Part shown: piece after piece, positions 1 to 64,000 of the stretch
How positions within the stretch are numbered: position 1 is the first letter of the stretch
Layout of the letters: each line of letters begins with the position of its first letter
Source of the DNA: Psammoneis japonica
Lineage: Eukaryota
Direction: 5' to 3'
Assembly (NCBI GenBank): GCA_008632985.1
Contig: QPGO01000004.1
Coordinates: forward strand, 372,001 to 436,000
Length of the DNA stretch: 64,000 nucleotides
The notes under the pieces: generated by a model
What the model was told of the DNA's origin: nothing
What the model saw: the letters and a program-made list of their open reading frames with translations, nothing else
Database searches by the model: none
Translations under genes and position numbers: made by a program

Positions 1-900
1 GCTGTTGCACAAATTTTCATTTGTTGCTGTGTGTGACACGTGAAAATGAGGCAATCACTGATGTCACTGGGTGAGACATGTCACCCATGAAAAAAGGCAG
101 TAAAATGCAGTGGTGCCACAGCAATGGTTTTTTGAGCTGCCCCACTTGAGATCAGCCAGCACATGTGTGGACAGTGTGCCTTCAGCCATCGGCATGGCTT
201 GAGTTGGTGAACAAGCTGCAACCTCCACCAGTCAAAGAGCAGCACTGCTGTCAAATGCCAGGAGCCACAGGTGCATGTGGCACACTCTCTTCTCTTTTTT
301 GCCATGTGCAATGCACTCTCATCCTTGCACAGCCACTCATGCTGCTTTTCTCTTTCCTTGTCTGCCCCCCCCCCCTTGGTTTTGCACAGACAGAGTCACA
401 TGTGATGCCCTTTGATGGATCAAGTTTTGTGGGTGTGTGATCTTTTCACACACACCTGCTGTTCTGCTGCACTCATTCACCAACAAAGAACACCTTTGTG
501 ATTCTGTGAAAGCCCCAGCATCAATGTTGTTTTGGAGACAAATGAAGTCTCATGCACCGCAAAGTGAGGAGGGGCATCACCACACCAGAGCTGTGGAGAG
601 AGAAAAAGAAAGCAAAGAAAAAAGGGCAGTGGGACTGCTCCACCAGGCTTGCCAACAGATGCAAGCTTGGAGCTGGCTCCTCTCTTGTTGGGCAGCAAGA
701 TGTTCTGATGCTGGCCTCTTTCTGCCTGTCTTTTGCTGGCTCTGCCTTTCTGCCTGCCTCTCACACATGGTGTGGCCTGCCTGCATCACCTCCAATGATG
801 GCACAGAGTCACAAGAAGGCTTGGATGTGGTCTCATGCTCCCTTCTGCTTGTGTTGATAGAGTTGTGATGCACTGTTCGAAGTGGTGCTGGCAGCCAGCA
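1..900. repeat. TpA/CpG-depleted degenerate repeat block (family not identifiable; runs off window start)
   Basis: Essentially no TA and few CG dinucleotides until ~850, with TG/CA excess. Composition matches the identifiable TE relics elsewhere in the window. Confidence 0.55.
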
Positions 901-1081
901 TGTTTATGTTTTGTGCAGATAAGGCATAACACGCCCCTGTTGATGGGGTGACTACATCATGACATGCGTCCCTTGCTTCAACTAAGCACGACGCCTCTGT
1001 GAATGAAGCCATGTCGCAGCAGCAGAAAAGCAAGCAGATTATACATGTTACAGCGCACAGTAGAGAAATCGAACCATTACC

Positions 1082-2293
1082 CTACGGATTCGGGTCAACC
1101 ATTGTTCTCTTCTTCTTACGGTTTTCCCAGAAAAGCTGTTTGCGCAAGGGGAGGGGGCCGGTCCGGTTACCACGACGAAGCAGCGTGGAAGTAGGTGGAC
1201 GATAGCGTGCCTTAGGGATGTCAAATTCTTCCTTGAGACGACGGAAAAAATCGCAGTCGATGCGAATGAGTTCTTGGGCAAATTCATATACCATAGTGTC
1301 AAGCGCATTCAACATGCTGTAGTTTTCCCTGTTGTAAGAGTTGGAGTAGTTGGCGGCAGCAACACGATGATGCTCAATTTCTGTCTTATGAAAGCCCATG
1401 AATCCAATTGTGTCCTCGAAGCAGACACTCGACTCGACATTGATAATGAAATCAAATCGCGAAAGCATACGTCTCGCCATGTTGACGTGACCAATGGTCG
1501 GCTGAAAGCCTTCCGGATAATCCGAGCTACCTGCGGTCAAACTCCACGTCATGTAGTTTGACTGAACAATCTGCAACCGTTCCGTCCTTCCCGCGTCGGT
1601 AAAGTTGCGTTTTCCGAAACAGGTCTGAGATAGCCACATGTTTACATTGCTAATTGCCCGTGCCACAGGTTCACGAATCGAAATCGAATGAGCAAACTCA
1701 GAACAAAACAAACTGTCATCATGATCAAGCCATCGCTCGTTTCCAATAAAGTCATACGGGGAATCTACTGCTTCTCGACAGGACAGGGACTGTCGTGTAA
1801 CGCAATAGTTACACCAGAACGGACATAAAGCTTTGTGCCGACAGAGCTTTGGGGGCGCCTTGAGTCCATTGTCCCTGACTAGCCGACAGAGACTGGTTCC
1901 ACCCGTCTTGGGGATGTGCAAGTTGTATTGTCTCATGTGAATCCGCGGTATAAATGCCTTAGCAAAGTACTGAAAGTGACGATCAAAGCAAGACGGATCG
2001 GCGAGCGTGACGTTGTGTCGCAACTCGTTCACTTCCCACGGCTCCATCGTTCCCTGCTTGAGCATCTTTCCAACATGATCACAGTCAACTGGTGGTAAGG
2101 GATATTCAACAGGCAAAAGAGGCGAACTTGCTTCAATAACTTGAGCCGGCGGGGAATCGTCAGTGTAGAGTGATTTCTGTCTCGCGGTCTTGACGCAGGG
2201 TTCGCCTCTCATCACATAGAAACTACCATTAATTAACGCCGATAACACCAATAAGACGCCAATTTGATACGTAAAGGGACTCGACATCGCCAT
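1082..2293 (-). CDS. Sulfotransferase-family (PAPS-dependent) type II membrane protein
   Basis: 403-aa intronless ORF. N-terminal hydrophobic anchor (IGVLLVLSALING), 5'-PSB-like HIPKTGGTS and 3'-PB-like IREPVARAIS. Normal Tyr and TA content. Confidence 0.75.
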   Translation of the reverse strand: MAMSSPFTYQIGVLLVLSALINGSFYVMRGEPCVKTARQKSLYTDDSPPAQVIEASSPLLPVEYPLPPVDCDHVGKMLKQGTMEPWEVNELRHNVTLADPSCFDRHFQYFAKAFIPRIHMRQYNLHIPKTGGTSLCRLVRDNGLKAPPKLCRHKALCPFWCNYCVTRQSLSCREAVDSPYDFIGNERWLDHDDSLFCSEFAHSISIREPVARAISNVNMWLSQTCFGKRNFTDAGRTERLQIVQSNYMTWSLTAGSSDYPEGFQPTIGHVNMARRMLSRFDFIINVESSVCFEDTIGFMGFHKTEIEHHRVAAANYSNSYNRENYSMLNALDTMVYEFAQELIRIDCDFFRRLKEEFDIPKARYRPPTSTLLRRGNRTGPLPLRKQLFWENRKKKRTMVDPNP

Positions 2294-2559
2294 TGGACTT
2301 CCTTATGCGACCTTATGGTTGCGTTTACCGGTGCTTCAGCAACGAAAACTAAACTGGATGCCTTTGTGTCTTGTGCTCACTTTTGTTTTGTGTCGTTGTT
2401 GTTGCGTTAGTTGCGTCGGCGAGCTCGCTAAATACTGTACAGTACCGTTCGTTTTGGCCGAACCCATTATCATACAAAACTTCTAAGTTACTTAGATACC
2501 ATTATATTTTTTTAAATTCATAGCATTAAAATTGTCCGAAATGAATAACAGTCAATCAT

Positions 2560-4867
2560 GCGCGCAGCGCTCAGGTGCAGTGCAGTGTCAGTGGTGCTGT
2601 GCGGCAGTGAGACATCAGACATCTGTTGCTGGAGGCACAGTGATGGACCAGGTCTTGCTGGCACTGCATCACCCACAAGTTGAGACTGTGCCACACCCTG
2701 TGCACAGTCTTCGGCCAATGACAAAACCAAAAAATGCACAAGAAAAAGTTTGCAATGTGTCTTTGGGGAGCTGTTGAAGCCAACAAAGTGCACTTGTTCA
2801 CGACGAAAATGCCCAAGGAGTGCAGTGTTGAAACATGAGTGAGAACAAGAGTTGCCCATGCTGGGAGGTTTCAGAGCAGGTTCTGTGCAATGCCACAGGA
2901 CAGCACAGGCTCACAACCTGGTGGAGGCTCAAGATGTTGCAGAGCAGCGGCCTCTGTTTCCAGAAACAGCACTGAGGCATGCATGTCATCATCAGCAGAC
3001 CAGTGCATGGTGGAGCACCATGGTGGAGTCACAATGACTGCAGTGTCCAAAAACTCATGGTGGCACAAACTTGGTGCCCAACTGGTGCTGGTTTGACTTG
3101 GCAGTTGCCCAACCAGAAAGAGCAACACTGGCTTGCATTGCTGCACTGACTTTGCTGCTGCTGGCAGCTTTTCACAAATTTGTGCCAGAAAGACACAGTG
3201 AGTGGCAAATGGCACGCAGCTGCAAGAAGAATGTGCACTGGCAATTCCCTCCAACAAGAATGTGTGCTGGCAATTCCTTCCAACAAGCAATGTTGCACAT
3301 TGCACAACACAAAACAGCAAACACAGTGCTCAATGAATTGCTGCAACGTTGCTGTGCCATCTGTGTCATGTTGCCAGCCATCACCACCAGAGCTGGCAGC
3401 AACAGCAACAGAAGCGCACTGGCCAAAGCTGAAGCTGGATGCCCTCCTGTGCAGCAGCAGCAGCAGCAGCAGCAAGGGCATGCTGAAGTGGCAAAAGCGG
3501 GGCACTGGGTGAAGAAATGGGCATCAACACCCCCTGACATTGTCTCCAGCAATTTTGCCACAGAAGACCTGGTTGAGTTCAATCATGGCTGCATCTGCAA
3601 GCAGCCATCAGTGAAGCAGTTGTGTGGGTGTCTCCTCTGTCTTTGAGAACACAGAGAAATGCTGCTTTGCACAGGGATCAGCATCACAAAACAAACCAAG
3701 AATTTGATGTTGATGCTCAACATCCACTCTCCAAGAAGTGCTGGGTTGCCACATGGCAGCTGAGGTCAAAAACCAAGTTTTAGATTGCCTTGAACAACAT
3801 CTTCATTGCAAGCAACATGAAAGGGAGTGGGTCAGCAGGCATTTGTCCTTTGCTGTGCTTGTTTTGACAAACTGAAAATGACATGCTGAGACACTGTTGT
3901 TGCATCTTGTTTTTGCATCTTCAAGGAAATCTTGTTCATGCAAGCACTGCCCAGGTTTGCTCTTGCCCTGACTCCTGCATGGAAAAAGGCAAGATCAAAG
4001 GCAGATTGTTTTCAAGGACACTGCAGCACATGTCCCACAATTGGCAATGATGCTGCAAACCAAGAACTCAAGGATGACCTTGTTGTGAGTCCCTCCAGCT
4101 TCTTGTTGGAGCAGAGCTGTGCTTGCAGTCAAAGTCCCACTGACCTTGCTGCTGACACAAGCACCCATGGCAATGAATCTGATCCTCACCCCACTTCCCA
4201 TGGCACCCATGTGGCACCACAACAACTTGCCATGGTGGTCATGAGATGACCCATCTTCCTCGCTGTCCTCACCCAGCAATGAGGCTGACAGTGCAACTGC
4301 TGCCACAGTGCCAAGAGACTCAACAGCCAGCTTGTGGCTGCTGTGATGGTTGGCACTGTAGACGTGACCCTGCCATTGTCAGCAGCTTCAACCATTGCTT
4401 GTTGGTTGAGCCACAACTCCCACATGCCAGCACAGATGACAACACAAGATCCCATGACACCTCTGTCATCATCTGACCTCACCTTGGATCATTTTTTGGA
4501 GAATTGCCAAGGACAAGCTGCACTTGTGTTTGCACTGAAGCTGCAAAAAGGACGGGTTTCAAGAGCTCTTTTGCCTTTGGAAAGAGAGCAAGAGCTGGGA
4601 GACTTTTTGTGCCATCTCATTGATGGCTGGTCATTTGACAACAACTTGCATGGGCCACCCTCCAATTTTCAACCAGCCAGGCTGGATGCACTGCAACAAA
4701 AGTTAAAAACTGCAGGGGACATTTGCAAAAGGAGGTGCCATTCCATGCAAGGTGCCCACAGCACTGGCACATGATCATGCACAACTGGTGGAGAATCTGT
4801 TCCCAGCTTTGGCGGGTGCCTTTTCAATGGCAAACATTTTTTTCAGTTTAAAGGAAGTCGTGCATCT
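2560..4867. repeat. TpA-depleted degenerate TE-derived block; target of the Copia insertion, continuing at 8813
   Basis: TA nearly absent. Contains (CAG)7 at 3452-3472. TSD CATCT at 4863-4867 and 8813-8817 shows the flanks were contiguous. Confidence 0.5.
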
Positions 4868-5143
4868 TGACAGGATTTGAACAGGATTTAGGTGCGCGCG
4901 AAATGTCGCACGCCATTTAGTTTGCCGCGCACAGTTTTGTGTGCTTTAGTTCCGCGCGTTCGCGTGCGATGTAGTTTGCTTTCGAGCCACAAGGCTCACA
5001 AGAATGACAACAGTGGCCCGATCATACCAACTTACACGTCTTTCGGCGCCTGTGATGGTCTCTGAGCGGAGACTCATCTGCCATTTAGACAGCAGCAAGG
5101 AGTTGTTGTTTGAATTCTTGCCACCTGCCTTCAATTTCTGTCA
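4868..5143 (+). repeat. 5' LTR (276 bp)
   Basis: TG...CA ends with an imperfect 14-bp terminal inverted repeat. Colinear without indels with 8537-8812, 31636-31911 and 33285-33560. Confidence 0.95.
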
Positions 5144-8100
5144 GGATCAGATCCGTGAGCGTGGTGCCCCATCCAAACTCATTGGCGACCGTGCTCAAGT
5201 TGAGATCAGCAACAAGGTGCTCGGGATCCTGCGAGCCCTCTTCATCTCCAGCTGGCAAAGTGAGCCTCACCAGCAACACCAAAACTTTGCCGAGCGTCAA
5301 TGCCAGACTGTGAAGCGCGTGGCGAACACTGTCATGGATCGTTTCGGTTCGCCTGCCCACACATGGCTGCTGGCACTCATGTGCGTGTGCTTCACACTCA
5401 ACCATGCAGCGTCCCCACGTCTCCACTGGTGCACGCCCCTCGAGACTCTCACTGGCTCCACCCCGGACATCAGCCCATTGCTTCGCTTTCACTGGTGGGA
5501 ACCCGTGTGCTTCCACCTGTGTGACTCCGATTGGCCGTCCGAATCCCATGAGTTGCGTGGACGCTTTGTTGGCATTGCTGAGCATGTCGGCCACCAGATG
5601 ACCTTCAAGATTCTCTCTGACGAGACTCAGAAGATCCTCCACCGGTCCAACGTACGATCCGCTGCCACCGACCCTGCCGTTCGAAACCTGCGTCTTGATC
5701 CTCCTGATGGAGAGCCACCTGAACCCATCATCAAATCTCGCCATGACGACAACCCCGTCGATTCTCCTGATGGGGAGATCAGGACACCCAAGATGCCAGT
5801 TTTCGATCCGCAAGACATCATCGGACGCACCTTCCTCATGCAGCCACAAGAGGACGGACAACGCCACAGAGCTCGCATCGTCAAGGCCGTCGAAGACCAC
5901 GAATGGAAAGTGAACGGCAATCCCGAGCTCACTAAGTTCGTCTGCTCTGTCAACAACGACGAATGCGAGGAAGTCCTTGCCTGCAACGACATCATGAATC
6001 ACATTGAGCAAGAAGACGAAGACACTGCTGTTTGGAAATTTCGACGCATCGTGTCACACGAAGGACCTCTGAAGCCTCATGACCCAACCTGGAAAGGCTC
6101 AAGCTACAACATTGTGCTTGAATGGGAAAGTGGGGAGATCACGTCCGAGCCTCTTGCCATCATCGCCAAGGACGACCCCGTCACCTGCACCATCCATGCA
6201 CGAGAGAACGGACTTCTCGACACTGATGGCTGGAAGCGGTTCCGCACCATCGCGAGGCACCAGAAGAAGCTGTTTCGCATGGCCAACCAAGCCAAGCTTC
6301 GCTCCTTCTGCACTGCACCTCGCTGCAAGTACGGGTGTGAAGTTCCCCGGAACTGCAAACACGCCATGTCACTAGACGAACGCAACGGCAACCGCAAATG
6401 GGGAGACGCAACTAATCTCGAGATGGACCAACTCGAGGAATACAAAGTCTTCCATGACTGCGGGCCCTTCGAGTCTTCCACTCCTCCTGCAAGACACAAG
6501 AAGATCCGAGTGCACCTGGTGTGCGACGTGAAACACGACGGTCGCCACAAGGCACGACTCGCAGCCAATGGGCACCTCACGGACGTACCCATCGACAGTG
6601 TCCACTCCGGAGCAGTCTCCCTCCGTGGCCTTCGGCTGATGATTTTCCTGGCCGAACTCAACGAGTTGGAGACATGGGCCACCGACATTGGCAATGCCCA
6701 CCTTGAAGCCACCACCAAGGAGAAGCTCTACATTGCAGCCGGACCCAAATTTGGCAAACTCGAAGGACACATCCTTGTCATCCACAAGGCCCTGCATGGA
6801 CTGCACAGCTCCGGCATCCGCTGGCACGAGCACTTCGCCAACTGCCTGCGAGCTGAAGGCTTCTTCCCCTGCCGCGCCGAACCCGACATTTGGATGCGCA
6901 GGAACGGCGACCACTGTGAATGCATTGCCGTTAATGTGGATGACCTCGCCATTGCTGTGAAGGACCCTCAATCTTTCGTTGATGCTCTCACGGAAAAGCA
7001 CAAGTTCAAGCTCAAGGGTGCCGGACCCATTGAGTTCCATCTGGGCTGCGACTTTTCCCAGGATCCCGACGGCACCTTGTGCCTGTCTCCGCGCAAGTAC
7101 ATTGAGCGCATGGTCGACAGCTGCACCCGACTGTTTGGGGAGAAACCTGCCACCAACGCCCTGCCACCTCTGGAGAAGGGTGACCACCCCGAACTGGACA
7201 CTTCCGAACTGCTGGGGCCCGATGGCATTCACAAGTTCCAGTCTCTTGTTGGTTCACTCCAATGGGCAGTGTCCCTTGGTCGAATTGATGACATGCGGAG
7301 GTGCGAGGGGTGAGCTGCCGACGGACACAGAAGACATGTAGTCGGGGCTGAGGCGGCAGGCAAGGAACTCGTCATGCGTGAACAACGAGGAGTCATTGGC
7401 AACGTCAAGACCTTCGTGTGCTTTGACAATGTGCAGACCAATTAGAGCTGCCAACATGTTCTTATAACCGCGGGGCAAAGGGATCACATTAGTGCCATTG
7501 TCGCACTCAAGCGAGTCGATTTGGGATGGTATGAACGTGAACAGTTCTTGATGCGAGTCCGTGCCGTCTTGGGTCAAAGCCAAACGAAGAGGGCTCCCAG
7601 CACCTTGGGCAAGCACGGTTCCAACAACGTGCTCGAAACCATCGGTTTGTTGCTGACGAGTGAGAACCATGGCAGACAAAAGTGGTGTCAGGACAAGCAA
7701 TTCTTGTTGGGAAGCGAAGGTAGACTTGAAACTTGGTTCACTCCAATGGGCAGTGTCCCTTGGTCGAATTGACATTGCCACGGCCGTCATGTCACTCTCT
7801 AGCTTCCGAGCTGTGCCCCGTCAAGGCCACTTGGATCGTGCCAAACGCGTCTGTGAGCACCTCTCCAAGATGCGACACGGCGCTCTCCGCATTCGCACGG
7901 AAGAGCCCGACTGTTCAGATCTCCCTGCTCCGGCCTGTGAGTGGATGCATTCCGTGTGCGGCGAAGCAGAAGAGATGATCCCCATGGATGCTCCACCGCC
8001 CCTTGGCAAGTTCGTCACAACCACCCACTGCGTCAATGCAAACTTGCACCATTGCATGCTCACCGGACGCTCTGTCATGGGAATGCTCCACTTCCTCAAC

Positions 8101-8536
8101 AAATTCCCGGCTGATTGGTTCTCTAAGAAGCAAGCCACCATGGAGACTGCGACCTGCAGGTCTGAATTTGTTGCTGCAAGGACTTGTGTCGAGCAGATTG
8201 TCGACCTGCGCATCACCCTGTGCCACCTTGGCGTCCCGATCCGCAATGTCAGTTGCATGTTCGGTGACAACAAGTTGGTTGTAGACAGTGCCACCATCCC
8301 GCACTCCAAGTTACACAAGCAACACACCGCGCTGTCATTCCACCGTGTGCGTGAGGCAATTGCCTCTGGTTGCCTTGAGCTCCACTTCATCGAAGGCTCC
8401 CGCAACCCTGCTGACATTCTCAGCAAGCATTGGGGTTGCTCCCAAATCTGTGACCTTCTCCGCCCCCTCATGTTCTGGAACTTCATTCCATCCGAAGTCG
8501 AATCTGTTTCTGTGGCTCCTCAAGCAAACTGGGGAG
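5144..8536 (+). pseudogene. Copia pol (C-terminal integrase, RT, RNase H), interrupted at 7289-7732
   Basis: ORFs 5004-7313 and 7660-8589. Conserved Tyr positions are replaced by Cys/His (KALHGL, GNAHLE, DHCECIAV, HCVNANLHH, KHWGCS). Confidence 0.9.
7289..7732 (-). pseudogene. Inverted 5'UTR plus gag N-terminal fragment inserted in pol
   Basis: Minus-strand MVLTRQQQTDGFEHVVGTVL...SPLRLAL...IDSLEC (ATG at 7670) resembles the N-terminus of diatom Copia gag. It is flanked by a perfect 40-bp direct repeat (7249-7288 / 7733-7772). Confidence 0.6.
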
Positions 8537-8812
8537 TGACAGGATTTGAACAGGATTTGGGTGCGTGCAAAACATCGCGCGCTATTTAGTTTGCCACGCA
8601 CAGTTTTGTGTGCTTCAGTTCCGCGCGTTCGCGCGTGACGCAGTTTGCTTTCGAGCCACAAGGCTCACAAGAACAATGACAGCAGCCCGATTGTGCCGAC
8701 TTGCACGTCTTTTGGCTCCTGCAACGGTCTCTGAGCGGAGACTCATCTGCTGTTTAGACAGCAGCAAGGAGCCATTGTTTGAATTCTTGCCATTTGCCTT
8801 CAATTTCTGTCA
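8537..8812 (+). repeat. 3' LTR (276 bp)
   Basis: Follows the PPT and is followed by TSD CATCT. Confidence 0.95.
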
Positions 8813-8817
8813 CATCT

Positions 8818-10720
8818 GAGTCTGGACATGGGTTGATGGGAGCCAACAGAGCAGCACATCAGAGGTGAGTCAAGTGTTTGTTTGTTGCTCCTGCTGTTTG
8901 TGACAGAGTGACTCAGCTTTCTCAACCAGGGTGCCAAAAGGAGTGCAGTTGGGGGCATGGAGAGCCATTGGGTGTGGAACCAGGTCAATCTCTTTGGTGA
9001 GAGACTGACCATGGAAATGCAAACTGGCAGCTTGCACAGTGCCATTGCAGCACCAACAATGCAGTTCAAAGTTGGAGTGCAAAAGTGCAAAGATGAAAAG
9101 TGCTCACCTGCAGAAGGCCCGCTGGGTGTCATCCACAAATCCCCAATGGTGCTGGGTTGGTGCCTTTCCAGGTCATCTGTTGGGGTGCCCACATTTGTTG
9201 TCCAAAATGCCAAGTGTCCTGAAGCTCTCAAGTGGAGGAGCACCATGATGGTCTCTGACTGGGCAAATGTCTTGCACCAGATCAACTTTCATCACACAGT
9301 TCTTGGAGAGAAACACCTGGCACAAGCTTGCATGAAATTTCCAGCCAAATTTTGTGATTTTGGTGGGCAGCCATGCCACTGATCTTGTGGCAGAATGCAT
9401 TGCACAAATGATGTGCCACAAACCACATGATGCACACAACTTCACAAGACCCCCCTGCCAAATGCATCCCTGGCCATGCTTGTGCAGCAGGTGTGGTCAC
9501 TTCAAAGATGAGAAAGAGATGTCACAAGCAGAGTTTCTTCATCACAAAAGATGCACCATTCTTCATGACAGATGATGGGTGTGAGCCACAGGCACCAAAG
9601 CAACAGTTTTCTCAGATTGCAATGGTTGCATTCTGTGTGGGGGTCCACTTCAAATGGTGAAAACTTGCAATTCTTCTTCTTCTTTCTTCAGCAAGTTGTT
9701 CTCTCTCTCTCCCTCTCTCTGTCTCTGTCTCTCTGCAACAAAAGAGCCACAATCTTCAAGGTTGAGCAAGCAAATCTCCCCACAGCACTGGCACCACACA
9801 AAGCAACACAGCTGAGGCTCTTTGTCACAAGTCTTTTTTACATGATGTGCTCCAACTCTGGGTGGGACCTTGCACTGCTCTGGAGTGTGATGACAAAGTG
9901 GACATTTTTTTGTGCGACACTCTGCACATGTGTGTCATGCACGCGTGCTTCTGACCACATGTGCTCTTTGCAAAGCTGCTTCACACAGCTTCATTTTTGC
10001 AAAGCAGACCATTTGTGAGAACAAAAGTGGGCTGGGTGCACTCTTCAGTGTCTGAAGAGTGCGCCACCTGGGCAAACCACAAACGACGCAGCACTTCAGG
10101 AATGGGCAGGCCTGCTCGAGATCAAAAATTTGCCTTTTTGTCTGCTGGTGATCATTTGTTTGTTCCCCACCTTGTGATTTTGCTGTGGAGCTTGCATGCA
10201 GTCACAGAATTCTGTGGGCCCAACATCACACTGAGTTCCACCCAGGGCCCACCAGGGCTGGGGTGCAGCTTTGGCTGCCGCTCCTCTCATTTCTTTTGAG
10301 CGCTGGCTGGCAAAGAGCACTGGAATGAAAAGGACAAATGCACACAAGTGACAAATCATTTGAAGGGCAATGCTGAAGTGCTTCCTCATGTTGGTGGTGT
10401 CTCCGACTGAGAGCACATCGCCACGGCACAGCCAGCTTGCTTGCCTGACTGATTTCTCGCACGACACGCCGCACACCGAGCATTGTTGACCAGCTCGCCA
10501 TCAGAGTCTGAGTCTCATCTCTGTTTGAGACATCACAATGAGCATGGCACCTTCGCAGACTGCATGGTCATTTTGGTTGGTTGCCATGTTGGTTGCTGTT
10601 CGTTGTTCGTCCCTGCATGCATTGGTGTTTTTCACAACAGAAAGATGGAACTTGGAATCTTCCTCCCTCCTGTCCTTTTCGAAAGTTCCCGCGGGCTGCG
10701 GCCTTCGTCGGGACACAACG
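8818..10720. repeat. TpA-depleted degenerate block; 8820-9660 may be an older Copia integrase relic
   Basis: TA and CG are both depleted. Weak integrase-like remnants (VVQNAKCPEALKW). A (CT)n tract lies at ~9700-9733. Confidence 0.4.
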
Positions 10721-10993
10721 AGCAACTGTGGTAAATGACAAATGACGAAGCTGTCGCGGCTACCGACTTGTTACCGGACCTTTACCCTTCTCATCCAAAA
10801 CAACGACGGGGCGTGTTGCGGTCGGTCGGTTGAAGATTATTATTTTTGCATTGATAGTTGACGTAACGAACAAGATCAAAAGTTGATTGTGTTGATGCGA
10901 ATAATTGTGGTAAAGATGTTGTTGCGCAGAGAAGATCGCAATAAGAGATAGTGATATGGAAAAACGACCCTAACCCACGGTTTATCTCATCCG

Positions 10994-11893
10994 ATGGATC
11001 TGCTAGATGTGTACGAGAGTAGCAACAGCAGCGAGGAGGAGGAGGATACCGCATCAAAAGTTTCATATGATAAAGACTATCCTGTTATCAAGAAAACCGA
11101 GGAGAGAGATTCGTCAGAATTGAAGGAGACTCAAGTGGACGTTTTGGAGTTTGCCTCCACGAATTCTGTGTTTGAGCGATCGGTGCCTCATGTTCGTGGC
11201 AACTGGGCAGGCCACATCTTTTTGAAACTGGACGACTACCAACACGGAGAATTGTACCGAATGGCAAGACGCTCTATCTCCGCATTGAGAACGAAACTTC
11301 AGGCAGCAGGATGGAAAGGATCCATTGTGTCTCATGTTCCTTGGAAAGATGGTGACGACACCGACGATGATTCATCGTCTGACGGAGAAGCTAATGCTTC
11401 GTCATCCGCTGAATCACACGTTGGCCTTCACGTATCACTATCGAAGCCGTTTTATTTGCAAGAGGCATCCATTCTGTCCTTCGTGAAGGATTTGCGAGAT
11501 CGCCTGTCTTGCGAACCGTCCCTGACCGTGAAGCTCGGCGGCCCTCCGCACGTTTTGGTAAACGACGAGAAAACGCGGAGCTTTTGGTGCATGCCCGTGT
11601 CTTGCACAACCCCGTCGCTATCTGGGTTAATTAGTCATGTGGATCAAGTCATGGTGAAATACAGACAACCCACCTACTATCATCCGCCGTTGATGCATGC
11701 GAGCCTCGCATCGATACCCGGCAATGTGGAGTCGCTGCTGGTGACAAACAACACGAACTCGACCAAAGATGGATTGAAAGAACATCTCCTCGGATCCATC
11801 AAAGCCGAGCATCCTTTTCTAATCTCCATTCGTGATGTGCACTGTACCTTTGGAACGACCAAAGCGTTCTCCATTAGGCTACGTGAGCTTTGA
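10994..11893 (+). CDS. USB1: U6 snRNA phosphodiesterase (2H phosphoesterase)
   Basis: 299 aa with RSVPHVRGNWAGHIF, two HxS motifs (LHVSLS, MHASLA), LVNDEKTRSF and YRQPTYYHPP. Confidence 0.9.
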   Translation: MDLLDVYESSNSSEEEEDTASKVSYDKDYPVIKKTEERDSSELKETQVDVLEFASTNSVFERSVPHVRGNWAGHIFLKLDDYQHGELYRMARRSISALRTKLQAAGWKGSIVSHVPWKDGDDTDDDSSSDGEANASSSAESHVGLHVSLSKPFYLQEASILSFVKDLRDRLSCEPSLTVKLGGPPHVLVNDEKTRSFWCMPVSCTTPSLSGLISHVDQVMVKYRQPTYYHPPLMHASLASIPGNVESLLVTNNTNSTKDGLKEHLLGSIKAEHPFLISIRDVHCTFGTTKAFSIRLREL

Positions 11894-12819
11894 GTACCTA
11901 TACGGTACTGTCTCTGGTTGGAACCTGTGTCGTGTTATCTGCATCGAACTCCTTGCATGCGACAATGTATAGTATCTCCGGAGAGCATTGTAGGAAGCTT
12001 CAAAATGGGGCAAGCATAAAGGAAGCTGTCTTCCACGGGCTTCTTGCTGTATCCAGTTTTGCTGCAGAGAAAACACTGGTAGCAGGTTCACTGATCTAGA
12101 AGCGATAGTCGCTTCAAGATGAAACCGAGATTGAGGACGACGTTAGACGTCTATCACCAAACGAGCCTTCCGCTTTTTTCCGAAGAGGAAATCAGGCGTC
12201 CATTGTGGCTGCAGTTCTCCAGGTAGCAACACGGACACAACAGAATCGTCGCATCTTTCTGGAGGTTGGAACTACATATACAGCGTGAAAATGCATCATA
12301 CTGTCCCAGAATGATGGAACTTCTTCGTAGGGATCGAGACGAAGTGCGTAAGAATATTAAGCGCGACCCCACTGACGTCTAATGCCTAAAGAACAGGAAA
12401 CTCGAGTTCCATCATCGTGAGCTTGGTGATGACCTCGCCGACAAGAAACTGAAGTAATTGAACGAGGAATACTTGAGGATGCCGGTGAGGGACGTTTAGT
12501 AGCAGAGGGGGGCAGTGCCAACGAGCGTTTCTAGTGCGGTAGTTGTGTAGAATGTATTTTTATAAAAAAAGTTACAGTGAATGCCGTCAGCGCCATTGGT
12601 TCCTCGCACATTGTGGTGAATTGATGTTTTTCCGAATGAAATCATACTGTACCTCTCTACAAAGACAAACTTCACCAGATCGCAAGTAGAGAGTTGCCTC
12701 TATTCTCTAGAGCTATGTGCCTTATGACACCATAGATATGAGAGAGACAGAGCAGTGTTGAAAGCAATGAGGATGGCTGAAAGTGCCTCGGTCGGGTTGG
12801 GTGCTCTCTGTCGGCAAGC

Positions 12820-14686
12820 TGTCCGAGGGAGATTTGAGTCGTGAGAACCAGTCGTGAAAAGGGACTGAATTGGTGCCGGATCGCGAATAAACAGAATCTC
12901 GAGACCAAAAGCGAAACTCTAGTAGACGAGAGGACCAAAATGCGAACACAAAACAACGAGAAACATTAGAAGTGGTCTCATAATTTAGGAAAACAGAAAA
13001 TTGAAAAGGCTGCAGGAGTCATCCAGCACACTTCGAAGCAGAGTCTTCCACATCCCTGTTTTGGCCCAGCACAGCGAGACACGGAGATCTCCAGATCTCC
13101 AGCGAGAAGTTGCTGTGCAACTTCCAGCATTCAACAAGGAGCACAGAAGCTTTCAGCTGTGGCAGATGCAATTCAGAGCATGTGCAAGTGTGTGGATTTG
13201 CTTCAGCCTTGAGCACCACCATGGAAGCAAACGTGGTGCCTGGCAAAGAGAGGCAGCGCGGTGCTGTCCAGGTCTGACTGATGGCCTTGTCATCATGCAA
13301 GCAGAAAGAAGAAGGCAGCAGCCAAGCAGTGGAACGTGGTTGTTGCAGCAAATCTTATGATGGCATTCATCACCAAAGGATTGATGGGGCCAGTGCACAA
13401 AGCCCAGACGAGTGGCAATTGGCCAAGTGGGCTCCTGGCCCGGCGCCAAAGAACCGTGGCTGACTTCGAAAGCAGAGCAGAGACAAGATCTGAGCAAAGT
13501 CTCTGTTGGGAGTGTAGACAAGCCAAACAAGTTGTTTGAGCAGTTGAGAAGAATTAAGAACAAGTGCAGCTCCACAAGCTTCAAAGCTGTGTTCCTCATG
13601 AAAGTGCCAAAAGAATGTGACTCGGCACTCGCAGTTGAGCAAAGGATCAAAAGAAGTTCCTTGGAGCTCAAGCATGTGCAAGAGGGTGTGACACAGTTGT
13701 GGAAAACCGTGATGGTGCCTCAGATCTTGGAGACAATGCAAAAGAAGTCAGTTTGGCAGGTGCAAAAATTGTCGAGTGCCGCGGCTGTCTCACAAGAATG
13801 GGCGACACAAGGCATTTCAGTGCTGTCCAGAAGAGCATCATCCTTGAGGTGACAATGGTGAAAAAACAATTTAAACTTTAGCAAAAGGTGCAACACATGT
13901 GGCAAATTTAGCCACAAGGTGGCTGGTTGCTGGGCTGATCCCAAGAATGATGACAAGGCACCTGAGTGGCATGAGAAATGACATCATGAGAGCAGCTGGG
14001 CAAGAATGCAGAAGCAACAGATGTCAAGATGCTGCCACTCAGAAGTGACAAAACAAACTGTCCAGAATCAATGAAGCTCATCAAGGATTCAAATGTGTCT
14101 GTGCTGATGCAGCGGCAACAGTGCACAGCAGCGGAGCTGGTTGTGGCAGAGGTGCAAATGTGACGAAGGCTCACATGGCAGAAGGATTGACAATGGGAAA
14201 TGGTGCAGAAAAAATGTGCAGTCTGCTGTTGACATGCAAAAGGTCATTTGCAACAAGGAAAGGCAGAAGTGGTTTCAAATGATGGAAAATGCAATTTGTT
14301 CAGAGTCGAAGCTGCTGGATGGAAAATGGGTGGTTGCTGCTGAGGTGCAATGTGGCTCAAGAAAGGAGAGCACAAAATTGCATTTGACATCAAGATTGAG
14401 GCTGAGGATGCACTGTCAAGTGGAGGGTTAGCATGCACAGAGAGATGGGCTTAGCTGGAGACCACAAAAACATGGCGAAAGCAAAAATGAAAGAGAAGCA
14501 GGCAGAGTCATTTGACGGCCATGACAAAACACAGAGATGCCTGGAATTCACAAGGGTGGGAGAGTGTCAGGGGAAGATTTGAGCAATGGAGTGACATTAG
14601 AAACAGCCTCATAATCTAGGAAAACAAAACATTGAAAAGCCACAGCATCATAGAGGCTACAGGAGCCATCGAACACACTCCCAACA
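12820..14686 (+). mobile_element. Degenerate, internally deleted Ty1/Copia element (gag, zinc knuckle, protease remnant) with diverged LTRs
   Basis: LTR-like direct repeats at ~12820-13040 and 14565-14686 share TGTC..G.GAGATTTGAG and CTCATAAT.TAGGAAAACA...ATTGAAAAG. A purine tract precedes 14565. Gag-like peptides: LPAFNKEHRSFQLW, ANLMMAF..GNWPSGL, KLFEQL, CNTCGKFSHKVAGCW. No clear TSD. Confidence 0.7.
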
Positions 14687-14981
14687 GCTCGGCAGGGGTC
14701 GGGTGATGACATGCAGTCGTCGTTGTTGTCGTCAGTCGAGTCCCGTTTGAGAACTGCGAGCTCTTCTGCGAGCTCTTCAAAACAAAGCTCGCGAAAAACC
14801 CAGAACGCACGACATCAGCCAGACATCAAAACATAAAAGCGAGTAAGTGTAAAAGTTACAAAGAACAAACTCCAAAACCTACAGTACGGATTGGTTGTTG
14901 TCGGTGGAGTTATTGTAAGCTGTGCACGAGTCACATGATAAGAGTCCTGATTGAGTCCATTCGAGAGTAGAAACAAACGTC

Positions 14982-17528
14982 ATGTCATTAGCGACGGAAC
15001 AGGCGAGCGAATTGCCAACTCGCACGATCGCACAAGTCGACAACGATTTCGAACAAATTGGTTGCTTGGGCCACGGAGGCTTTGGAAGCGTCTTTCTCGC
15101 CAAGAAGAAGTCGGGACGGCGAGTGGCTCTCAAATTTATCCACCTTGATGAAGATGATGAGGATCCTTATGACTGTTTTACGCGAGAACTTGAATCTGTC
15201 ACGAAGCTCCACGACGACGATGACAAGCAAGCACAAGATGTACGCTCCAACTCCATTGTTTATTTTGAAGATTGGTTTACTGGATCGTATTTAAATGGAT
15301 CACCTTTTGCATGCATAATCATGAGCTATGCGGACGGTGGAACGCTCTCCCAAGAAATTGCTTCAAAGTCTGAACCGTACACCGAAAGACGTATCGCTTG
15401 GTACGCGCTACAGCTCAGCGAAGCTCTGGCGTATGCTCACGAGCGAGGTGTTGCGCATCATGATGTGAAGTCCTCCAACGTGCTGATTGAATGGTCGGGA
15501 GGAGGAAGACTTCAATTATGTGACTTTGGAAGTGCAGTTGCTCCTGGAGAAGAAAGCGTCGGATTCAGTGAAATCTATGCGTCGCCAGAGCTCATTGCAG
15601 CGCATGCCCAAGACGACTATACATGCTTAGAGGCGGACAAGACGGATGCCTATGGCTTGGGGTGCATATTATTTGAGCTACTGTGCTGTCAAAAGCTTGT
15701 CGACTTGACTGGCGACCAAACGCTCGCGGAATTCATTCGCGATAATGGCAGTGAAGCAGCGCTGAATTTGCCGTGCGTTCGATTGCCTTGGCTTCCTCCG
15801 GAAGAGACCGCTGTCTCTAAAGAGACAGTAGGCTATTCGAACGCGCTCCAAAGTCTCGTTGTGACCCTTTTAGAACCTCAATCAAAAAGATGGCGACCGT
15901 GTGACTTGCAGAACCCGTTGCGACGCGATCCCCTCAGTCCTCTACTAGCTAAACGAGTCCTCGCGTCGCACGCACTTATACCTGGTGCCCCAGTAACGAT
16001 TGATAATGTCCAGCTCGGTGTATTTGTCCAACGTGGTCCAGATTGGGAAGAGGGAGATGTTGACGGAGGCGCGGGAAGTATAGGAGTGGTTGTCAAACTT
16101 GATCCAGATGCGTTGTACACAACGGTTGTGTGGCCATCGCGATCATTATCCACGCCTTTAGAGCCCGTGTGCTGTCGAATAGGAGCGAACCAAAAGTTCG
16201 AGCTACAAGCTGGGCCCACTCCACTCGCAAATTTTTACAATGGCGTGGGCGAATCGATGAGTACTGGTCTGGTTCTAACTAGAGACGTGTCAAAACATTC
16301 AGTCGGGCAGCAATTAAACAGCAACTGTCTCGTCGTAGGGGTAGAGCCCGATGATAACCTTATATTTGTCGCCCCGCAGGAGAAAATTGCTATTCCCGCG
16401 ATAGCCGCCAGCGCAGCGTCTCCTCCGGCGAATCCGTCTTGCTATCCGCGGAAGCCTCAGACTATTCCTAAGCACTGGGAGCCAGAAAAAGGGACACTAG
16501 TTGAGGTGACCGACGTTCAAGAGAAGAGTAACATTCTTGAAGTGTTCCATTCGATTGAGGGGGGGATGGGCATTCAGGCTTACGAAGTTACCTCGATAAA
16601 GCGAGTCCAATGCGATGAACTATGGAAAGCATATGCTCTTGCACGAGAAGATGTTGCAGCTGAGTTTTGGGGGATCAAAAATGAAAAGCAACTGTTCCAT
16701 GGTACCGGCAGTAGGTCGCCGGATTCATTGCTTCAAAACTGGAGTGAGTTTTACCGGAGCTGCAGCTCTAGTGGCGACGACTTTTCTTCTCAAAAAATTG
16801 TATTTTCAACAAGAGCTTCATGGGCTGACGAGAATCGTCATCAAGCTGCAGCTGGGGAATGGCAAGTCGTTCTGTCTCGAGTGACTCTTGGTCGAGTCCT
16901 TGACAAACGCTTTGATTCAACCGTTGAGACTGCACCAAGTCTGACGTATCACTCTGAGCACACGCTCTTGGCGAGACCGTTCAACCAAATCGAACTCTTT
17001 TCAATTCACAATGCAGCACAGGCATATCCAGATTACATTATCACATACAAGCCACTGTACCTTCAAGGACGTCGTATAGTCTCGGCAAGACGTCCATTCG
17101 GGGTCAACGGAGGACCCCCTGTGCCTTCTGGTCCAAGAAGCCAGTCCGCTTCAGCAAGGCGTGTTGAAGGTGTCCGTAATGCCGCATTGACTGGAAGGGC
17201 AGCAGGTGTTTGTCCGCAGCCACAAAACGTGGCAGCGAGTAGTCATGGTAGCTCAGCCCTTGCCTTATCTACACCAACCGAAGTACCAGACGAGACGTCA
17301 AAGATGACGAAACAAAGCAAGGAAAAGCTCTTGGCATCTCCCACAAAATTGTGCGTTGTCTGCTTAGGTAAACCAGTGTGCCGCATTCTGTTACCCTGCG
17401 GCCATCCTTGTCTCTGTGAAATCTGCTCCACTGCGCAGGGGCTTTCTAAGCTTCGCCACAAATGCCCCGAGTGTCGGAAAACGATCCGAGAGGCTGCAAC
17501 CATTTATGGAAGAGTTGTCAATGATTGA
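14982..17528 (+). CDS. Multidomain protein: Ser/Thr kinase + MIB/HERC2 + PARP-like catalytic domain + C3HC4 RING
   Basis: 848-aa intronless ORF. Kinase: GHGGFG, VALK, HHDVKSSN, DFG, YASPE. MIB/HERC2: VQRGPDWEEGDVDGGAGSIGVV. PARP-like: NEKQLFHGT...SRVTLG...QAYPDYIITY. RING: CVVC...PCGHPCLCEIC...CPECR. Confidence 0.85.
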   Translation: MSLATEQASELPTRTIAQVDNDFEQIGCLGHGGFGSVFLAKKKSGRRVALKFIHLDEDDEDPYDCFTRELESVTKLHDDDDKQAQDVRSNSIVYFEDWFTGSYLNGSPFACIIMSYADGGTLSQEIASKSEPYTERRIAWYALQLSEALAYAHERGVAHHDVKSSNVLIEWSGGGRLQLCDFGSAVAPGEESVGFSEIYASPELIAAHAQDDYTCLEADKTDAYGLGCILFELLCCQKLVDLTGDQTLAEFIRDNGSEAALNLPCVRLPWLPPEETAVSKETVGYSNALQSLVVTLLEPQSKRWRPCDLQNPLRRDPLSPLLAKRVLASHALIPGAPVTIDNVQLGVFVQRGPDWEEGDVDGGAGSIGVVVKLDPDALYTTVVWPSRSLSTPLEPVCCRIGANQKFELQAGPTPLANFYNGVGESMSTGLVLTRDVSKHSVGQQLNSNCLVVGVEPDDNLIFVAPQEKIAIPAIAASAASPPANPSCYPRKPQTIPKHWEPEKGTLVEVTDVQEKSNILEVFHSIEGGMGIQAYEVTSIKRVQCDELWKAYALAREDVAAEFWGIKNEKQLFHGTGSRSPDSLLQNWSEFYRSCSSSGDDFSSQKIVFSTRASWADENRHQAAAGEWQVVLSRVTLGRVLDKRFDSTVETAPSLTYHSEHTLLARPFNQIELFSIHNAAQAYPDYIITYKPLYLQGRRIVSARRPFGVNGGPPVPSGPRSQSASARRVEGVRNAALTGRAAGVCPQPQNVAASSHGSSALALSTPTEVPDETSKMTKQSKEKLLASPTKLCVVCLGKPVCRILLPCGHPCLCEICSTAQGLSKLRHKCPECRKTIREAATIYGRVVND

Positions 17529-18127
17529 ATGCTGCACCGTTAGTCAACAGCAGTAAACTAAGCTTTCAAAAGAATGCTCTCTAGCTAGAGAATAATGGGG
17601 AAGCTAGCTAAAGAGGCTGGTCTCTGGTCTCATCCGTCCTGCCTGCGGCTTCCTGCCTCTGCTTCATCCGCCCGCCCCAGGCCAGCCCGCCCAAACCGTG
17701 ATTGATTCGTCGGTCCTGCGTGCGAGAGCCGCACGTACTTACGGTAAAACAACCCCATCCGCATGAGTGCCCTCGCCTCTGTGATGATTTCTCTGATTTC
17801 TTTCTGCATGCAGCTGCTGGCAACCAAGGTCGTCAACTGGTGCTGTGGGTGTGTGCTTTTATTTTGCATGCAAGTGAATGAGACAAAGAGGTCATTTCTC
17901 TCCCCCCCCCCCTTTCATGTGTGACGATGAAGAAGTGAAAAGCTCTTGTTGTGCCGCGGTGCACAACACAAAAAAGGCACCCCTTTGAGGACAACAAGAG
18001 ATGTGCAGGTGATGTGCTCCCCCTGTTTTTTCCCAAGCATGACAAGGAAACCACACTGATGACACAGGACCACACCACCCAAGAAATGCCAACAATTGTG
18101 CACACTGGCACCCGCCACACTGGCAGC

Positions 18128-21100
18128 TGCAGCACGTGTTGTTGAGCAGAAGAAACTGCGCACATTCGCAATTGCACATTGTTGCATGTGTCAATCACAT
18201 CACAAATGTGGATGCACTTGAAGGACAGATCAATCACACAGACTTGATTGGATGTTAAAAATTGCAAATGTTGTGATCGATCGGCGATGTTGACACACAG
18301 AATGTCAATGTTGATCGCATCCAGACAACACCACGATCTGATTTCCCACAAGGCCTTTGGTCTGCAGGCACACCAGCACAAAAGCTTTGGGCCATTGAGA
18401 ACTTATTTGGAGAAACTCAAACTCACTGAGCAAAGTCTTGTCTTGTGTCTCCACTTTTTGCGGCACTTTCCACTTTCGTTTGCACTCGTTCTTTGAGTGC
18501 AGTGCATTGTGTGTGCACACCACAGAAGGCAAAAACACAAAAACGAAGCTTTCACCTTGTGTTGCTGCTGCCAAGTCTTCCATCAAGCAGGAGAAATTTG
18601 TTCCTGCACCATTGGAGTTAATTTCTGAGCTGAAGATGCTCAAACCAAGTCAGCATCTCAAGATGGGGCAATGCTTTCACCCTGAAGACAAGAAGAGTCA
18701 TGCCCACATGATCAATGTCAAGCAGTGCAACAAGCAGGGAGTTCCCAAGTGCATTGAATTTCTCAAGACACATCATCAAGTCTTGGCCAGACAGAATGTT
18801 CAGAAGCAAGCTGACAAGTTCCATCTCATGTGTGTGTTGTTGCAGGGAGATGCTCTTTGAATTTTGTTTGAGAACAAGGTGGCAAATGTGCAGAAGATGA
18901 AGAAGACAAGGGAGCCTTTGAAAAATTTCTGCATTGTCTCTCAAGCCTCATCTTCCCAAAAAAAGTGCTTCAGAATCAGAGATGCCGTCTGTGGCATGAC
19001 CTCAAGAAACCAGATTTGATGAAGATCCAAGAAATCGCCGCATGGGCTCAGGAGGTCAACGAGGACTTCAAGTTCTGTCCTCTCTTCAAATCCAACCAGA
19101 GTTTGGAAGAAGACAAGCTCAAAAATGTTGTCCACAACCTTGCACCTTGTAAATGGCAGTGCCAGTCAACCCCACAAGGTTTTGAGATTTTGGGCCACAC
19201 ATTTGATGAGCTGGTTGAGTTCTTGGAATGCCTCTGGAGGTTGCTAAAGACATGTTTGACCAGACCCATGTTGGCACTGATGCTGACAGCAAGCCCAGTT
19301 CCAAAGCCAAAGGTGGATCCCAACATGATTTCAAAAATGGTTGCCCATCTAGTGCCAAATGTTCTGAGTCCAACAAGTGGTGCAATTGTTGCAAAAAGAT
19401 GCTGGGTCATCAAATCATTAAAAGACCAGCAAAAGGAACAAGGTGAGAACATGGAACGGAACTCAAAATGGCAATGTCCAAATGGCAATTGCACCTGGTC
19501 ATGTCTTGCAACAATGAAAATGCCACTCACAAGGAAGAGCTGAATGCCATGATTTCTCAGGCAGTCAAAAAAACTCTCAAGGCAAGTTCCTTGAAGAACA
19601 ACAAAAAGCACAAAGACAAAAATTCCAACTCTGACACCCTCAGTGAAGAGAATTGCCAATTTGAAGAGATGCCACACAGTGAATCTCAAGAATGACCAGC
19701 TCCTGTCAAGGAGTCATGTGCATCACTGGACATTGGAAGCCTGGGAAAAAAGCCAAAGCAATTCATGCCAGTCCAGTGGTCTTTGCTTGTGTGAGTGCTT
19801 TCTCAGGGAAGGAGAAACCAAGCCTCTGCATGTTCTTCTCAACAGTGGAACATTGTCAACCACAATTTTGCACAAATTCATGTGAAAATTGAGAACCAAA
19901 GAATCCACCACCAAAACTTGGGAAACCAAGGGAGGGCTCTGTGCAACCAATGGCAAATGCAAAATGCAGTTCTTGTTGCCTGAACTGGGTGAACACAAAG
20001 TGACAGAAGACGGCACACATGGCTGGACAGCACTTCTTCTTCTTCATGTGGATGTGATCATGGGACGTGACTCAATGAGCAGTCTTGGGATCACACTCAA
20101 TTTTGCAAATGAAGAAATCAAATGGGAAAATGCAACAGTGCCAATGAAGGATGCAGACACATTCTTTGATGCCAAGGTCATCAAGCTGATTGCCGATCAC
20201 ATTAAAAAATTTCTTGCCATGAAAAGTCTCAATGACAGGGTCAACAGGGTCACACTGCCAACCTCAGTGACACACCTGCAGCAGTGCCTCATCTTGCCCC
20301 AGAGGAGCAGAAGCAACTGAACTTTCTCCAAAAAAGGTTTGAAAATCTTTTTGATGGTTCCTCATGCACATGGACTGGAAAGCCGGTCTCGATCTTACAT
20401 TGAAACTGGGCACAACCCTGCATCATGTGAAAACATTTTTGGCTCCGCAAGCCTTGGAGGCAACTGCTCAAAAAGAAGTTGAAAGGCTCTCCACAAACTG
20501 GGAGTCTTGAAAAAATCCAACCTTTGTTGAACCTGAGAAAAATGGCAGATTTCAGTTTTTGTCCAACTTTCGCAAGCTGAACAAGAGGTTGACATGCACT
20601 CCGCATCCTCTGACCAATGTTCAAGATGTGCCACAGAAGCTCAAAGGCTTCACACATGCAATGTCACTTAATTTGAATGTGAGATGTTGTCACATCAAAT
20701 TGACACCACGTGCATGTTGATTGTGCACAATTGTGATGCCATGGGGGAAATGTGAGTGCTGCAAACTCCCCGTGGGAATTTGTGGAGCCCCAGATGTTTT
20801 CCAAAAGCACACAAGTGAACTCATGGCAGGCTTGGAATTTGTCAGGACTTGTGTCAATGACATGCCATGCATGACAAAAGGTGACTTCAAAGGTCACCTT
20901 CAAAAGCTCAAAACAGCATTGCTGTGGTTCAAACAAGCTGGTTGAAAGGTCAGTGCATTGAGAAGCCCTTTTTTGCAAAACCCAAAGCAGGCTGTTTGGG
21001 GTTTCACATTCCATGACAAGGTGTCAAACCTGTCCCTAAGAAAGTGGAGGCAATTCAATTGAGATTGCCCCTCCTGAAACTCTCAAAGAATTGTGATGCT

Positions 21101-23307
21101 TCATTGGCATGATCAATTGCTGTGGAGACATGTGGCTCCGATGATCTTTTGCACTTGCTCCTCCAGCCAAACTCACCTCCACCAAGGTGAAGTGGCAATG
21201 GATGAGCATGGAACAAAATGCCTTTGAAAACATGCAGTGAATCACATCAAAAGACACATCATCATCACACCCAAATTTCAACAAATCCTTTGAGATGTGT
21301 GCAGACACAAGTGACTCTCAATTGGGTGTGGTCATGTCACAAGACAAATGACCCATTGCCTTCCACAGCTGAAAGCCAAATGGAGTGCAGACGCAACACA
21401 CCACAACAGAAAAAGAACTGCTGTCCACAATGGAAACTCTCAAGGAGCTCCAAAGCACACTGTTTGGCCAACAGATGAAAACATTCACGGATCATGTGAA
21501 CCTCTCTCACAAGAATTTTGCTGTGGACAGAGTCGTGCATTGGCATCTGGTGACAATTGAAGAATGCAGCCCTGAAATTGTTTGTCTTAAGAGCAAGGCT
21601 AATCTCATTGCAGATGCAATCAGCCAACTTGCTGTAAAAAAAAACAGAACCTGCAGAAAACCTCAGCATGGAAAAATTGGCTGTGAGAAAGTTGCACCTG
21701 AATCCTGCTGCAACAATGTCTTTCTGTCAACATGCAAAGTTCTTGATGCTGAACAAAAATGGGATGAAGACATTCTCTCCAAATCATTGGACATGACATG
21801 TCATGCAAAGACTTTTCATGGAGGCAAGCCAGATTGAATTTTCACATGATGTCATCAGAGGACAACATCGTCACACCAAAGACATTGCAAAAGACAGAGA
21901 CAGATTGTCATCACATGTGCCTTCTGCACCCTGGCACAAATCAAACAGAAGAGACAAACTCACAACACCCATGGTGGTTCTGCATGAAGAAATGCAACAA
22001 TGCATGTCAAAATGTGAGATGTGCCAGAAACTCAAAAAGAAAACAAAAGAAATGTGGGCATTTGCTTCCCAAGTGTGTGGAGTCAGCACCACGGGAAAGA
22101 CTGTGTGTGGATCTCATTGGACCATGCAAAATGTGTCATGAGGGCAAGAAAAAGCCCCCAGTCCTAAAATGTTTGATGATGATCAACCCAGCAACTGGAT
22201 GGTTTGAAGTTGTGGAAATTCTAAACAAGGAATTCACAGCTGTGGCTGGACTGTTGGAAAGAATGTGGTCAAGCAGATGCCCTTGGCCATCATCAATTGC
22301 CTGTGATTGTGAAAGTGAGCTCACCGGACACCAATTTAAAACTGTGGTTCAAGATGACTGTGGCATTGAGTGCAAGCCCACAACTGCATGGAATCCACAA
22401 GCCAGTGCCATTGCAGAGCATGCATGTCAAGTGCTGCTGGGCAACATGCTGTGCACATTTGACCCACAAAATGCCCCTCTGGACATGAAAGATTCACTTT
22501 TCTGGAATGCTGTCAGCAGCAGCCTTTGCAGTGCATTCAACAGATCACACTGCTGTGCAAGCTGCACCAGGACAATTGGTCTTCAACTGAGACATGGCAT
22601 TTGATGTCCAGCACATTGCTGACTGGAAGTTTGTTCAGAAACAAAAACAAGATGTCACAAACAGAAATGACACTTGAGAATGCTCGATGTGCTCCACACA
22701 CCTGCAAGGTGGGAGAAAAAATGTTGCTTGAGAAAGACTCTAAAAAGTTGGAGCAGCTCTGTGCTGGACCCTGTGCAACAACAATGGCGCACGCCAATGG
22801 CACAGTGCAGATCAAACATGGTGACATCATTGACACAGCCAACATTCATCAAATCATGCCACCCAACAAACAACTCCAATGTGCAATTGGGGAGGCAAAT
22901 GCAGTGTGCATTGTCAAGCAGAAGGAGTCACACATGTTTGTGATTGTGCATCATTGCATGTGTCAATTGCACCACAATTGTGGACGCATGCAAAGGACAG
23001 ATCAATCACACAGACTTGATTGGATGTTAAAAATTGCAAATGCTGTTGATCAATGATGTTGACACACAAGAAGTGTTGATCACATTTGGGCAATCTGTTG
23101 TCAGATCTAATTCTCTGCAAGCCCCCCAGTCTGTGGATGCAGCACAAAAGCTTTTGGCCATTGAGAACTTGTTCAGAGAAACTCAAAATGACAGAGCAAA
23201 ATTCAGTCTTGCAACTTCCACTTTTCGTGATTCACTCCACTTTTGTTTGCACTCATTCTTTGAGCATGGTGTGCAGCCTTCCTGCTGCTCTTCTTTTTGT
23301 TTCAACA
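18128..23307 (+). mobile_element. Ty3/Gypsy LTR retrotransposon, heavily mutated
   Basis: LTRs at ~18128-18500 and 22900-23307, with PPT GGGGAGGCAAA before 22900. Order is gag, protease (LLNSGT), RT (WGKCECCKLPVG, RTCVND), RNase H (TTEKELLS), integrase (LCVDLIGP, INPATGWFE). Many frameshifts. Confidence 0.9.
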
Positions 23308-24107
23308 TCAGAGTGCATGACATCGCAATGTCTGCACATGTGACAAAAACATGTTGCCATGTTATAAAATCTGCTTGTCTGCACACAACGGTTTTTGTCA
23401 TTTAGTCAATTGTTGATCTCCTGCCATTCTTCATGTTTGAACACAGATGTTTTTTTAATTTTTGTGCTCTGCCTTTTTCACAACAACTGACGATCTTCAA
23501 CGACAAGCCAAACATCATTGCAATTGCATGCAATGAAATTTTCATCATGTGAAGTGTGCACCAATCATTTGATCAACAACTGTGCTCCAATTTGCCCAGT
23601 CGTCCGCATCGTCGTCTTCATTCCATGTGTCTTGTTCGCTCTCTTGCAAGAATTTCAAATGTGCCGCTGCCGCGTTGGATGTTTCCTCATCACCGTTCCA
23701 AAAAAGCCACACTGCATTTCTTGCATTTGGGTGAACATCATCGAGAGGAAGAGGTCCCTTGAAGTGCTGAATTGCATCGCTGCTCCCCTCTTGACGTCGT
23801 GTTGTTGGCTTTTTTTTCTCTTTCTTCATTTTGCCCGTCCCATTTTTCTCTTCCTTCCTCGTCTTGGCGCCGCCTGTTTTCACCGTCTCCGGCGTCTTTC
23901 CATCCGAATCCTTCTTTTTCATCAATCCCGTTGCCATCGCCTTCATCTCTTGTTGTTGTTGTTGTTGTTTTTTCTGTTGTGTGTCACTTTGTTTTGGATC
24001 CATGTTTCTGACTTCTCTCTGTGCTGTCTCCATTTCCGAATGTTTCTTTGTGATTGTTCGCGTGCGTCACTTGAAGGCACCCACATGTTTTTCACGTGCC
24101 TTAACGT

Positions 24108-25460
24108 GTGTGTAGAAATCCATGTTGTTTTCCAGCACATGCACCCTTTCTCCTGATGCTGTTTCGCACAACATTTTCTTCCATCAATTCTGCACTCTGT
24201 GTTGTCCTTTCCCGGCATAATCTCACACAGGATTTCCCTGGGAGAAGTCACACACGTGTCTGGCAGGTTTTTGTGTTTAAAACTCCAAATCGTGCCAGGC
24301 GCGTGTGTGACTTCTCCCACACACCACTCTGGTGCATTTCTACAGAAACCAGATTTTTTGGTGTTGGAACAGCAACCATGGCACCGCGCGACCCATCGGT
24401 CGCCTCTCTGTCGCAAGACAACAACGGTTCCCACCTCAAGGAGGCCGCATTTGAATCTCTCTTTACCAATGGTTTTGGAGTGATCGACAGCAATGAGCAG
24501 AGCCGTGTCAAAGCAACAATCAAGATGGTGAAATCCAAGGTTCAGTTCCACTGTGATTCCACTTGTGATCCCTCACCGAATTGGATCGCGCTTGCCCATG
24601 TGTGGCAAAAGTCGAAGGGCAGACCTCATTTTTTTGCAGAACTGATGGCTGTGAACCGCGCTGTTGCAAAGGAACTTGGGCACAAGAGCTTGCTGCACTT
24701 TCTTTCCGCAAAAGGATGGAGTTGTTCCAGTCAAGGTGCCAAACATCCTCATGTGTTGGAGCGTTGCCGTGCTCCCAAAGCAGAGGACATGAAAGTCATC
24801 GGTGACAAGGCAAAATCAACAGACATTGCAACCAACATGATGGCAAAGATTTCCATGTTGCACAAGCTTCTCCATGATCCCGGATTGTGCGACCCAAAGG
24901 GAGAGCCACTTGTCAAGCACACCAAGCTGAGAAGTTTTGAAGGGAAGGTTTTGCATTGCACGCAATGCCTTGACATTGGTTTTTTGATTCTTCGTGACAA
25001 GATTCTGCTGCACGCACCTGAAAGGAATGGTGATTGCGATCATTGGCTTTACTCCCTGTTCGGCGAATGTGACGAGACATCGACTTGCATCAACTTTTTG
25101 GAGAATTTCCTGGCTCTTGGTCACTGTGAGACAACCAAAGACGAATGCCCTGTGTCCTTCCCTGAATTCATAAAGTCGTTGTTTCGCCAACACAAAAATT
25201 CTTGGGCAAAGCCTGTGCAACTGGCGATGCTTGATGTCGAGCGAGAACAAATGCACGCAACACATGTCGATGAGACTCTTTTAAGATGTGTGAAAATTGA
25301 TCGTGTGGTTTCTGCCGCTGACGATTCCGGCAAAAGCAAGGCTGCAAGGGATCGTTTTGAGGCTGTGTGGAAAGCCAGGCTTCGTGACTTTGCCACTCAG
25401 CACAAGAAGAAAGAAATCGGCAATGCAATTCCATCCGTTACGAAAAATGCTCGGAAATGA
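24108..25460 (+). pseudogene. TE-associated ORF of unknown function (mutated)
   Basis: 450-aa ORF almost devoid of Tyr inside the TpA-depleted block. Probable start near MAPRDPS (~24378). Confidence 0.45.
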
Positions 25461-25497
25461 AAAAATCCAAATGGCACGAATCCATCACATCATTTGA

Positions 25498-27690
25498 TTG
25501 ATTGTTCATCCTCCTCTTCTCATCTCTGATTCTTCCATTCTTCTTGCCACCTCTTCAGCCACCTCCCTTTGCTCCTCAAGCCCCAGTCTCAAAAACCCCA
25601 AAGATGGTGAACCTTCTGATGTTTCTCAGAACGAATCGCTGATTCTCCAAGATGTGCCGACTCTTGAGGAACAATTTGAACATTCCCGAACAAAGTGGCC
25701 AACCCTCAGTGCAACTTGTCAGTCACCTCCTCCTCTGCCAGACAATTTCACAAAAGAAGAGCTTGTGAAAGTGTTTCCTGAACCATCTCCATTTGCGATT
25801 CTGGGTGAGGTGAAGTCACAACATTCTCACCTTGTCGTGTTTGAGGAAACCCCCATTTCCGGTTCCTTCAAGGGGAACTGTGTCAAGCACCAGTTGTTCC
25901 ACAGCATCTCCGATTTCCACTTGGTGAATCACCTCCGCAAGTTTGTGCATGGATTTGAAAACAGCGCAGCTCCCAATGATCCGACGCAAGAATCGATGGT
26001 TGCGATTGCTCACCCGACCCAGTCAACCTCTCATTTTTCTGACGTGGTCACTCATTTGCAACACACGGACAAGATGTGTCAGAAACACTTCTTTGGATTG
26101 CGGTTCAGTGTGTCGTCGATGCTCCGTGCAGTGTTGGAACATGGCGAGCCGAACAAAAAAAGGGATGGACCAGAATGCAAGTTGCGCTGTCGGATCTGTT
26201 TTGGTTGTTGTGGCCAGAATTGCGAAGTCACGGATGGTGAGTTAGCTGAAGTGGGACCCACTCACAAGCCTGGTGCCATCTTTGGCAGGGACAAGTGGGA
26301 GAAGCTTCCAAAGGATGTGCAGGCAATGACAGCCTCAATCTTGGATGCCGTGCAACTCTGCGAGGACGAAACTAATCTTGTTGCTTTGAAAGAAATGCGT
26401 TCCTTCCATGACCCTCACTGTGACAGTCTTTTCGCGGCTGAGCTCCGCAAGATGGTTGAAGCCAAGCATGTTAGAAGGGAAGGCGTGGAAATTCAAGTGA
26501 AGTGCATCTCGTCGTCCGGCAAAAAATCCGTCAATTCAAAAACCGAGCTGCACATTGACAAAGAGGATTGTGACATGGATGGGCACACCAAGACTGGTGC
26601 TCTTTGCTCGTCACTGCGAGATGCTGTTGGTCGCTCTTGGTCGTTGAAGGTCATCACTGCATCCAAAGGTAATGCTGGAAACTGTGTCAGTTTGGTGCAT
26701 GGGCATGCCGAGTTCCGATCGCGTGTGCATGGTCATTTCGCAAAACTTGATCTGTCACATGCTGCAGAAATGATGAGATGCCGTGGCCCTCATCGTCCTC
26801 CGTCGGGCAAGCCAACCCACAGAAACATCAAAGATTTTTTCCTTGACCTTCACTCTGTGTGGGTGGAAGAGGAAATTGGCAAGCCAAATCTTCCGTCCGA
26901 CACAGTTGAGCATCCCGTTGTTGTCATGCCAAGGAAACGTCTTCCGTTTGCCATCGTGAAGGACTTTAATTTCTTGTGCGGTTGTTCGGCAATCATTGAC
27001 AACCTCGATGAGGTTGGTGCACATGATTGCTTTCGTTGCGCTGTTGTGGCTGGGTGTCAAACCGGATTCTCCCCTTTTTGCCACTTGTTGTGCAACACAG
27101 ATGCTGTGAAGCGTCCTTTCGTGGCTGGCAATTGTGTCCTTCATCACTTCAGAGAAGCTGCGAGGCTGTTCGGCAGCATTGCGGGGGATCGCAACAACCG
27201 ATGCATGCAGAGCCCGGGACTCGATTTCGAGGAGGTTCATGTGGCAGAGTGTGGGACGAAACTCAATGGTTTGATGGACTTGCTTGTTGGCGGACTGGTT
27301 GTCATCATCGACTGGATCAATGACAATGTTGGCAAGCCAACGTTTGACCACAAGGCGATCAAGGACATGTTTAAAACCGTGGTCCAAACATGGGATCATG
27401 CAGGTGCTGATTGTGGAGAGTTCAGATGCATGAACTCTGTGCAGATGTTGATGCTGTGTGGCACAGGCATCCATCCTCACCCTGACCTTCGCAACCTTGT
27501 CTATCTGGCAGCCAAGTTGGGAGTGGCGAAGCAAATGGAGGAAATGAAGGTCCCGGTGGAGGAGCGCGATTTACTCTTGGAACGGACAGAGGGTGATTTT
27601 GATTTGGAAGACTGTGGAAAGAATGGCCCAGAGTCTTTGCACGACCTGCTTCAGAAAACTGTCGAGGTTGCGTTGTTGTGCGGCAGATGA
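25498..27690 (+). pseudogene. TE-associated ORF of unknown function with an HxDxxD motif (mutated)
   Basis: 730-aa ORF with one Tyr, convergent with the Plavaka-like transposase. Contains LHIDKED. Confidence 0.45.
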
Positions 27691-29883
27691 TTGCAGCTTG
27701 AAAAAGTCTTTCAAGAGACATTCCCCCAAGCCTGTGTCAAAGTTCATCGCATGTCAGCAACAACAAAGAAACACTGGGAGATGGAGTGTTTCATGAAGCT
27801 TTTGAGGCTTCCACCTGCATCCTTCTGTTCGCGGGACGAATTGCACTGTCCGGGCAATGAGGAGATGGATTTTCTTGTTTATTTTCTGAATGGATGAACT
27901 GGGAGTTGCGCTTGTGATGGGTGGATTGCCCAGCCTGTGCCATGCGTGGAAGACAAGAAGGTCCTCGAGCAATTGAATGAATTGCCAGATGCTGCAGTTG
28001 AGTCTTTTTCCCTTGTTTTTTTTCTTTTTTTGGTTGTCGTCACCATCCTCTGCCTCACTCTCCTCTTTCTCATCCTCATTTTCGTCCCAGTCACCCTCTT
28101 TGGACTCCTCCGACCTTTCATCGTCAGAGTCCAAGCACTCACTGGGTTGGCAGTAACTCTCAAAGTTCACTTTGGGCATCTTGCGATTCTCTGGAAGAAT
28201 GGGTTCGTCTGCATCCTCGTCAAGGAAGCATGACTCACATGCGTTTCGTCCCTTGCTGGTTGGCAGGAGAAGGTAGAAAACAAAAGCCATTCCAGCCCAG
28301 TGGTGAGAGTTGAGGAAGGCAAGCGACGTTGCTCCTCCTTTGAAGTTTGTTCGCAAAAAGGATGCTTTGCAAGTTGACCGGTGATTGCTGAAAATCCTTT
28401 CCACTGTGCTGTCCACCTCACTTGTGACCACAGGTGTCATGCTGTCTACAAATGAATTGATTGCCCTTTTCAAGGTGCCATTTTAAAAGAGATGCATCAT
28501 GTCGCTTGCTGTTGCAAGGGCAATGCCACATGGTTGTGTGCCAAAGTCTGCCTCAAAAAGACAGTTGGCAGGTGCATTGTGTTGCTTGAGGTGATGCAAG
28601 ATGCCCAACCAGTGCTTCCTTTCTTGGTCTGATCTGTTGTCGTCGTTGGCCTTGGTTTGCACTTGTTGGAGATCCAGTCCTCGGATGAACTCGCATTCAA
28701 TCCATGGGTTGTCCAGTTTGTTGAAACCAGTGAGGCAAAAACGACAGCAACGTTGACGACAGTTGTGACCTCTGCATCGTCCGACAAGACAGTTGCCACT
28801 TTTTGCGTCTCCTATGATCAGAATGATCAGCGGGGTTGCGTGGAGGTGTCGCATCTCATCCCCTCGTCGCACACACGTTTTCATGCCTCCTTTTCTCATG
28901 ACTTCCAAAAGTGGCTCCAAAATGACACGCAAGCAAGTGTGGTGGTCTCTTGACGAGCGTCCCTTCTCCGCCTTGCGATTGTTTGAGAGATTCTTTGCCA
29001 CAGATGACAACATCTTTTCCAAATCAGGGAGATGAACAATTGGTTTCCAGACACTCTTGTCTGACCATTTGTTGAAGGCAACATGCGCAGAGGTCATGAT
29101 CACTGGTTCTCTGCAATGTGATCCCATCCCTTGTGTCCTGCCAGTCTTGTCGAGGCAAATGACATTGCACTCGAGAAATTGTTTCTCCGGGTCAGTCATC
29201 CGTTCTTCGTAACTGCGCCTGTGCCACTCACCCACCAAAAGGCACTTGTCATCCGGTCCCTTCGCTTTGCACTTCCCAAAAGGATTGTCTGGATTGGCCA
29301 CATTCTCTCTGCTGCACCACAGGTGAGGATCGAGCAAAAACTTTTCCCAAACCTTTGTGAAATCCCATCTTGGAACTGACACTTGTTTTGGCAAACCGGT
29401 TTTGAAATTTTTGGTTTCTAGAGTGACAGGAACAGACTCGCTGGGCGGAAGAGGGAAATGCTTGGTCAAGGTGTGCATCAACTCTTTTCTCCTTGGCAGA
29501 ACTGCACCAAGCTCTGTGTTGCTGTTCCCAGTGCGCCTCTCAATGAAATCAACAATGCAATCACACAATTCCAGGGGAGCACCACGTGTGTCCATGAGCT
29601 TCTTGCACAACTCTACACAAGCTCCGTCAAGATTTGTCAAAGAGGGAGTAGAAGCCAAGGCCTCTTCTGCAGGAGCGTGACACCTGATCCCCAAACGTTG
29701 ATCCTCATCGTGAATGTCCTCTTCCTCCTCCATTGTCATGTCTGACACTGCAGCAAAGGATTGACCACCGCCAACATCCAAATCGTTCATTGCCAAAAGC
29801 TCAACTCCATGCATGCTGTGGTTGGATGAAACAGAGGACATGTCATCCATTCCGTGCGGTGCGTCATCCAGGGAGGGGAACAA
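27630..29883 (-). mobile_element. Plavaka-like (CACTA-related) transposase pseudogene
   Basis: ORFs 28483-29883 and 27754-28473 are in frame across a TAA, and the frame continues past a TGA (HAMNFDTGLGE..LK.FFK). Motifs: CLDKTG, EPVIMT, IIGDAKSG..LVGR, C.RCC.FC, SDMMHLF, RTNF..G.TSL, KLHE.LH. Element termini not found. Confidence 0.65.
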
Positions 29884-30599
29884 GGGGCTGCTGCTTGGAT
29901 CACTCGTTGAAGATCTTGGGAATCTGCTATGAGTGGATCACCTCGGATGGGATTCGTCATCATCAGAGGACGAAGAGGAAGAACTGCCACTTTCTTCGGG
30001 TGGCCCCTCTGTTGTGGCAGGAATGTCGCTTTGATCTGGGATTGGATCTTGGGTTTGCAACTCTTGGGCAACTGAGTGACACGTTGGTGAGTGTCTCCAA
30101 TGGCAGGCTGTTCACAAAAAACTTTTGCCACACCCGGGACAGAGAAGAGGGTTTCCGTCCATTGCCAATCAGACAACATTGACAGGGCCTTCATCAAGAC
30201 TCATGCTCATCGTCCTTGTCTTGTGAATGAGCAGGGAAAAGAAGAACAACACACAAAAAATGGCGGGAAAATGGCAAACATTGCATTGTCTTCCAGATTT
30301 GGATGATTCTCACAGGTGTGACGTGTCTGCATTTTGATTTTTTATCTGGCATTTACGACGAACATTGCACTTTTTATTTGCTGTCAAAATGCAGGATGTT
30401 GTCTCCGTTGAAATGCAATGACAGCCATGTCAAAAAGCAAGTTGGACTGTTCATTGTTGCACACAAATGTGTTTTCAAATTTCAATGTTGCTGACAACAA
30501 TTTGTGCAATGTCACAGAGAAAAATGGAGTGGCTGGCTGTCTCAACACGACCCAAAAATGACGGTTGCACTGTCGCACAGCAACACTCCTCTCATTGTT

Positions 30600-31635
30600 G
30601 CCATGTGAAGATCAAGATGTTGTCTCCAGCACCACCGGCAAAGAAGAGAAAGAAAAATGAGACTGTTGAGCCAATGAGCCCAAGACTTCAGGCAGTGTTG
30701 AAGAGAACAGGTGCGCAGGCAGTGCATGGTGCATTGAAATCAGAAGTGGAGAAGGTGGCTGGAAATGATCTCTTTCCATAGGTGAAGTTTCTCAGTCCAT
30801 CAGAATTGGCAAGCAATGGGAGCGTCTCAATGTTTGTCAAGAAACAGATTGCTGGTGGCAACATGGACACTTCAAATTGGTCAGGAACTTGGGAGGAATG
30901 GGCAAAAAAGGCGGTAAAAAGGCAAATTGACAATCGCAGAAACACGGTGTGTTCGGCTGTTGGGGCGGAGGCAATGGCCCGTAAGCCAAGTGACCAATGT
31001 GTGTGATTCGAGAGTTGCGTGTGTCTCACAAGAAGATGACGGTGATGCGGCGGCAGTCAGGAGGAAAAAGCAAGCCAGGAAAAAGTCAAGCCGTGACAAG
31101 AATGAAGAGAATGACATCCCGTTTGTGCCGACATGGGATCCGTTCAGCCTGGGCACTGTCACTGGCGGCAAACGAAGGAACAAGCAGACATGCAAGTGGT
31201 TCTGTTGTCACATCCTACCTCAAACCAAGCAAAAGCAGGCATGGAGTGGCACCGTCAAAACTGGGAATGCACAGGTCTCACAGTTGTTTGCGGCAGGTGA
31301 CGAAGCTTTGGCACCATCAGCTGTGGAGAATCATTGGCAGGTGTGGGCATGCAGGAACAAGGAGGAGGCGGTGGAAGAATTGGGTGAGGAAATGGAGCCC
31401 AAAGAAACAAGGCCTGCCCCTCGGTGCACGAAGCCAAAGAAACAACGAGTGTCTTGGGGAGACGACGGAATCATTCGGTTCAACGATTCACGCAAAGAGG
31501 TGATGAAAGACAGAGACTCCAAGGAGGGCAAGGAGTTTGAAAAGTGGTGTGCGGAGATCAAGAAAAGCAGAAGAAGAAGAAGACAGCACCGACTGGTGAT
31601 GCGGAGAAGGTGAAGGCAATGAACAGCCCAATGGT
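30600..31635 (+). pseudogene. TE-associated ORF relic (DEAL...VEN.W motif), interrupted by LTR-element insertion; acidic continuation at 33566-33700
   Basis: ORF 30927-31613 and neighbouring frames are TA-depleted. TSD ATGGT joins 31635 to 33566. Confidence 0.4.
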
Positions 31636-33560
31636 TGACAGAAATTGAAGGCAAATGGCAAGAATTCAAACAATGACTCCTTGCTGCTGTCTAAATGGCA
31701 GATGAGTCTCCGCTCAGAGACCATTGCAGGAGCCGAAAGACATGTAAGTCGGCACAATCGGGCTGCTGTCATTGTTCTTGTGAGCCTTGTGGCTCGAAAG
31801 CAAACTACATCGCGCGCGAACGCGCGGAACTAAAGCACACAAAACTGTGCGCGGCAAACTAAACAGCGCGCGACATTTCACGCGCACCTAAATCCTGTTC
31901 AAATCCTGTCACTCCCCAGTTTGCTTGAAGAGTCACAGAAACAGATTCGACTTTGGATTGACCAAAGAACCTTGGAGTCAAAGCACCAAAACATGAGGAG
32001 ACAAGAAAGGATCAAGATCCAAGTGGGTCATCTTGAGATGAGCTGCGTCTCCCCAATTGCAGATGCCGTTGTGCTTTTCAAAGCTCAAGGCACACTTGGG
32101 ATCTTGTGGGATTCCACATCTGCACTTGCAATGGAAGGAGCAAAGCTTGGTCTGGTTGACAATGTTGAACGGCGGGGCAACATCGCAGGACAATGCAAAC
32201 AAGTTGACATCGCCTTCACTTCCTGAGTGAAGGTCGTAAAGACTGATGGCCGTCTGTTGGTTCTTGGGACGGTTGCCACACTGGGCTGCTGCTAAAAAAA
32301 CAGAGCAGTGCTCGTGCAGGGTGGCATGGCGTTTGCACGACTTGGGGAACAGAGCAAGCATGAGTTCAAAGGCACAAGCGGTGGTCTTGTGTTCCACCAA
32401 TCCGATTGCAAGCTCAGCTGCATCTCCTGAGAGACTGATCCAATTGGAGAAACGAGTCTCAAGGTGCAAGCCTTTGGGGATTGGATTGGAGCAAGACATC
32501 TTGTGGTGCAAGGCTGCAGATGTCTGATTGGGGCAACCAGTCCCGTGCTGCAAGACTTCTGGGATCCAAAAGGACTTGCCAGTCTTGTGACACGAGTCTT
32601 CGGGGATCCAATCAGGAGGCCAAGTCTTGAGGTGCGAGACTTGGGGGATCCAATCAGGAGGCCGAGTCTTGTGGCGCAAGACTTGAGGGATCCAATCCAG
32701 AGGCCGAGTCTTGAGGTATGAGACGTGGAGGATCCAATTGGGAGGCCCGGTCTCGAGGCACGAGATGTGGAGAGTCCAGTTGGGAGGCCTGGTCTCAAGG
32801 CACGAGACTTGGGGCATCCAATCAGGAGGCCCAGTCTCAATGTACGAGACTTGAGGCATCCAATCAGGAGGCCTGGTCTCGAGGTGCGAGACTTGGGGGA
32901 TCCAACCAGGAGGCCCAGTCTCGAGGCACGAGACTTGAGGCATCCAATCAGGAGGCCTGGTCTCGAGGTGCGGGACTTGGGACATCCAATCAAGAGACCT
33001 GGTCTCGAGGTACGACACTTGGGGCATCCAATCAGGAGGCTCAGTCTCGAGGCACGAGACTTGAGGCATCCAATCAGGAGGCCCAGTCTCGAGGTGCGAG
33101 ACTTGAGGCATCCAATCAGGAGGCCTGGTCTCGAGGTGCGAGACTTGAGGCATCCAATCAGGAGGCCTGGTCTCGAGGTGCGAGACTTGGAGCATCCAGT
33201 CAGGAGGCCTGGTCTCAAGGCACGAGACTTGAGGCATCCAATCAGGAGGCCCAGTCTCGAGGTGCGAGACTTGAGGCATCCAACTGACAGAAATTGAAGG
33301 CAAATGGCAAGAATTCAAACAACAACTCCTCACTGCTGTCTAAACAGCAGATGAGTCTCCGCTCAGAGACCGTTGCAGGAGCCGAAAGACGTGTAAGTCG
33401 GTACAATCGGGCTACTGTCATCATTCTTGTGAGCCTTGTGGCTCGAAAGCAAACTACATCGCACGCGAACGCGCGGAGCTAAAGCACACAAAACTGTGCG
33501 TGGTAAACTAAACAGCGTGCGACATTTCACGCGCACCTAAATCCTGTTCAAATCCTGTCA
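31636..33560 (-). mobile_element. Non-autonomous LTR element (1925 bp) of the same family as 4868-8812
   Basis: 276-bp LTRs at 33285-33560 (5') and 31636-31911 (3'). TSD ATGGT at 31631-31635 and 33561-33565. PPT and 3' flank match the Copia element. A degenerate pol piece lies at ~32020-32170 (NQTKLCSF...NWGDAAHL). Confidence 0.95.
32400..33284. repeat. 42-bp tandem array with internal hairpin (17 clear units plus ~4 degenerate)
   Basis: Unit TTGAGGCATCCAATCAGGAGGCCTGGTCTCGAGGTGCGAGAC. The (A/G)TCCA motif recurs every 42 nt from 32606 to 33278. Stem GTCTCG/CGAGAC with a 5-nt loop. Confidence 0.95.
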
Positions 33561-33699
33561 ATGGTGGAGAGCAGCAGGGACGATGACAGCAACGACGATG
33601 AGCAGGAGGAAGGCGCAAAAGGCAAAACGAACGACGGAGGAGACGAGTCAGATGGAGACGAGTCCGATGGAGACGAGTCCGATGATGATCATTGGCTCA

Positions 33700-35150
33700 G
33701 TTTGAGAGAGTTGCAGCAAGGAAATGTGCACACAGTTAACACAGCACTCGGTCACTGCACTGCAGACGTAACAAGGGATTGACACAACCGATGAAATGCT
33801 TTTCTTGTTTAAAACAATGTTTACGAAAATTAACAAATGCAATCACGCATTGGCACATGGCAACCAGGTGGAGGCAGAAATGGTGATGTGGACACAGTGA
33901 AAAATGGCACGCACAATTCTCAGCAAGTTGTTGCAATGTTGGCACACCAAACTTGCAACCAGAGGTTGGCCTGTCATTGCACGACAATAATTTTTTGCAA
34001 CATTTTAACAAATTGTCATCATGTAAATCCACACATTTTTGACATTTCGTGCACTCTGATGAACTTTGCAGAACAAGAGGCACTCTCTCTCTTTGAAGAG
34101 CAGCTTGGCCTTTCTACCAGGGTGTGCTCTTCTGTTGCTCATTTTCTCTTTGAATTTCTGGTGCATTCAGCACATTGAGGACTGGAGCACTTTTTCATTT
34201 GACACCTGTGGCCCACATTGCCAGTCCATTTTGCACAAGCAAAGTCTCTTGAATGGCTCTCTGATGTCAACAACACCTGGGATTTTTTTGCATGCTCACT
34301 GTTGCTTCACTTGAGTTGAGTCTGCCAATCAAAACTGTCAGTTCACACCAGGCAAAAAGTTGGTGCAAACCCTTCATCATCAATGACAGGGTGTGTCTGC
34401 ACTCAGCAACTGGACAGCCAAGTTTGAGCCACACATGTGGCCAAAACCAAGTCCACATCAGATGGTGTGTGCAGCAGCTGTGTCTGTGTTGCAAAGCAAG
34501 CACACAGTCCACAAGCCCAACCTGAGTAGAGTTTCATCATTGTGAGAACAGCTTGCAAATTTCTGCAAGACAGTGGCAGTGCAGCTCCAGCAGTCTCGTG
34601 CTGCATTCTGCACACCATGCACTCCCCACACAAAAGAGGCACTGCAAGAAGGGGCTTGCTTGACCAACCAACACAGTGGGCTGACCAGACCCCACAAAGA
34701 TGTTTCATTGGGAGAGCTGCACATTTCAAACACAGTCCTTTTCAACACATCACACACTGGCTCTGCACCCGCCCTGGGCCACTTTCATGCAACAAAGAGA
34801 GCAGTCATGACACACAAGTGCATGTGCCAGAAGTCACACAAGTCCATGTTTGCTCACTCAGACCCAGTGTTGTTTTTCATGTTGCACACCAAAATGACCT
34901 CACATTTGCACTCTTCTCACACACCACTTCGTTGCATCATTGCATCATTTTGGACGAGAGCATCACTTTCTTTCTTGTCCATGTCGTCTCACAACAAGTG
35001 TCCTCGAAGCTCTGGCAAATTGAGCAAATTCCACAGCACAGAGCAGACTAAAGAACAGTCAACCTCTTCTTAGTGTCACATTATGAAACAAGAACTGTGG
35101 CCAAAGCCAAGTGTCTCGAAGAGCACCCAAAGAACATGACCCCTTGACAG
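33700..35150. repeat. TpA-depleted degenerate block
   Basis: Called on composition only; family not identified. Confidence 0.45.
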
Positions 35151-35253
35151 ACCTTCACCTGCTGACACCACCTAACATACGGTCAGACCGTCAGAATTTC
35201 TACAGTAAATTCGCTCGGAAGATCCAGATCCAGATCCGGCGGCACATCAAGCG

Positions 35254-35898
35254 ATGACGGAAAAGAGCGACGGAACGCGAAACGCCTCAACATTCAAGAT
35301 GATCCCTTCTCTTTGCCTCTTCTTCCTGATTGCTCCATCTCTTTGTAATGGGGGCATTTTCGTGCAAGATCGGGGTTCAAAAGACGCGGCTGCTGTGGAC
35401 CCACAGATGAATCAGATACTCGCGCATAAGACGACAGCACATCATCTTCGTGGTTCGAGGTTGCTTAAAAGCAAGCACCATTCGATGACCTTACCAGAAA
35501 GCTGGAATGATGTACAGGAGAATTGGCACCATGTGGACCCTGTAGCCGTCATCATTGCTTTTGTGGTGATTTGGATTCTCTTCTGCGCGCTCTGCAATAT
35601 CCTGAAGTGTCTTTGTCGTTGCTTGTCATGCAACGGAGGACGAAGTGGGTACGCCCCGGTGCGTTCCATTCAGCATCCCAGAACGGTTGCTTACGAAGCT
35701 CCCCCGGCCTATAATCCCGAGTATCGCAGTTCGTACGACAGGTATGGAAGTTCAGCAGCTTCCGCTCAAGGATACCCGTGTCGCAATCTATTGTGGGGCT
35801 TGTGCTGTTTCGAATGCTGCTGTCGTGACAACCAAGATTTTGATTGTTGTGACATTTCTTGTGGTCTTTGCGTCTACGAACTGTGTTGTCCGCGATGA
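35254..35898 (+). CDS. Signal-peptide, single-TM protein with Cys-rich cytoplasmic tail (unknown function)
   Basis: 214 aa, probable start MIPSLCLFFLIAPSLCNG. TM segment VAVIIAFVVIWILFCALC, a PPAY motif and a CCFECCC tail. Normal Tyr content. Confidence 0.7.
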   Translation: MTEKSDGTRNASTFKMIPSLCLFFLIAPSLCNGGIFVQDRGSKDAAAVDPQMNQILAHKTTAHHLRGSRLLKSKHHSMTLPESWNDVQENWHHVDPVAVIIAFVVIWILFCALCNILKCLCRCLSCNGGRSGYAPVRSIQHPRTVAYEAPPAYNPEYRSSYDRYGSSAASAQGYPCRNLLWGLCCFECCCRDNQDFDCCDISCGLCVYELCCPR

Positions 35899-36316
35899 AA
35901 AGGGCTCATGGTTTACTTCTTTAAGATCGAACGAGGTCGGACGCAAACCTGCAAACACACGAGTTGCTTCAACATCACAAGACAGCCTCGCGTTGGCGAC
36001 ACTCACTATCGATTCCATCTACATCCATCATTGCCAATGCCTTTTACGACTGAAAATATGCATCCATTTGGTCCCTTGCGTCCGTGTAGCAATGCTCGCC
36101 TTACAACTGTTGAGATAATGCTGACACCCGCTTTGACTTCAACCAAGAGGAGCTGACAAGCAGTCCTTTTATGATCCAATCGCAAGGTTCGTGTGATCTT
36201 TGGAATTAGCTTTGTAAATACGCTGGTGTCTAGATTTTATCATTCCCCATAGAGTCGCACCCGACGCCTCATCACACGTCGAATAGATCGATTTGTTCCA
36301 CACACCAAAATATGCA

Positions 36317-39300
36317 CTATAATCTGTCCTTTCTTCTTCCAGCTATCACCATAGCATTCGAGAAGCACATTGTACAGCATTGTGGAAAGTCGCACTCGAT
36401 TTCCCTTTCTTGTCCACCGCAATCCGCCCACAAATTTTCAAGTATCCCCGTCACATTATCACGCAAAGCACATATACTATCTGGCATGACGCCAGTTATG
36501 GAGTTTCCCTGTAACAAGAACTCGGTCAAGAACATTAATTGGCCACTAGCTATTGGTGGCACCGTCCCGTTGAGATTGTTGTTGAACACATAAAAGTCTC
36601 TCAACAGAGGAGGGTTAGAATAGCTTTCCGGGATCACACCCGTCAAACTGTTGTTGAAGAGGTAGACAAGCCGTATTGAATCAATGCCAAACAAAGATGC
36701 TGGGATTGACTCATTGTGATTGTTTGTAGATACGTCGATCGTGTCCAAACCCGACAAGTCTCCGAACACATCTGGTATTGGCCCTTCCAAGAAGTTGTTG
36801 TTCGTGAGCAAAAATTCTGAAAAGGAAAAAAAGAAAACGAGGCGAAATTCTACAGGTTAGCAAAGCAAAAAAGGCCGCCAAATGAATAGGAAAGATTTTA
36901 GAGACATTTTGCACCGACCTAAGTCTGTCAAAAGTCCTATTTCAGAGGCGAACGTTCCTCCCAGGAAATTGTTGTTCAAGCGGAGGTCCGATAGAAAGGC
37001 AAGGTTTCCAATCTCGGGTGGAATTGCTCCTGTGAGGAAGTTATTGTTCAAGTGAAGCTTTGTTAGAGATGTCATGTTGTAGATTTCATCCGGTATGCTA
37101 AGCCCTAGTTCATTGCCACTGAGACGAAGATCAGAAAGGCTTTCTAAATTGCCTAATTCTGACGGGATGGGCCCAGTGACTGTGTTGTTGAAGATGAGCA
37201 ATGTCTCTTTGAAAAAAAAACGAGAAGAGAGAGGACGAATGGCATAGAATCAATAAGCGGATGGCTCCAAAATATTTCACACATGATCCACCTTCAATCT
37301 TACCCAGTCCTGTGATTGATCCTAGTTCTGTCGGCAGAAATCCAACCAGTTCGTTATCTCCTATCCAAAGTTCTCGCAGTCTTGACAGCTGTGCAATTTC
37401 TGCTGGTATTACGCCCGCGAAACTGTTGTCAGAACACCTCAGAGATTGTAACCTGACTAGGCTCAAAATATCTTCTGTAAATAGTTCGCCGGACAACTGA
37501 TTGAATTCCAGGTCCAAAATACGGAGCCCGCCAATATTCGCAATTCCGCTAGGAATCGTCGACGTCAAATTATTGTCGTACATGTCCATTCGTCTGGTAT
37601 CAATCAAAACGCCAATTTCGTTTGGAAGAGAGCCATCTAAGTTGTTTTGGCCTAACAATCGAAACAGAAAAAGTGAGCAGAAAAAAAGAATATCAAGTCA
37701 AAAACCATTTCAGGGGATACTTACGAAGAAGAACTCTAATAACTAACAATAAGTCGTCGCAATCAATACCAAACCAATCACACTCAGATGCAGGAGACAG
37801 CCATCCTTCTGAATTTCGCCAGTTAGTCCCATCCGTAGCGTAGAAGAGCGTCGCAAGAGCATATCTTTGCTCAAGTGTAGGGTACGTACAAACATCGGTT
37901 TCAGTGTCAACATTTACAATCCAATTGAAGGCTTGTCCTTGGGGGGTTGTAGGGTCTAGAAGCTCGTCAGCCGGTGTGACTTGGGAGAGCAGATCCAAAA
38001 GAAACTCTTCACGTGTTGTGCCTGTGAGACAATCGGCTGTTGGCTGAAATGTCGTCTCACTGAAGGTAGGAAACGGCGTGAAGACTGGAAATGGAGTAGG
38101 TCTTGGCGTTCTTGGAGGTTGAGTTGGGTCTGTCGGTCGAAACGGGGTTGGTCGATTAGTTCCACCTCGTGGAGTTGGTCTTGGTGTTCCACCCCGAGGC
38201 GTCGGTCTTGGTGTCCCACCTCGAGGCGTTGGTCTTGGTGTTCCGCCCCGAGGCGTCGGTCTTGGTGTCCCGCCTGGAGGAGTCGGCCTCGGTGTCGCCC
38301 CTGGAGGGGTCGGCCTTTGTGTTTCACCCGGACGCGTTGGTCTTGGTGAACCACCAGGGAGGGTCGGCCGTGGTGTTTCACCCGGACGCGTAGGTCTTAG
38401 TGTTTCACCCGGACGCGTAGGTCTTGGTGTTTCACCCGGACGTGTAGGTCTTAATGTTTCACCCGGACGCGTAGGTCTTAGTGTTTCACCCGGACGCGTA
38501 GGCCTTGGAGTACCACCTGGTGGAGTTGGATTCGGTGTGTCCCCTGGCGAAGTTGGCCTTGGTGTTCCGCCTTCCGGCGTTGGCCTTGGTGTTCCACCTT
38601 CCGGGGTGGGTTGCGGTGTGCCACCTTCAGGCGTTGGAAATGGTGTAGGCCGTGAAGTTGGCAGTGGTGTCGTTGTTGGGGATGGTGTTGTAGTCGGTTC
38701 TTCACTTGGTTGTAGCGAAGTAGATGGAGTTGGTGTTCTAGTTGGCTCTTCACTTGGCTGGAAGGAACTTGATGGATAGGGCGTTCGAGAAGGAGCTTGT
38801 GATGGAAAACTGAGAAAGCGTCCGCCAAAATCTTCTGGAATTTCAACAAGTGGCGTGTCCTTCGGTGGATTATCTGGATCAAGGGGCGTCGTGGGATCAA
38901 GTGTTTTTTCTGGAATATTTGGGTCAAGCGGCTTCTCCGGAAATTCAGGAGCGAGAGTCTCCTCTGGTTTGTTTGGGAGCATTGGTTTATCTGAAGGTTT
39001 CGGCCTGAAAACATTGTCCCATGGAAAGTTAGGCCTAAAACTGTTGTCTTCGGGCTTGCTTTCATCGTCAACCGGCCAGTGCCATGACGCATCGTATGGT
39101 TCTATTAGCTTCGGCTTTCCACCGCGATATCCAGTCTTCTTGGCATCGTATGGCTCTATTAGCTTCGGCTTTCCACCGCGATATCCAGTCTTCTTTCCGT
39201 TCTGGCCTTTCTTGCCACTCAGTTTCTTTCCGTTCTGCGCATGTCCCTTCTTCCCATATGTGGGTTTTCGTCGATGAAAATGTGGTCGCCATAGATGACC

Positions 39301-39852
39301 CATACCATCTATCTTTTTTCTTTCGTTTTTGTCTTGTCCCCAAACTGCATTCGGATACTTTCCCTCGTTTTGCTTCTTTACGTTCTGTTGTGAAGCCCAC
39401 GTTGAGGGCTTCTCTCGAGTGTCTTTCCAGTTGAATTCATAATCCTTCTTATGGTGGCTGTTCTTGGTGTTGTTTTCGCGAATCTTCCCCTTTTTAATTA
39501 CTTTGGTAAAATAATGATTCCTTTTGTTGTTGCGTTTTTCAACTCGTCCAAACTTGAAAAGGAAATCACGCTGCCACGAGCTTTTTCTCAGATGTCGTTG
39601 GTCTAGCCCTTCAATGTTTGTGCTGGTGTCTGGATCAGCGTTTAGCTCGTCATATGACAAATCTTCGTATAATTGTAACTCGTAGGGTCCACCAACACTA
39701 TCTTTCATTGGTTCCATGCCTGATCTGAAGTATCGATCGTGAGTGCTTCTCTCTTCTTGTTGGTTTCGCCGGCTTTGGTCAGGGATGACGGTGGCTGACA
39801 TGAGTTCGAGCATCGTTGCCACCGCAATCCGTAACAGCAAGTGATATTTCAT
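36317..39852 (-). CDS. Secreted/surface LRR protein with Lys-rich and Pro/Thr-rich repeat N-terminus (4 exons)
   Basis: Start MKYHLLLRIAV at 39852. TPRPT repeats, QRYALATLFYATDG..W..WLS..ECDWFGIDC cap and plant-type LRRs. GT-AG introns at 37724-37652, 37303-~37208 and ~36917-36818. Confidence 0.85.
38150..38640. repeat. 27-bp coding minisatellite (PGETPRPTR / GGTPRPTP)
   Basis: Repeated GGTCTT(G/A)GTGTTTCACCCGGACGCGTA and related units within the LRR gene. Confidence 0.85.
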
Positions 39853-40169
39853 AGCGATGAGTATATTACTTTGATATATTGATAGGAACGCAAGTTGCCA
39901 TTGCCGAAGGTAGACCACGACTCGCAACTTGGTATGGTTATTTGCCGTCTTGTCGCACCTCGCACGATTTTGTGAGCAGCGCAGTTTGACTGCAATCCTC
40001 AACGCACAACGCACGCTTTTTCACTTTTTTGGTTTCTCTTTGCATGATACTCAGTTAAATTATATCATTAGAGCATGTATATTCAATGTCGAACATTTAT
40101 GATAGGATTGTCGTGTGGTGAGTCGTCGTTGAACGAGGTACGAGCTCCAATAAACCAATTCAAAATTCG

Positions 40170-43100
40170 TGGGCGGGATGGACTCAGGATCTGTCACTGA
40201 ACACTCTTTTGGCAAGTGGTTCAAAAGTTGTTCGCGTGCATGCATGCATGCATGTGTGGCCAATTTAACAGCTGACCCATTTCGGAGGCCGCGGGACTCC
40301 GCATCTAACCAGGATCTGACGACACAGCTCTCAAGAAGCAGTCTCCTGGGCGCTGCTTTTTTCACAACAAACACGCCCTTTGCACAGAGATCGCTGTTGA
40401 TTTGTGCACAATGACCATGTGCAAAGTGCAGCATTGGCATGGAGTTTGCTTGGAAATTGGCTTCATGTGACAGATTTTGAGATCACCTTGAGATTGTTGC
40501 TTTGTGTGTTGTGGAAAAGATGCCGAGCCCAGCAAAAGCTCTTTCGGGCTTGCATGTCTTCGCTGAGTGGGCCAGCACCCAGCACTCTCCGCACCCTGTT
40601 TTTCACATGAGTGTGCAAGCACATGGGTTGTTGACAGTTTTCAGATGCAGAAATGCACGCGGGAAATGCACCAGTGCCAGGTGTTTGTCACGGGAGCTTG
40701 CCACTGGCAGTTTGGGGGCGCAGCAAGGGAAATGACAACGTTGGTCAATTTGAGGCCAAAAAATGACATCACACCATTGTGTCTTCCTCTGCACACAGCT
40801 TCAGCAGAATCTGCATCATTGGATGCTTTCACTTCTGCTTTTCATGTGCTCAAAAGTGTCAAAAAAGTGTGCTCAAACTCAGCTGCATGAGATGCACATT
40901 TTTCTTGTTGCTCTCAAAAGGAAAGAAGAGCAACTTGCGCCAGCTCTTGCTGTGTGCCCAGCCATTTCTCTGCTTCTTTGTCAGTTGGGACATTGGCTGT
41001 GATGGAAACTGCATTGAAAAAAAAAGATGTTGGCTGTTTGCAAAAAAAGAATGAAGATGTGTTTTCATCCCAGGTGAGAAACGCGCATGCGGAGGTGAGA
41101 CGTTTCGTCTGTCCCTTTTCCATCGCCGTGCTTTTTGTGCGAGCAAATCTGACTGGACTTTCCCCCGATTTTTCGTTTCTTCTTTCCACAGACATGTTTA
41201 TTTTGAAAAGCCAGCCGTTGTTCTCATTGGTTGAAGGGTGCGCACAAGAAAAGCGCTGTCTCGAAAGCGGCATTTTTTGGAGTGAAACTGACAGCTGTCT
41301 GCTCGTTGTTGTCATTCTGGTGCATTTGAGAGACTGTTCTGCTGTTTCTTTCACTGAATCTGACTGCTTTGAAAGAATGCACGCATTGTTCATTGCACAA
41401 AGAGCTCATGCCAAAAAAGAACGGCGTTCTAACTCTGTCACTTGCATGAGAAAAATCGGGGGAACTGACTTCGCACGTGATTTTTTTGCGCGATCGGCCA
41501 TTTCAAAGATCGACTGATTTGTCGACCTGTGTGGGATGCTTGAGTGAACAAAACAATGGGATTGAAATGGCAGCGTCAAAGTTCAATGTGTGTCCAGTTG
41601 TCATGTGATTTGATGTGCCCAAGTGGAGTTAAAGATGAAATGTTGACAAAATTTCACCGCTCAAAATGACCAGTTCTATCTTAGAATAAAATGAAATGGC
41701 TGCAACACTGAGACATCGCCAATGGTGTTGTTCCACTTTACAACAATGAAACTGTCACACTTGCATCTGAGATTCTTTGTCCTCACACACCCTCAAAACC
41801 GAACACATGACGATTCTCTTGTCGGCGGCGAAATCTGATGTTGTCGCGCGACCCAAAAGCATCATCCATGACGACTCAAAGTGCGGACGACACATCATAA
41901 GAATCACAGCAACATGTCACAGAAACATTCTTCATTGTCATTATCCGGTGTCAAGCAGATGGAGCAGCGCGTTGATGAGAATCCCACTTCGCAAGCTGAG
42001 GAAGAGAGAAAGAGGCATCAAAAATGTCATGAGTCAAAAGGCCATCCACAAGGCACAACAAAAAACAAAGATCAAATTTTCAACCACATCATCGCATTGA
42101 GCGTTGTCTTGTTGACCTGTCTCGGCATTCTTGCCTTCTCAGTCACAACATCCGTTGGTGTGAGAATGGACGAGTTCATGGCGACGGCATGGCGCCATTT
42201 TCGGTTTGTGCGAATTGTGGTTTGTGGTTCGAGACATGGAAAAACACATGTTTTCACTGTCATGGAGCTCGTTTTTACTAAGATTTTTGGTGCCAAATGT
42301 ACGTCTCATGTAGAAACACGTAGAAAACCTCGTGATGTGTCCAAAAGTTTCTCACCTGGGATGAAAACACATCTGTGAAGTGTGAGAGAGACTGTTTGTT
42401 GTGCGCCTTTTTGTGTTTGCAAAACTTGTTGTGAACACAATGAAAAGCAGCAAAGCAGTGAAGGCAGCACAATTTCTCAGTCATTGTAAGATGTGAGCAA
42501 TGGTGGTGAAACCATTTCTTTTTGAGATTCGTTCACCAGCTTCACAAAATGTGCTCAAACTGCAGCTGCTTTCTTGTTGCTGTCAGCCACTTGAAAAACT
42601 TTTGGTGCTGGAAACATGCTCTGACACACACACAACAACAAACTGCATTTTTTCATTGCAGCATGCATCAGTGTTTTTGTTCTTGTTCTCACACTGCACT
42701 TGTTTTTTTTTTTGGTCAGAGAAGAGACATTTGAGACCCATTTTTTGCACAAAAGTGGTGCGCACTTCTGTGCTCGCATCGTGTGTCTGCATGGCCAATT
42801 CAACAGCTTCCCTGTTTTCTGAGGTTGAGCTGCCAAGAACTTGTCCAGGATTCTCTGCATCTTGAGCTTGCTTTGCAAAAAAGACATTTTTTTTTTCTTG
42901 CACGGCTTTTTCAAATGTGCTGCTGGCATTCAAGCCACAACTTGGTGTGTGGCACAGCATCAAACAACAATGTGTCGTGCTGGCATTGCCAGACATGCAA
43001 AATGAATGGGGCTGCAAATGACAAGCTTCAAAAACTTTGTGCCTTGGGAGTGCGGCCCAAGCTGTGCGAGCGGATGAAGAGCACAGCAGCACGCGTCAGC

Positions 43101-43290
43101 CATGACCCCAGCAGACACACACTGAGCACGAGAGCACTCAACACAATTGAGAGAAGAACAAGCAGTCAAACTTGTGTTGCTGATCCAAACGAGAGCGTGT
43201 GTTGAATGATCGTGTTCCACAGAACCTGCCAATGCTTGCTTAAAGACGTGCCATTTGTCTCTGTTGGTGGGTTGGGGTGTTTTTTTCGCT
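40170..43290. repeat. TpA-depleted degenerate TE block
   Basis: TA almost absent. Contains the TIR element 41055-42374. Confidence 0.55.
41055..42374. mobile_element. Non-autonomous TIR DNA element (1320 bp), superfamily unassigned
   Basis: Perfect 28-bp inverted repeats AGATGTGTTTTCATCCCAGGTGAGAAAC (41055-41082 / 42347-42374). No clear TSD. Confidence 0.7.
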
Positions 43291-43292
43291 GA

Positions 43293-44738
43293 GGCACGTT
43301 CCCACCCCGATAATTTCGGCCGTAAAATAAATATAATTTCGTTCTACACAAAATTCCTGTAGAAACTCTCGTACAAGAAAAATCGCACGTCTGTTTTCCA
43401 TCGGTGTCGGTCGTCGTAAATTCTCTCCCGTAAATATAATTTTCACGGTAAATTCGGCGTTTTGGGAGCTCGAACGTGCCACGTCACAAGCTCTCATTTT
43501 TCTTTCTCCGCGCCGATGTTATCCGCACAACAACCATGATGGCTGCTGCCACGAACGGACACGTTCATACACGAACGACCGTCCTGTCTACGAAGGTAAG
43601 AATGTAGAGACAGGTCAACAAGACTACGCTTGATACGATCAAGTTGTCAGAATTTTGATTTTGCATTGTTGTTGTAGCTTATGAGGACCGTGTCGACTAA
43701 TGGTATTTTTGATGTCTTCGTTTCTCTTGTTCAGATTTCGCGTTGGGATTCTTCACATACCACATGTCGATCGACTTGATGCTAACTCGAAATAGAAACA
43801 CATGGTTTGATGTTACGGTGACGTGGTTCATTGATGTGTGTTCCGGGTTGTCTACTGCTAAGACTTCGATTTGATTGAGGGTCAAGACCACACAAGGTTT
43901 GGGCATCGACGAAAAGAAGGCTTGTGCTCCGTTGTAATCGAACATGGTGATGAACAAGGCTGTGCGCACTTTTTTCATTGCTCTTATCGTAAGTTAGTGC
44001 AACAAGACTGGTGGGGGTCAACTTTTTGCACAGCAGCTTCGGCAATGTGCCATACAGCGCCTTACTCTGTTGTTTGTTCTATTTTCGTGATGCATTCAGA
44101 TCACTTTGAAGCCGTGGGGTTTGATCTTATATTTGTATCAGTGTTTTTGCAATTGTATTGGAGTTTCAATGCTCGGTCTCGCCCTGTATCCTGTGACTCG
44201 GGGCTTCTCTGCTCGGTTACCCCACCGGTGCGGCGCATAATTTCTTTTTGCTCCGGGCTTTCCCATCGCCACTACATTGCCCTAACCTTTATTTAATGGA
44301 ATTGCAGTAAAGGAGCACCGTTGGATAATGTTGCGGTTGCCTTTTAGAAGCTAAAATGAAGTGTAACTTATACTATAACAGTGCTCCTGTCAACGTGACT
44401 GCATGCCATTGCAAAAAGAAAACACATTCATCGTGCTTTTCTCTCTGCACTTTCACTTGATAGTGGATTGGATGCTTTTCTTCTGATCTTCACTAGTGTA
44501 ATCATGAGTCTCAAGTATAGAGCAATCGCAAAATGGACAGCGATTGTCACTGACAAGGTTCGTGCGTTCGATGCCTACTACTAGTAGTAGAGCTATTAGT
44601 AGCGTTCTCACCGAGCTCGAGATGTGATTTTGATCTTTTTTACGGTTCGAATTCATTCCCAGCCTGACGCCGTAAATACGTAAATTTGGCCAAATTATAT
44701 TTATTTTACGGCCGAAATTATCAGGGTGGGAACGTGCC
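43293..44738. mobile_element. PIF/Harbinger-like non-autonomous TIR element (1446 bp)
   Basis: 47-bp TIRs GGCACGTTCCCACCC(C/T)GATAATTTCGGCCGTAAAATAAATATAATTT with 1 mismatch. 3-bp TSD TGA (43290-43292 / 44739-44741). No transposase ORF. Confidence 0.85.
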
Positions 44739-45309
44739 TGATGAAATGCCCTGTCGTCACTTCAGGCATCAGGGCCTGCTGCAGCTGCTACTCTCTAGCT
44801 GTCCCGTTAGAACATAATTGACAAATTCGGTTTTGAATATGTACATTTCAGATCTAGGCGGGAATAATAAAAATACAGTTATTCGGGGCTCAATTTGTAC
44901 ATGATTTGAATTACAACAATTTTCTATGATATTATGAGCTATTGAACTTTACATATTGGACGGAGAGCTCTCATATATGATACAAGTTCAAGCTGTACAC
45001 GTCTATTACCAGACCAGTCCCGGGCTCTTTCAAATACATATATTAAGTTTGAACATTATAAAACTTTTATATCAGCTGTTATCTCGTATTTTGATAGATG
45101 GACAGACATCAACGGTCAACTCCAACCTAAGTATCTATCCGTTGCGTTTCAAACGGAAACATTGGAAGGGGGGATGAGAGTGATGCCGTCAGTGCCCCCA
45201 AAATCCCGCAAAAACCGCAGTCTTTACGATCTTCTTTCGGCCGTGGTTGAAAGCACCGTAAGGAGGCAGTGCTTATCAAATCGTTGTGTTGCACATTTAA
45301 GCACAAGTC

Positions 45310-47446
45310 ATGTTGTCTAGGCCGTGGGTAATTTCGGCGCTCCTCATTGCAAGCGCCGATGCTGACGAAAAACGCCTTCGTTTTACGCGGCGTACCCCTT
45401 ACAATGTTGACCGCGCCGCTTCGGAGCACTCGGACATCGTCAAGGAGAGAGACGAGTATGTGCAGCTGCTGAACGACAACTGGGGCATCGAACTTGAGAA
45501 AGACGTGGTTGAGAGAATGCTAGGTGATATGTCCGCGTCTTTCTCCATGGATTTCAGTATGTCAACGTTCATGTCAATGTCGATGCCCCGACCGTCTCAA
45601 CCTACGTCGATGCCAGAACCTACACCACCTTCACCAGATGGACAACCTACCCCCACTGACCGTCCTACCACAAGGCCTCCGTCCGGTCCAACATTGCCTC
45701 CAATAACTGGACCTCCCACTGATCCAACATCTCCGCCTAGCAATGAAGACTGTCTGGCCGGGACAACCAGAGAAGACTACTTGTTGGACCTACTTTCGAA
45801 CGTTACTGACGAATCACTCTTAAAGGATCCAGACACACCTCAGGGCAAGGCGTTCGATTGGCTTTCGAATGATGATCTTGAAACAAATGTTTGCACCTAT
45901 CCCACACTTGTGCAGCGGTATGCTCTTTCCACTTTGTACTTCTCTACCGATGGAGAGAACTGGACTGATAATACGAACTGGCTATCGGATACACCGGAAT
46001 GCGACTGGTTCGGAATCGAATGTGACATTTCGAGTAAACGAAATATTGGCGATCTAGTCGAAGAAATTCGTCTACGTGAGTATCTTAACCTGAGAATGCT
46101 GCCTTATAGTTTCATTTGCATCAATGCATTCTGACACGTCTTCGTTCCCCCTACATTTTGCGATTATTTAGCACTTAATAACCTTCAAGGCCCTCTTCCT
46201 TCTCCTGAAATTGGTCTTTTTCCCGACCTTATACTTCTGGAGATTTACAACAATACCATTATCGACAATATCCCTGACGCTATTGGCGATCTTTTGTCTC
46301 TGAGGCTCCTCGACGCAGAATTCAATAAAATTACAGGCGAGATCCCCGATGCGGTGTACTCTCTCAAGGAGCTACGGGGCCTTCGCGTCTCTTACAATGA
46401 GATCGATGGCGAGATCTCTCCCTCTGTGAGCCAGCTCGAGAAGTTGGAAGAGTATTGGGTCGCCGGCAACAACATTGGTGGCGAGCTCCCTGTCGAGCTT
46501 GGTGACCTTGTCGAATTAGGTGAGTGTTCCGTATTGGGCTTGCTCTTTCTTGTTTTCACTGTGCTTGTTGCTCACAGAGCATGTATCCGATTTTGCTGCA
46601 CAGGGACTCTGCTCATTCAGCGGAACAACATACAAGGTGCAATTCCTGCTGAGCTTGGGAAGCTGGAGTTGACGGAGTTTCTTGCTCACTTCAATCAACT
46701 GTCGGGTCCGATTCCTCCGGAGTTCTTCGACAACAAGCAGTTCATGACCGAGTTTCGGGTTGACAACAACCTGTTGGACGGGCCGTTTCCGTCAGAGTAT
46801 GCAACCATGACCGAGATTTCCGACTTTAGGATCGGAAATAACTCTTTCACCGGTTCATTTGGCGACGGACTGTCATTGCTCACAAAGTTGGGTGAGTTCT
46901 ACTACTATAGTTTGTCGGCGGATGTACGCGTGTGTTGTCGTTTACTCACCAATATACTTTTTGTTTCGTGATGTATTAGAAATTTTCTCCGTTAGCAACA
47001 ATTCCTTAACCGGGACAATCGTCGACGAGTTCCAGGGCTTTGAAAGTCTCGATTTTGTCCACCTTAGCGACAACAACTTTAACGGATCTCTGCCGGTGTC
47101 CGTTTTCGACCTCGCATCGCTTCGTATCCTCTACGCCCAGAACAACGAGTTCACTGGCGGTCTCCCAGACAACTTTGGCACCTCGCCAATTCTACGGGAC
47201 TTGTTTGTAAATGGAAACATGCTCTCTGGAGAAATCCCTGAGATCGAGTCTGGATCACTGCCTGAGCTGACCGAGTTTCTTCTACAGGATAACAACTTTA
47301 CAGGACAAATGCCGTCTTCTGTTTGTGATCTGCGAAATGACGGAATCCTGGAAGATTTGTGGGCGGATTGCACCCCTGTCAACGGCGTCGAACAGATTGA
47401 ATGCGAAGTCCCTTCGTGCTGCACTCTTTGCTTCCCTCTGTCTTAA
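45310..47446 (+). CDS. Secreted/surface LRR protein, paralogue of 36317-39852 (4 exons)
   Basis: Signal peptide, PT-rich linker, DCL.GTTRE.YLLDLLS...VCTYPTL.QRYAL cap, LRRs and LWADC...CCTLCF end. Exons 45310-46075, 46172-46519, 46604-46891 and 46980-47446. Confidence 0.9.
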
Positions 47447-47564
47447 GATGGTTTGATCACAAACCACGTAGTTTCTTTGTTTCCAATGCGGCATTTCCGC
47501 ATTGTCGTTCATTTTAGCCTTTTAAAAGTAATGTTTATCATTGCAAAAATTAGGGCTTATTAGT

Positions 47565-48353
47565 TTATTGGAATGTTAACTTCCAGAAAAAGGTCAGCAA
47601 CACACATTGAAGGACTCCCCGAAACACATGCCCATAAGGATACGGTACAGGAGGTGCACCTTTCATTTGGGCGTCGTGAGTAAACATGTACATGTTGGCC
47701 GGTGTCACGGCTATGGTAAGTAAACCCAACAAGGCGGCAGGAATTTGTACCGGAATTGGAATGAGCCCCAAACCCGATCCAGCCAAAAGAATCCCGCCTC
47801 CAATCTCTGCCACTCCGGTCCAATAGACGTGGTAGTCGGTGTAAGTGAGATTCAACTTTTGAGCTCCCGGTGCTGGCACTTGCCATAGCCCGCCCCATGT
47901 TCCTTTTGGTGGGACAAAACTGTACATTTCCTTCATTGTAAAGTGAGTTACACCGGCTGCAGCATAAATCAAACCCAACGGCAGAGGCCATGTATAATCC
48001 CTCCATGCATCAAACCAGCCTTCGGGCAAAATATTCTCCAATCCTGTAAATAAGTTTATTGTGAGGTATGTCCCTCCGAATAGCGAAACAAGAATGAGGG
48101 CGACTCCGAGTCTTTGAATATCATCGGATTGAGCCGAAAGGAGTACAGATGGGTCCGGTCGTTCCACATCCATTGGGTCTGGAGCGGCCCACAGCGTATA
48201 TCGTTTGTGTTCCAGTACTGATGGACGAGTCAGCATCGCGTGATACATTACATTTGAGCTTGTGCGACAAGAGAATCCATTGCAAAGTGATGGTAAGAAT
48301 GCGGCAATGAGCAGCATTCGCACCCAAGCGGATGCAGCATTCCCCATTGGCAT
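47565..48353 (-). CDS. DoxX-like membrane protein, probable plastid presequence
   Basis: 262 aa with a signal peptide ending CNG|F. Motifs [18 protein letters not shown] and AVTPANMYM. Several TM helices. Confidence 0.7.
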
Positions 48354-48715
48354 GATCGAGCGCGGCTGCTGTTGCTAAAGTGTTTCCTGTTCGAACAGTC
48401 CCTGCATTATGTACAGGTTGCTCTATTGTCGATGAAACAAGGAACTTGCCACCCAAGCAAATTGGCGGGAATCTTTTGTCGGAGGGAGATTTCGCATGCT
48501 GACGTACGCACGAAATGCATTATTGTCTTGTTGTCTTCGTCATGAGATGCCGTACTTTTCGTGTCCGTGCTACTATTCCAGGCAGACTCTCGATGATGAC
48601 CCCGATCGACGATGCCCGACCTTCCAACCTGCCTTGTTGACAAGCGACCGACAACGACAACGATCATTATGACGACAAAAGTACGACTGTACCAGGAGAA
48701 AACTTCAAAAGACCA

Positions 48716-50215
48716 ATGAGCACGTTACCAACAGCCTCAGGAGCAGCCACAACCCAGTCAGTATCAAATAGACCGATTCGAGTCGTTTTTATACATCTAG
48801 ATTTGGGGATTGGAGGTGCAGAACAGCTGGTCTTGTCTCTAGCTTCTGCCAGTCAAGATCAGGGACATAATGTGTCGATTGTAACGAGCCGTTGTGACCA
48901 AGACCATTGTTTCTCTCAAGTAAAACAACCTGATGGACGTCTATCAGATAATGTGTATGTTTGGGGACGATGGATACCGCCTCACATCATGGGAAAGGCC
49001 ATGGCTTTGTGCAGTACCGGTCGAATGCTTTACTTGGCTTACAAAACCTCCAGAGTCTTTTCCAACAAGGTCGACGTGATTGTTCTGGATGTGCTGCCGA
49101 CACCAATACCGCTCTTGATGCATTGGTGGTGCAATATGGCTTCTGTTTTATTTTATTGCCACTTTCCGGATAAACTGTTGGTACGAGACACGGTAAACGG
49201 AGAGCCCATTCAGGGTCAACACACAACACGCCGCTTTGCGTTGTTTGCGTGGTACCGACAAGTATTGGACAAGCTGGAGGAAGTCACAATGGCGTTTTCC
49301 GACGTTTTGGTGGTTAATTCGCAATTTACAAAGTCGCAAGTAACGCGAGTCTTTCCATCCTTACAAGACAAAACAATGCGAGTGCTGTATCCTGCCTTGG
49401 ACACTTCCAAGTTTGACAGCGCCGACCACACAGAAAGTGGCACAGTTTCTTCTGAACCACCAATTGTGTCTTTGAATAGATTCGAACGGAAAAAGAATAT
49501 TGAACTATTGCTTCAAGCTTATGCAGAACTTCGCGATCAACTATCCGACAATACTAAGCTACCTCTGTTGGTGATTGCCGGTGGGTACGACACCAAAAAT
49601 GTCGAGAATGTTGAGTACATGGGAGAACTGCGCACCTTGGCCTCGGAACTTAAGATTGAGCCCCAATTTCGTCCAAGTGTGAGTGATGAAGAACGGTCGC
49701 TGCTTTTGCAAACAGCACTGGTCGTTGTGTACACTCCGCACCTGGAACATTTTGGTATCGTGCCTCTCGAAGTCATGTACGCTGGCCGTCCGGTCATTGC
49801 ATGCAAGTCAGGGGGACCAATGGAAACTGTTGTGAACGGCAAAACGGGATTCTTGTGCGAACCAACGCCTGGAGCCTTTTGCAGGGCTTTGCGGGAGCTA
49901 GTGCTGGATCCAAAGCTTGCCTCAACTATGGGAAAGGCGGGACACCAACACATCGTAACAAAGTTTGGCATGGATGCTTTTCAAAGACAATGGAACACCT
50001 TGCTGGAAGAAACCATGGTGCAGGGTGCTGTGCGACGAAGACAGCCGCCTCCCTATCTCTTGTCGAATAGTTTTTTCTACCTAATGGAGGCAGCATTAGT
50101 ACTGCTGTTCGCGATTCTCTTGACTTGGACTCTGCGACAGGTCGGTGTGCTGGCGCCGAGCGCCAGCATCTGGGGCTCCGTTCGAGATGCGTTTTATGGA
50201 CACGAAGAATTGTAG
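48716..50215 (+). CDS. ALG2: Alpha-1,3/1,6-mannosyltransferase (GT4)
   Basis: HLDLGIGGAEQL, FYCHFPDKLL, SLNRFERKKN, AGGYD..NVENVEY, YTP..EHFGIVPLE and a C-terminal TM helix. Confidence 0.95.
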   Translation: MSTLPTASGAATTQSVSNRPIRVVFIHLDLGIGGAEQLVLSLASASQDQGHNVSIVTSRCDQDHCFSQVKQPDGRLSDNVYVWGRWIPPHIMGKAMALCSTGRMLYLAYKTSRVFSNKVDVIVLDVLPTPIPLLMHWWCNMASVLFYCHFPDKLLVRDTVNGEPIQGQHTTRRFALFAWYRQVLDKLEEVTMAFSDVLVVNSQFTKSQVTRVFPSLQDKTMRVLYPALDTSKFDSADHTESGTVSSEPPIVSLNRFERKKNIELLLQAYAELRDQLSDNTKLPLLVIAGGYDTKNVENVEYMGELRTLASELKIEPQFRPSVSDEERSLLLQTALVVVYTPHLEHFGIVPLEVMYAGRPVIACKSGGPMETVVNGKTGFLCEPTPGAFCRALRELVLDPKLASTMGKAGHQHIVTKFGMDAFQRQWNTLLEETMVQGAVRRRQPPPYLLSNSFFYLMEAALVLLFAILLTWTLRQVGVLAPSASIWGSVRDAFYGHEEL

Positions 50216-50413
50216 ACGATCATGTGAAATAGAGTGCAGTCGCTAAGTAATCGGACGCGGTTTTTTTCTCCATTGCGTTGATGTAACTCGGAAGTACAAG
50301 TAGAAAAAATTACGACTGCACACATTTAAGCTGGACCCGTAACATGCTCTATTTTCTCGTGTTTGGTGATCTATCCGTTATGGGTTTGCACTGTGCATGT
50401 GAAATAAAGTGAT

Positions 50414-53400
50414 CTACTCCAGCTTCTTCTGGAGGGCGTCGATCTGCGCTTGAACTGACGCCACAGTGAGTTCCTTGATCTTGCCCTGGATCTCGGATGC
50501 GTTGCTCTCGTAGAACTCGGTCACTGCACGGTTGTCCTCCCAGTCCGCAGCACACATGGATTCAAGCATGCCCAAGGCGCCGGCAGAATCGAGTGATCCG
50601 TCGGCTTCCTTGAGTTGCTTGACGTAGTCATCTTCAAAGATGCGACGCTTGGCACGGTAGTAGAAGAACTCACGCGATCGCTCCCACGGAACAGCTGACT
50701 TGATCACTCCCTTGGCCTTCATACGTCCTGTCTTGTCGTGCAAATCAGCGAACTCAGTAGCTGCTTGGAGGTACACTGGCTTCAACAGTTCCTCGCGAGC
50801 TGCAATCTGCTCCTTGATGACGTTCGTATCGTGATCGAAATCTGATCCTTCCAGTTCAGCATCGAGAAGCTGGAGCTGAGGATCAAGTCTGTGCATAACC
50901 TTGAGCTGGTCAGGGAGACGGAACTTTACTTCGGTAATACCAGCCGGCTCAAGAATACCACCTCGGGAGTCAGGATCGGCATACATTTCCATCTTCTCTT
51001 CGTTGATGGTTGGGTCGACAACCACCCACGATCCTCCGCGAAGCTCACCGTGGGGTGGAAGGTAGATGTAGACAGGGTTTTCGTATTCTCGCAACGCGTC
51101 GACAATCATGGCTCCGAACCTACACCGCAAAGAAGCAAAGAAGTTGTTAGCGACCACCTTGCCTCAGCCGGTGTAAACACCAATGCGAAAAAAAGAGGTT
51201 CTACTTACTTGAGAATTTCTCCAGCCATGTCACGACTTCCACCACTGAATCCTCTCCAGTTCGCGAAAATCATGATCGGGATACCCTCTTTGTTCATGTC
51301 GCGGATGGCCTGAGCGGTCTTGTACGACGAGTCAGGGAAGAGCACTTGGCCTGTCCGAAACACAAGCCCAACAAACGAAGTAAGTAAGTGAAATACGCCA
51401 GACATACAATTCACTCGCACGACATGAAGTAGACTTACCAGCCTGAGGAAGGACAGCTTCGCGAGAGTTGACATCAGCAGGATCGGCAGGCACAACCTTG
51501 TCGACAAGGCGAGTTTCTACAGCAATAGCTCCCATTGGAATACCACCAAGACGGCCGCGTCCAACAATGACACTCTTTCCCCATCCTTCGAGGTACTCTT
51601 TGAAAGAACCCTTGTCAAAGAATCCAGGCATATCACTTGTACCAGCCAGCATAAGACGAGGATCGTATGGTGTGGGTGTGGGGCGCCAGACAACGTCACG
51701 GTCCACAGGATCCGTGCAGTCTCTGCAGGCGGGGAGGGCGCCAACCTTAGCCGGCACAAAACTGAGCCATTTGAGAATAGAAGCAACACCCTCTTGATCG
51801 TTCTCAACAGTCTCATGACTGACACCGTTTGGTACCATGATTTGTGGGCCTCCGAGCTGATCTTGGGAGTTGTAAACTTCACGTCCAAGGAGCTTGTTCA
51901 AGGCAGAGTAACCAGTTAGGATAATGGGCCCTTGCTGCATCTGGATGACACGCTGTCCCAATCGTACAAGGTATGCTCCGATACCAACACTGCGACCAGT
52001 GACAAGACTGAGAGTGAAGATCTCGTCGTATGCCCTGGATGTTTCTCCGGCGATCTTTCCACTGCCCTGCAAGTTCTCTACACCAATTCCGTGGTTGGTT
52101 CCAATAACATCGTCAAGGGCCCATCCCTCAGGCACCTTATGAGCGATCACACTACCTTCGGGAAGCGCCTTGTAGTCTTCGTCAGTGAGGTAGAGGTATT
52201 CGAAACCCTTTGTAGGACTCTCCTGGTCGTAAAACTTAATCTTGATCTTGGGCTTGAGCTCGTCAACAAGACCAATACGTGCACCAGCGTTACAAGAAAT
52301 GTAGACACGCGGTAACTGATGATCGCGGGCATACTTCGATGCTTTGTAGTAGAATTCATCTTCGTTAACACCGAACGATCCGCTCTGAACTGTGACGTCA
52401 TTCGCAATAAACACAACCTCGCGACCTTCAGGGTACTCGGGTGTCTTCATCTTGACAAGCCAAGCCACCATTCCGATATCGTTTGATCCAACCTCACGCT
52501 TTCCGAGAACAAGTTCGCCGTCCGGTCCTTCGAGGAGCTCATGAGATTCAAAAATCGTCGACGGCATATCAACGGAAGAGTCAACGTCGGCTAAATCTTC
52601 CAAGTATTGGTCCCATTCACCAATCAATCCCACCTCAAGAAGACCCAAGAAGTCGTAAGCATAAGTGGAACCAACACGACGCGCCACAGCACGCTTGGTC
52701 TGCACCAGGTTCGAAACCGAGTATGGGTCGAGGTAGCACATTTCACTCTCGCCTCCGAGGACGCAGTACTCACGAGTGACGCCAGTGACTGGGTCGGGCT
52801 TCTCGAGGTATGCGGTAGGCTTGAGCCACTCGCCTTCCATGGAAGAAGCAGTAAGACGGACGGACTGGATAACGGGCTTACCGTCTGAACCGGTGGCAGC
52901 CACTCGGACCTTCACCTCGATTTCATCAACTCGGAGTTTCAGCAAACGAGTAGCAAGACGGCTCTTGAGCTTTCCGATGGTTTTGGAGAAAATTTCGACG
53001 ACTTCCTCGGGAGTGACGTCTTCCAGCTCAGGCAGAGAATGGAGGAAAATTCTTGTGGAAGACTGAAGGTTCACCTTGGAGTTAGCCTGTGCTCTCTCAA
53101 TCTCATCAAGACCCTGAAGAAGCGCACGGCGAGCACCCGCTTCAGTAACAAGCCCACGGCTATGGGAGACTCCTCGAACGAAAACAACCTGAGGTGGACC
53201 GCCACGCATTGGCTTGGCTGTCTTTTCTGTTCCAATGTAGACCTGAGCATTCTTCCCGATAGCTGGAATCCTTTCAAGTTCGAAGTTCTCGCTGAGGCGT
53301 GAGAGCTCGAGAAGATGGCTAAAGGTGGGACGCATGTTGCGGCGAAGAGGGCTTTCCTTGTATCCATCGCATTGCTGGAACGTGAAGTACATAGGATCCT

Positions 53401-56400
53401 TCTTCTCGACAGGTGAGAGAATATTGACCGAGCGAACACCCAACATGTTCAACTTCCTCTCTTGTCCAATTACAGCTTCCTCGAGAGTTTCCGCCAGATC
53501 TCCTTCGTCGGCCTTTGCGGAAGCAAGGTGCAGCACATTGATTGGACCAGTAGATTCGATGTCGCTCAGCTGAGTCGCAAAGTCATCGAGAATGGATGGA
53601 AAGTCGTCCTTCAATGAAGCAGCAGATGGGACAACGCTGAAGTAGCCCTTGCGATCGATGCTCTCCGAATCTTCAATATCAGCAAAACGGAAAGTCCAGC
53701 TGCATGATAGACGTCCACCGGTCTCTTGGACCTTGATGTCATTAACGCGGTGCGCACGGTAAACACGACGAATGTATACTTCGAGGGCGGCATCGCGCAC
53801 TTTGGTGTCACTTTCGGTGAGAAAGAGCGAGGTAAGCAAATCAACACCGGCGGAAAGAGTGGCACTCTTGGAGAGTTCTGTAAGATCCGTGTCAGGATCT
53901 AGAAGCTGAGTACGAAGCTCCTCGACACGCTTTTCGAAAGACGGGACCTTGGATTGACGGATGATGGCGTCCGCTGCAAGAGTGATTTCACCGTACGCCT
54001 TCTGTTTCAAAGAAGAAAGCTGGGCCAACACTGCAAGGATGTCTTCTGATAGCTCCTCGAAGGTCTCGACTTGACGAAGAATAGCGAGGACGAGCTTGGT
54101 GCGAATTCCTAGCTGCTGGTGCGCAAGATTCTCGGCAATAACAACATCCAAAGACTCCTCGTTCGCCTTGGTCAAGTCACGGACGACATCGTCAAGCAGC
54201 TTGCCAGCGAAAATTGTCTCTACACGAACAAACTCGTTGAGAGCGTCCACAGCTAGAGAAGAGGCATCTTCAGTTGTGGCGAAAGCAGAAAGCACTGCAG
54301 CTTCTGGGTCACTCTTAAAGCCAGCGAGAACGTTCTTCAGAGCTTGTTCGGCGTCAATTTCGACATCGACGGCGGGAATATCGAGTGCACCTTCAAAGTT
54401 AAGAATCTTCTTCACCTTCGACGGATCTTTGAGCTCGAGGGAGGCGAGCAGGTCTCCGGCATTGATGACAGATCCGGGAGAAAGGTTGTGGGTGATCTTT
54501 CCGCTCTCGCTTGCCTTGATAGGCATGATCATTTTCATCGCTTCAACCTCCACGTACGGCTCGCCGGATTCAACAGATGCGCCATTGTCTTGTAGATAAC
54601 GGACAACCTTTCCGGTTACGTCAGTGCGGAGCTCCGACGGGTCGAAAATAGTAGGCCTATAATAGAAAGAAGCGACGGTCAGGATCTGGTACAGAAAACC
54701 TTTTAGGGAAGAACTATGCCACAACAACTTACATCAGAACAGTTACACCGTCCACAACAAGGCGGAGACCAAGTGGTTCGTCCATTCCAAAGATGCGGTG
54801 TGTCTCCCCACCGAAAGTGGCAAGAAGAGCCCCTTCAGCAGTTTCGGTTACTTGGACGTCAATTGGGTTACCGTTCAAGGTAAGGCGGTACATGTCAGGT
54901 GCAGTGCGCTCCACTTGGAATGGGTACTTTGTGTCTTTGTACGCGATCTCGAGCTCAAAAGAGTTGATTCCGGGAATGCCTCCGGTAGAAACCTGACCCT
55001 TTCTAAGCGACTCAAAAACGCTTTCTGTCTCGCTCTTGACATGTTCGAAGGCCTTGAAAACAGCAGCCGACGCAACAACCAAATGATCGGGCTGCTCCAC
55101 CTGAACACTTTTCTCTTTGATAAGTCCGTCAAGCCAGGACGTGTCAATAGTGTTGTCAATGAATGCTTCGGTCTCGAGAAGTTGAACAAGATACTCAACT
55201 GTCGTACGGATTTCACCTCGGACTTCGATCTCTTTCAGGGCAAGAATCAGAGCTCTACGGGCGTGTTCCCTAGTGGGTCCCTTGGCAAACAAGTGACCAA
55301 ACTGAGAATCAGCAAACTCGTGAATACCTCCGTTGGCGCCAACACTGAAATAACCCCAGACATTGGAAGACGACTGGAACTTGATGCGCTCGATGGTACC
55401 CGAGGTAGGCTTGAATCCTTCGTCGGGGTTCTCAGCGGTAATACGGGCAGCAATCACATGCGAATCGATAGGCTTGTATTCTTCTTCAAGGAAGTCAATA
55501 GGGCTGGTGCCGTACATATCAGTCTTTCCGTAGAAGCGACGAATCTCGGGGATGTTGTGAAGAGGGATACCCATGGCAACCTGGAGCTGAGTGGCTGGAA
55601 GGTTGACACCAGTGATGCCCTCGGTGACTGGATGCTCCACCTGAAGACGGGGGTTCAACTCAAGGAAGAAAAACTCCTTCGTGTCAGCATTGAAGAGGTA
55701 CTCAACAGTTCCGGCACCAATGTAACCGATGTTCTGGGTCAGACGTTGGGCAGCTTTCTCCATCTCAGAGAAAACCTCCTTGGGTGCAATAACCGGGGGA
55801 CCTTCCTCGAAAATCTTCTGGAAACGACGCTGGGTAGAGCAATCACGTCCATTCAGGGCAACCGCATTTCCGTGCTGATCACCGACAATCTGAACCTCAA
55901 GATGGCGAGCGTTCTTACAGAGCTGCATCAAAAAGATAGGTGAACCAACGACCTCGTTCTGCACCTGGATGTATGCGTTTCTGAGGTCGTCCTCGTTGTC
56001 AACGAAACGGATACCCTTTCCTCCGCCTCCTTCGGACGCTTTAATCATAATACCATTCTCATATCCAACCTTCTTGGCGGCCTCGACAGCCTCCTCGACA
56101 GTGCGGCAGGTGGCCATCTCGAAAGTAGAATCTGGGATGGTTCCTTCCTCAGTAAGTTCGGCAACAAGCGGACCATCGTCAGGTCCGCCATAGGATCCAC
56201 TCCATGGGATGGATGGCACCTTGGCAGTCTGAGCAAGGATGTTGGCGGCGATCTTGTCTCCAAGCACACTCATTACGGGCGCAGTGGGCCCAATAAATTT
56301 GATCCCCATTTCGGTGAGGGTGTTGGGAAGATCAGGGTTCTCACTTGCGTGTCCCCAGCCGGGCCACACGGCATCGACCCCCTGTTCCTTGGCGATCTTA

Positions 56401-57660
56401 GTGATGATCTCGACGTTGGCGTAGTTATTGCTGTTCTTTCCAGCAGGGACCTCCACAAAGGAGTCGGCGAGACGAACAAACTCGGCGTTGGCCCTGAGAT
56501 CTTCTGGGGTGGCCATGGCAACAAATTGGATGGCGCGTTCATCACCCAACTCCATGTACGCCCACTGGCGCATCGACAAAATTGATTTGGTGGCAGCCAT
56601 ACCGTTGTTGGCAATCAACACTTTTCTAATGACACGGTCTCCACCACGTTCTTGAACATACTTTTCCAGTGTCTGGGAGGAGATATCGGAAATTGACGAA
56701 GTATCAATGGCATCCTCCACTGTAGCCATTTGAAGGCAACTGGAAGTTTGGCATGCATGAGGAGCAAACGCCGCTTGGCGGTTTAATGCTCCGTTTGGAA
56801 CAAAAGCGGCGGGACCTGGGGACAAAATCGAAAAAGAGAAGCCAACGGTGAGATGCCAACAATATAAAATCCGCAATCCGCAGAAACCCTCGACAAATTC
56901 ACAAAAAGGCGGTTAATCTGAAGTCTAAAGTCGGTGTCAAAATCAAAGATTCGGCGATCGACATTTACTTGAAGACAACACAACGTGCGTGGGCGATGTC
57001 ACAGAAACAGTCAAAAAATGTGACGGCGTACGTGTCCGACAAAAAGAAGGAATTTCTCGACGTCAGGTGAAAGAGGCAATTCAGATTCCATCCGTACGAG
57101 AGGATATGATGCGAAGCAACGTATGGAAGGAATCCATGACAGACAAAAATTTGAAAAAGAAGAGAAAGCGAGAAAGCGATAATGCATTTTCGACACGACA
57201 ATGACGACAAATGCGATATGTCAAGTTTGCATGGTTGATGGCAGCGATTAGATCGCTCAATCAAAAAGCTATAGCCAATGTGAGCTTTAGAGGACTCTGA
57301 AATGTTTCATACAACGACATTTTTATTTCCCCCATGATGTGAGAACGAAAAACCCGACGTTTTCCGGATGATCACACTGGCTTCGCACCGCATGAAGAGA
57401 TTCCATGATGCTGACATTCTACGCAAGAATCGAGTATTCACGAGAGAAACACGGAATCAACAAACGAGGAAGTCAACCAAGAGTCGGTATCTTGCGACTC
57501 CCGTTTCTTGTCACGTCGACTGCGACCGACGACGTGGAGATACGCACGAGGATCCAAACAGACAAGAAAACGAACACTTACCGCTAGAAGAAAATCCTTC
57601 AACCGCTATGACGGCTGCAGCGAGGAACGCTGCAGCCAAACCATAGCTGCGCCCTAACAT
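50414..57660 (-). CDS. ACC1: Homomeric acetyl-CoA carboxylase, plastid-targeted (5 exons)
   Basis: Exons 57660-57582, 56815-54733, 54656-51439, 51350-51209 and 51119-50414 splice in frame. Signal peptide [25 protein letters not shown] domain ([23 protein letters not shown]), biotin site EAMKM and CT domain ([16 protein letters not shown]). Confidence 0.96.
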
Positions 57661-58150
57661 GGCTTTCTTGAAGGGTGATGCGAGGGAATAAAGTTGTGAG
57701 AATGATGGGATGATCGCGGTGTCGTGTGCGGCCGAGATGATGGAATCGTCGTCGTGCTTTTTTGCGCGGTAACCACGACACGTAATCCATCCGGAGTTCG
57801 CAATATCATGCTTTCGGCCAATGATATTTGCACATTTCTTCATTTTTTAACCGTCGGAAGCCAAAGTACGTATGTGGCTGGTACATTTTTCTACGTGGGA
57901 GTTCACGTAGACGTCGGAAGATTTCTTCTCACGAGGTATGCGAGGTCTTTATATAAAATAGGCGCTACATAGAGTTTCAAGTTGGAGTGAACAATTTCAG
58001 TTCGTATGTACTGAGTTACGTAGAAACCAACGTAGACGAATCGTGTTCGTAAAAAAGCATTGCTGTGCGTTGAGTTGATCATCATCGACCGGAAACCGCT
58101 CCCTATTGAACCCTCTCGAACCATTTATTCCAATAGTTCGTCACCGCACC

Positions 58151-58960
58151 ATGACGGGTACGGAACACGAAGAACACTATGAGCAGGATGGTCCTGCTGC
58201 GAGAGAGATTGCTCGGTTTCTGCCCTACTTCCCTTTCAAGGGCATTCCTCGTTTCTACGACATTGGGGGGTTTCTAGCCGAACCCAAGGTCTTCAAACAA
58301 ATTGTCGATATTTTCGTCGCTCGATATGAGAAGATTGGTATTGACAGCATTGCTGGGTAAGTGCTTGAGCCACGACGATTCTTCGATGCAGAAGCCTGTC
58401 TGACCTACTGTATTTGATGTTTTCTAGTTTGGACGCTCGTGGGTTCATCTTGGGTCCTCCAATTGCCCTCGCATTGCAAAAGCCCTTTATCATGATGCGC
58501 AAAAAGGTAAGGAAAAATACGTAGAATCTAGATTGTGGTCATTCGCCTGCTTGTACTTGACTAAACGATTCGCAAAAAGGGGAAAATGCCGAACTCTATT
58601 CAGTCCGAAGCATACAAGACGGAATATGGAAACCGAGAAGGCCTTACGGTTCAACGAGACAAGATTAAGGAGGGTCATCGGGTTTTGATTATCGATGACT
58701 TGGTAGCCACAGGTGGCACCTTGGGATCTGCAATTTCTCTCGTCAAAATGCTGGGCGGAAAGGTTGTGGAGTGCGCCTGTGTGGTGGAACTCAAAATGTT
58801 TGTGAATCCGGCGCACGATAGTGGACTACCGAGCAGAACCAAACTATTTTCGGACCTTGGACACGAGGACGTTTCGGTGTGGGGGCTTGTTTCGGAGGAT
58901 GTGCTAACCAAAGAAGCGGAACTGCACTCAGAGTATGTGGACGACGGAGAAGACCATTAG
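58151..58960 (+). CDS. APT: Adenine phosphoribosyltransferase (3 exons)
   Basis: Exons 58151-58356, 58428-58506 and 58580-58960. Motifs FPFKGI.RFYDI, GLDARGF, RKKGKMP, YKTEYG and PRPP-binding VLIIDDLVATGGT. Confidence 0.95.
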
Positions 58961-59184
58961 ACCTTTTCTTTCGTTTCGTAAGGGATGCATTATTGTTTAC
59001 AGTCCTATCGGAATAAATTAATTGAAATGTAGAAGATCATATTCCATAATGCAGTTCTCTCCGCGGCATTGTTGTGGCAGAGACAAAAATATCTTATCGA
59101 CTGAACCATAATCTTTGACTCCCTCAATGGCCCCGCGACCAAGCACAGGTTCCCAGGGAATGGTCGCCAGCTTAAGGTACCTCA

Positions 59185-59710
59185 CTAAGAACCGCACCTA
59201 TTGAAACAGGGGCCTCCGTAAAAGTTACATTCGTCACAAGTGTATTGCTCACACTCTCCGCAGTAGTAAATGCCGCACTCTCCTTCTCCATCCTCGGCCT
59301 TGCATCTCCAGCCACGGCAGTTTCCGCATTGAGCCAGGTCTCCGCACACGTTGCATTTTTCACAGCTTCTACAAATCTCATTTTCTTTGGAACAGTCGTC
59401 ACAAAACGTAATACAAGAACCATCGCAAAGGCGCATTCTTGGCTCATGGTAGGGCTTCTGAACGTATCCGCAAAAGCACATTCCTCCGTGTCCATTCGAC
59501 ACGAGTAGCAGATACGTTGGTCTGGGTAATAACAGGAACCACACTTGTGCTTGAGGGTTGCACTGCCTCCACATATTTTGCAATCGCGTGGTGGCCTACA
59601 ATCCATGCATTCTTTTTCGCCGCAGCTACAGCATGCATAAAACTCCTTCCCTTTGCACTCGTCACAAAGAGGAGGATCATTTTCAGCCTCAGCTGCAGCG
59701 GACGCTTTCG
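59185..59710 (-). pseudogene. CxxC-repeat Cys-rich protein, frameshifted near 59480
   Basis: A CxxC array starts in the 59172-59606 frame (CDEC, CCSC, CMDC, CKIC, CGSC, CYSC) and continues in the 59185-59583 frame (CDDC, CRSC, CNVC, CGNC, CGEC, CDEC). TA and Tyr content are normal. Start not found. Confidence 0.45.
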
Positions 59711-60200
59711 ATGATTTTTCTCGCTCATGTTTCTCTCAATCTCGACTTTTCAACACTTGCTTGGCTTGACGTTTGGCCGCTGAAAAGAGGTATGACAACG
59801 ACCGAGAATTCACAAGCCCGAAACCCGAAACTTGAAACCCGAAAGTAGACTCTATGTATGTACCGGTAGCTTCAAACTTACCCGCTCTACCCGCTTCTGC
59901 TTCATCCATTGCGTGATGCGGAACGTTTTATGAAGATGCTCTGCGGATCACGCGGGGTCGGGTGCGCGGTCGGAGGGAAGTTTTCGAAATTTGGAATCAG
60001 GAATCAATCCCACCAAATTTGAAAATGGCGGGAAGAATAATCAATCGTGCCGCGGCGCCGCCAGCCGCCAACGATCTTCGATCTTTCGCCGGTTGGAACC
60101 CTTTGAACGCGACACGCGACAGAGTCAGAACCATCGCAGCCATCAGAGCAGTTGACCATAGAAACACAAAATAATAGAGTTACTGTGTAACTTGCAAACC

Positions 60201-61430
60201 ATGAAGCTCACAGCTGCTGCATCTGTATTTTCTCTCTGTGTCTGCACTGGACACGGTTTTATGGCGTCATCTCCGCCCTTTGCAAGACACGGAATAACAA
60301 GCCAGCTTACCTTGAGATCATCCCCATCAGACGATGCCGAGCGCATGAAGCAAATCCTGCAGGAAGAAGCAATGAACGCTGACAATCTAGCCCAATCTGC
60401 TGAACGCATGAAGAACATGACGCCAGAAGACATGGATAAAATGATTAAAGAAATGGAAGAAATGAGCCCAGCGCAGAAAGAGCAGCTAAAGGCAATGGGA
60501 ATGAATCCCGACATGATGAAGCGCTCTATGGATATGATGAAACAGAACCCGCAAATGATGGAGTCCATTAGCAACATGATGAAAGACATGACGCCCGAGC
60601 AACTGCTTCAACAAAGCCGAATGGCTCAAGAGCAAATGTCTAAAATGACACCCGAACAAGTGGAACAGGCTGCAAAGGTTGCGAGCGAACTACCTCCCGA
60701 AGCTGTATCTGAAGCTACAAAGGCAGTGTCGGAAAGCGTCAAGAACGCAGGGAGTGCGTCTGATCCTGTAGTTATTGATAGCATGTTTCGTGTTGCTGAA
60801 ATGATGTCACAGCCTCCAACCGGCGGTGTCACCCTTCAGGCGTTTGCCTCGCTCCCACCAATCACGCTGCTATCCGGAGATCGCGAGATGGACCTTTCCA
60901 AGAAAGAATTAGCCGAATGCTGGGCGGATGGGTCCTTGGGTGCAACGCGTGTAGATCGCCAGGGATTTGAACGCGTATGGAACGAGGTGCGGGAGTATTT
61001 CGAAGGCGACATTATGGAGGAAGCGAGAAAGACAGGTGCCGCAAAAGGCAAGAAGGGAGGAAGCACTGCAAGTGTTGCCGCTCCAACGGAAGTCGTCTCT
61101 TCCTCCCCGAGTGTGACGCCTGCCGTCGGTGCAAATCTTACTCCCGAACAAATGTCGGTTGTCAGTGAGCAGGTCAAGAACATGTCCGAAGATGACATGG
61201 GGACGATGCTTGAGCAGATGGCGTCCATGACACCCGCGCAGGAAGCCCAGATGAAAATGATGGGCGTGGACCCAGAAAAGATGAAACAAACGGCCAAAAT
61301 GATGAATAACAACCCCATGATGAAAAAGGCTGCTGCGGCTATGATGAAGAACATGACTCCTGAACAGATGTTGCAGTCTAGTAGGGAGGCACAAGAGCAA
61401 ATGGCGAAAATGTCCAACAAGAACGACTAA
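60201..61430 (+). CDS. Met-rich STI1/OEP61-like repeat protein with probable plastid presequence
   Basis: Begins MKLTAAASVFSLCVCTGHG|F. Two repeated regions with MKNMTPE, MGMNPDMMK, NPQMM and AQEQMSKM flank a central globular segment. Confidence 0.7.
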   Translation: MKLTAAASVFSLCVCTGHGFMASSPPFARHGITSQLTLRSSPSDDAERMKQILQEEAMNADNLAQSAERMKNMTPEDMDKMIKEMEEMSPAQKEQLKAMGMNPDMMKRSMDMMKQNPQMMESISNMMKDMTPEQLLQQSRMAQEQMSKMTPEQVEQAAKVASELPPEAVSEATKAVSESVKNAGSASDPVVIDSMFRVAEMMSQPPTGGVTLQAFASLPPITLLSGDREMDLSKKELAECWADGSLGATRVDRQGFERVWNEVREYFEGDIMEEARKTGAAKGKKGGSTASVAAPTEVVSSSPSVTPAVGANLTPEQMSVVSEQVKNMSEDDMGTMLEQMASMTPAQEAQMKMMGVDPEKMKQTAKMMNNNPMMKKAAAAMMKNMTPEQMLQSSREAQEQMAKMSNKND

Positions 61431-61615
61431 AGGATTGGTAACAAGACGACAGAAACCTAAATGCTAGTACTAACAATAGCGAGCCATATTGACGGAAGTA
61501 CTCCTATCGGGTGGTATGAGACTGATTGTACCAGTGATGCCAGTAGAATTGATTGTACCAGTACAACTCGAAGCCCATCCTGAAAGCCGTTGCGACGAAT
61601 GCAGTAAAGTTGAGA

Positions 61616-63324
61616 TCAGTCGGTAGCCTCCAGTTTAGCTTTCTTCGCATTCATTCTTTCCATCTTTTGTTCCATCTGACGCTTCTTCCATGCAATTTTC
61701 TTAGCACGCTTCTTAGATATAGTTTCCTTCTTCGATTCTTCTCCAGATGGCTCTGAAACACCAGACTTGATGTTCTCCGCAATTGGTGGCTCATTTTTCC
61801 TGCCAGAGTTGCTCTTGCGTTTCTTTGCTTTTTGCCTGTCGCTCTCTCCGCCGCTTTTGTCCGAAACTCCCGCGGCGCTTCCTTGCTCTCCCGTGTGTTG
61901 GAATTGTCCCGCATACAGTTCGATACCCTTAGGCGGAACAATAGCAATCTTGTCGTTACTTGCAGATATGGAGTATTTGCGGTTTTCGTTCTTCCGTTCC
62001 AAATAGCACACAAAGAAGCCATTGGTATCGTCGTCTTGATTTGCACGGATTAAGCATTGTGCTTGCTGCTGCGTCAAGCCCATCACCGCCCGTCCTCGCC
62101 TCTTCCAGTGCTTCAAGCACGCCGGAGCTACAATCTCCCATTCATCATTTTCTTTTATTGCTTGTGCAACGACACCTTCGTTTTCGATATCATGAAGTGA
62201 ACATGTTGAATACACAATCCGTTCCGCTTGTTTATAAGACATTGCATGTCGAAGACACGTCAATTGAAAATTCGATAGTGGCTCCAATCGCTTTTTGGTG
62301 TCAATCGTACTCTCTTCTTCGACAGTATCGTGCTGTTTCTCACCATGTCTGTCAGGGGATGTGTATATACCACTTCCCGAACAGCTTGGATCCAACAGAA
62401 TCCCGCGAAGATTCGGGTAGTCCTTTGGCTTGGACTGTAGAAAGTCGCAATGTTGGCACTCCACCTTGACACAACCAGATGTCGGAATTATTTGCTCCAT
62501 TCGTCGTTTCAAAGATGTGAATCGACTAGAAGATCGATCCAAGGCATACACCGTCGGGCATTGAGCTTTTTTCTTTTTCTTCTTTGCCTTTGATGAATTC
62601 CTGCTGCTTTCGACATTCTCGGCCAGAAGAGCTGCAACGTGACTTGTTTTGTTTCCCGGCGCTGCACAGGCGTCCAACACATCGCCCATAAACAAAGAAC
62701 TAGTAGAGCTATCACCTCCATGAACCAAACAGAGTGCCGAAAAACAAGAGCTCTTGTCTTGCAACACAACTTTGTGCGACTGAACAAAATCAAAATCATT
62801 GTGTAACTTGCTCAAAGGCGGCAGCACAAGCAAATTAGGGACATGCACGTCGCAGAACACCTGATCGCGGTATTGCTCCTTCTCCAACAAGACACTCGCG
62901 ACTTCTTCCAGTGATGCCCTCAAGGTATTGACTCGAACATATCTTGGAAACGAAACATATGCTTTGACTCCTCCGCACGCGGCAATTGTTCTTTGATTTC
63001 GACTAACGCTTTCCGCAAAGATTCCTCCTGCTTTTTCAGTGTTCGTTTCAGTGCACCACCACCACGGATATCTTTGTTTGGTCCCAACAGTAATTCATAC
63101 AACAATACGTATGCCAGAGCCTTGTTTCGAATTGGTTGCTTGACTCGATCCATCAACGAGTCCAAGATATTTTTCGATTCCAGGACATGGCAAACTTGAG
63201 CATACGTCGCTTTGCTACACCGGAGCTCGCCCTTGGGGGTATAGGCAAGGGTCTTGAGGCTCTTGTGCTTTGTCCAGACCTCATTGAGAAGCCGAGCCGC
63301 AGGAGCGTACGGCGACGAGGACAT
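61616..63324 (-). CDS. NSUN5: rRNA cytosine-C5 methyltransferase (NSUN5/Rcm1) with an apparent 1-nt frameshift at ~62950-63050
   Basis: N-terminus (VLLYELLLG...GGG) is in frame 62920-63606. PRYVRVNTL, LQDKSSCF, DACAAPGNKT, LLDPSCSGSG and VYSTCS...ENE are in frame 61616-62923. Confidence 0.85.
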
Positions 63325-64000
63325 GGTGCCTTTTGTGCCTCCGACATCCGACATGCACACCACTCCATCCGCATCCGTTTTTCCCGCCGACGACGTACAG
63401 CCCGAGAAGAAGTATCGATGGTACGTACGATACTTATTAAAAATGGAAGACGATAGCTCTATCTGCTCTCTCTGCATACTAGAGAGGGGATGATTCATAC
63501 TGTTCACGCCAAAAGGCACCAGGAATAGCTGTTGCGACGAACCATAAACATCAAAATTCATCTCTCTGTCTAGTCCAACCAACGTGGTCGCCGTGATGCA
63601 TTTCATGACGTAACGTCAGAAGACCAAAGTTGGTCGTGAGATATAAACACTGAAGTTATACTGTACGGTCCTCATGTCAAGAAATGATAGCTATTGTATG
63701 GTACAGTAAATTCAAATACTAGATTATACATTTGCTGGTCCTCGTGCCCCCATTTTTGCGTCCCCTTCCTGTGGATGTGGATCAAACTCATCAAAGGAAC
63801 TAGGCATGTCACTGCTGGGACCCCGATAAATGTCTCTCCAGTTTTGCGCATGAACCTCATCCAGCACCAAACTAAAGCAAGAAACGAGTGCATCGCGTTC
63901 TCTTGGAGAATTGGCCTCCAAGTCCAACGATCCCTCCTTGGTTAGAAGCGAGAAGCAAAGAGCTTCAGATACGCTTGCATTTTCTACCCGTCGAAGTGCC

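Follow-up and report, generated by a model that had tools for sequence, protein, structure and literature searches.

The mobile DNA in this stretch of a diatom chromosome has lost nearly all of its TpA dinucleotides, and the best overall explanation, which we consider likely, is a targeted TpA hypermutation of integrated mobile DNA in diatom chromosomes. The window (the whole stretch analysed, 64,000 nt) contains 1429 TA steps and 44 TA-free gaps of at least 250 bp, every one at or before position 43241; the longest spans 1235 bp (2546–3781). We delimited five TA-poor blocks, A to E (1–900, 2546–10732, 12986–14430, 17860–35050 and 40306–43241; 30,659 bp in sum), and compared them with the other 33,341 bp. 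The observed/expected ratio (O/E) of TA is 0.08 in the blocks versus 0.57 in the rest, with 158 TA observed versus 1169 expected from flanking density (Poisson P 8e-304). CG falls from 1.00 to 0.47, while CA (1.63 versus 1.13) and TG (1.68 versus 1.15) stand higher in the blocks. Neither AA (1.24 versus 1.17) nor AT (0.83 versus 0.92) is depleted, in keeping with the original prediction of a both-strand A:T to G:C process specific to TpA, in TA-starved blocks beside normal genes; parallel CpG depletion in most blocks had been overlooked. In the proposed process, the A:T pair of a TpA step would become G:C, giving TA to TG on one strand and TA to CA as read on the other, until TA is almost exhausted. 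A Pol-eta signature at WA (WA>WG), an earlier candidate, is ruled out because AA is not depleted.

The host is a diatom, in line with the diatom-like genome of the original prediction: the best named relatives of its ACC gene are all diatoms. No viral genes were seen in the window. TA is also under-represented in the host genes (O/E 0.57). Tyrosine, encoded by TAY, makes up 0–0.9% of residues in seven block ORFs versus 2.3–3.7% in seven host ORFs. Block edges are switch-like, sharp to ~50 bp and coincident with element ends, and no leakage of TA loss past ~50 bp was seen in the window; hypermutation would accordingly be confined, halting exactly at element edges. Matches to transposable element proteins are limited to blocks B and D (Copia, Ty3 and, via homologues, Plavaka), where the prediction of TE-derived blocks holds; it does not extend to blocks A, C and E, where a scan of 123 block ORFs recognised no TE domain.

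Block A (1–900; TA O/E 0.036, CG 0.07) is unclassified DNA poor in TA and CG, with no Pfam domain. Block B consists of an older unclassified element that was the target of a Copia insertion. Its left part (2546–4867; TA 0.035, CG 0.118) and right part (8813–10732; TA 0.008, CG 0.243) flank the 3.9-kb Copia-type LTR element 1 on the plus strand (4868–8812; TA 0.161, CG 0.828), and its last ~330 bp (10400–10732) are without TA, yet have normal CpG. Copia element 1 has LTRs at 4868–5143 and 8537–8812, a perfect 5-bp target-site duplication (CATCT) and a plus-strand integrase/RT frame of 787 aa (4950–7313; RVT_2 E 2.2e-23, 565 homologues, Tyr 0.76%). Block C (12986–14430; TA 0.088, CG 0.291) is unclassified TA-poor DNA, present at single-copy depth in a public run. 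Block D includes a plus-strand Ty3/Gypsy-type LTR element (18171–23264; TA 0.052, CG 0.144) with LTRs at about 18171–18497 and 22943–23264 (75% identical), an RT at 20511–20942 (E 1.7e-10) and an RT_RNaseH domain at 21373–21834 (E 6.6e-6). Next to it is a large Plavaka-type (KDZ) DNA-transposon region with approximate limits of 23491–31600 (TA 0.067, CG 0.619), whose long ORFs are poor in Tyr; on the minus strand it carries a 484-aa Plavaka-family transposase frame (28486–29937; assigned via homologues, Tyr 0.21%). The minus-strand Copia-LTR element 2 follows (31636–33560; TA 0.192), with LTRs at 31636–31911 and 33285–33560 (94% identical), a perfect target-site duplication (ATGGT) and an interior made of a 42-bp tandem array. 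The block ends in an unclassified, TA-poor tail (33561–35050; TA 0.106, CG 0.316). Block E (40306–43241; TA 0.073, CG 0.596) is likewise unclassified and TA-poor.

The polarity of the change, TA to TG or CA, is given by outgroup alignments, a reading from compared sequences. Against 60 homologues, the Copia frame has 434 conserved columns; non-Tyr residues are kept in 350 of 412 (~85%), and at the 22 conserved Tyr columns 9 are now Cys and 4 His (13/22 together), with 4 remaining Tyr. All four conserved Tyr columns of the Plavaka frame, also aligned to 60 homologues, are changed (2 Cys, 2 His), and none of seven Ty3 tyrosines is kept in the Ty3 RT alignment (four Cys, one His, one Phe, one TGA). 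The Y of the YxDD box is replaced in both RTs. Tyr to Cys or His replacement in three TE classes had been predicted, and every Copia, Gypsy and Plavaka peptide quoted in its support was found where it had been placed. Mean Tyr across 120 Copia homologues is 4.18%, and all 80 related Copia loci examined from metagenomes have TA O/E of 0.47–1.00, so the proposed check on intact relatives returned normal TA. An intrinsic shortage of TA in the elements, or selection against it, for instance to escape a TA-cutting nuclease, could appeal to the host genes, which under-represent TA too (O/E 0.57). This idea is barely credible: the tyrosines lost include conserved and catalytic ones, among them those of both YxDD boxes, every one of the 80 relatives has TA O/E of at least 0.47, depletion is equal in non-coding LTRs and unclassified DNA, and LTR pairs diverge at TA-derived sites after insertion.

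The TA-free bases themselves are confirmed by contigs built from the public run (31-mer, ~63x), a run from one study that may be the assembly's own sample and so tests base calls, not biology. Over 14 kb of unique sequence that is free of TA, these contigs show 0–6 differences, none at TA: they are identical across 1–1236, one covers 2138–4894 with 2 differences, and one covers 8786–18250 with 6. Differences between window and contigs include CpG-type ones. The 'repeat-targeted', RIP-like label of the original prediction would imply triggering by homology and is not supported here; at ≥90% identity, several of the TA-free blocks occur in the run as a single copy. A sequencing or assembly artefact, such as a TpA modification in silenced DNA miscalled by a long-read base-caller (G for A, C for T), would resemble the data in that the signature is motif- and domain-specific, like systematic miscalls at modified motifs. 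The agreement of the contigs makes this extremely improbable, as do sites where one copy has TG and another CA, and the same Tyr to Cys/His pattern in proteins of other public assemblies (P0096, P0297, P0333 and P0388, with P0333 a cluster of eight members on separate contigs).

LTR pairs place the mutations in time. Those of Copia element 1 differ at 36 sites, of which 35 are transitions and 32 lie within YpR steps, including 8 TG/CA doubles, 6 TA/TG-or-CA and 10 CG/TG-or-CA; in Copia element 2, 16 of 17 differences fall within YpR steps. Together with the intact target-site duplications, this YpR-type divergence indicates that the change postdates insertion and therefore occurred in chromosomal DNA. 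TA, TG and CA are all found at one site in four-copy columns, and again at one unit position of the tandem array in Copia element 2. The variance of TG/CA skew is 1.14 across 61 windows: both strands are equally affected. TA sites mutate ~38–108x faster than non-YpR sites of the same LTRs and CpG ~8–40x faster, and TA O/E follows CG O/E over 10 segments (Spearman 0.79, P 0.006). Chromosomal DNA would thus be the substrate, acted on after insertion with the strands targeted independently, and decay of methylated CpG (CG to TG/CA) would proceed in parallel and more slowly in the same elements. Some TA loss could stem from an already mutated source copy; the Copia family has ~1000 copies, and among the variant places listed (40 of 231) most are CpG-type.

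These observations bear directly on editing before integration, in which an ADAR-like A-to-I activity on element RNA or cDNA, or a deaminated replication intermediate, would deliver a copy born TA-poor. Block edges match element ends to ~50 bp, as such a route would produce, and the LTR differences leave some room for a complete double-stranded intermediate having been edited shortly before it integrated. ADARs also prefer a U on the 5' side of the A that they edit, according to the available parts of a recent preprint (bioRxiv 10.64898/2026.01.13.699255). We nevertheless regard pre-integration editing as very unlikely. The same TA loss affects a Plavaka-type DNA transposon, which moves by cut and paste; at TA-derived sites, the two LTRs of one insertion disagree even where its target-site duplication is intact; the strands are affected equally; TA loss deepens along with CpG decay; and the tandem array holds all three states at one unit position. 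In Bigelowiella natans, moreover, the corresponding mutations arose in integrated DNA, as described in that preprint's available text.

Hypermutation of integrated DNA also has a defined sequence context. On the assumption that TA contexts in the ancestral elements resembled those of genes or related Copias, the surviving TA fit an additive two-strand Poisson model (X2 7.2, df 6, P 0.31), which is better than a single rate (LRT 124.5, P 8e-27). The motif is 5'-T-A-N with the preference N = T>C>G>>A, an ordering unchanged with the 80 intact Copia loci as baseline. In 6 of 6 asymmetric contexts, product bias has the direction predicted for an influence of the base 3' to the A, and this sign test is the basis of the 3'-neighbour orientation. 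The process would therefore prefer 5'-T-A-T and 5'-T-A-C over T-A-G and mostly spare T-A-A. Since its products, TG and CA, do not serve as substrates again, it would be self-limiting, and TGA is the only new stop codon possible.

Which base is attacked is a separate matter, as a strand-symmetric footprint is identical for A to G by adenine deamination and T to C by thymine modification. With the same process and targeting, a TET/JBP-type dioxygenase or other modifier could act on the T of 5'-N-T-A (N = A>G>C>>T), the context being equally readable with T as the mutated base and its 5' neighbour as the influential one; 5hmU, 5fU or a similar product would then mispair with G or undergo error-prone repair. 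Two points of background speak for thymine chemistry, namely the association of fungal Plavaka/KDZ transposons with TET/JBP genes and the location of 5hmU at TpA in dinoflagellates; 5hmU itself pairs with A, which speaks against it. A dioxygenase domain was found in 0 of 123 block ORFs and 0 of 20 larger ORFs, and a 730-aa ORF adjoining the transposase is without an Atlas match. The B. natans authors, by argument alone in the text available, prefer a deaminase (bioRxiv 10.64898/2026.01.13.699255). We judge the thymine route unlikely.

The candidate effector that we favour is an adenine deaminase of TadA/ADAT2 type that would act on DNA (A to inosine, read as G), perhaps recruited through the element's silencing state rather than its sequence. 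A-to-I editing by ADAR and TadA/ADAT-derived enzymes (tRNA A34, fungal sexual-stage mRNA, adenine base editors) likewise converts A to G and requires T/U 5'. The native tRNA context of TadA/ADAT is U33-A34, and it is this shared requirement that puts a TadA/ADAT2-like enzyme first among the candidates. Unlike these enzymes, whose natural substrate is RNA, the diatom process would target chromosomal DNA on both strands. The B. natans preprint, in the parts available, also argues for a TadA/ADAT2-like candidate (bioRxiv 10.64898/2026.01.13.699255).

Two well-known processes were rejected as the cause of TA loss, as the original prediction had anticipated. CpG deamination cannot remove TpA, and fungal RIP, being C to T, creates it. 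In ascomycetes, RIP acts mainly at CpA and so generates TpA as well as stop codons; it depends on sequence duplication and on a premeiotic stage, and it leaks into flanks (PMC2621366 and PMC7296669 in the portions available, with general background). Like RIP, the diatom process is a DNA-level transition hypermutation of mobile elements that spares neighbouring genes and leaves a dinucleotide footprint; unlike RIP, it destroys TpA, creates no stop codon but TGA and shows no leakage beyond ~50 bp. In Phaeodactylum tricornutum, TEs are methylated through DNMT5a, according to the accessible part of the source (PMC9998398). Methylated-CpG decay accounts for the CG to TG/CA half of the footprint and for the CpG-type LTR and public-run differences. 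Within the same LTRs, in contrast, TA disappears faster than CpG, and TA loss also occurs where CpG is normal (10400–10732; Copia CG O/E 0.83).

The original prediction knew of no description of such a process; one exists. In B. natans, integrated NCLDV and virophage DNA undergoes TpA to TpG/CpA hypermutation (Mettrop et al., bioRxiv 10.64898/2026.01.13.699255), and 230 of 231 viral-region mutations in mutation-accumulation lines were A to G or T to C, all of those on TpA. RT and DDE Pfam domains were enriched among TpA-depleted CDS in the same study, these points being taken from the available parts of the preprint (bioRxiv 10.64898/2026.01.13.699255). Judged by sequence footprint, the diatom process is of the same kind: as far as the preprint text available goes, both are TpA to TpG/CpA only, restricted to integrated foreign DNA beside normal host DNA and far over background in rate, and the blocks (TA 0.08; CA/TG ~1.65) lie within its cut-offs (≤0.43 and ≥1.52). 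De novo mutations were observed in B. natans, whereas here the footprint alone is read, all inference being drawn from one 64-kb window and comparisons, with no mutation watched arising. The hosts are a diatom (stramenopile) and a chlorarachniophyte (rhizarian), and the sequences hit here comprise LTR retrotransposons, a DNA transposon and unclassified DNA rather than NCLDV and virophage DNA. Within that same available text, the B. natans NCLDV region has rho 0.45 and the virophage region is TpA-rich, whereas depletion here is near saturation; CpG decay accompanies TA loss here, unlike in B. natans; and neither 'trinucleotide' nor 'flanking' appears as a word, whereas flank preference and element-exact edges are defined here. 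The first report of targeted TpA mutation of this kind dates from 2026 and concerns an unrelated alga; new here are the lineage, a diatom, the near-saturated depletion and the defined sequence context.

The window holds 1429 TA dinucleotides. TA-free gaps of at least 250 bp number 44, all lie at or before position 43241, and the three longest span 1235, 1084 and 893 bp. From these gaps we drew five blocks, A (1–900), B (2546–10732), C (12986–14430), D (17860–35050) and E (40306–43241), totaling 30,659 bp, and compared them with the other 33,341 bp of the window. The observed-to-expected ratio (O/E) of TA is 0.08 within the blocks and 0.57 outside, that of CG is 0.47 and 1.00, and CA and TG reach 1.63 and 1.68, as against 1.13 and 1.15. 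In absolute terms, the blocks contain 158 TA where the flanking density predicts 1169 (Poisson P = 8e-304). The depletion does not extend to AA (1.24 in the blocks, 1.17 outside) or AT (0.83 and 0.92), and neither CG nor GG is gained. Block edges are switch-like and sharp to ~50 bp: upstream of 2546, TA occurs every 5–20 bp, then not once for 1235 bp, and the other edges are alike. The original prediction of near-absent TA beside normal DNA thus holds at close range.

This signature bears directly on the processes that might produce it. CpG deamination accounts for the CG half only. Fungal RIP changes C:G to T:A mainly at CpA and raises TpA, unlike the window, which loses TpA and gains CpA and TpG. 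The earlier argument that neither can explain the blocks is therefore sound. A Pol-eta-like WA>WG process, offered in the same place as a candidate mechanism, does not survive: it requires A-to-G change at AA as well, and AA is undiminished.

The coding consequence is a loss of tyrosine. Seven long ORFs in the blocks have 0–0.9% Tyr, compared with 2.3–3.7% in seven host ORFs, as the original prediction had it, and the peptides it quoted are all found in place. Between 1 and 44000 there are 58 ORFs of at least 150 aa, with long ORFs in all six frames, because TGA is the only stop left in TA-free DNA. Gene callers would make long, Tyr-less, Cys/His-rich false proteins of such DNA, and these "proteins" enter databases. 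Separately, ~330 bp at 10400–10732, directly upstream of an HVSL/USB1-like gene (10955–11893), lack TA at normal CpG density.

The base calls are confirmed. We compared the window with contigs of X1, a public sequencing run with ~63x word depth; the stretch is found in runs of one study, and X1 may be the sample behind the assembly, so that the comparison tests base calls and not an independent organism. The contigs show no differences over 1–1236, two over 2138–4894, and six plus one gap over 8786–18250. The differences listed are mostly CpG↔TpG/CpA and none touches a TA, which on base calls favors the original prediction. Those in the unique TA-free blocks, at 3214, 9555, 9923, 9945, 13288 and 18113, are again mostly CpG↔TpG/CpA which suggests allelic decay of methylated CpG. 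In X1, several TA-free blocks appear single-copy at ≥90% identity. As similarity would be erased by heavy mutation itself, this speaks neither for nor against past duplication, the trigger of fungal RIP, which is also premeiotic and RID/DNMT-dependent.

To what extent are the blocks transposable elements (TEs)? Element 1 (4868–8812, +) carries an ORF (4950–7313) that matches RVT_2 (E = 2.2e-23). It is 3.9 kb long, with 276-nt LTRs that are 87% identical, end in TGACAGG...CTGTCA, and are flanked by a perfect 5-bp target-site duplication, CATCT. Element 2 (31636–33560, −) is an inverted pair of the same LTR, 94% identical, with the duplication ATGGT, around a 42-bp tandem array. The RVT_2 match, TG...CA LTRs and both 5-bp duplications identify Copia (Ty1). 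The array (~20 units, 32453–33290) fills the interior of element 2 and lies in an open frame (31981–33339, −); its units differ mainly at pyrimidine-purine (YpR) steps, one position being TG, CA or TA and another CA, TG or CG. Summed word depth of element 1 in X1 is ~65,000–114,000, compared with ~63–70 for unique DNA, or ~1000–1800 times single copy, which puts the Copia family on the order of a thousand copies. Differences between these copies are mostly transitions, and the 40 variant places listed, out of 231, are chiefly CpG losses private to the window copy. Element 1 lacks the N-terminal part of its 1000–1300 aa homologues (the match begins near query residue 62), and it is a very abundant, probably non-autonomous derivative.

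Block D contains two further classes. A second LTR pair delimits a Ty3/Gypsy element (18171–23264) with an RT_RNaseH domain inside (E = 6.6e-6). In a PDB sequence search, the read-through translation of 20511–21374, with X at TGA stops, matched Ty3 reverse transcriptase (4ol8_A, E = 1.7e-10); neither fragments of this RT nor its read-through with X at TGA matched Pfam RVT_1. The Plavaka ORF (28486–29937, −) scores 21.7 bits against the PF18759 gathering cut-off of 26.3. A word-indexed search returned no homologue of it, and an exhaustive search was needed to find 530 (best E = 7e-74), of which five of eight tested lie above the Plavaka cut-off. A 730-aa ORF beside the transposase has no usable match in the Atlas. 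The original prediction called all five blocks TE-derived. For B and D, domain and homologue matches establish this identity; in a scan of 123 ORFs, no domain was found in blocks A, C or E or in the DNA that surrounds the Copia, and a TE origin there is unproven.

The host is a diatom, and not Bigelowiella, judging by its acetyl-CoA carboxylase gene (51332–54733), whose best named relatives are all diatoms (Helicotheca and Ditylum 70%, others 64–72%); the best unnamed match reaches 77%. With centric diatoms at 70% as the best named relatives, the protein collection holds no close named relative of this host. The multidomain gene (50414–56912, −) comes in three ORFs, which introns presumably separate. 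Elsewhere in host DNA, an 857-aa ORF (14955–17528, +) joins protein kinase, MIB/HERC2, PARP catalytic and RING domains in one frame, an unusual fusion. A 27-bp tandem repeat (~15 units, GC ~59%, 38078–38698) lies within a 775-aa ORF (37693–40020, −) that has no Pfam match.

Conserved tyrosines reveal the direction of change. In an alignment of the Copia frame with 60 homologues (434 columns with a 70% consensus), the frame keeps 350 of 412 non-Tyr columns and only 4 of 22 Tyr columns; nine have become Cys (TGY), four His (CAY) and five something else. Relative to the mean of 120 homologues, the frame has 0.76% Tyr (4.18%), 3.55% Cys (1.23%) and 5.08% His (3.40%). The Plavaka frame is similar, with 0.21% Tyr compared with 3.18%, and all four conserved Tyr columns changed, two to Cys and two to His. 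None of seven Ty3 tyrosines is kept in the Ty3-type RT (four Cys, one His, one Phe, one TGA), and the Y of the YxDD box is among those lost. The Tyr-to-Cys/His change predicted in three TE classes is thus borne out at 13 of 22, 4 of 4 and 5 of 7 tyrosines, respectively. TA-poor DNA could also be native to these elements, and TA-free intact relatives would have favored that explanation. Instead, all 80 related Copia loci from metagenomes have a TA O/E of 0.47–1.00, in a set biased toward unmutated copies by a Tyr in one of its two search patterns, and the tyrosines lost include catalytic ones. Changed Tyr columns together with normal relatives indicate that TA was ancestral in the elements and was later converted to TG or CA.

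The flanks of a TA strongly influence whether it survives. Relative to flank density, ATAT falls to 0, ATAC to 0.02, CTAA to 0.38 and TTAA to 0.64. We modeled the ten contexts with independent attack on each strand, one neighboring base determining the rate. This two-strand model fits (X2 = 7.2, df 6, P = 0.31) and improves on a single rate (LRT 124.5, P = 8e-27). With flanking DNA as the baseline, the rate constants are 2.19 for neighbor T, 1.34 for C, 0.85 for G and 0.22 for A; with the 80 intact Copia loci as the baseline they become 2.25, 1.46, 0.98 and 0.37, and the fit is acceptable (P = 0.059). In the window, this dependence and intact AA speak against equal A>G change in all contexts, which would have told against the original prediction. 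In 6/6 asymmetric contexts, the excess of CA over TG products has the sign expected from an effect of the base 3' of the mutated A, in a sign test on composition-corrected counts that contrasts products within each context; an initial trinucleotide gain/loss table was too confounded by composition and was dropped in favor of this contrast. The base 3' of a mutated A is equally the base 5' of a mutated T on the opposite strand. The motif would read 5'-T-A-N, with N = T>C>G>>A, on modest evidence for its orientation.

LTR pairs record changes made after insertion, as both copies start out identical when an element integrates. Those of element 1 differ at 36 sites, 35 of them transitions. Thirty-two fall where both copies have a pyrimidine-purine step, including 8 TG-versus-CA doubles, 6 TA versus TG/CA and 10 CG versus TG/CA, and just four among the other 132 positions. 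The LTRs of element 2 differ at 17 sites, 16 at pyrimidine-purine steps. Apart from the TpA change, the sole other frequent change in these pairs is CpG decay. In the four-copy LTR alignment, TA, TG and CA occur together at two sites and CG, TG and CA at one; eight sites have only mixed TG/CA, and 12 CpG sites survive in every copy, which implies that the fully converted sites are mostly fast TA sites. The older Gypsy LTR pair, in an alignment with some non-homologous flank, has 21 TG/CA doubles compared with 32 CA/CA and 24 TG/TG, counts that match what saturation predicts. In the 42-bp array, too, one unit position varies as TG, CA or TA between units. From the two Copia pairs, TA sites change at ~38–108x the non-YpR rate, a relative figure that rests on 1–4 background differences and is not per-generation; CpG sites, by rough estimates, change at ~8–40x.

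Both strands are hit alike, as the original prediction of a both-strand A:T>G:C process requires: the variance of the TG/CA skew is 1.14 over 61 windows of 500 bp, near binomial, with no strand-coordinated TG or CA patches found in the window. TA O/E falls with CG O/E across ten segments (Spearman 0.79, P = 0.006), which suggests continued action and not one event at integration. RNA or cDNA editing of the ADAR or APOBEC type is incompatible with these observations: the process reaches a DNA transposon, shows no strand bias, and has left the LTRs of single insertions different at TA-derived sites. From the sequence patterns, we infer that TA was lost in chromosomal DNA after insertion.

Integrated elements in the window have therefore undergone TpA-specific A:T→G:C change on both strands, within element-exact limits, with a flank preference and at a high relative rate. 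The process may keep acting on an element in the chromosome, to which the element's silenced state may recruit it. As effector, our speculative first choice is a DNA-acting adenine deaminase of the TadA/ADAT2 type. In tRNA, the A that such enzymes target always has U on its 5' side, and the context for bacterial TadA is U-A-C; these are our grounds for the preference. Thymine oxidation at N-T-A, likewise speculative, would leave the same footprint.

The original prediction knew of no description of such a process, and here it was overtaken. A 2026 preprint reports it in Bigelowiella natans (bioRxiv 10.64898/2026.01.13.699255). According to that preprint, 230 of 231 mutations in two integrated viral regions of mutation-accumulation lines were A→G or T→C, all 230 on TpA, at ~6e-7 per site per generation, ~1000x baseline; a single-copy insert is hit; and as enzyme an ADAT2-like adenine deaminase is proposed, with no experiment behind it. 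The B. natans process is also one that appears de novo in integrated DNA under clonal growth, and in a subset of lines. The preprint gives long-term footprint cut-offs of rho(TpA) ≤0.43 with rho(CpA+TpG) ≥1.52, and its Results and Discussion do not mention diatoms, trinucleotides or flanks. The window falls within these cut-offs over 30.7 kb, clustered in five blocks. It resembles B. natans also in TpA-only A→G/T→C change, seen in the TAY→TGY/CAY codons of Copia and Plavaka, and in confinement to integrated mobile DNA beside normal host DNA. The process in the window matches the TpA hypermutation of B. natans, and the phenomenon is no longer undescribed; the earlier observation is confirmed and its core inference was right. 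In the literature we searched, which leaves out most subscription journals, no other report of TpA hypermutation and none for diatoms was found. Within that literature, this is the first diatom case; it reaches saturation in three TE classes and contributes a motif and exact limits. The CpG half of the footprint is consistent with methylation of the TEs. In Phaeodactylum, DNA methylation disappears and young TEs are de-repressed when DNMT5a is lost (PMC9998398).

Related proteins carry similar marks. Among the 120 Copia homologues listed, one from a JGI assembly (P0096) is also Tyr-poor, with seven His, seven Cys and three Tyr at 27 conserved Tyr columns. Among 150 Plavaka representatives listed, three from public metagenome assemblies (P0297, P0333 and P0388) have one Tyr in 1127–1290 residues and Cys or His at Tyr-majority columns, and keep 70–76% of other conserved columns, near normal homologues. 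These four Tyr-poor proteins place the footprint in other public assemblies. Across nine Tyr-majority columns, His alone appears in P0333 (6) and Cys alone in P0388 (6). Such a pattern would imply that single copies were converted on one strand only, and the window shows no such case.

A saturated footprint in a diatom suggests that the process extends beyond a single species; within the literature searched, a targeted A:T→G:C DNA mutator had been recorded for one rhizarian alga alone, in a 2026 preprint. The motif, with T-A-T/C preferred and T-A-A spared, and the element-exact limits both have to be accounted for by whatever enzyme or targeting pathway is put forward. Model diatoms are transformable and editable, which could open the mechanism to testing should the process occur in them. 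A natural enzyme for A→G change in double-stranded chromosomal DNA would be of interest for base editing, and silenced transgenes in such algae may be mutated. Rather doubtfully, we entertain a broader reading, in which a natural 5'-T-A-Y DNA adenine deaminase would serve diatoms and chlorarachniophytes as an element-exact DNA-editing defence, widespread across SAR and the mirror image of RIP, with P0096, P0297, P0333 and P0388 among its footprints. If true, this defence would erase TpA from any silenced insert, and would shape TE decay, GC content and transgene fate in major marine algae.

Follow-up and report, generated by a model that had tools for sequence, protein, structure and literature searches.

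Transposon islands in the genome of the diatom Psammoneis japonica very probably undergo an in-situ, domain-restricted mutation of their DNA that is targeted to TpA, an assessment that concerns the process and leaves the enzyme aside, and that draws on the fixed differences in one 64-kb window (the whole stretch analysed, positions 372,001 to 436,000 of contig QPGO01000004.1) together with the read table of run X1. In the process that we propose, the DNA of such islands would be mutated after integration, the A:T of TpA being converted to G:C on either strand to yield TpG or CpA, and the conversion would proceed several-fold faster than the ordinary CpG decay that runs in the same islands. The process strikes genomic DNA, on both strands and in retrotransposons and a DNA transposon alike, it halts within tens of bases at genic borders, and it depends on the flanking bases, TTAA being spared and ATAT being almost gone. 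We infer that it is enzymatic.

TpA-depleted blocks in the window

Approximately 30 kb of the window lies in blocks where the observed/expected ratio (o/e) is 0.08 for TA, 0.47 for CG, 1.68 for TG and 1.63 for CA, as compared to 0.56, 0.99, 1.16 and 1.14, respectively, in the 34 kb of genic DNA; the remaining 12 dinucleotides differ between depleted and genic DNA by factors of 0.90-1.17. The five blocks (Table 1) carry Copia, Gypsy-like and Plavaka-type remains, and their borders to genic DNA are sharp within tens of bases, as for example where zero TA between 9839 and 10732 is followed by 8 in the next 132 bp. The CpG o/e ranges from 0.13 to 0.83 among these blocks. TA has been lost and CG kept in the first element, at 4868-8812 (TA 0.16, with 32 TA; CG 0.83, with 247 CG), which agrees with the preliminary description of its pol region as CpG-rich and nearly TA-free, and also at 23501-31635 (TA 0.07, CG 0.62), whereas no block that has lost CG and kept TA occurs among the depleted blocks of the window. 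A related element in another record (L006) has lost CpG (o/e 0-0.04 in the first 5 kb), yet its TA content is normal (about 0.5) and 6 of its 8 Tyr columns survive, so that the TA and CpG processes are separable.

Table 1. Features of the 64-kb window
Feature	Position	Strand	Remarks
TpA-depleted block	1..1000		TA o/e 0.11, CG 0.13
TpA-depleted block with first element	2547..10731		TA-free runs 2546-3781, 8755-9839, 9839-10732
Target-site duplication CATCT, left	4863..4867	+	same sequence as 8813-8817
5' LTR, first element	4868..5143	+	276 bp; TG...CA termini; 7 TA kept
Open-frame pol piece	5144..7289	+	end of integrase, RT, start of RNase H; RVT_2, blastx
40-bp exact direct duplication	7249..7288 and 7733-7772	+	copies flank inverted gag fragment
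Inverted gag fragment	7296..7670	-	own family's N-terminal gag, residues 1-125 of relatives
pol piece, RNase H end	7733..8536	+	then purine-rich tract before 3' LTR; blastx
3' LTR, first element	8537..8812	+	276 bp; 3 TA kept
Target-site duplication CATCT, right	8813..8817	+	same sequence as 4863-4867
TpA-depleted block	13001..14500		TA o/e 0.09, CG 0.29
TpA-depleted transposon island, 17 kb	17861..35048		TA o/e 0.06-0.19 per sub-block
Older Gypsy-like LTR element	18171..23264	+	LTR remnants 18171-18497 and 22943-23264, 75% alike
RT_RNaseH ORF of Gypsy-like element	21373-21837
Decayed Plavaka/KDZ-type DNA-transposase ORF	28483..29937	-	Pfam Plavaka E 1.3e-4, below curated cut-off
Target-site duplication ATGGT of second element	31631-31635 and 33561-33565	+	perfect 5 bp
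Second element, same family, internal deletion	31636..33560	-	LTRs 31636-31911 and 33285-33560
Tandem array of 42-bp units in second element	32592..33284	-	record of TA versus CG decay
TpA-depleted block	40307..43240		TA o/e 0.08, CG 0.62

The first element is a defective Ty1/copia retrotransposon within a diatom transposon island. The placement of the host among the diatoms agrees with the relatives found for acetyl-CoA carboxylase. It shares with other diatom Ty1/copia elements, for which Maumus et al. reportedly used the name 'CoDi' in 2009, TG...CA LTRs, a 5-bp target duplication and an RVT_2 reverse transcriptase (E 2.2e-23 in a profile search), and differs from them in being defective and having lost most of its Tyr codons. 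Among the long proteins searched, 744 relatives were found at E<=1e-10, of which the best 120 are 56-68% identical. By blastx, the two pol pieces correspond to residues 890-1608 and about 1595-1848 of a Copia relative of 1859 aa, and 6 of 10 relatives searched match the gag fragment, at E values between 5e-9 and 2e-4. The element is not autonomous, since residues about 126-889 of the relative are gone, the gag fragment is inverted and 22 of 26 conserved Tyr residues are replaced. The suggestion that pol is free of frameshifts stands for two open pieces with alignments to relatives, one of 719-721 codons and the other of about 250-270, but the element overall is rearranged; long open frames are in any case to be expected here, since the loss of TA also deletes TAA and TAG stops.

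The older Gypsy-like element (TpA o/e 0.06, CpG o/e 0.16) exhibits 19 TG/CA swaps and 12 CG-versus-TG/CA sites between its LTR remnants, with zero CG/CG sites remaining. The Plavaka-type ORF has 530 relatives at E<=1e-3 (best 7e-74), and the 7 of those scanned all match Plavaka, with 5 scoring higher than the curated cut-off. Its Tyr content is 0.2%, versus 3.2% in 60 relatives, and Cys or His has taken the place of Tyr at all 4 of its conserved Tyr columns; the presence of the same Tyr loss in a DNA-transposase ORF means that the signature is not tied to reverse transcription.

Differences within LTR pairs

The four 276-bp LTR copies that had been reported are present, two on each strand. The plus-strand pair has, as noted earlier, no indels and almost exclusively transitions (35, with 1 transversion, in 36 differences), and the minus-strand pair differs by 17 transitions and 0 transversions. 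Since the two LTRs of a single insertion differ, the changes arose after integration, and the purity of the transitions in two pairs that retain intact target duplications upholds the original view that the mutation took place in genomic DNA. Steps of the TA, CG, TG or CA type cover 146 of 276 positions in the plus pair and contain 33 of its 36 differences (binomial p 6e-7), and in the minus pair they cover 144 of 276 positions and contain 16 of 17 differences (binomial p 2.6e-4); changes among these four states make up 32 of 36 and 16 of 17 differences, respectively, and CpG decay represents 10 of the 36 in the plus pair.

Eight differences of the plus pair are reciprocal TG/CA swaps, the same number as noted before (LTR columns 37, 138, 141, 147, 156, 186, 215 and 237), and a TA ancestor for six of these eight is drawn from context and analogy rather than seen. 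Columns 138, 215 and 237 bear swaps in both independent LTR pairs. At two swap-type sites, both of which had been singled out before, one copy keeps TA: columns 47-48 read GC[TA]TT in the 3' LTR of the first element, [CA] in its 5' LTR and [TG] in both minus-strand copies, and columns 147-148 read CAG[TA]GCC in the LTR at 33285-33560 and TG or CA in the remaining three.

In the older pair, the loss of TA per LTR is at least 0.6, versus about 1.2% change at non-TA/CG positions, and this suggests a ratio of TA mutation to background of the order of 100, a rough proxy, given that the background comprises 3 differences. The fraction of TA lost in the younger pair is 0.2, a value that is conditioned on one copy keeping TA and that lies near the CG value of 0.135. 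The raw LTR divergences are 13.0% and 6.2%, and those outside TA/CG/TG/CA steps are 2.3% and 0.76%, so that LTR-based dating is inflated about 6- to 8-fold here, as had been foreseen in kind.

Tyr and Arg codons in pol

Across 40 intact relatives, 523 columns are at least 80% conserved, and 26 of these are Tyr. The pol of the first element keeps only 4 of the 26, with 12 now Cys (TGY) and 7 now His (CAY), as compared to 450 of 497 columns kept for the other conserved residues (Fisher p 2e-17); eight more replacements fit one TA to TG/CA step, as judged by eye from the codon list. The balance between Cys and His (binomial p 0.36), like that between TG (3057) and CA (3132) in the depleted blocks, fits the earlier suggestion that both strands are affected. 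Conserved Arg codons of the CGN type survive in 34 of 41 cases, and the contrast in losses (TAY 19/23 versus CGN 7/41; Fisher p 4.5e-7, rate ratio about 9.3) spans the whole time since the family ancestor, not just the time after insertion, and could also reflect different selection on the two codon types in master copies. Because Tyr is mostly lost while most CGN codons survive, the ancestral state at these sites was TA and not CG, as the preliminary description had maintained; its further claim, that the TA process outpaces CpG decay, draws support both from this contrast and from the blocks without TA that still have CG.

Alternative explanations

It is highly improbable that CpG decay alone accounts for these observations, with the swaps representing methylated CG ancestors deaminated on opposite strands and TA being uninvolved. 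Decay of CG to TG or CA is real in this DNA, as is evident from the lowered CpG o/e of the depleted blocks, from LTR columns 32-33 (one copy with CG, one with CA and two with TG) and from 12 private CG to TG/CA changes in the first element among 40 of about 232 variable places listed in the run X1 read table, where a place was counted as variable if a different letter made up 5% or more of the depth. Such decay is, however, unable to remove TA or to make Cys or His of 19 of 26 conserved Tyr codons. CG is found at the swap sites in none of the four LTR copies, and TA is found at two swap-type sites. At per-LTR decay of 0.28 and 0.135, one would expect 0.04 CG sites to be hit in all four LTRs, versus 3 seen (probability of at least 3, 1e-5). 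In the 42-bp array, where the comparison took in 16 units, site 21-22 reads CA in 7, TG in 5, TA in 3 and CG in 1, and the adjoining CG sites are intact in 14/16 and 10/16 units. Editing before integration, whether ADAR-like A-to-I editing of element RNA or the action of a deaminase on cDNA, has an equally slight chance of being correct. ADAR is known to prefer U before the edited A (cited in the discussion of bioRxiv 10.64898/2026.01.13.699255), and some loss of TA may predate the insertions, the master copies being in the same genome. Nevertheless, the LTRs within single insertions differ at 36 and 17 positions, TG and CA outcomes are both present on one strand, and the DNA-transposon remnant bears the same signature, as do the flanks at 4700-4843 and 8876-9000, for which zero other contigs are at least 80% alike and the word depth is 75-81, as against 53,741-250,194 inside the element.

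We find it barely credible that the elements have always been TA-poor, for example through UpA avoidance in RNA or codon habits. A moderate shortage of TA extends to the genic DNA of this genome, a condition common to many eukaryotes, but four intact related elements (L001-L004) have TA o/e values of 0.65-0.92 and keep 12/13, 11/11, 13/13 and 12/13 of their conserved Tyr columns. Moreover, the replacement of conserved residues in the first element's pol (Tyr 0.5%, Cys 3.7%, His 5.5%, as compared to Tyr 3.5-4.4% and Cys 0.7-1.2% in the first 12 relatives tabulated) represents damage and not adaptation, and the non-coding LTRs and the tandem array carry the same changes. The likelihood of an assembly or sequencing artefact, in favor of which no evidence was found, is negligible: contigs of run X1, which may be the assembly's own source and hence not independent, agree with the flanks at every letter (195 and 215 bases) and continue into the LTRs. 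The pattern also extends over whole domains, respects codons and is seen again in a separate public record (L005), where the TA o/e is 0.01. Somewhat more weight, within what we still regard as unlikely, might be given to a different chemistry with the same outcome, such as thymine modification (e.g. oxidation to 5-hydroxymethyluracil, which would mispair with G and change T to C at TpA) or WA-motif error-prone repair synthesis in silent chromatin. TpA is palindromic, so that A to G on one strand equals T to C on the other by sequence; hydroxymethyluracil occurs preferentially at TpA in the DNA of dinoflagellates, according to older literature; and CpG decay in the same domains would be expected to give mismatches able to recruit repair synthesis. 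Against WA-motif synthesis, the AA/TT half of the motif is unchanged (depleted-to-genic ratio 1.06-1.07), and the transition-to-transversion counts of the two LTR pairs are too pure for synthesis of the polymerase-eta type, which also yields transversions.

Flanking context and a candidate agent

The TpA-targeted process that we favor discriminates between sequence contexts. When strand-symmetrised, TTAA shows 27 TA versus 512 other states in depleted DNA and 43 versus 610 in genic DNA (p 0.27), whereas ATAT is at 1/420 in depleted versus 84/395 in genic DNA (p 2e-23); ATAC and GTAC are also nearly erased from depleted DNA. The preferred 3' neighbour of TA (T > C > G >> A) found no match among the enzymes compared. 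The likeliest agent might be a nuclear DNA adenine deaminase that acts on T-A-(not A) and is guided to silenced, methylated chromatin, a guess that we think slightly more apt to be wrong than right. TpA fits the U33-A34 context of the tRNA wobble deaminases, as would suit an agent derived from TadA or ADAT2. It is possible, and more doubtful still, that diatoms possess a chromatin-guided DNA adenine deaminase reading T-A-(not A) that serves to erase TpA deliberately from silenced transposon islands, in a manner like repeat-induced point mutation (RIP) and with the opposite chemistry. If that were true, the deaminase system could be common to chlorarachniophytes and thus either of ancient origin in the SAR supergroup or the result of repeated evolution, the loss of TAA/TAG stops and of all Tyr codons from mobile DNA would be by-products, and the erasure of TpA would offset the GC loss from CpG decay.

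Comparison to known systems

The signature of TpA to TpG/CpA change is already in print for another alga, and the diatom case adds a second lineage. In a preprint (bioRxiv 10.64898/2026.01.13.699255), Mettrop et al. describe a localised hypermutation of TpA to TpG/CpA that affects giant-virus and virophage DNA integrated in Bigelowiella natans: in mutation accumulation, two integrated viral regions acquired 211 and 20 new mutations, of which 210 and 20, respectively, were A to G or T to C, every one of them at TpA, and the rate exceeded the background about 1000-fold; the proven targets were still fairly TA-rich (3.3% and 9.2% TpA), and TpA-poor CDS were enriched in reverse-transcriptase and DDE domains. 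The two systems share near-exclusive A:T to G:C transitions, at TpA only and on both strands of foreign or mobile DNA, and tracts left poor in TpA and rich in CpA and TpG. The corresponding features in the diatom are the polarised TA to TG/CA changes at 19/26 Tyr codons, the restriction of the differences between depleted and genic DNA to TA, CG, TG and CA with TTAA spared, the presence of both TpG and CpA products, and the confinement to sharp-edged blocks of mobile DNA with host genes unaffected (genic TA o/e 0.56). The differences are that the host there is a chlorarachniophyte (Rhizaria) and here a stramenopile; that two viral integrations are affected there and whole transposon islands near saturation here (TA o/e 0.01-0.19); that the mutations were seen arising there and are deduced from fixed differences here; and that C:G to T:A change at CpG runs here too, as a second process. 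The preprint's available text makes no mention of CpG, flanking, diatom or retrotransposon, and, unless its supplements cover them, three observations seem to be new relative to that work: the connection with CpG decay, the survival of TTAA and the record preserved in the LTR pairs.

Fungal RIP, in which C:G is changed to T:A mostly at CpA and TpA becomes enriched (RIPCAL abstract, PMC2621366), is likewise a mutational genome defence that produces transitions in a dinucleotide context on repeats and mobile DNA, on both strands and after integration. It runs in the opposite direction from the process described here, which destroys TpA and creates CpA and TpG; the affected DNA has TpA o/e 0.08 and TG/CA about 1.65, which is not the RIP pattern. 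Methylated-CpG decay in transposons occupies the same blocks, likewise has TG and CA as its products and is sufficient to yield TG/CA swaps, but its target is CG and not TA and it is several-fold slower here. ADAR hyper-editing and APOBEC3 in animals resemble the diatom case in the deaminase-driven clusters of transitions in mobile elements. They act on RNA or pre-integration cDNA, on one strand and with both LTRs alike, whereas the changes here are post-integration, lie on both strands and extend to a DNA transposon; editing of that type, on one strand and common to both LTRs, does not describe what was found.

Significance

To our knowledge, there is virtually no example of a natural enzyme that targets a defined dinucleotide in double-stranded genomic DNA and mutates its adenine (or thymine), and the precedents in the literature searched are limited to the 2026 preprint, which concerns a single chlorarachniophyte. 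The presence of an older and far stronger footprint in a second algal lineage, unrelated to the first, would indicate that the phenomenon is general, and it greatly enlarges the set of targets available to a search for the enzyme. The sparing of TTAA and the erasure of ATAT, ATAC and GTAC might serve as a specificity fingerprint for candidate enzymes, and the co-extensive yet separable CpG decay offers a route to what marks domains for mutation. The reading of diatom genomes is also affected, in that ages based on LTR divergence are inflated, repeat finders and homology searches will miss transposons with rewritten Tyr, Ile and Val codons, and spurious long ORFs arise where two of the three stop codons are erased.

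Variation among copies of the family

The variable places in the run X1 read table comprise 197 transitions and 34 transversions. At least 5 sites are TG or CA in the first element and TA at 14-79% of the depth of the other copies, and at the conserved Tyr codon of site 6699-6700 the first element has CA and about half of the other copies' depth has TG. Changes of A to G outside TpA occur at a few places, including 6335 and 7941.

Two insertions and the divergence of their LTRs

The four 276-bp LTR copies of the window bound two elements of the same Copia family, here called the plus element and the internally deleted minus element, and the perfect target-site duplications around both (see the table below) indicate that each is a single insertion whose LTRs were identical when integrated. 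A reverse transcriptase of the RVT_2 type (E 2.2e-23) is encoded in the plus element. Matched against full-length Copia polyproteins (1,700-1,930 residues), the element covers residues 890-1608 and ~1595-1848 and has no counterpart for residues ~126-889. Summed word depth in contigs of a public run that contains the window is 53,741-250,194 for the plus element versus 75-81 for its flanks, a depth that is not equivalent to copy number but does mark the family as highly repeated. An inverted piece of the element's own gag N-terminus interrupts its RNase H region and is flanked on either side by one copy of an exact 40-bp direct duplication; the two copies are identical and contain no TA. It resembles what template switching during reverse transcription would produce.

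Features of the window and their coordinates
Feature	Coordinates	Strand	Remarks
Plus element, LTRs	4868-5143, 8537-8812	+	perfect 5-bp target-site duplication CATCT at 4863-4867, 8813-8817
Minus (second) element, LTRs	33285-33560, 31636-31911	-	internally deleted; perfect target-site duplication ATGGT (plus-strand letters)
Inverted gag N-terminus piece	7296-7670		between the 40-bp duplications
The same piece with its flanking 40-bp duplications	7249-7772
Block, TA lost, CG largely kept	4868-8812		TA 0.16, CG 0.83
Block, TA lost, CG largely kept	23501-31635		TA 0.07, CG 0.62
Block, TA and CG lost	2501-4867		TA 0.07, CG 0.13
Block, TA and CG lost	18001-23500		TA 0.06, CG 0.16
Normal-TpA patch	1001-2500		1.5 kb, between two TA-free blocks
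406-aa ORF in this patch	1082-2302	-	no Pfam match
857-aa ORF	14955-17528	+	protein kinase, MIB_HERC2, PARP catalytic-like (below cut-off), C-terminal RING finger
775-aa ORF	37693-40020	-	no Pfam match
Tandem array in 775-aa ORF	38078-38698		27-bp (9-residue) unit, ~15 or more units
Acetyl-CoA carboxylase	51332-56912	-	two long frames overlapping 5 bases at 54729-54733

The LTRs of the plus element differ by 35 transitions and 1 transversion (36 differences, 0 indels) and those of the minus element by 17 transitions and 0 transversions. Of the differences in the plus pair, 32/36 exchange one of TA, CG, TG and CA for another: 10 are of CG versus TG/CA, 6 of TA versus TG/CA, and 16 belong to 8 reciprocal swaps with TG in one LTR and CA in the other; the last 4 are of other kinds. 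The minus pair has 5, 3, 4 swaps and 1 other, respectively. Positions that form part of TA, CG, TG or CA steps make up ~52% of the LTR and hold 33/36 differences of the plus pair (p 6e-7) and 16/17 of the minus pair (p 2.6e-4). These counts bear out the preliminary description of the plus pair as free of indels and almost purely transitional, with 8 swaps, and the two LTR sites that it had quoted as keeping TA in one copy read precisely so in the LTR copies. The divergence of LTR pairs that are enclosed by intact target duplications likewise upholds its proposal that the mutations arose in genomic DNA after integration.

The ancestral state of the swapped sites

A TG/CA swap can be derived from TA or from CG, and LTR column 32-33 is a case in which CG has yielded one here. 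The Tyr codons of the coding record, the other copies of the family and the LTRs decide for TA as the probable ancestor at most swap sites, and against CG, the alternative that the preliminary description had itself raised.

For the coding record, the two open stretches of pol were aligned, each by itself and in unmodified form, to 40 relatives that are intact (56-68% identity), and this gave 523 columns of at least 80% conservation, 26 of them Tyr. At these 26 the plus element has Tyr in 4, Cys (TGY) in 12, His (CAY) in 7, Phe in 2 and Asn in 1, whereas conserved residues other than Tyr are retained in 450/497 columns (Fisher p 2e-17 against Tyr). The 43 conserved Arg columns are occupied by CGN in 34, AGR in 2 and CAN or TGC in 7, and the codon loss is accordingly 19/23 for TAY as compared with 7/41 for CGN (p 4.5e-7), a rate ratio of ~9, in agreement with the earlier claim that TA loss is faster than CpG decay. 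By eye, eight more replacements in pol each correspond to one TA to TG/CA step (e.g., Val GTA to Ala GCA) and eight others on the codon list to one CG to TG/CA step.

For the family copies, polarity was taken from a read-contig comparison, in which 40 places were displayed among ~232 variable ones. Of two other runs, one contributed a single contig, at the edge of the right-hand LTR, and the other is small; places without contigs enter into no conclusion. The plus element has TG or CA at 5 displayed places where other copies have TA (14-79% of depth) and keeps TA at 3 where other copies have TG or CA; 6699-6700, a swap site among the family copies, falls in a conserved Tyr codon. Among swap-type LTR sites, TA is kept in one of the four copies at 2 sites and CG at none. 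Columns 138, 215 and 237 are swapped in both independent LTR pairs, so that all four LTRs must have mutated there after insertion; with a per-LTR CG decay of 0.28 and 0.135, only 0.04 CG sites hit in all four LTRs would be expected versus the 3 seen (P 1e-5). A 42-bp tandem array in the minus element shows the same: site 21-22 of its unit reads CA in 7 units, TG in 5, TA in 3 and CG in 1, and the CG directly beside it is kept in 14/16 units. A hand calculation from the LTR counts, with TA mutating at a homogeneous rate, predicts ~2 swaps in the plus pair versus the 8 seen, and because context-dependent rates are thus needed, per-site rates drawn from the LTRs are only rough.

The TpA-depleted landscape

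When profiled at 500-bp resolution, the window resolves into two kinds of DNA. The observed/expected ratio of TpA is 0.08 (163 TA) in ~30 kb of depleted DNA and 0.56 in the other 34 kb, which is genic, with corresponding values of 0.47 and 0.99 for CpG, 1.68 and 1.16 for TG, and 1.63 and 1.14 for CA; for the remaining 12 dinucleotides the ratio between the two kinds of DNA stays within 0.90-1.17. The G+C contents are nearly equal (48.8% depleted, 48.3% genic) because the gain from TA to TG/CA offsets the loss from CG to TG/CA, and such hypermutated islands are invisible to GC-content scans. Their borders are sharp: there are 0 TA in 9839-10732 and then 8 TA in 132 bp, with similar steps at 2546, 12986, 17860, 35049, 40306 and 43241, and the longest TA-free runs of the window measure 1,235 and 1,084 bp.

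The loss of TpA to TpG/CpA extends beyond the plus element to the depleted blocks generally, and the domains affected correspond to islands of transposons in which CpG is being lost too. Besides Copia copies, the blocks contain a Gypsy-like element of greater age, which has an RT_RNaseH ORF and LTR remnants that are 75% alike, with 19 TG/CA swaps and 0 CG/CG sites left. They also contain a decayed DNA-transposase ORF of the Plavaka/KDZ type, for which an exhaustive search found 530 relatives (best E 7e-74) and a near-length word search found no match. Its Tyr content is 0.2%, versus 3.2% in 60 relatives, and 4/4 conserved Tyr positions have become Cys or His; since a DNA transposon bears the signature, the process is independent of reverse transcription. 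Pfam searches of 18 ORFs of the depleted blocks detected only RT_RNaseH and a weak Plavaka match, further matches at E 0.013-0.05 being taken as chance. Some blocks have lost TA and largely kept CG and others have lost both, and no block of the window has lost CG and retained TA; TA disappears first.

Related elements from other public records serve as controls. Four of them, from metagenome contigs and at 66-68% protein identity, have TpA ratios of 0.65-0.92 and keep 12/13, 11/11, 13/13 and 12/13 of the conserved Tyr columns, so the family is not natively TA-poor. JAAUXU010128967.1, which matches the plus element's DNA at 66% identity over a single 456-bp aligned stretch, has the full signature (TA 0.01, CG 0.11), its 13 Tyr columns now being Cys in 10, His in 1, other residues in 2 and Tyr in 0. 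JFJP01038003.1 exemplifies a host in which CpG decays alone: its CpG ratio is 0-0.04 over the first 5 kb, TA is normal at ~0.5 and 6/8 Tyr columns are kept. Together these two records indicate that the two decays are separable and differ between lineages. In JAAUXU010128967.1 the ratio of Cys to His (10 to 1, in a Copia fragment at 1-969) is strongly one-sided in comparison with 12:7 in the window copy, possibly as a result of strand bias, and JFJP01038003.1 has 14 stops in the matched frame of its 1-8981.

Flanking bases and strand symmetry

The survival of TA in depleted relative to genic DNA varies with the neighbouring bases. TTAA is spared (27 TA versus 512 other states in depleted DNA, 43 versus 610 in genic DNA, p 0.27), TTAG/CTAA survives at 0.43 of the genic level, and GTAC, ATAC and ATAT at 0.06, 0.03 and 0.01, the ATAT counts being 1/420 versus 84/395 (p 2e-23). 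If each event is taken to be strand-specific and to strike the A of T-A-N, the 3' neighbours rank in the order T > C > G >> A. This order fits the LTRs, where, by eye, 4/8 of the TA positions held by any copy are TTAG and the swap sites, if TA, lie in the contexts ATAT, CTAT, ATAA, TTAT, GTAA and GTAG. A comparison of TTAB to TTGB with TTAB to TCAB is confounded by native and CpG-derived TG/CA.

Both strands are affected, as had been claimed: the Cys:His ratio of 12:7 is compatible with symmetry (p 0.36), and the depleted blocks contain 3057 TG and 3132 CA. The sense strand has slightly more TG than CA, as do the intact relatives. Instead of strand-biased changes common to both LTRs, which editing of RNA or cDNA might leave, the LTRs of one insertion differ and both products occur.

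The possible agent and its targeting

Once an element has integrated, its genomic DNA acquires these changes on either strand, and they are almost pure transitions at TpA that follow the flank rule. From this purity and dependence on a motif we infer an enzyme, rather than damage or polymerase error. A polymerase with a WA motif might also be considered, but it should have altered the AA/TT dinucleotides, which are unchanged in depleted DNA. As far as is known, the tRNA wobble deaminases always target A34 preceded by U33, that is, a T-A context, and this makes a DNA editor derived from TadA/ADAT2 attractive. Such an adenine deaminase would edit the A of TpA in DNA; we consider it a serious candidate, at somewhat less than an even chance, and thymine modification or another route in place of adenine deamination seems unlikely.

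The sharp borders, the co-extensive loss of CpG and the state of the flanks suggest that targeting might be guided by chromatin state and not by repetition. The flanks of the plus element (4700-4843 and 8876-9000) have 0 other contigs at least 80% alike and a word depth of 75-81, and the blocks to which they belong have TA ratios of 0.01-0.07. Possibly, though, they are ancient repeats too far diverged to be recognised, which would undercut their part in the argument for chromatin targeting.

Comparison with known systems

The signature of the window matches one demonstrated by mutation accumulation in Bigelowiella natans, where, according to the main text of a preprint, two regions of integrated viral DNA acquired new mutations that in 210/211 and 20/20 cases turned A into G or T into C, in each case at TpA, with a rate of ~6e-7 per site per generation (bioRxiv 10.64898/2026.01.13.699255). 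Its authors further report that RT and DDE domains are enriched genome-wide in TpA-poor coding sequences, and they propose an ADAT2-like adenine deaminase; CpG, flanking bases, diatoms and retrotransposons are not mentioned in that main text (bioRxiv 10.64898/2026.01.13.699255). The literature searched, with limited coverage, contained no relevant report of TpA hypermutation in diatoms and this preprint as the sole pertinent paper. Fungal repeat-induced point mutation (RIP), as described for RIPCAL, converts CpA to TpA (PMC2621366) and may be regarded as a functional analogue that operates in the direction opposite to the TpA loss of the window. On the sequence evidence we rate the diatom case as belonging with the very recently described hypermutation of B. 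natans. What is new here is the host lineage, the target class, the near-saturation, the link to CpG decay, the dependence on flanking bases and the proof from paired LTRs that the mutations arise in situ. Taken as a whole, the preliminary description is confirmed in its observation and supported in its interpretation.

Consequences for dating and for open reading frames

Raw LTR divergence is 13.0% in the plus pair and 6.2% in the minus pair, as compared with 2.3% (3/130) and 0.76% (1/132) outside the TA/CG/TG/CA steps. Standard LTR dating would therefore overstate the ages ~6- and 8-fold, as anticipated in kind by the earlier warning about dating, although these factors depend on very few background differences (3 and 1).

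Because TAA and TAG cannot persist under such a process, the open frames of the plus element are in part a by-product. The frames are open, as previously noted, but this does not amount to intactness: pol is heavily damaged, with 0.5% Tyr, 3.7% Cys and 5.5% His, while the first 12 tabulated relatives have 3.5-4.4% Tyr and 0.7-1.2% Cys.

Other features of the window

The acetyl-CoA carboxylase gene has its best named relatives in diatoms (Ditylum, Cylindrotheca, Thalassiosira, Pseudo-nitzschia, Seminavis and others, 65-70% identity), followed by Triparma (62%) and other ochrophytes (51-53%), and on this basis the host is taken to be a diatom. One atlas comparison agreed with this, whereas a second was ambiguous and ranked Mucoromycota, Chlorophyta and Haptophyta first. 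The overlap of the gene's two frames marks either a frameshift or a very short intron; elsewhere the gene has no introns. The 857-aa kinase/RING ORF has an unusual combination of domains and directly adjoins a hypermutated block. The 775-aa ORF has a normal TpA content, so it probably belongs to the host and encodes a repetitive protein. The patch that contains the 406-aa ORF may correspond to a small gene of the host, or to something shielded from the process.
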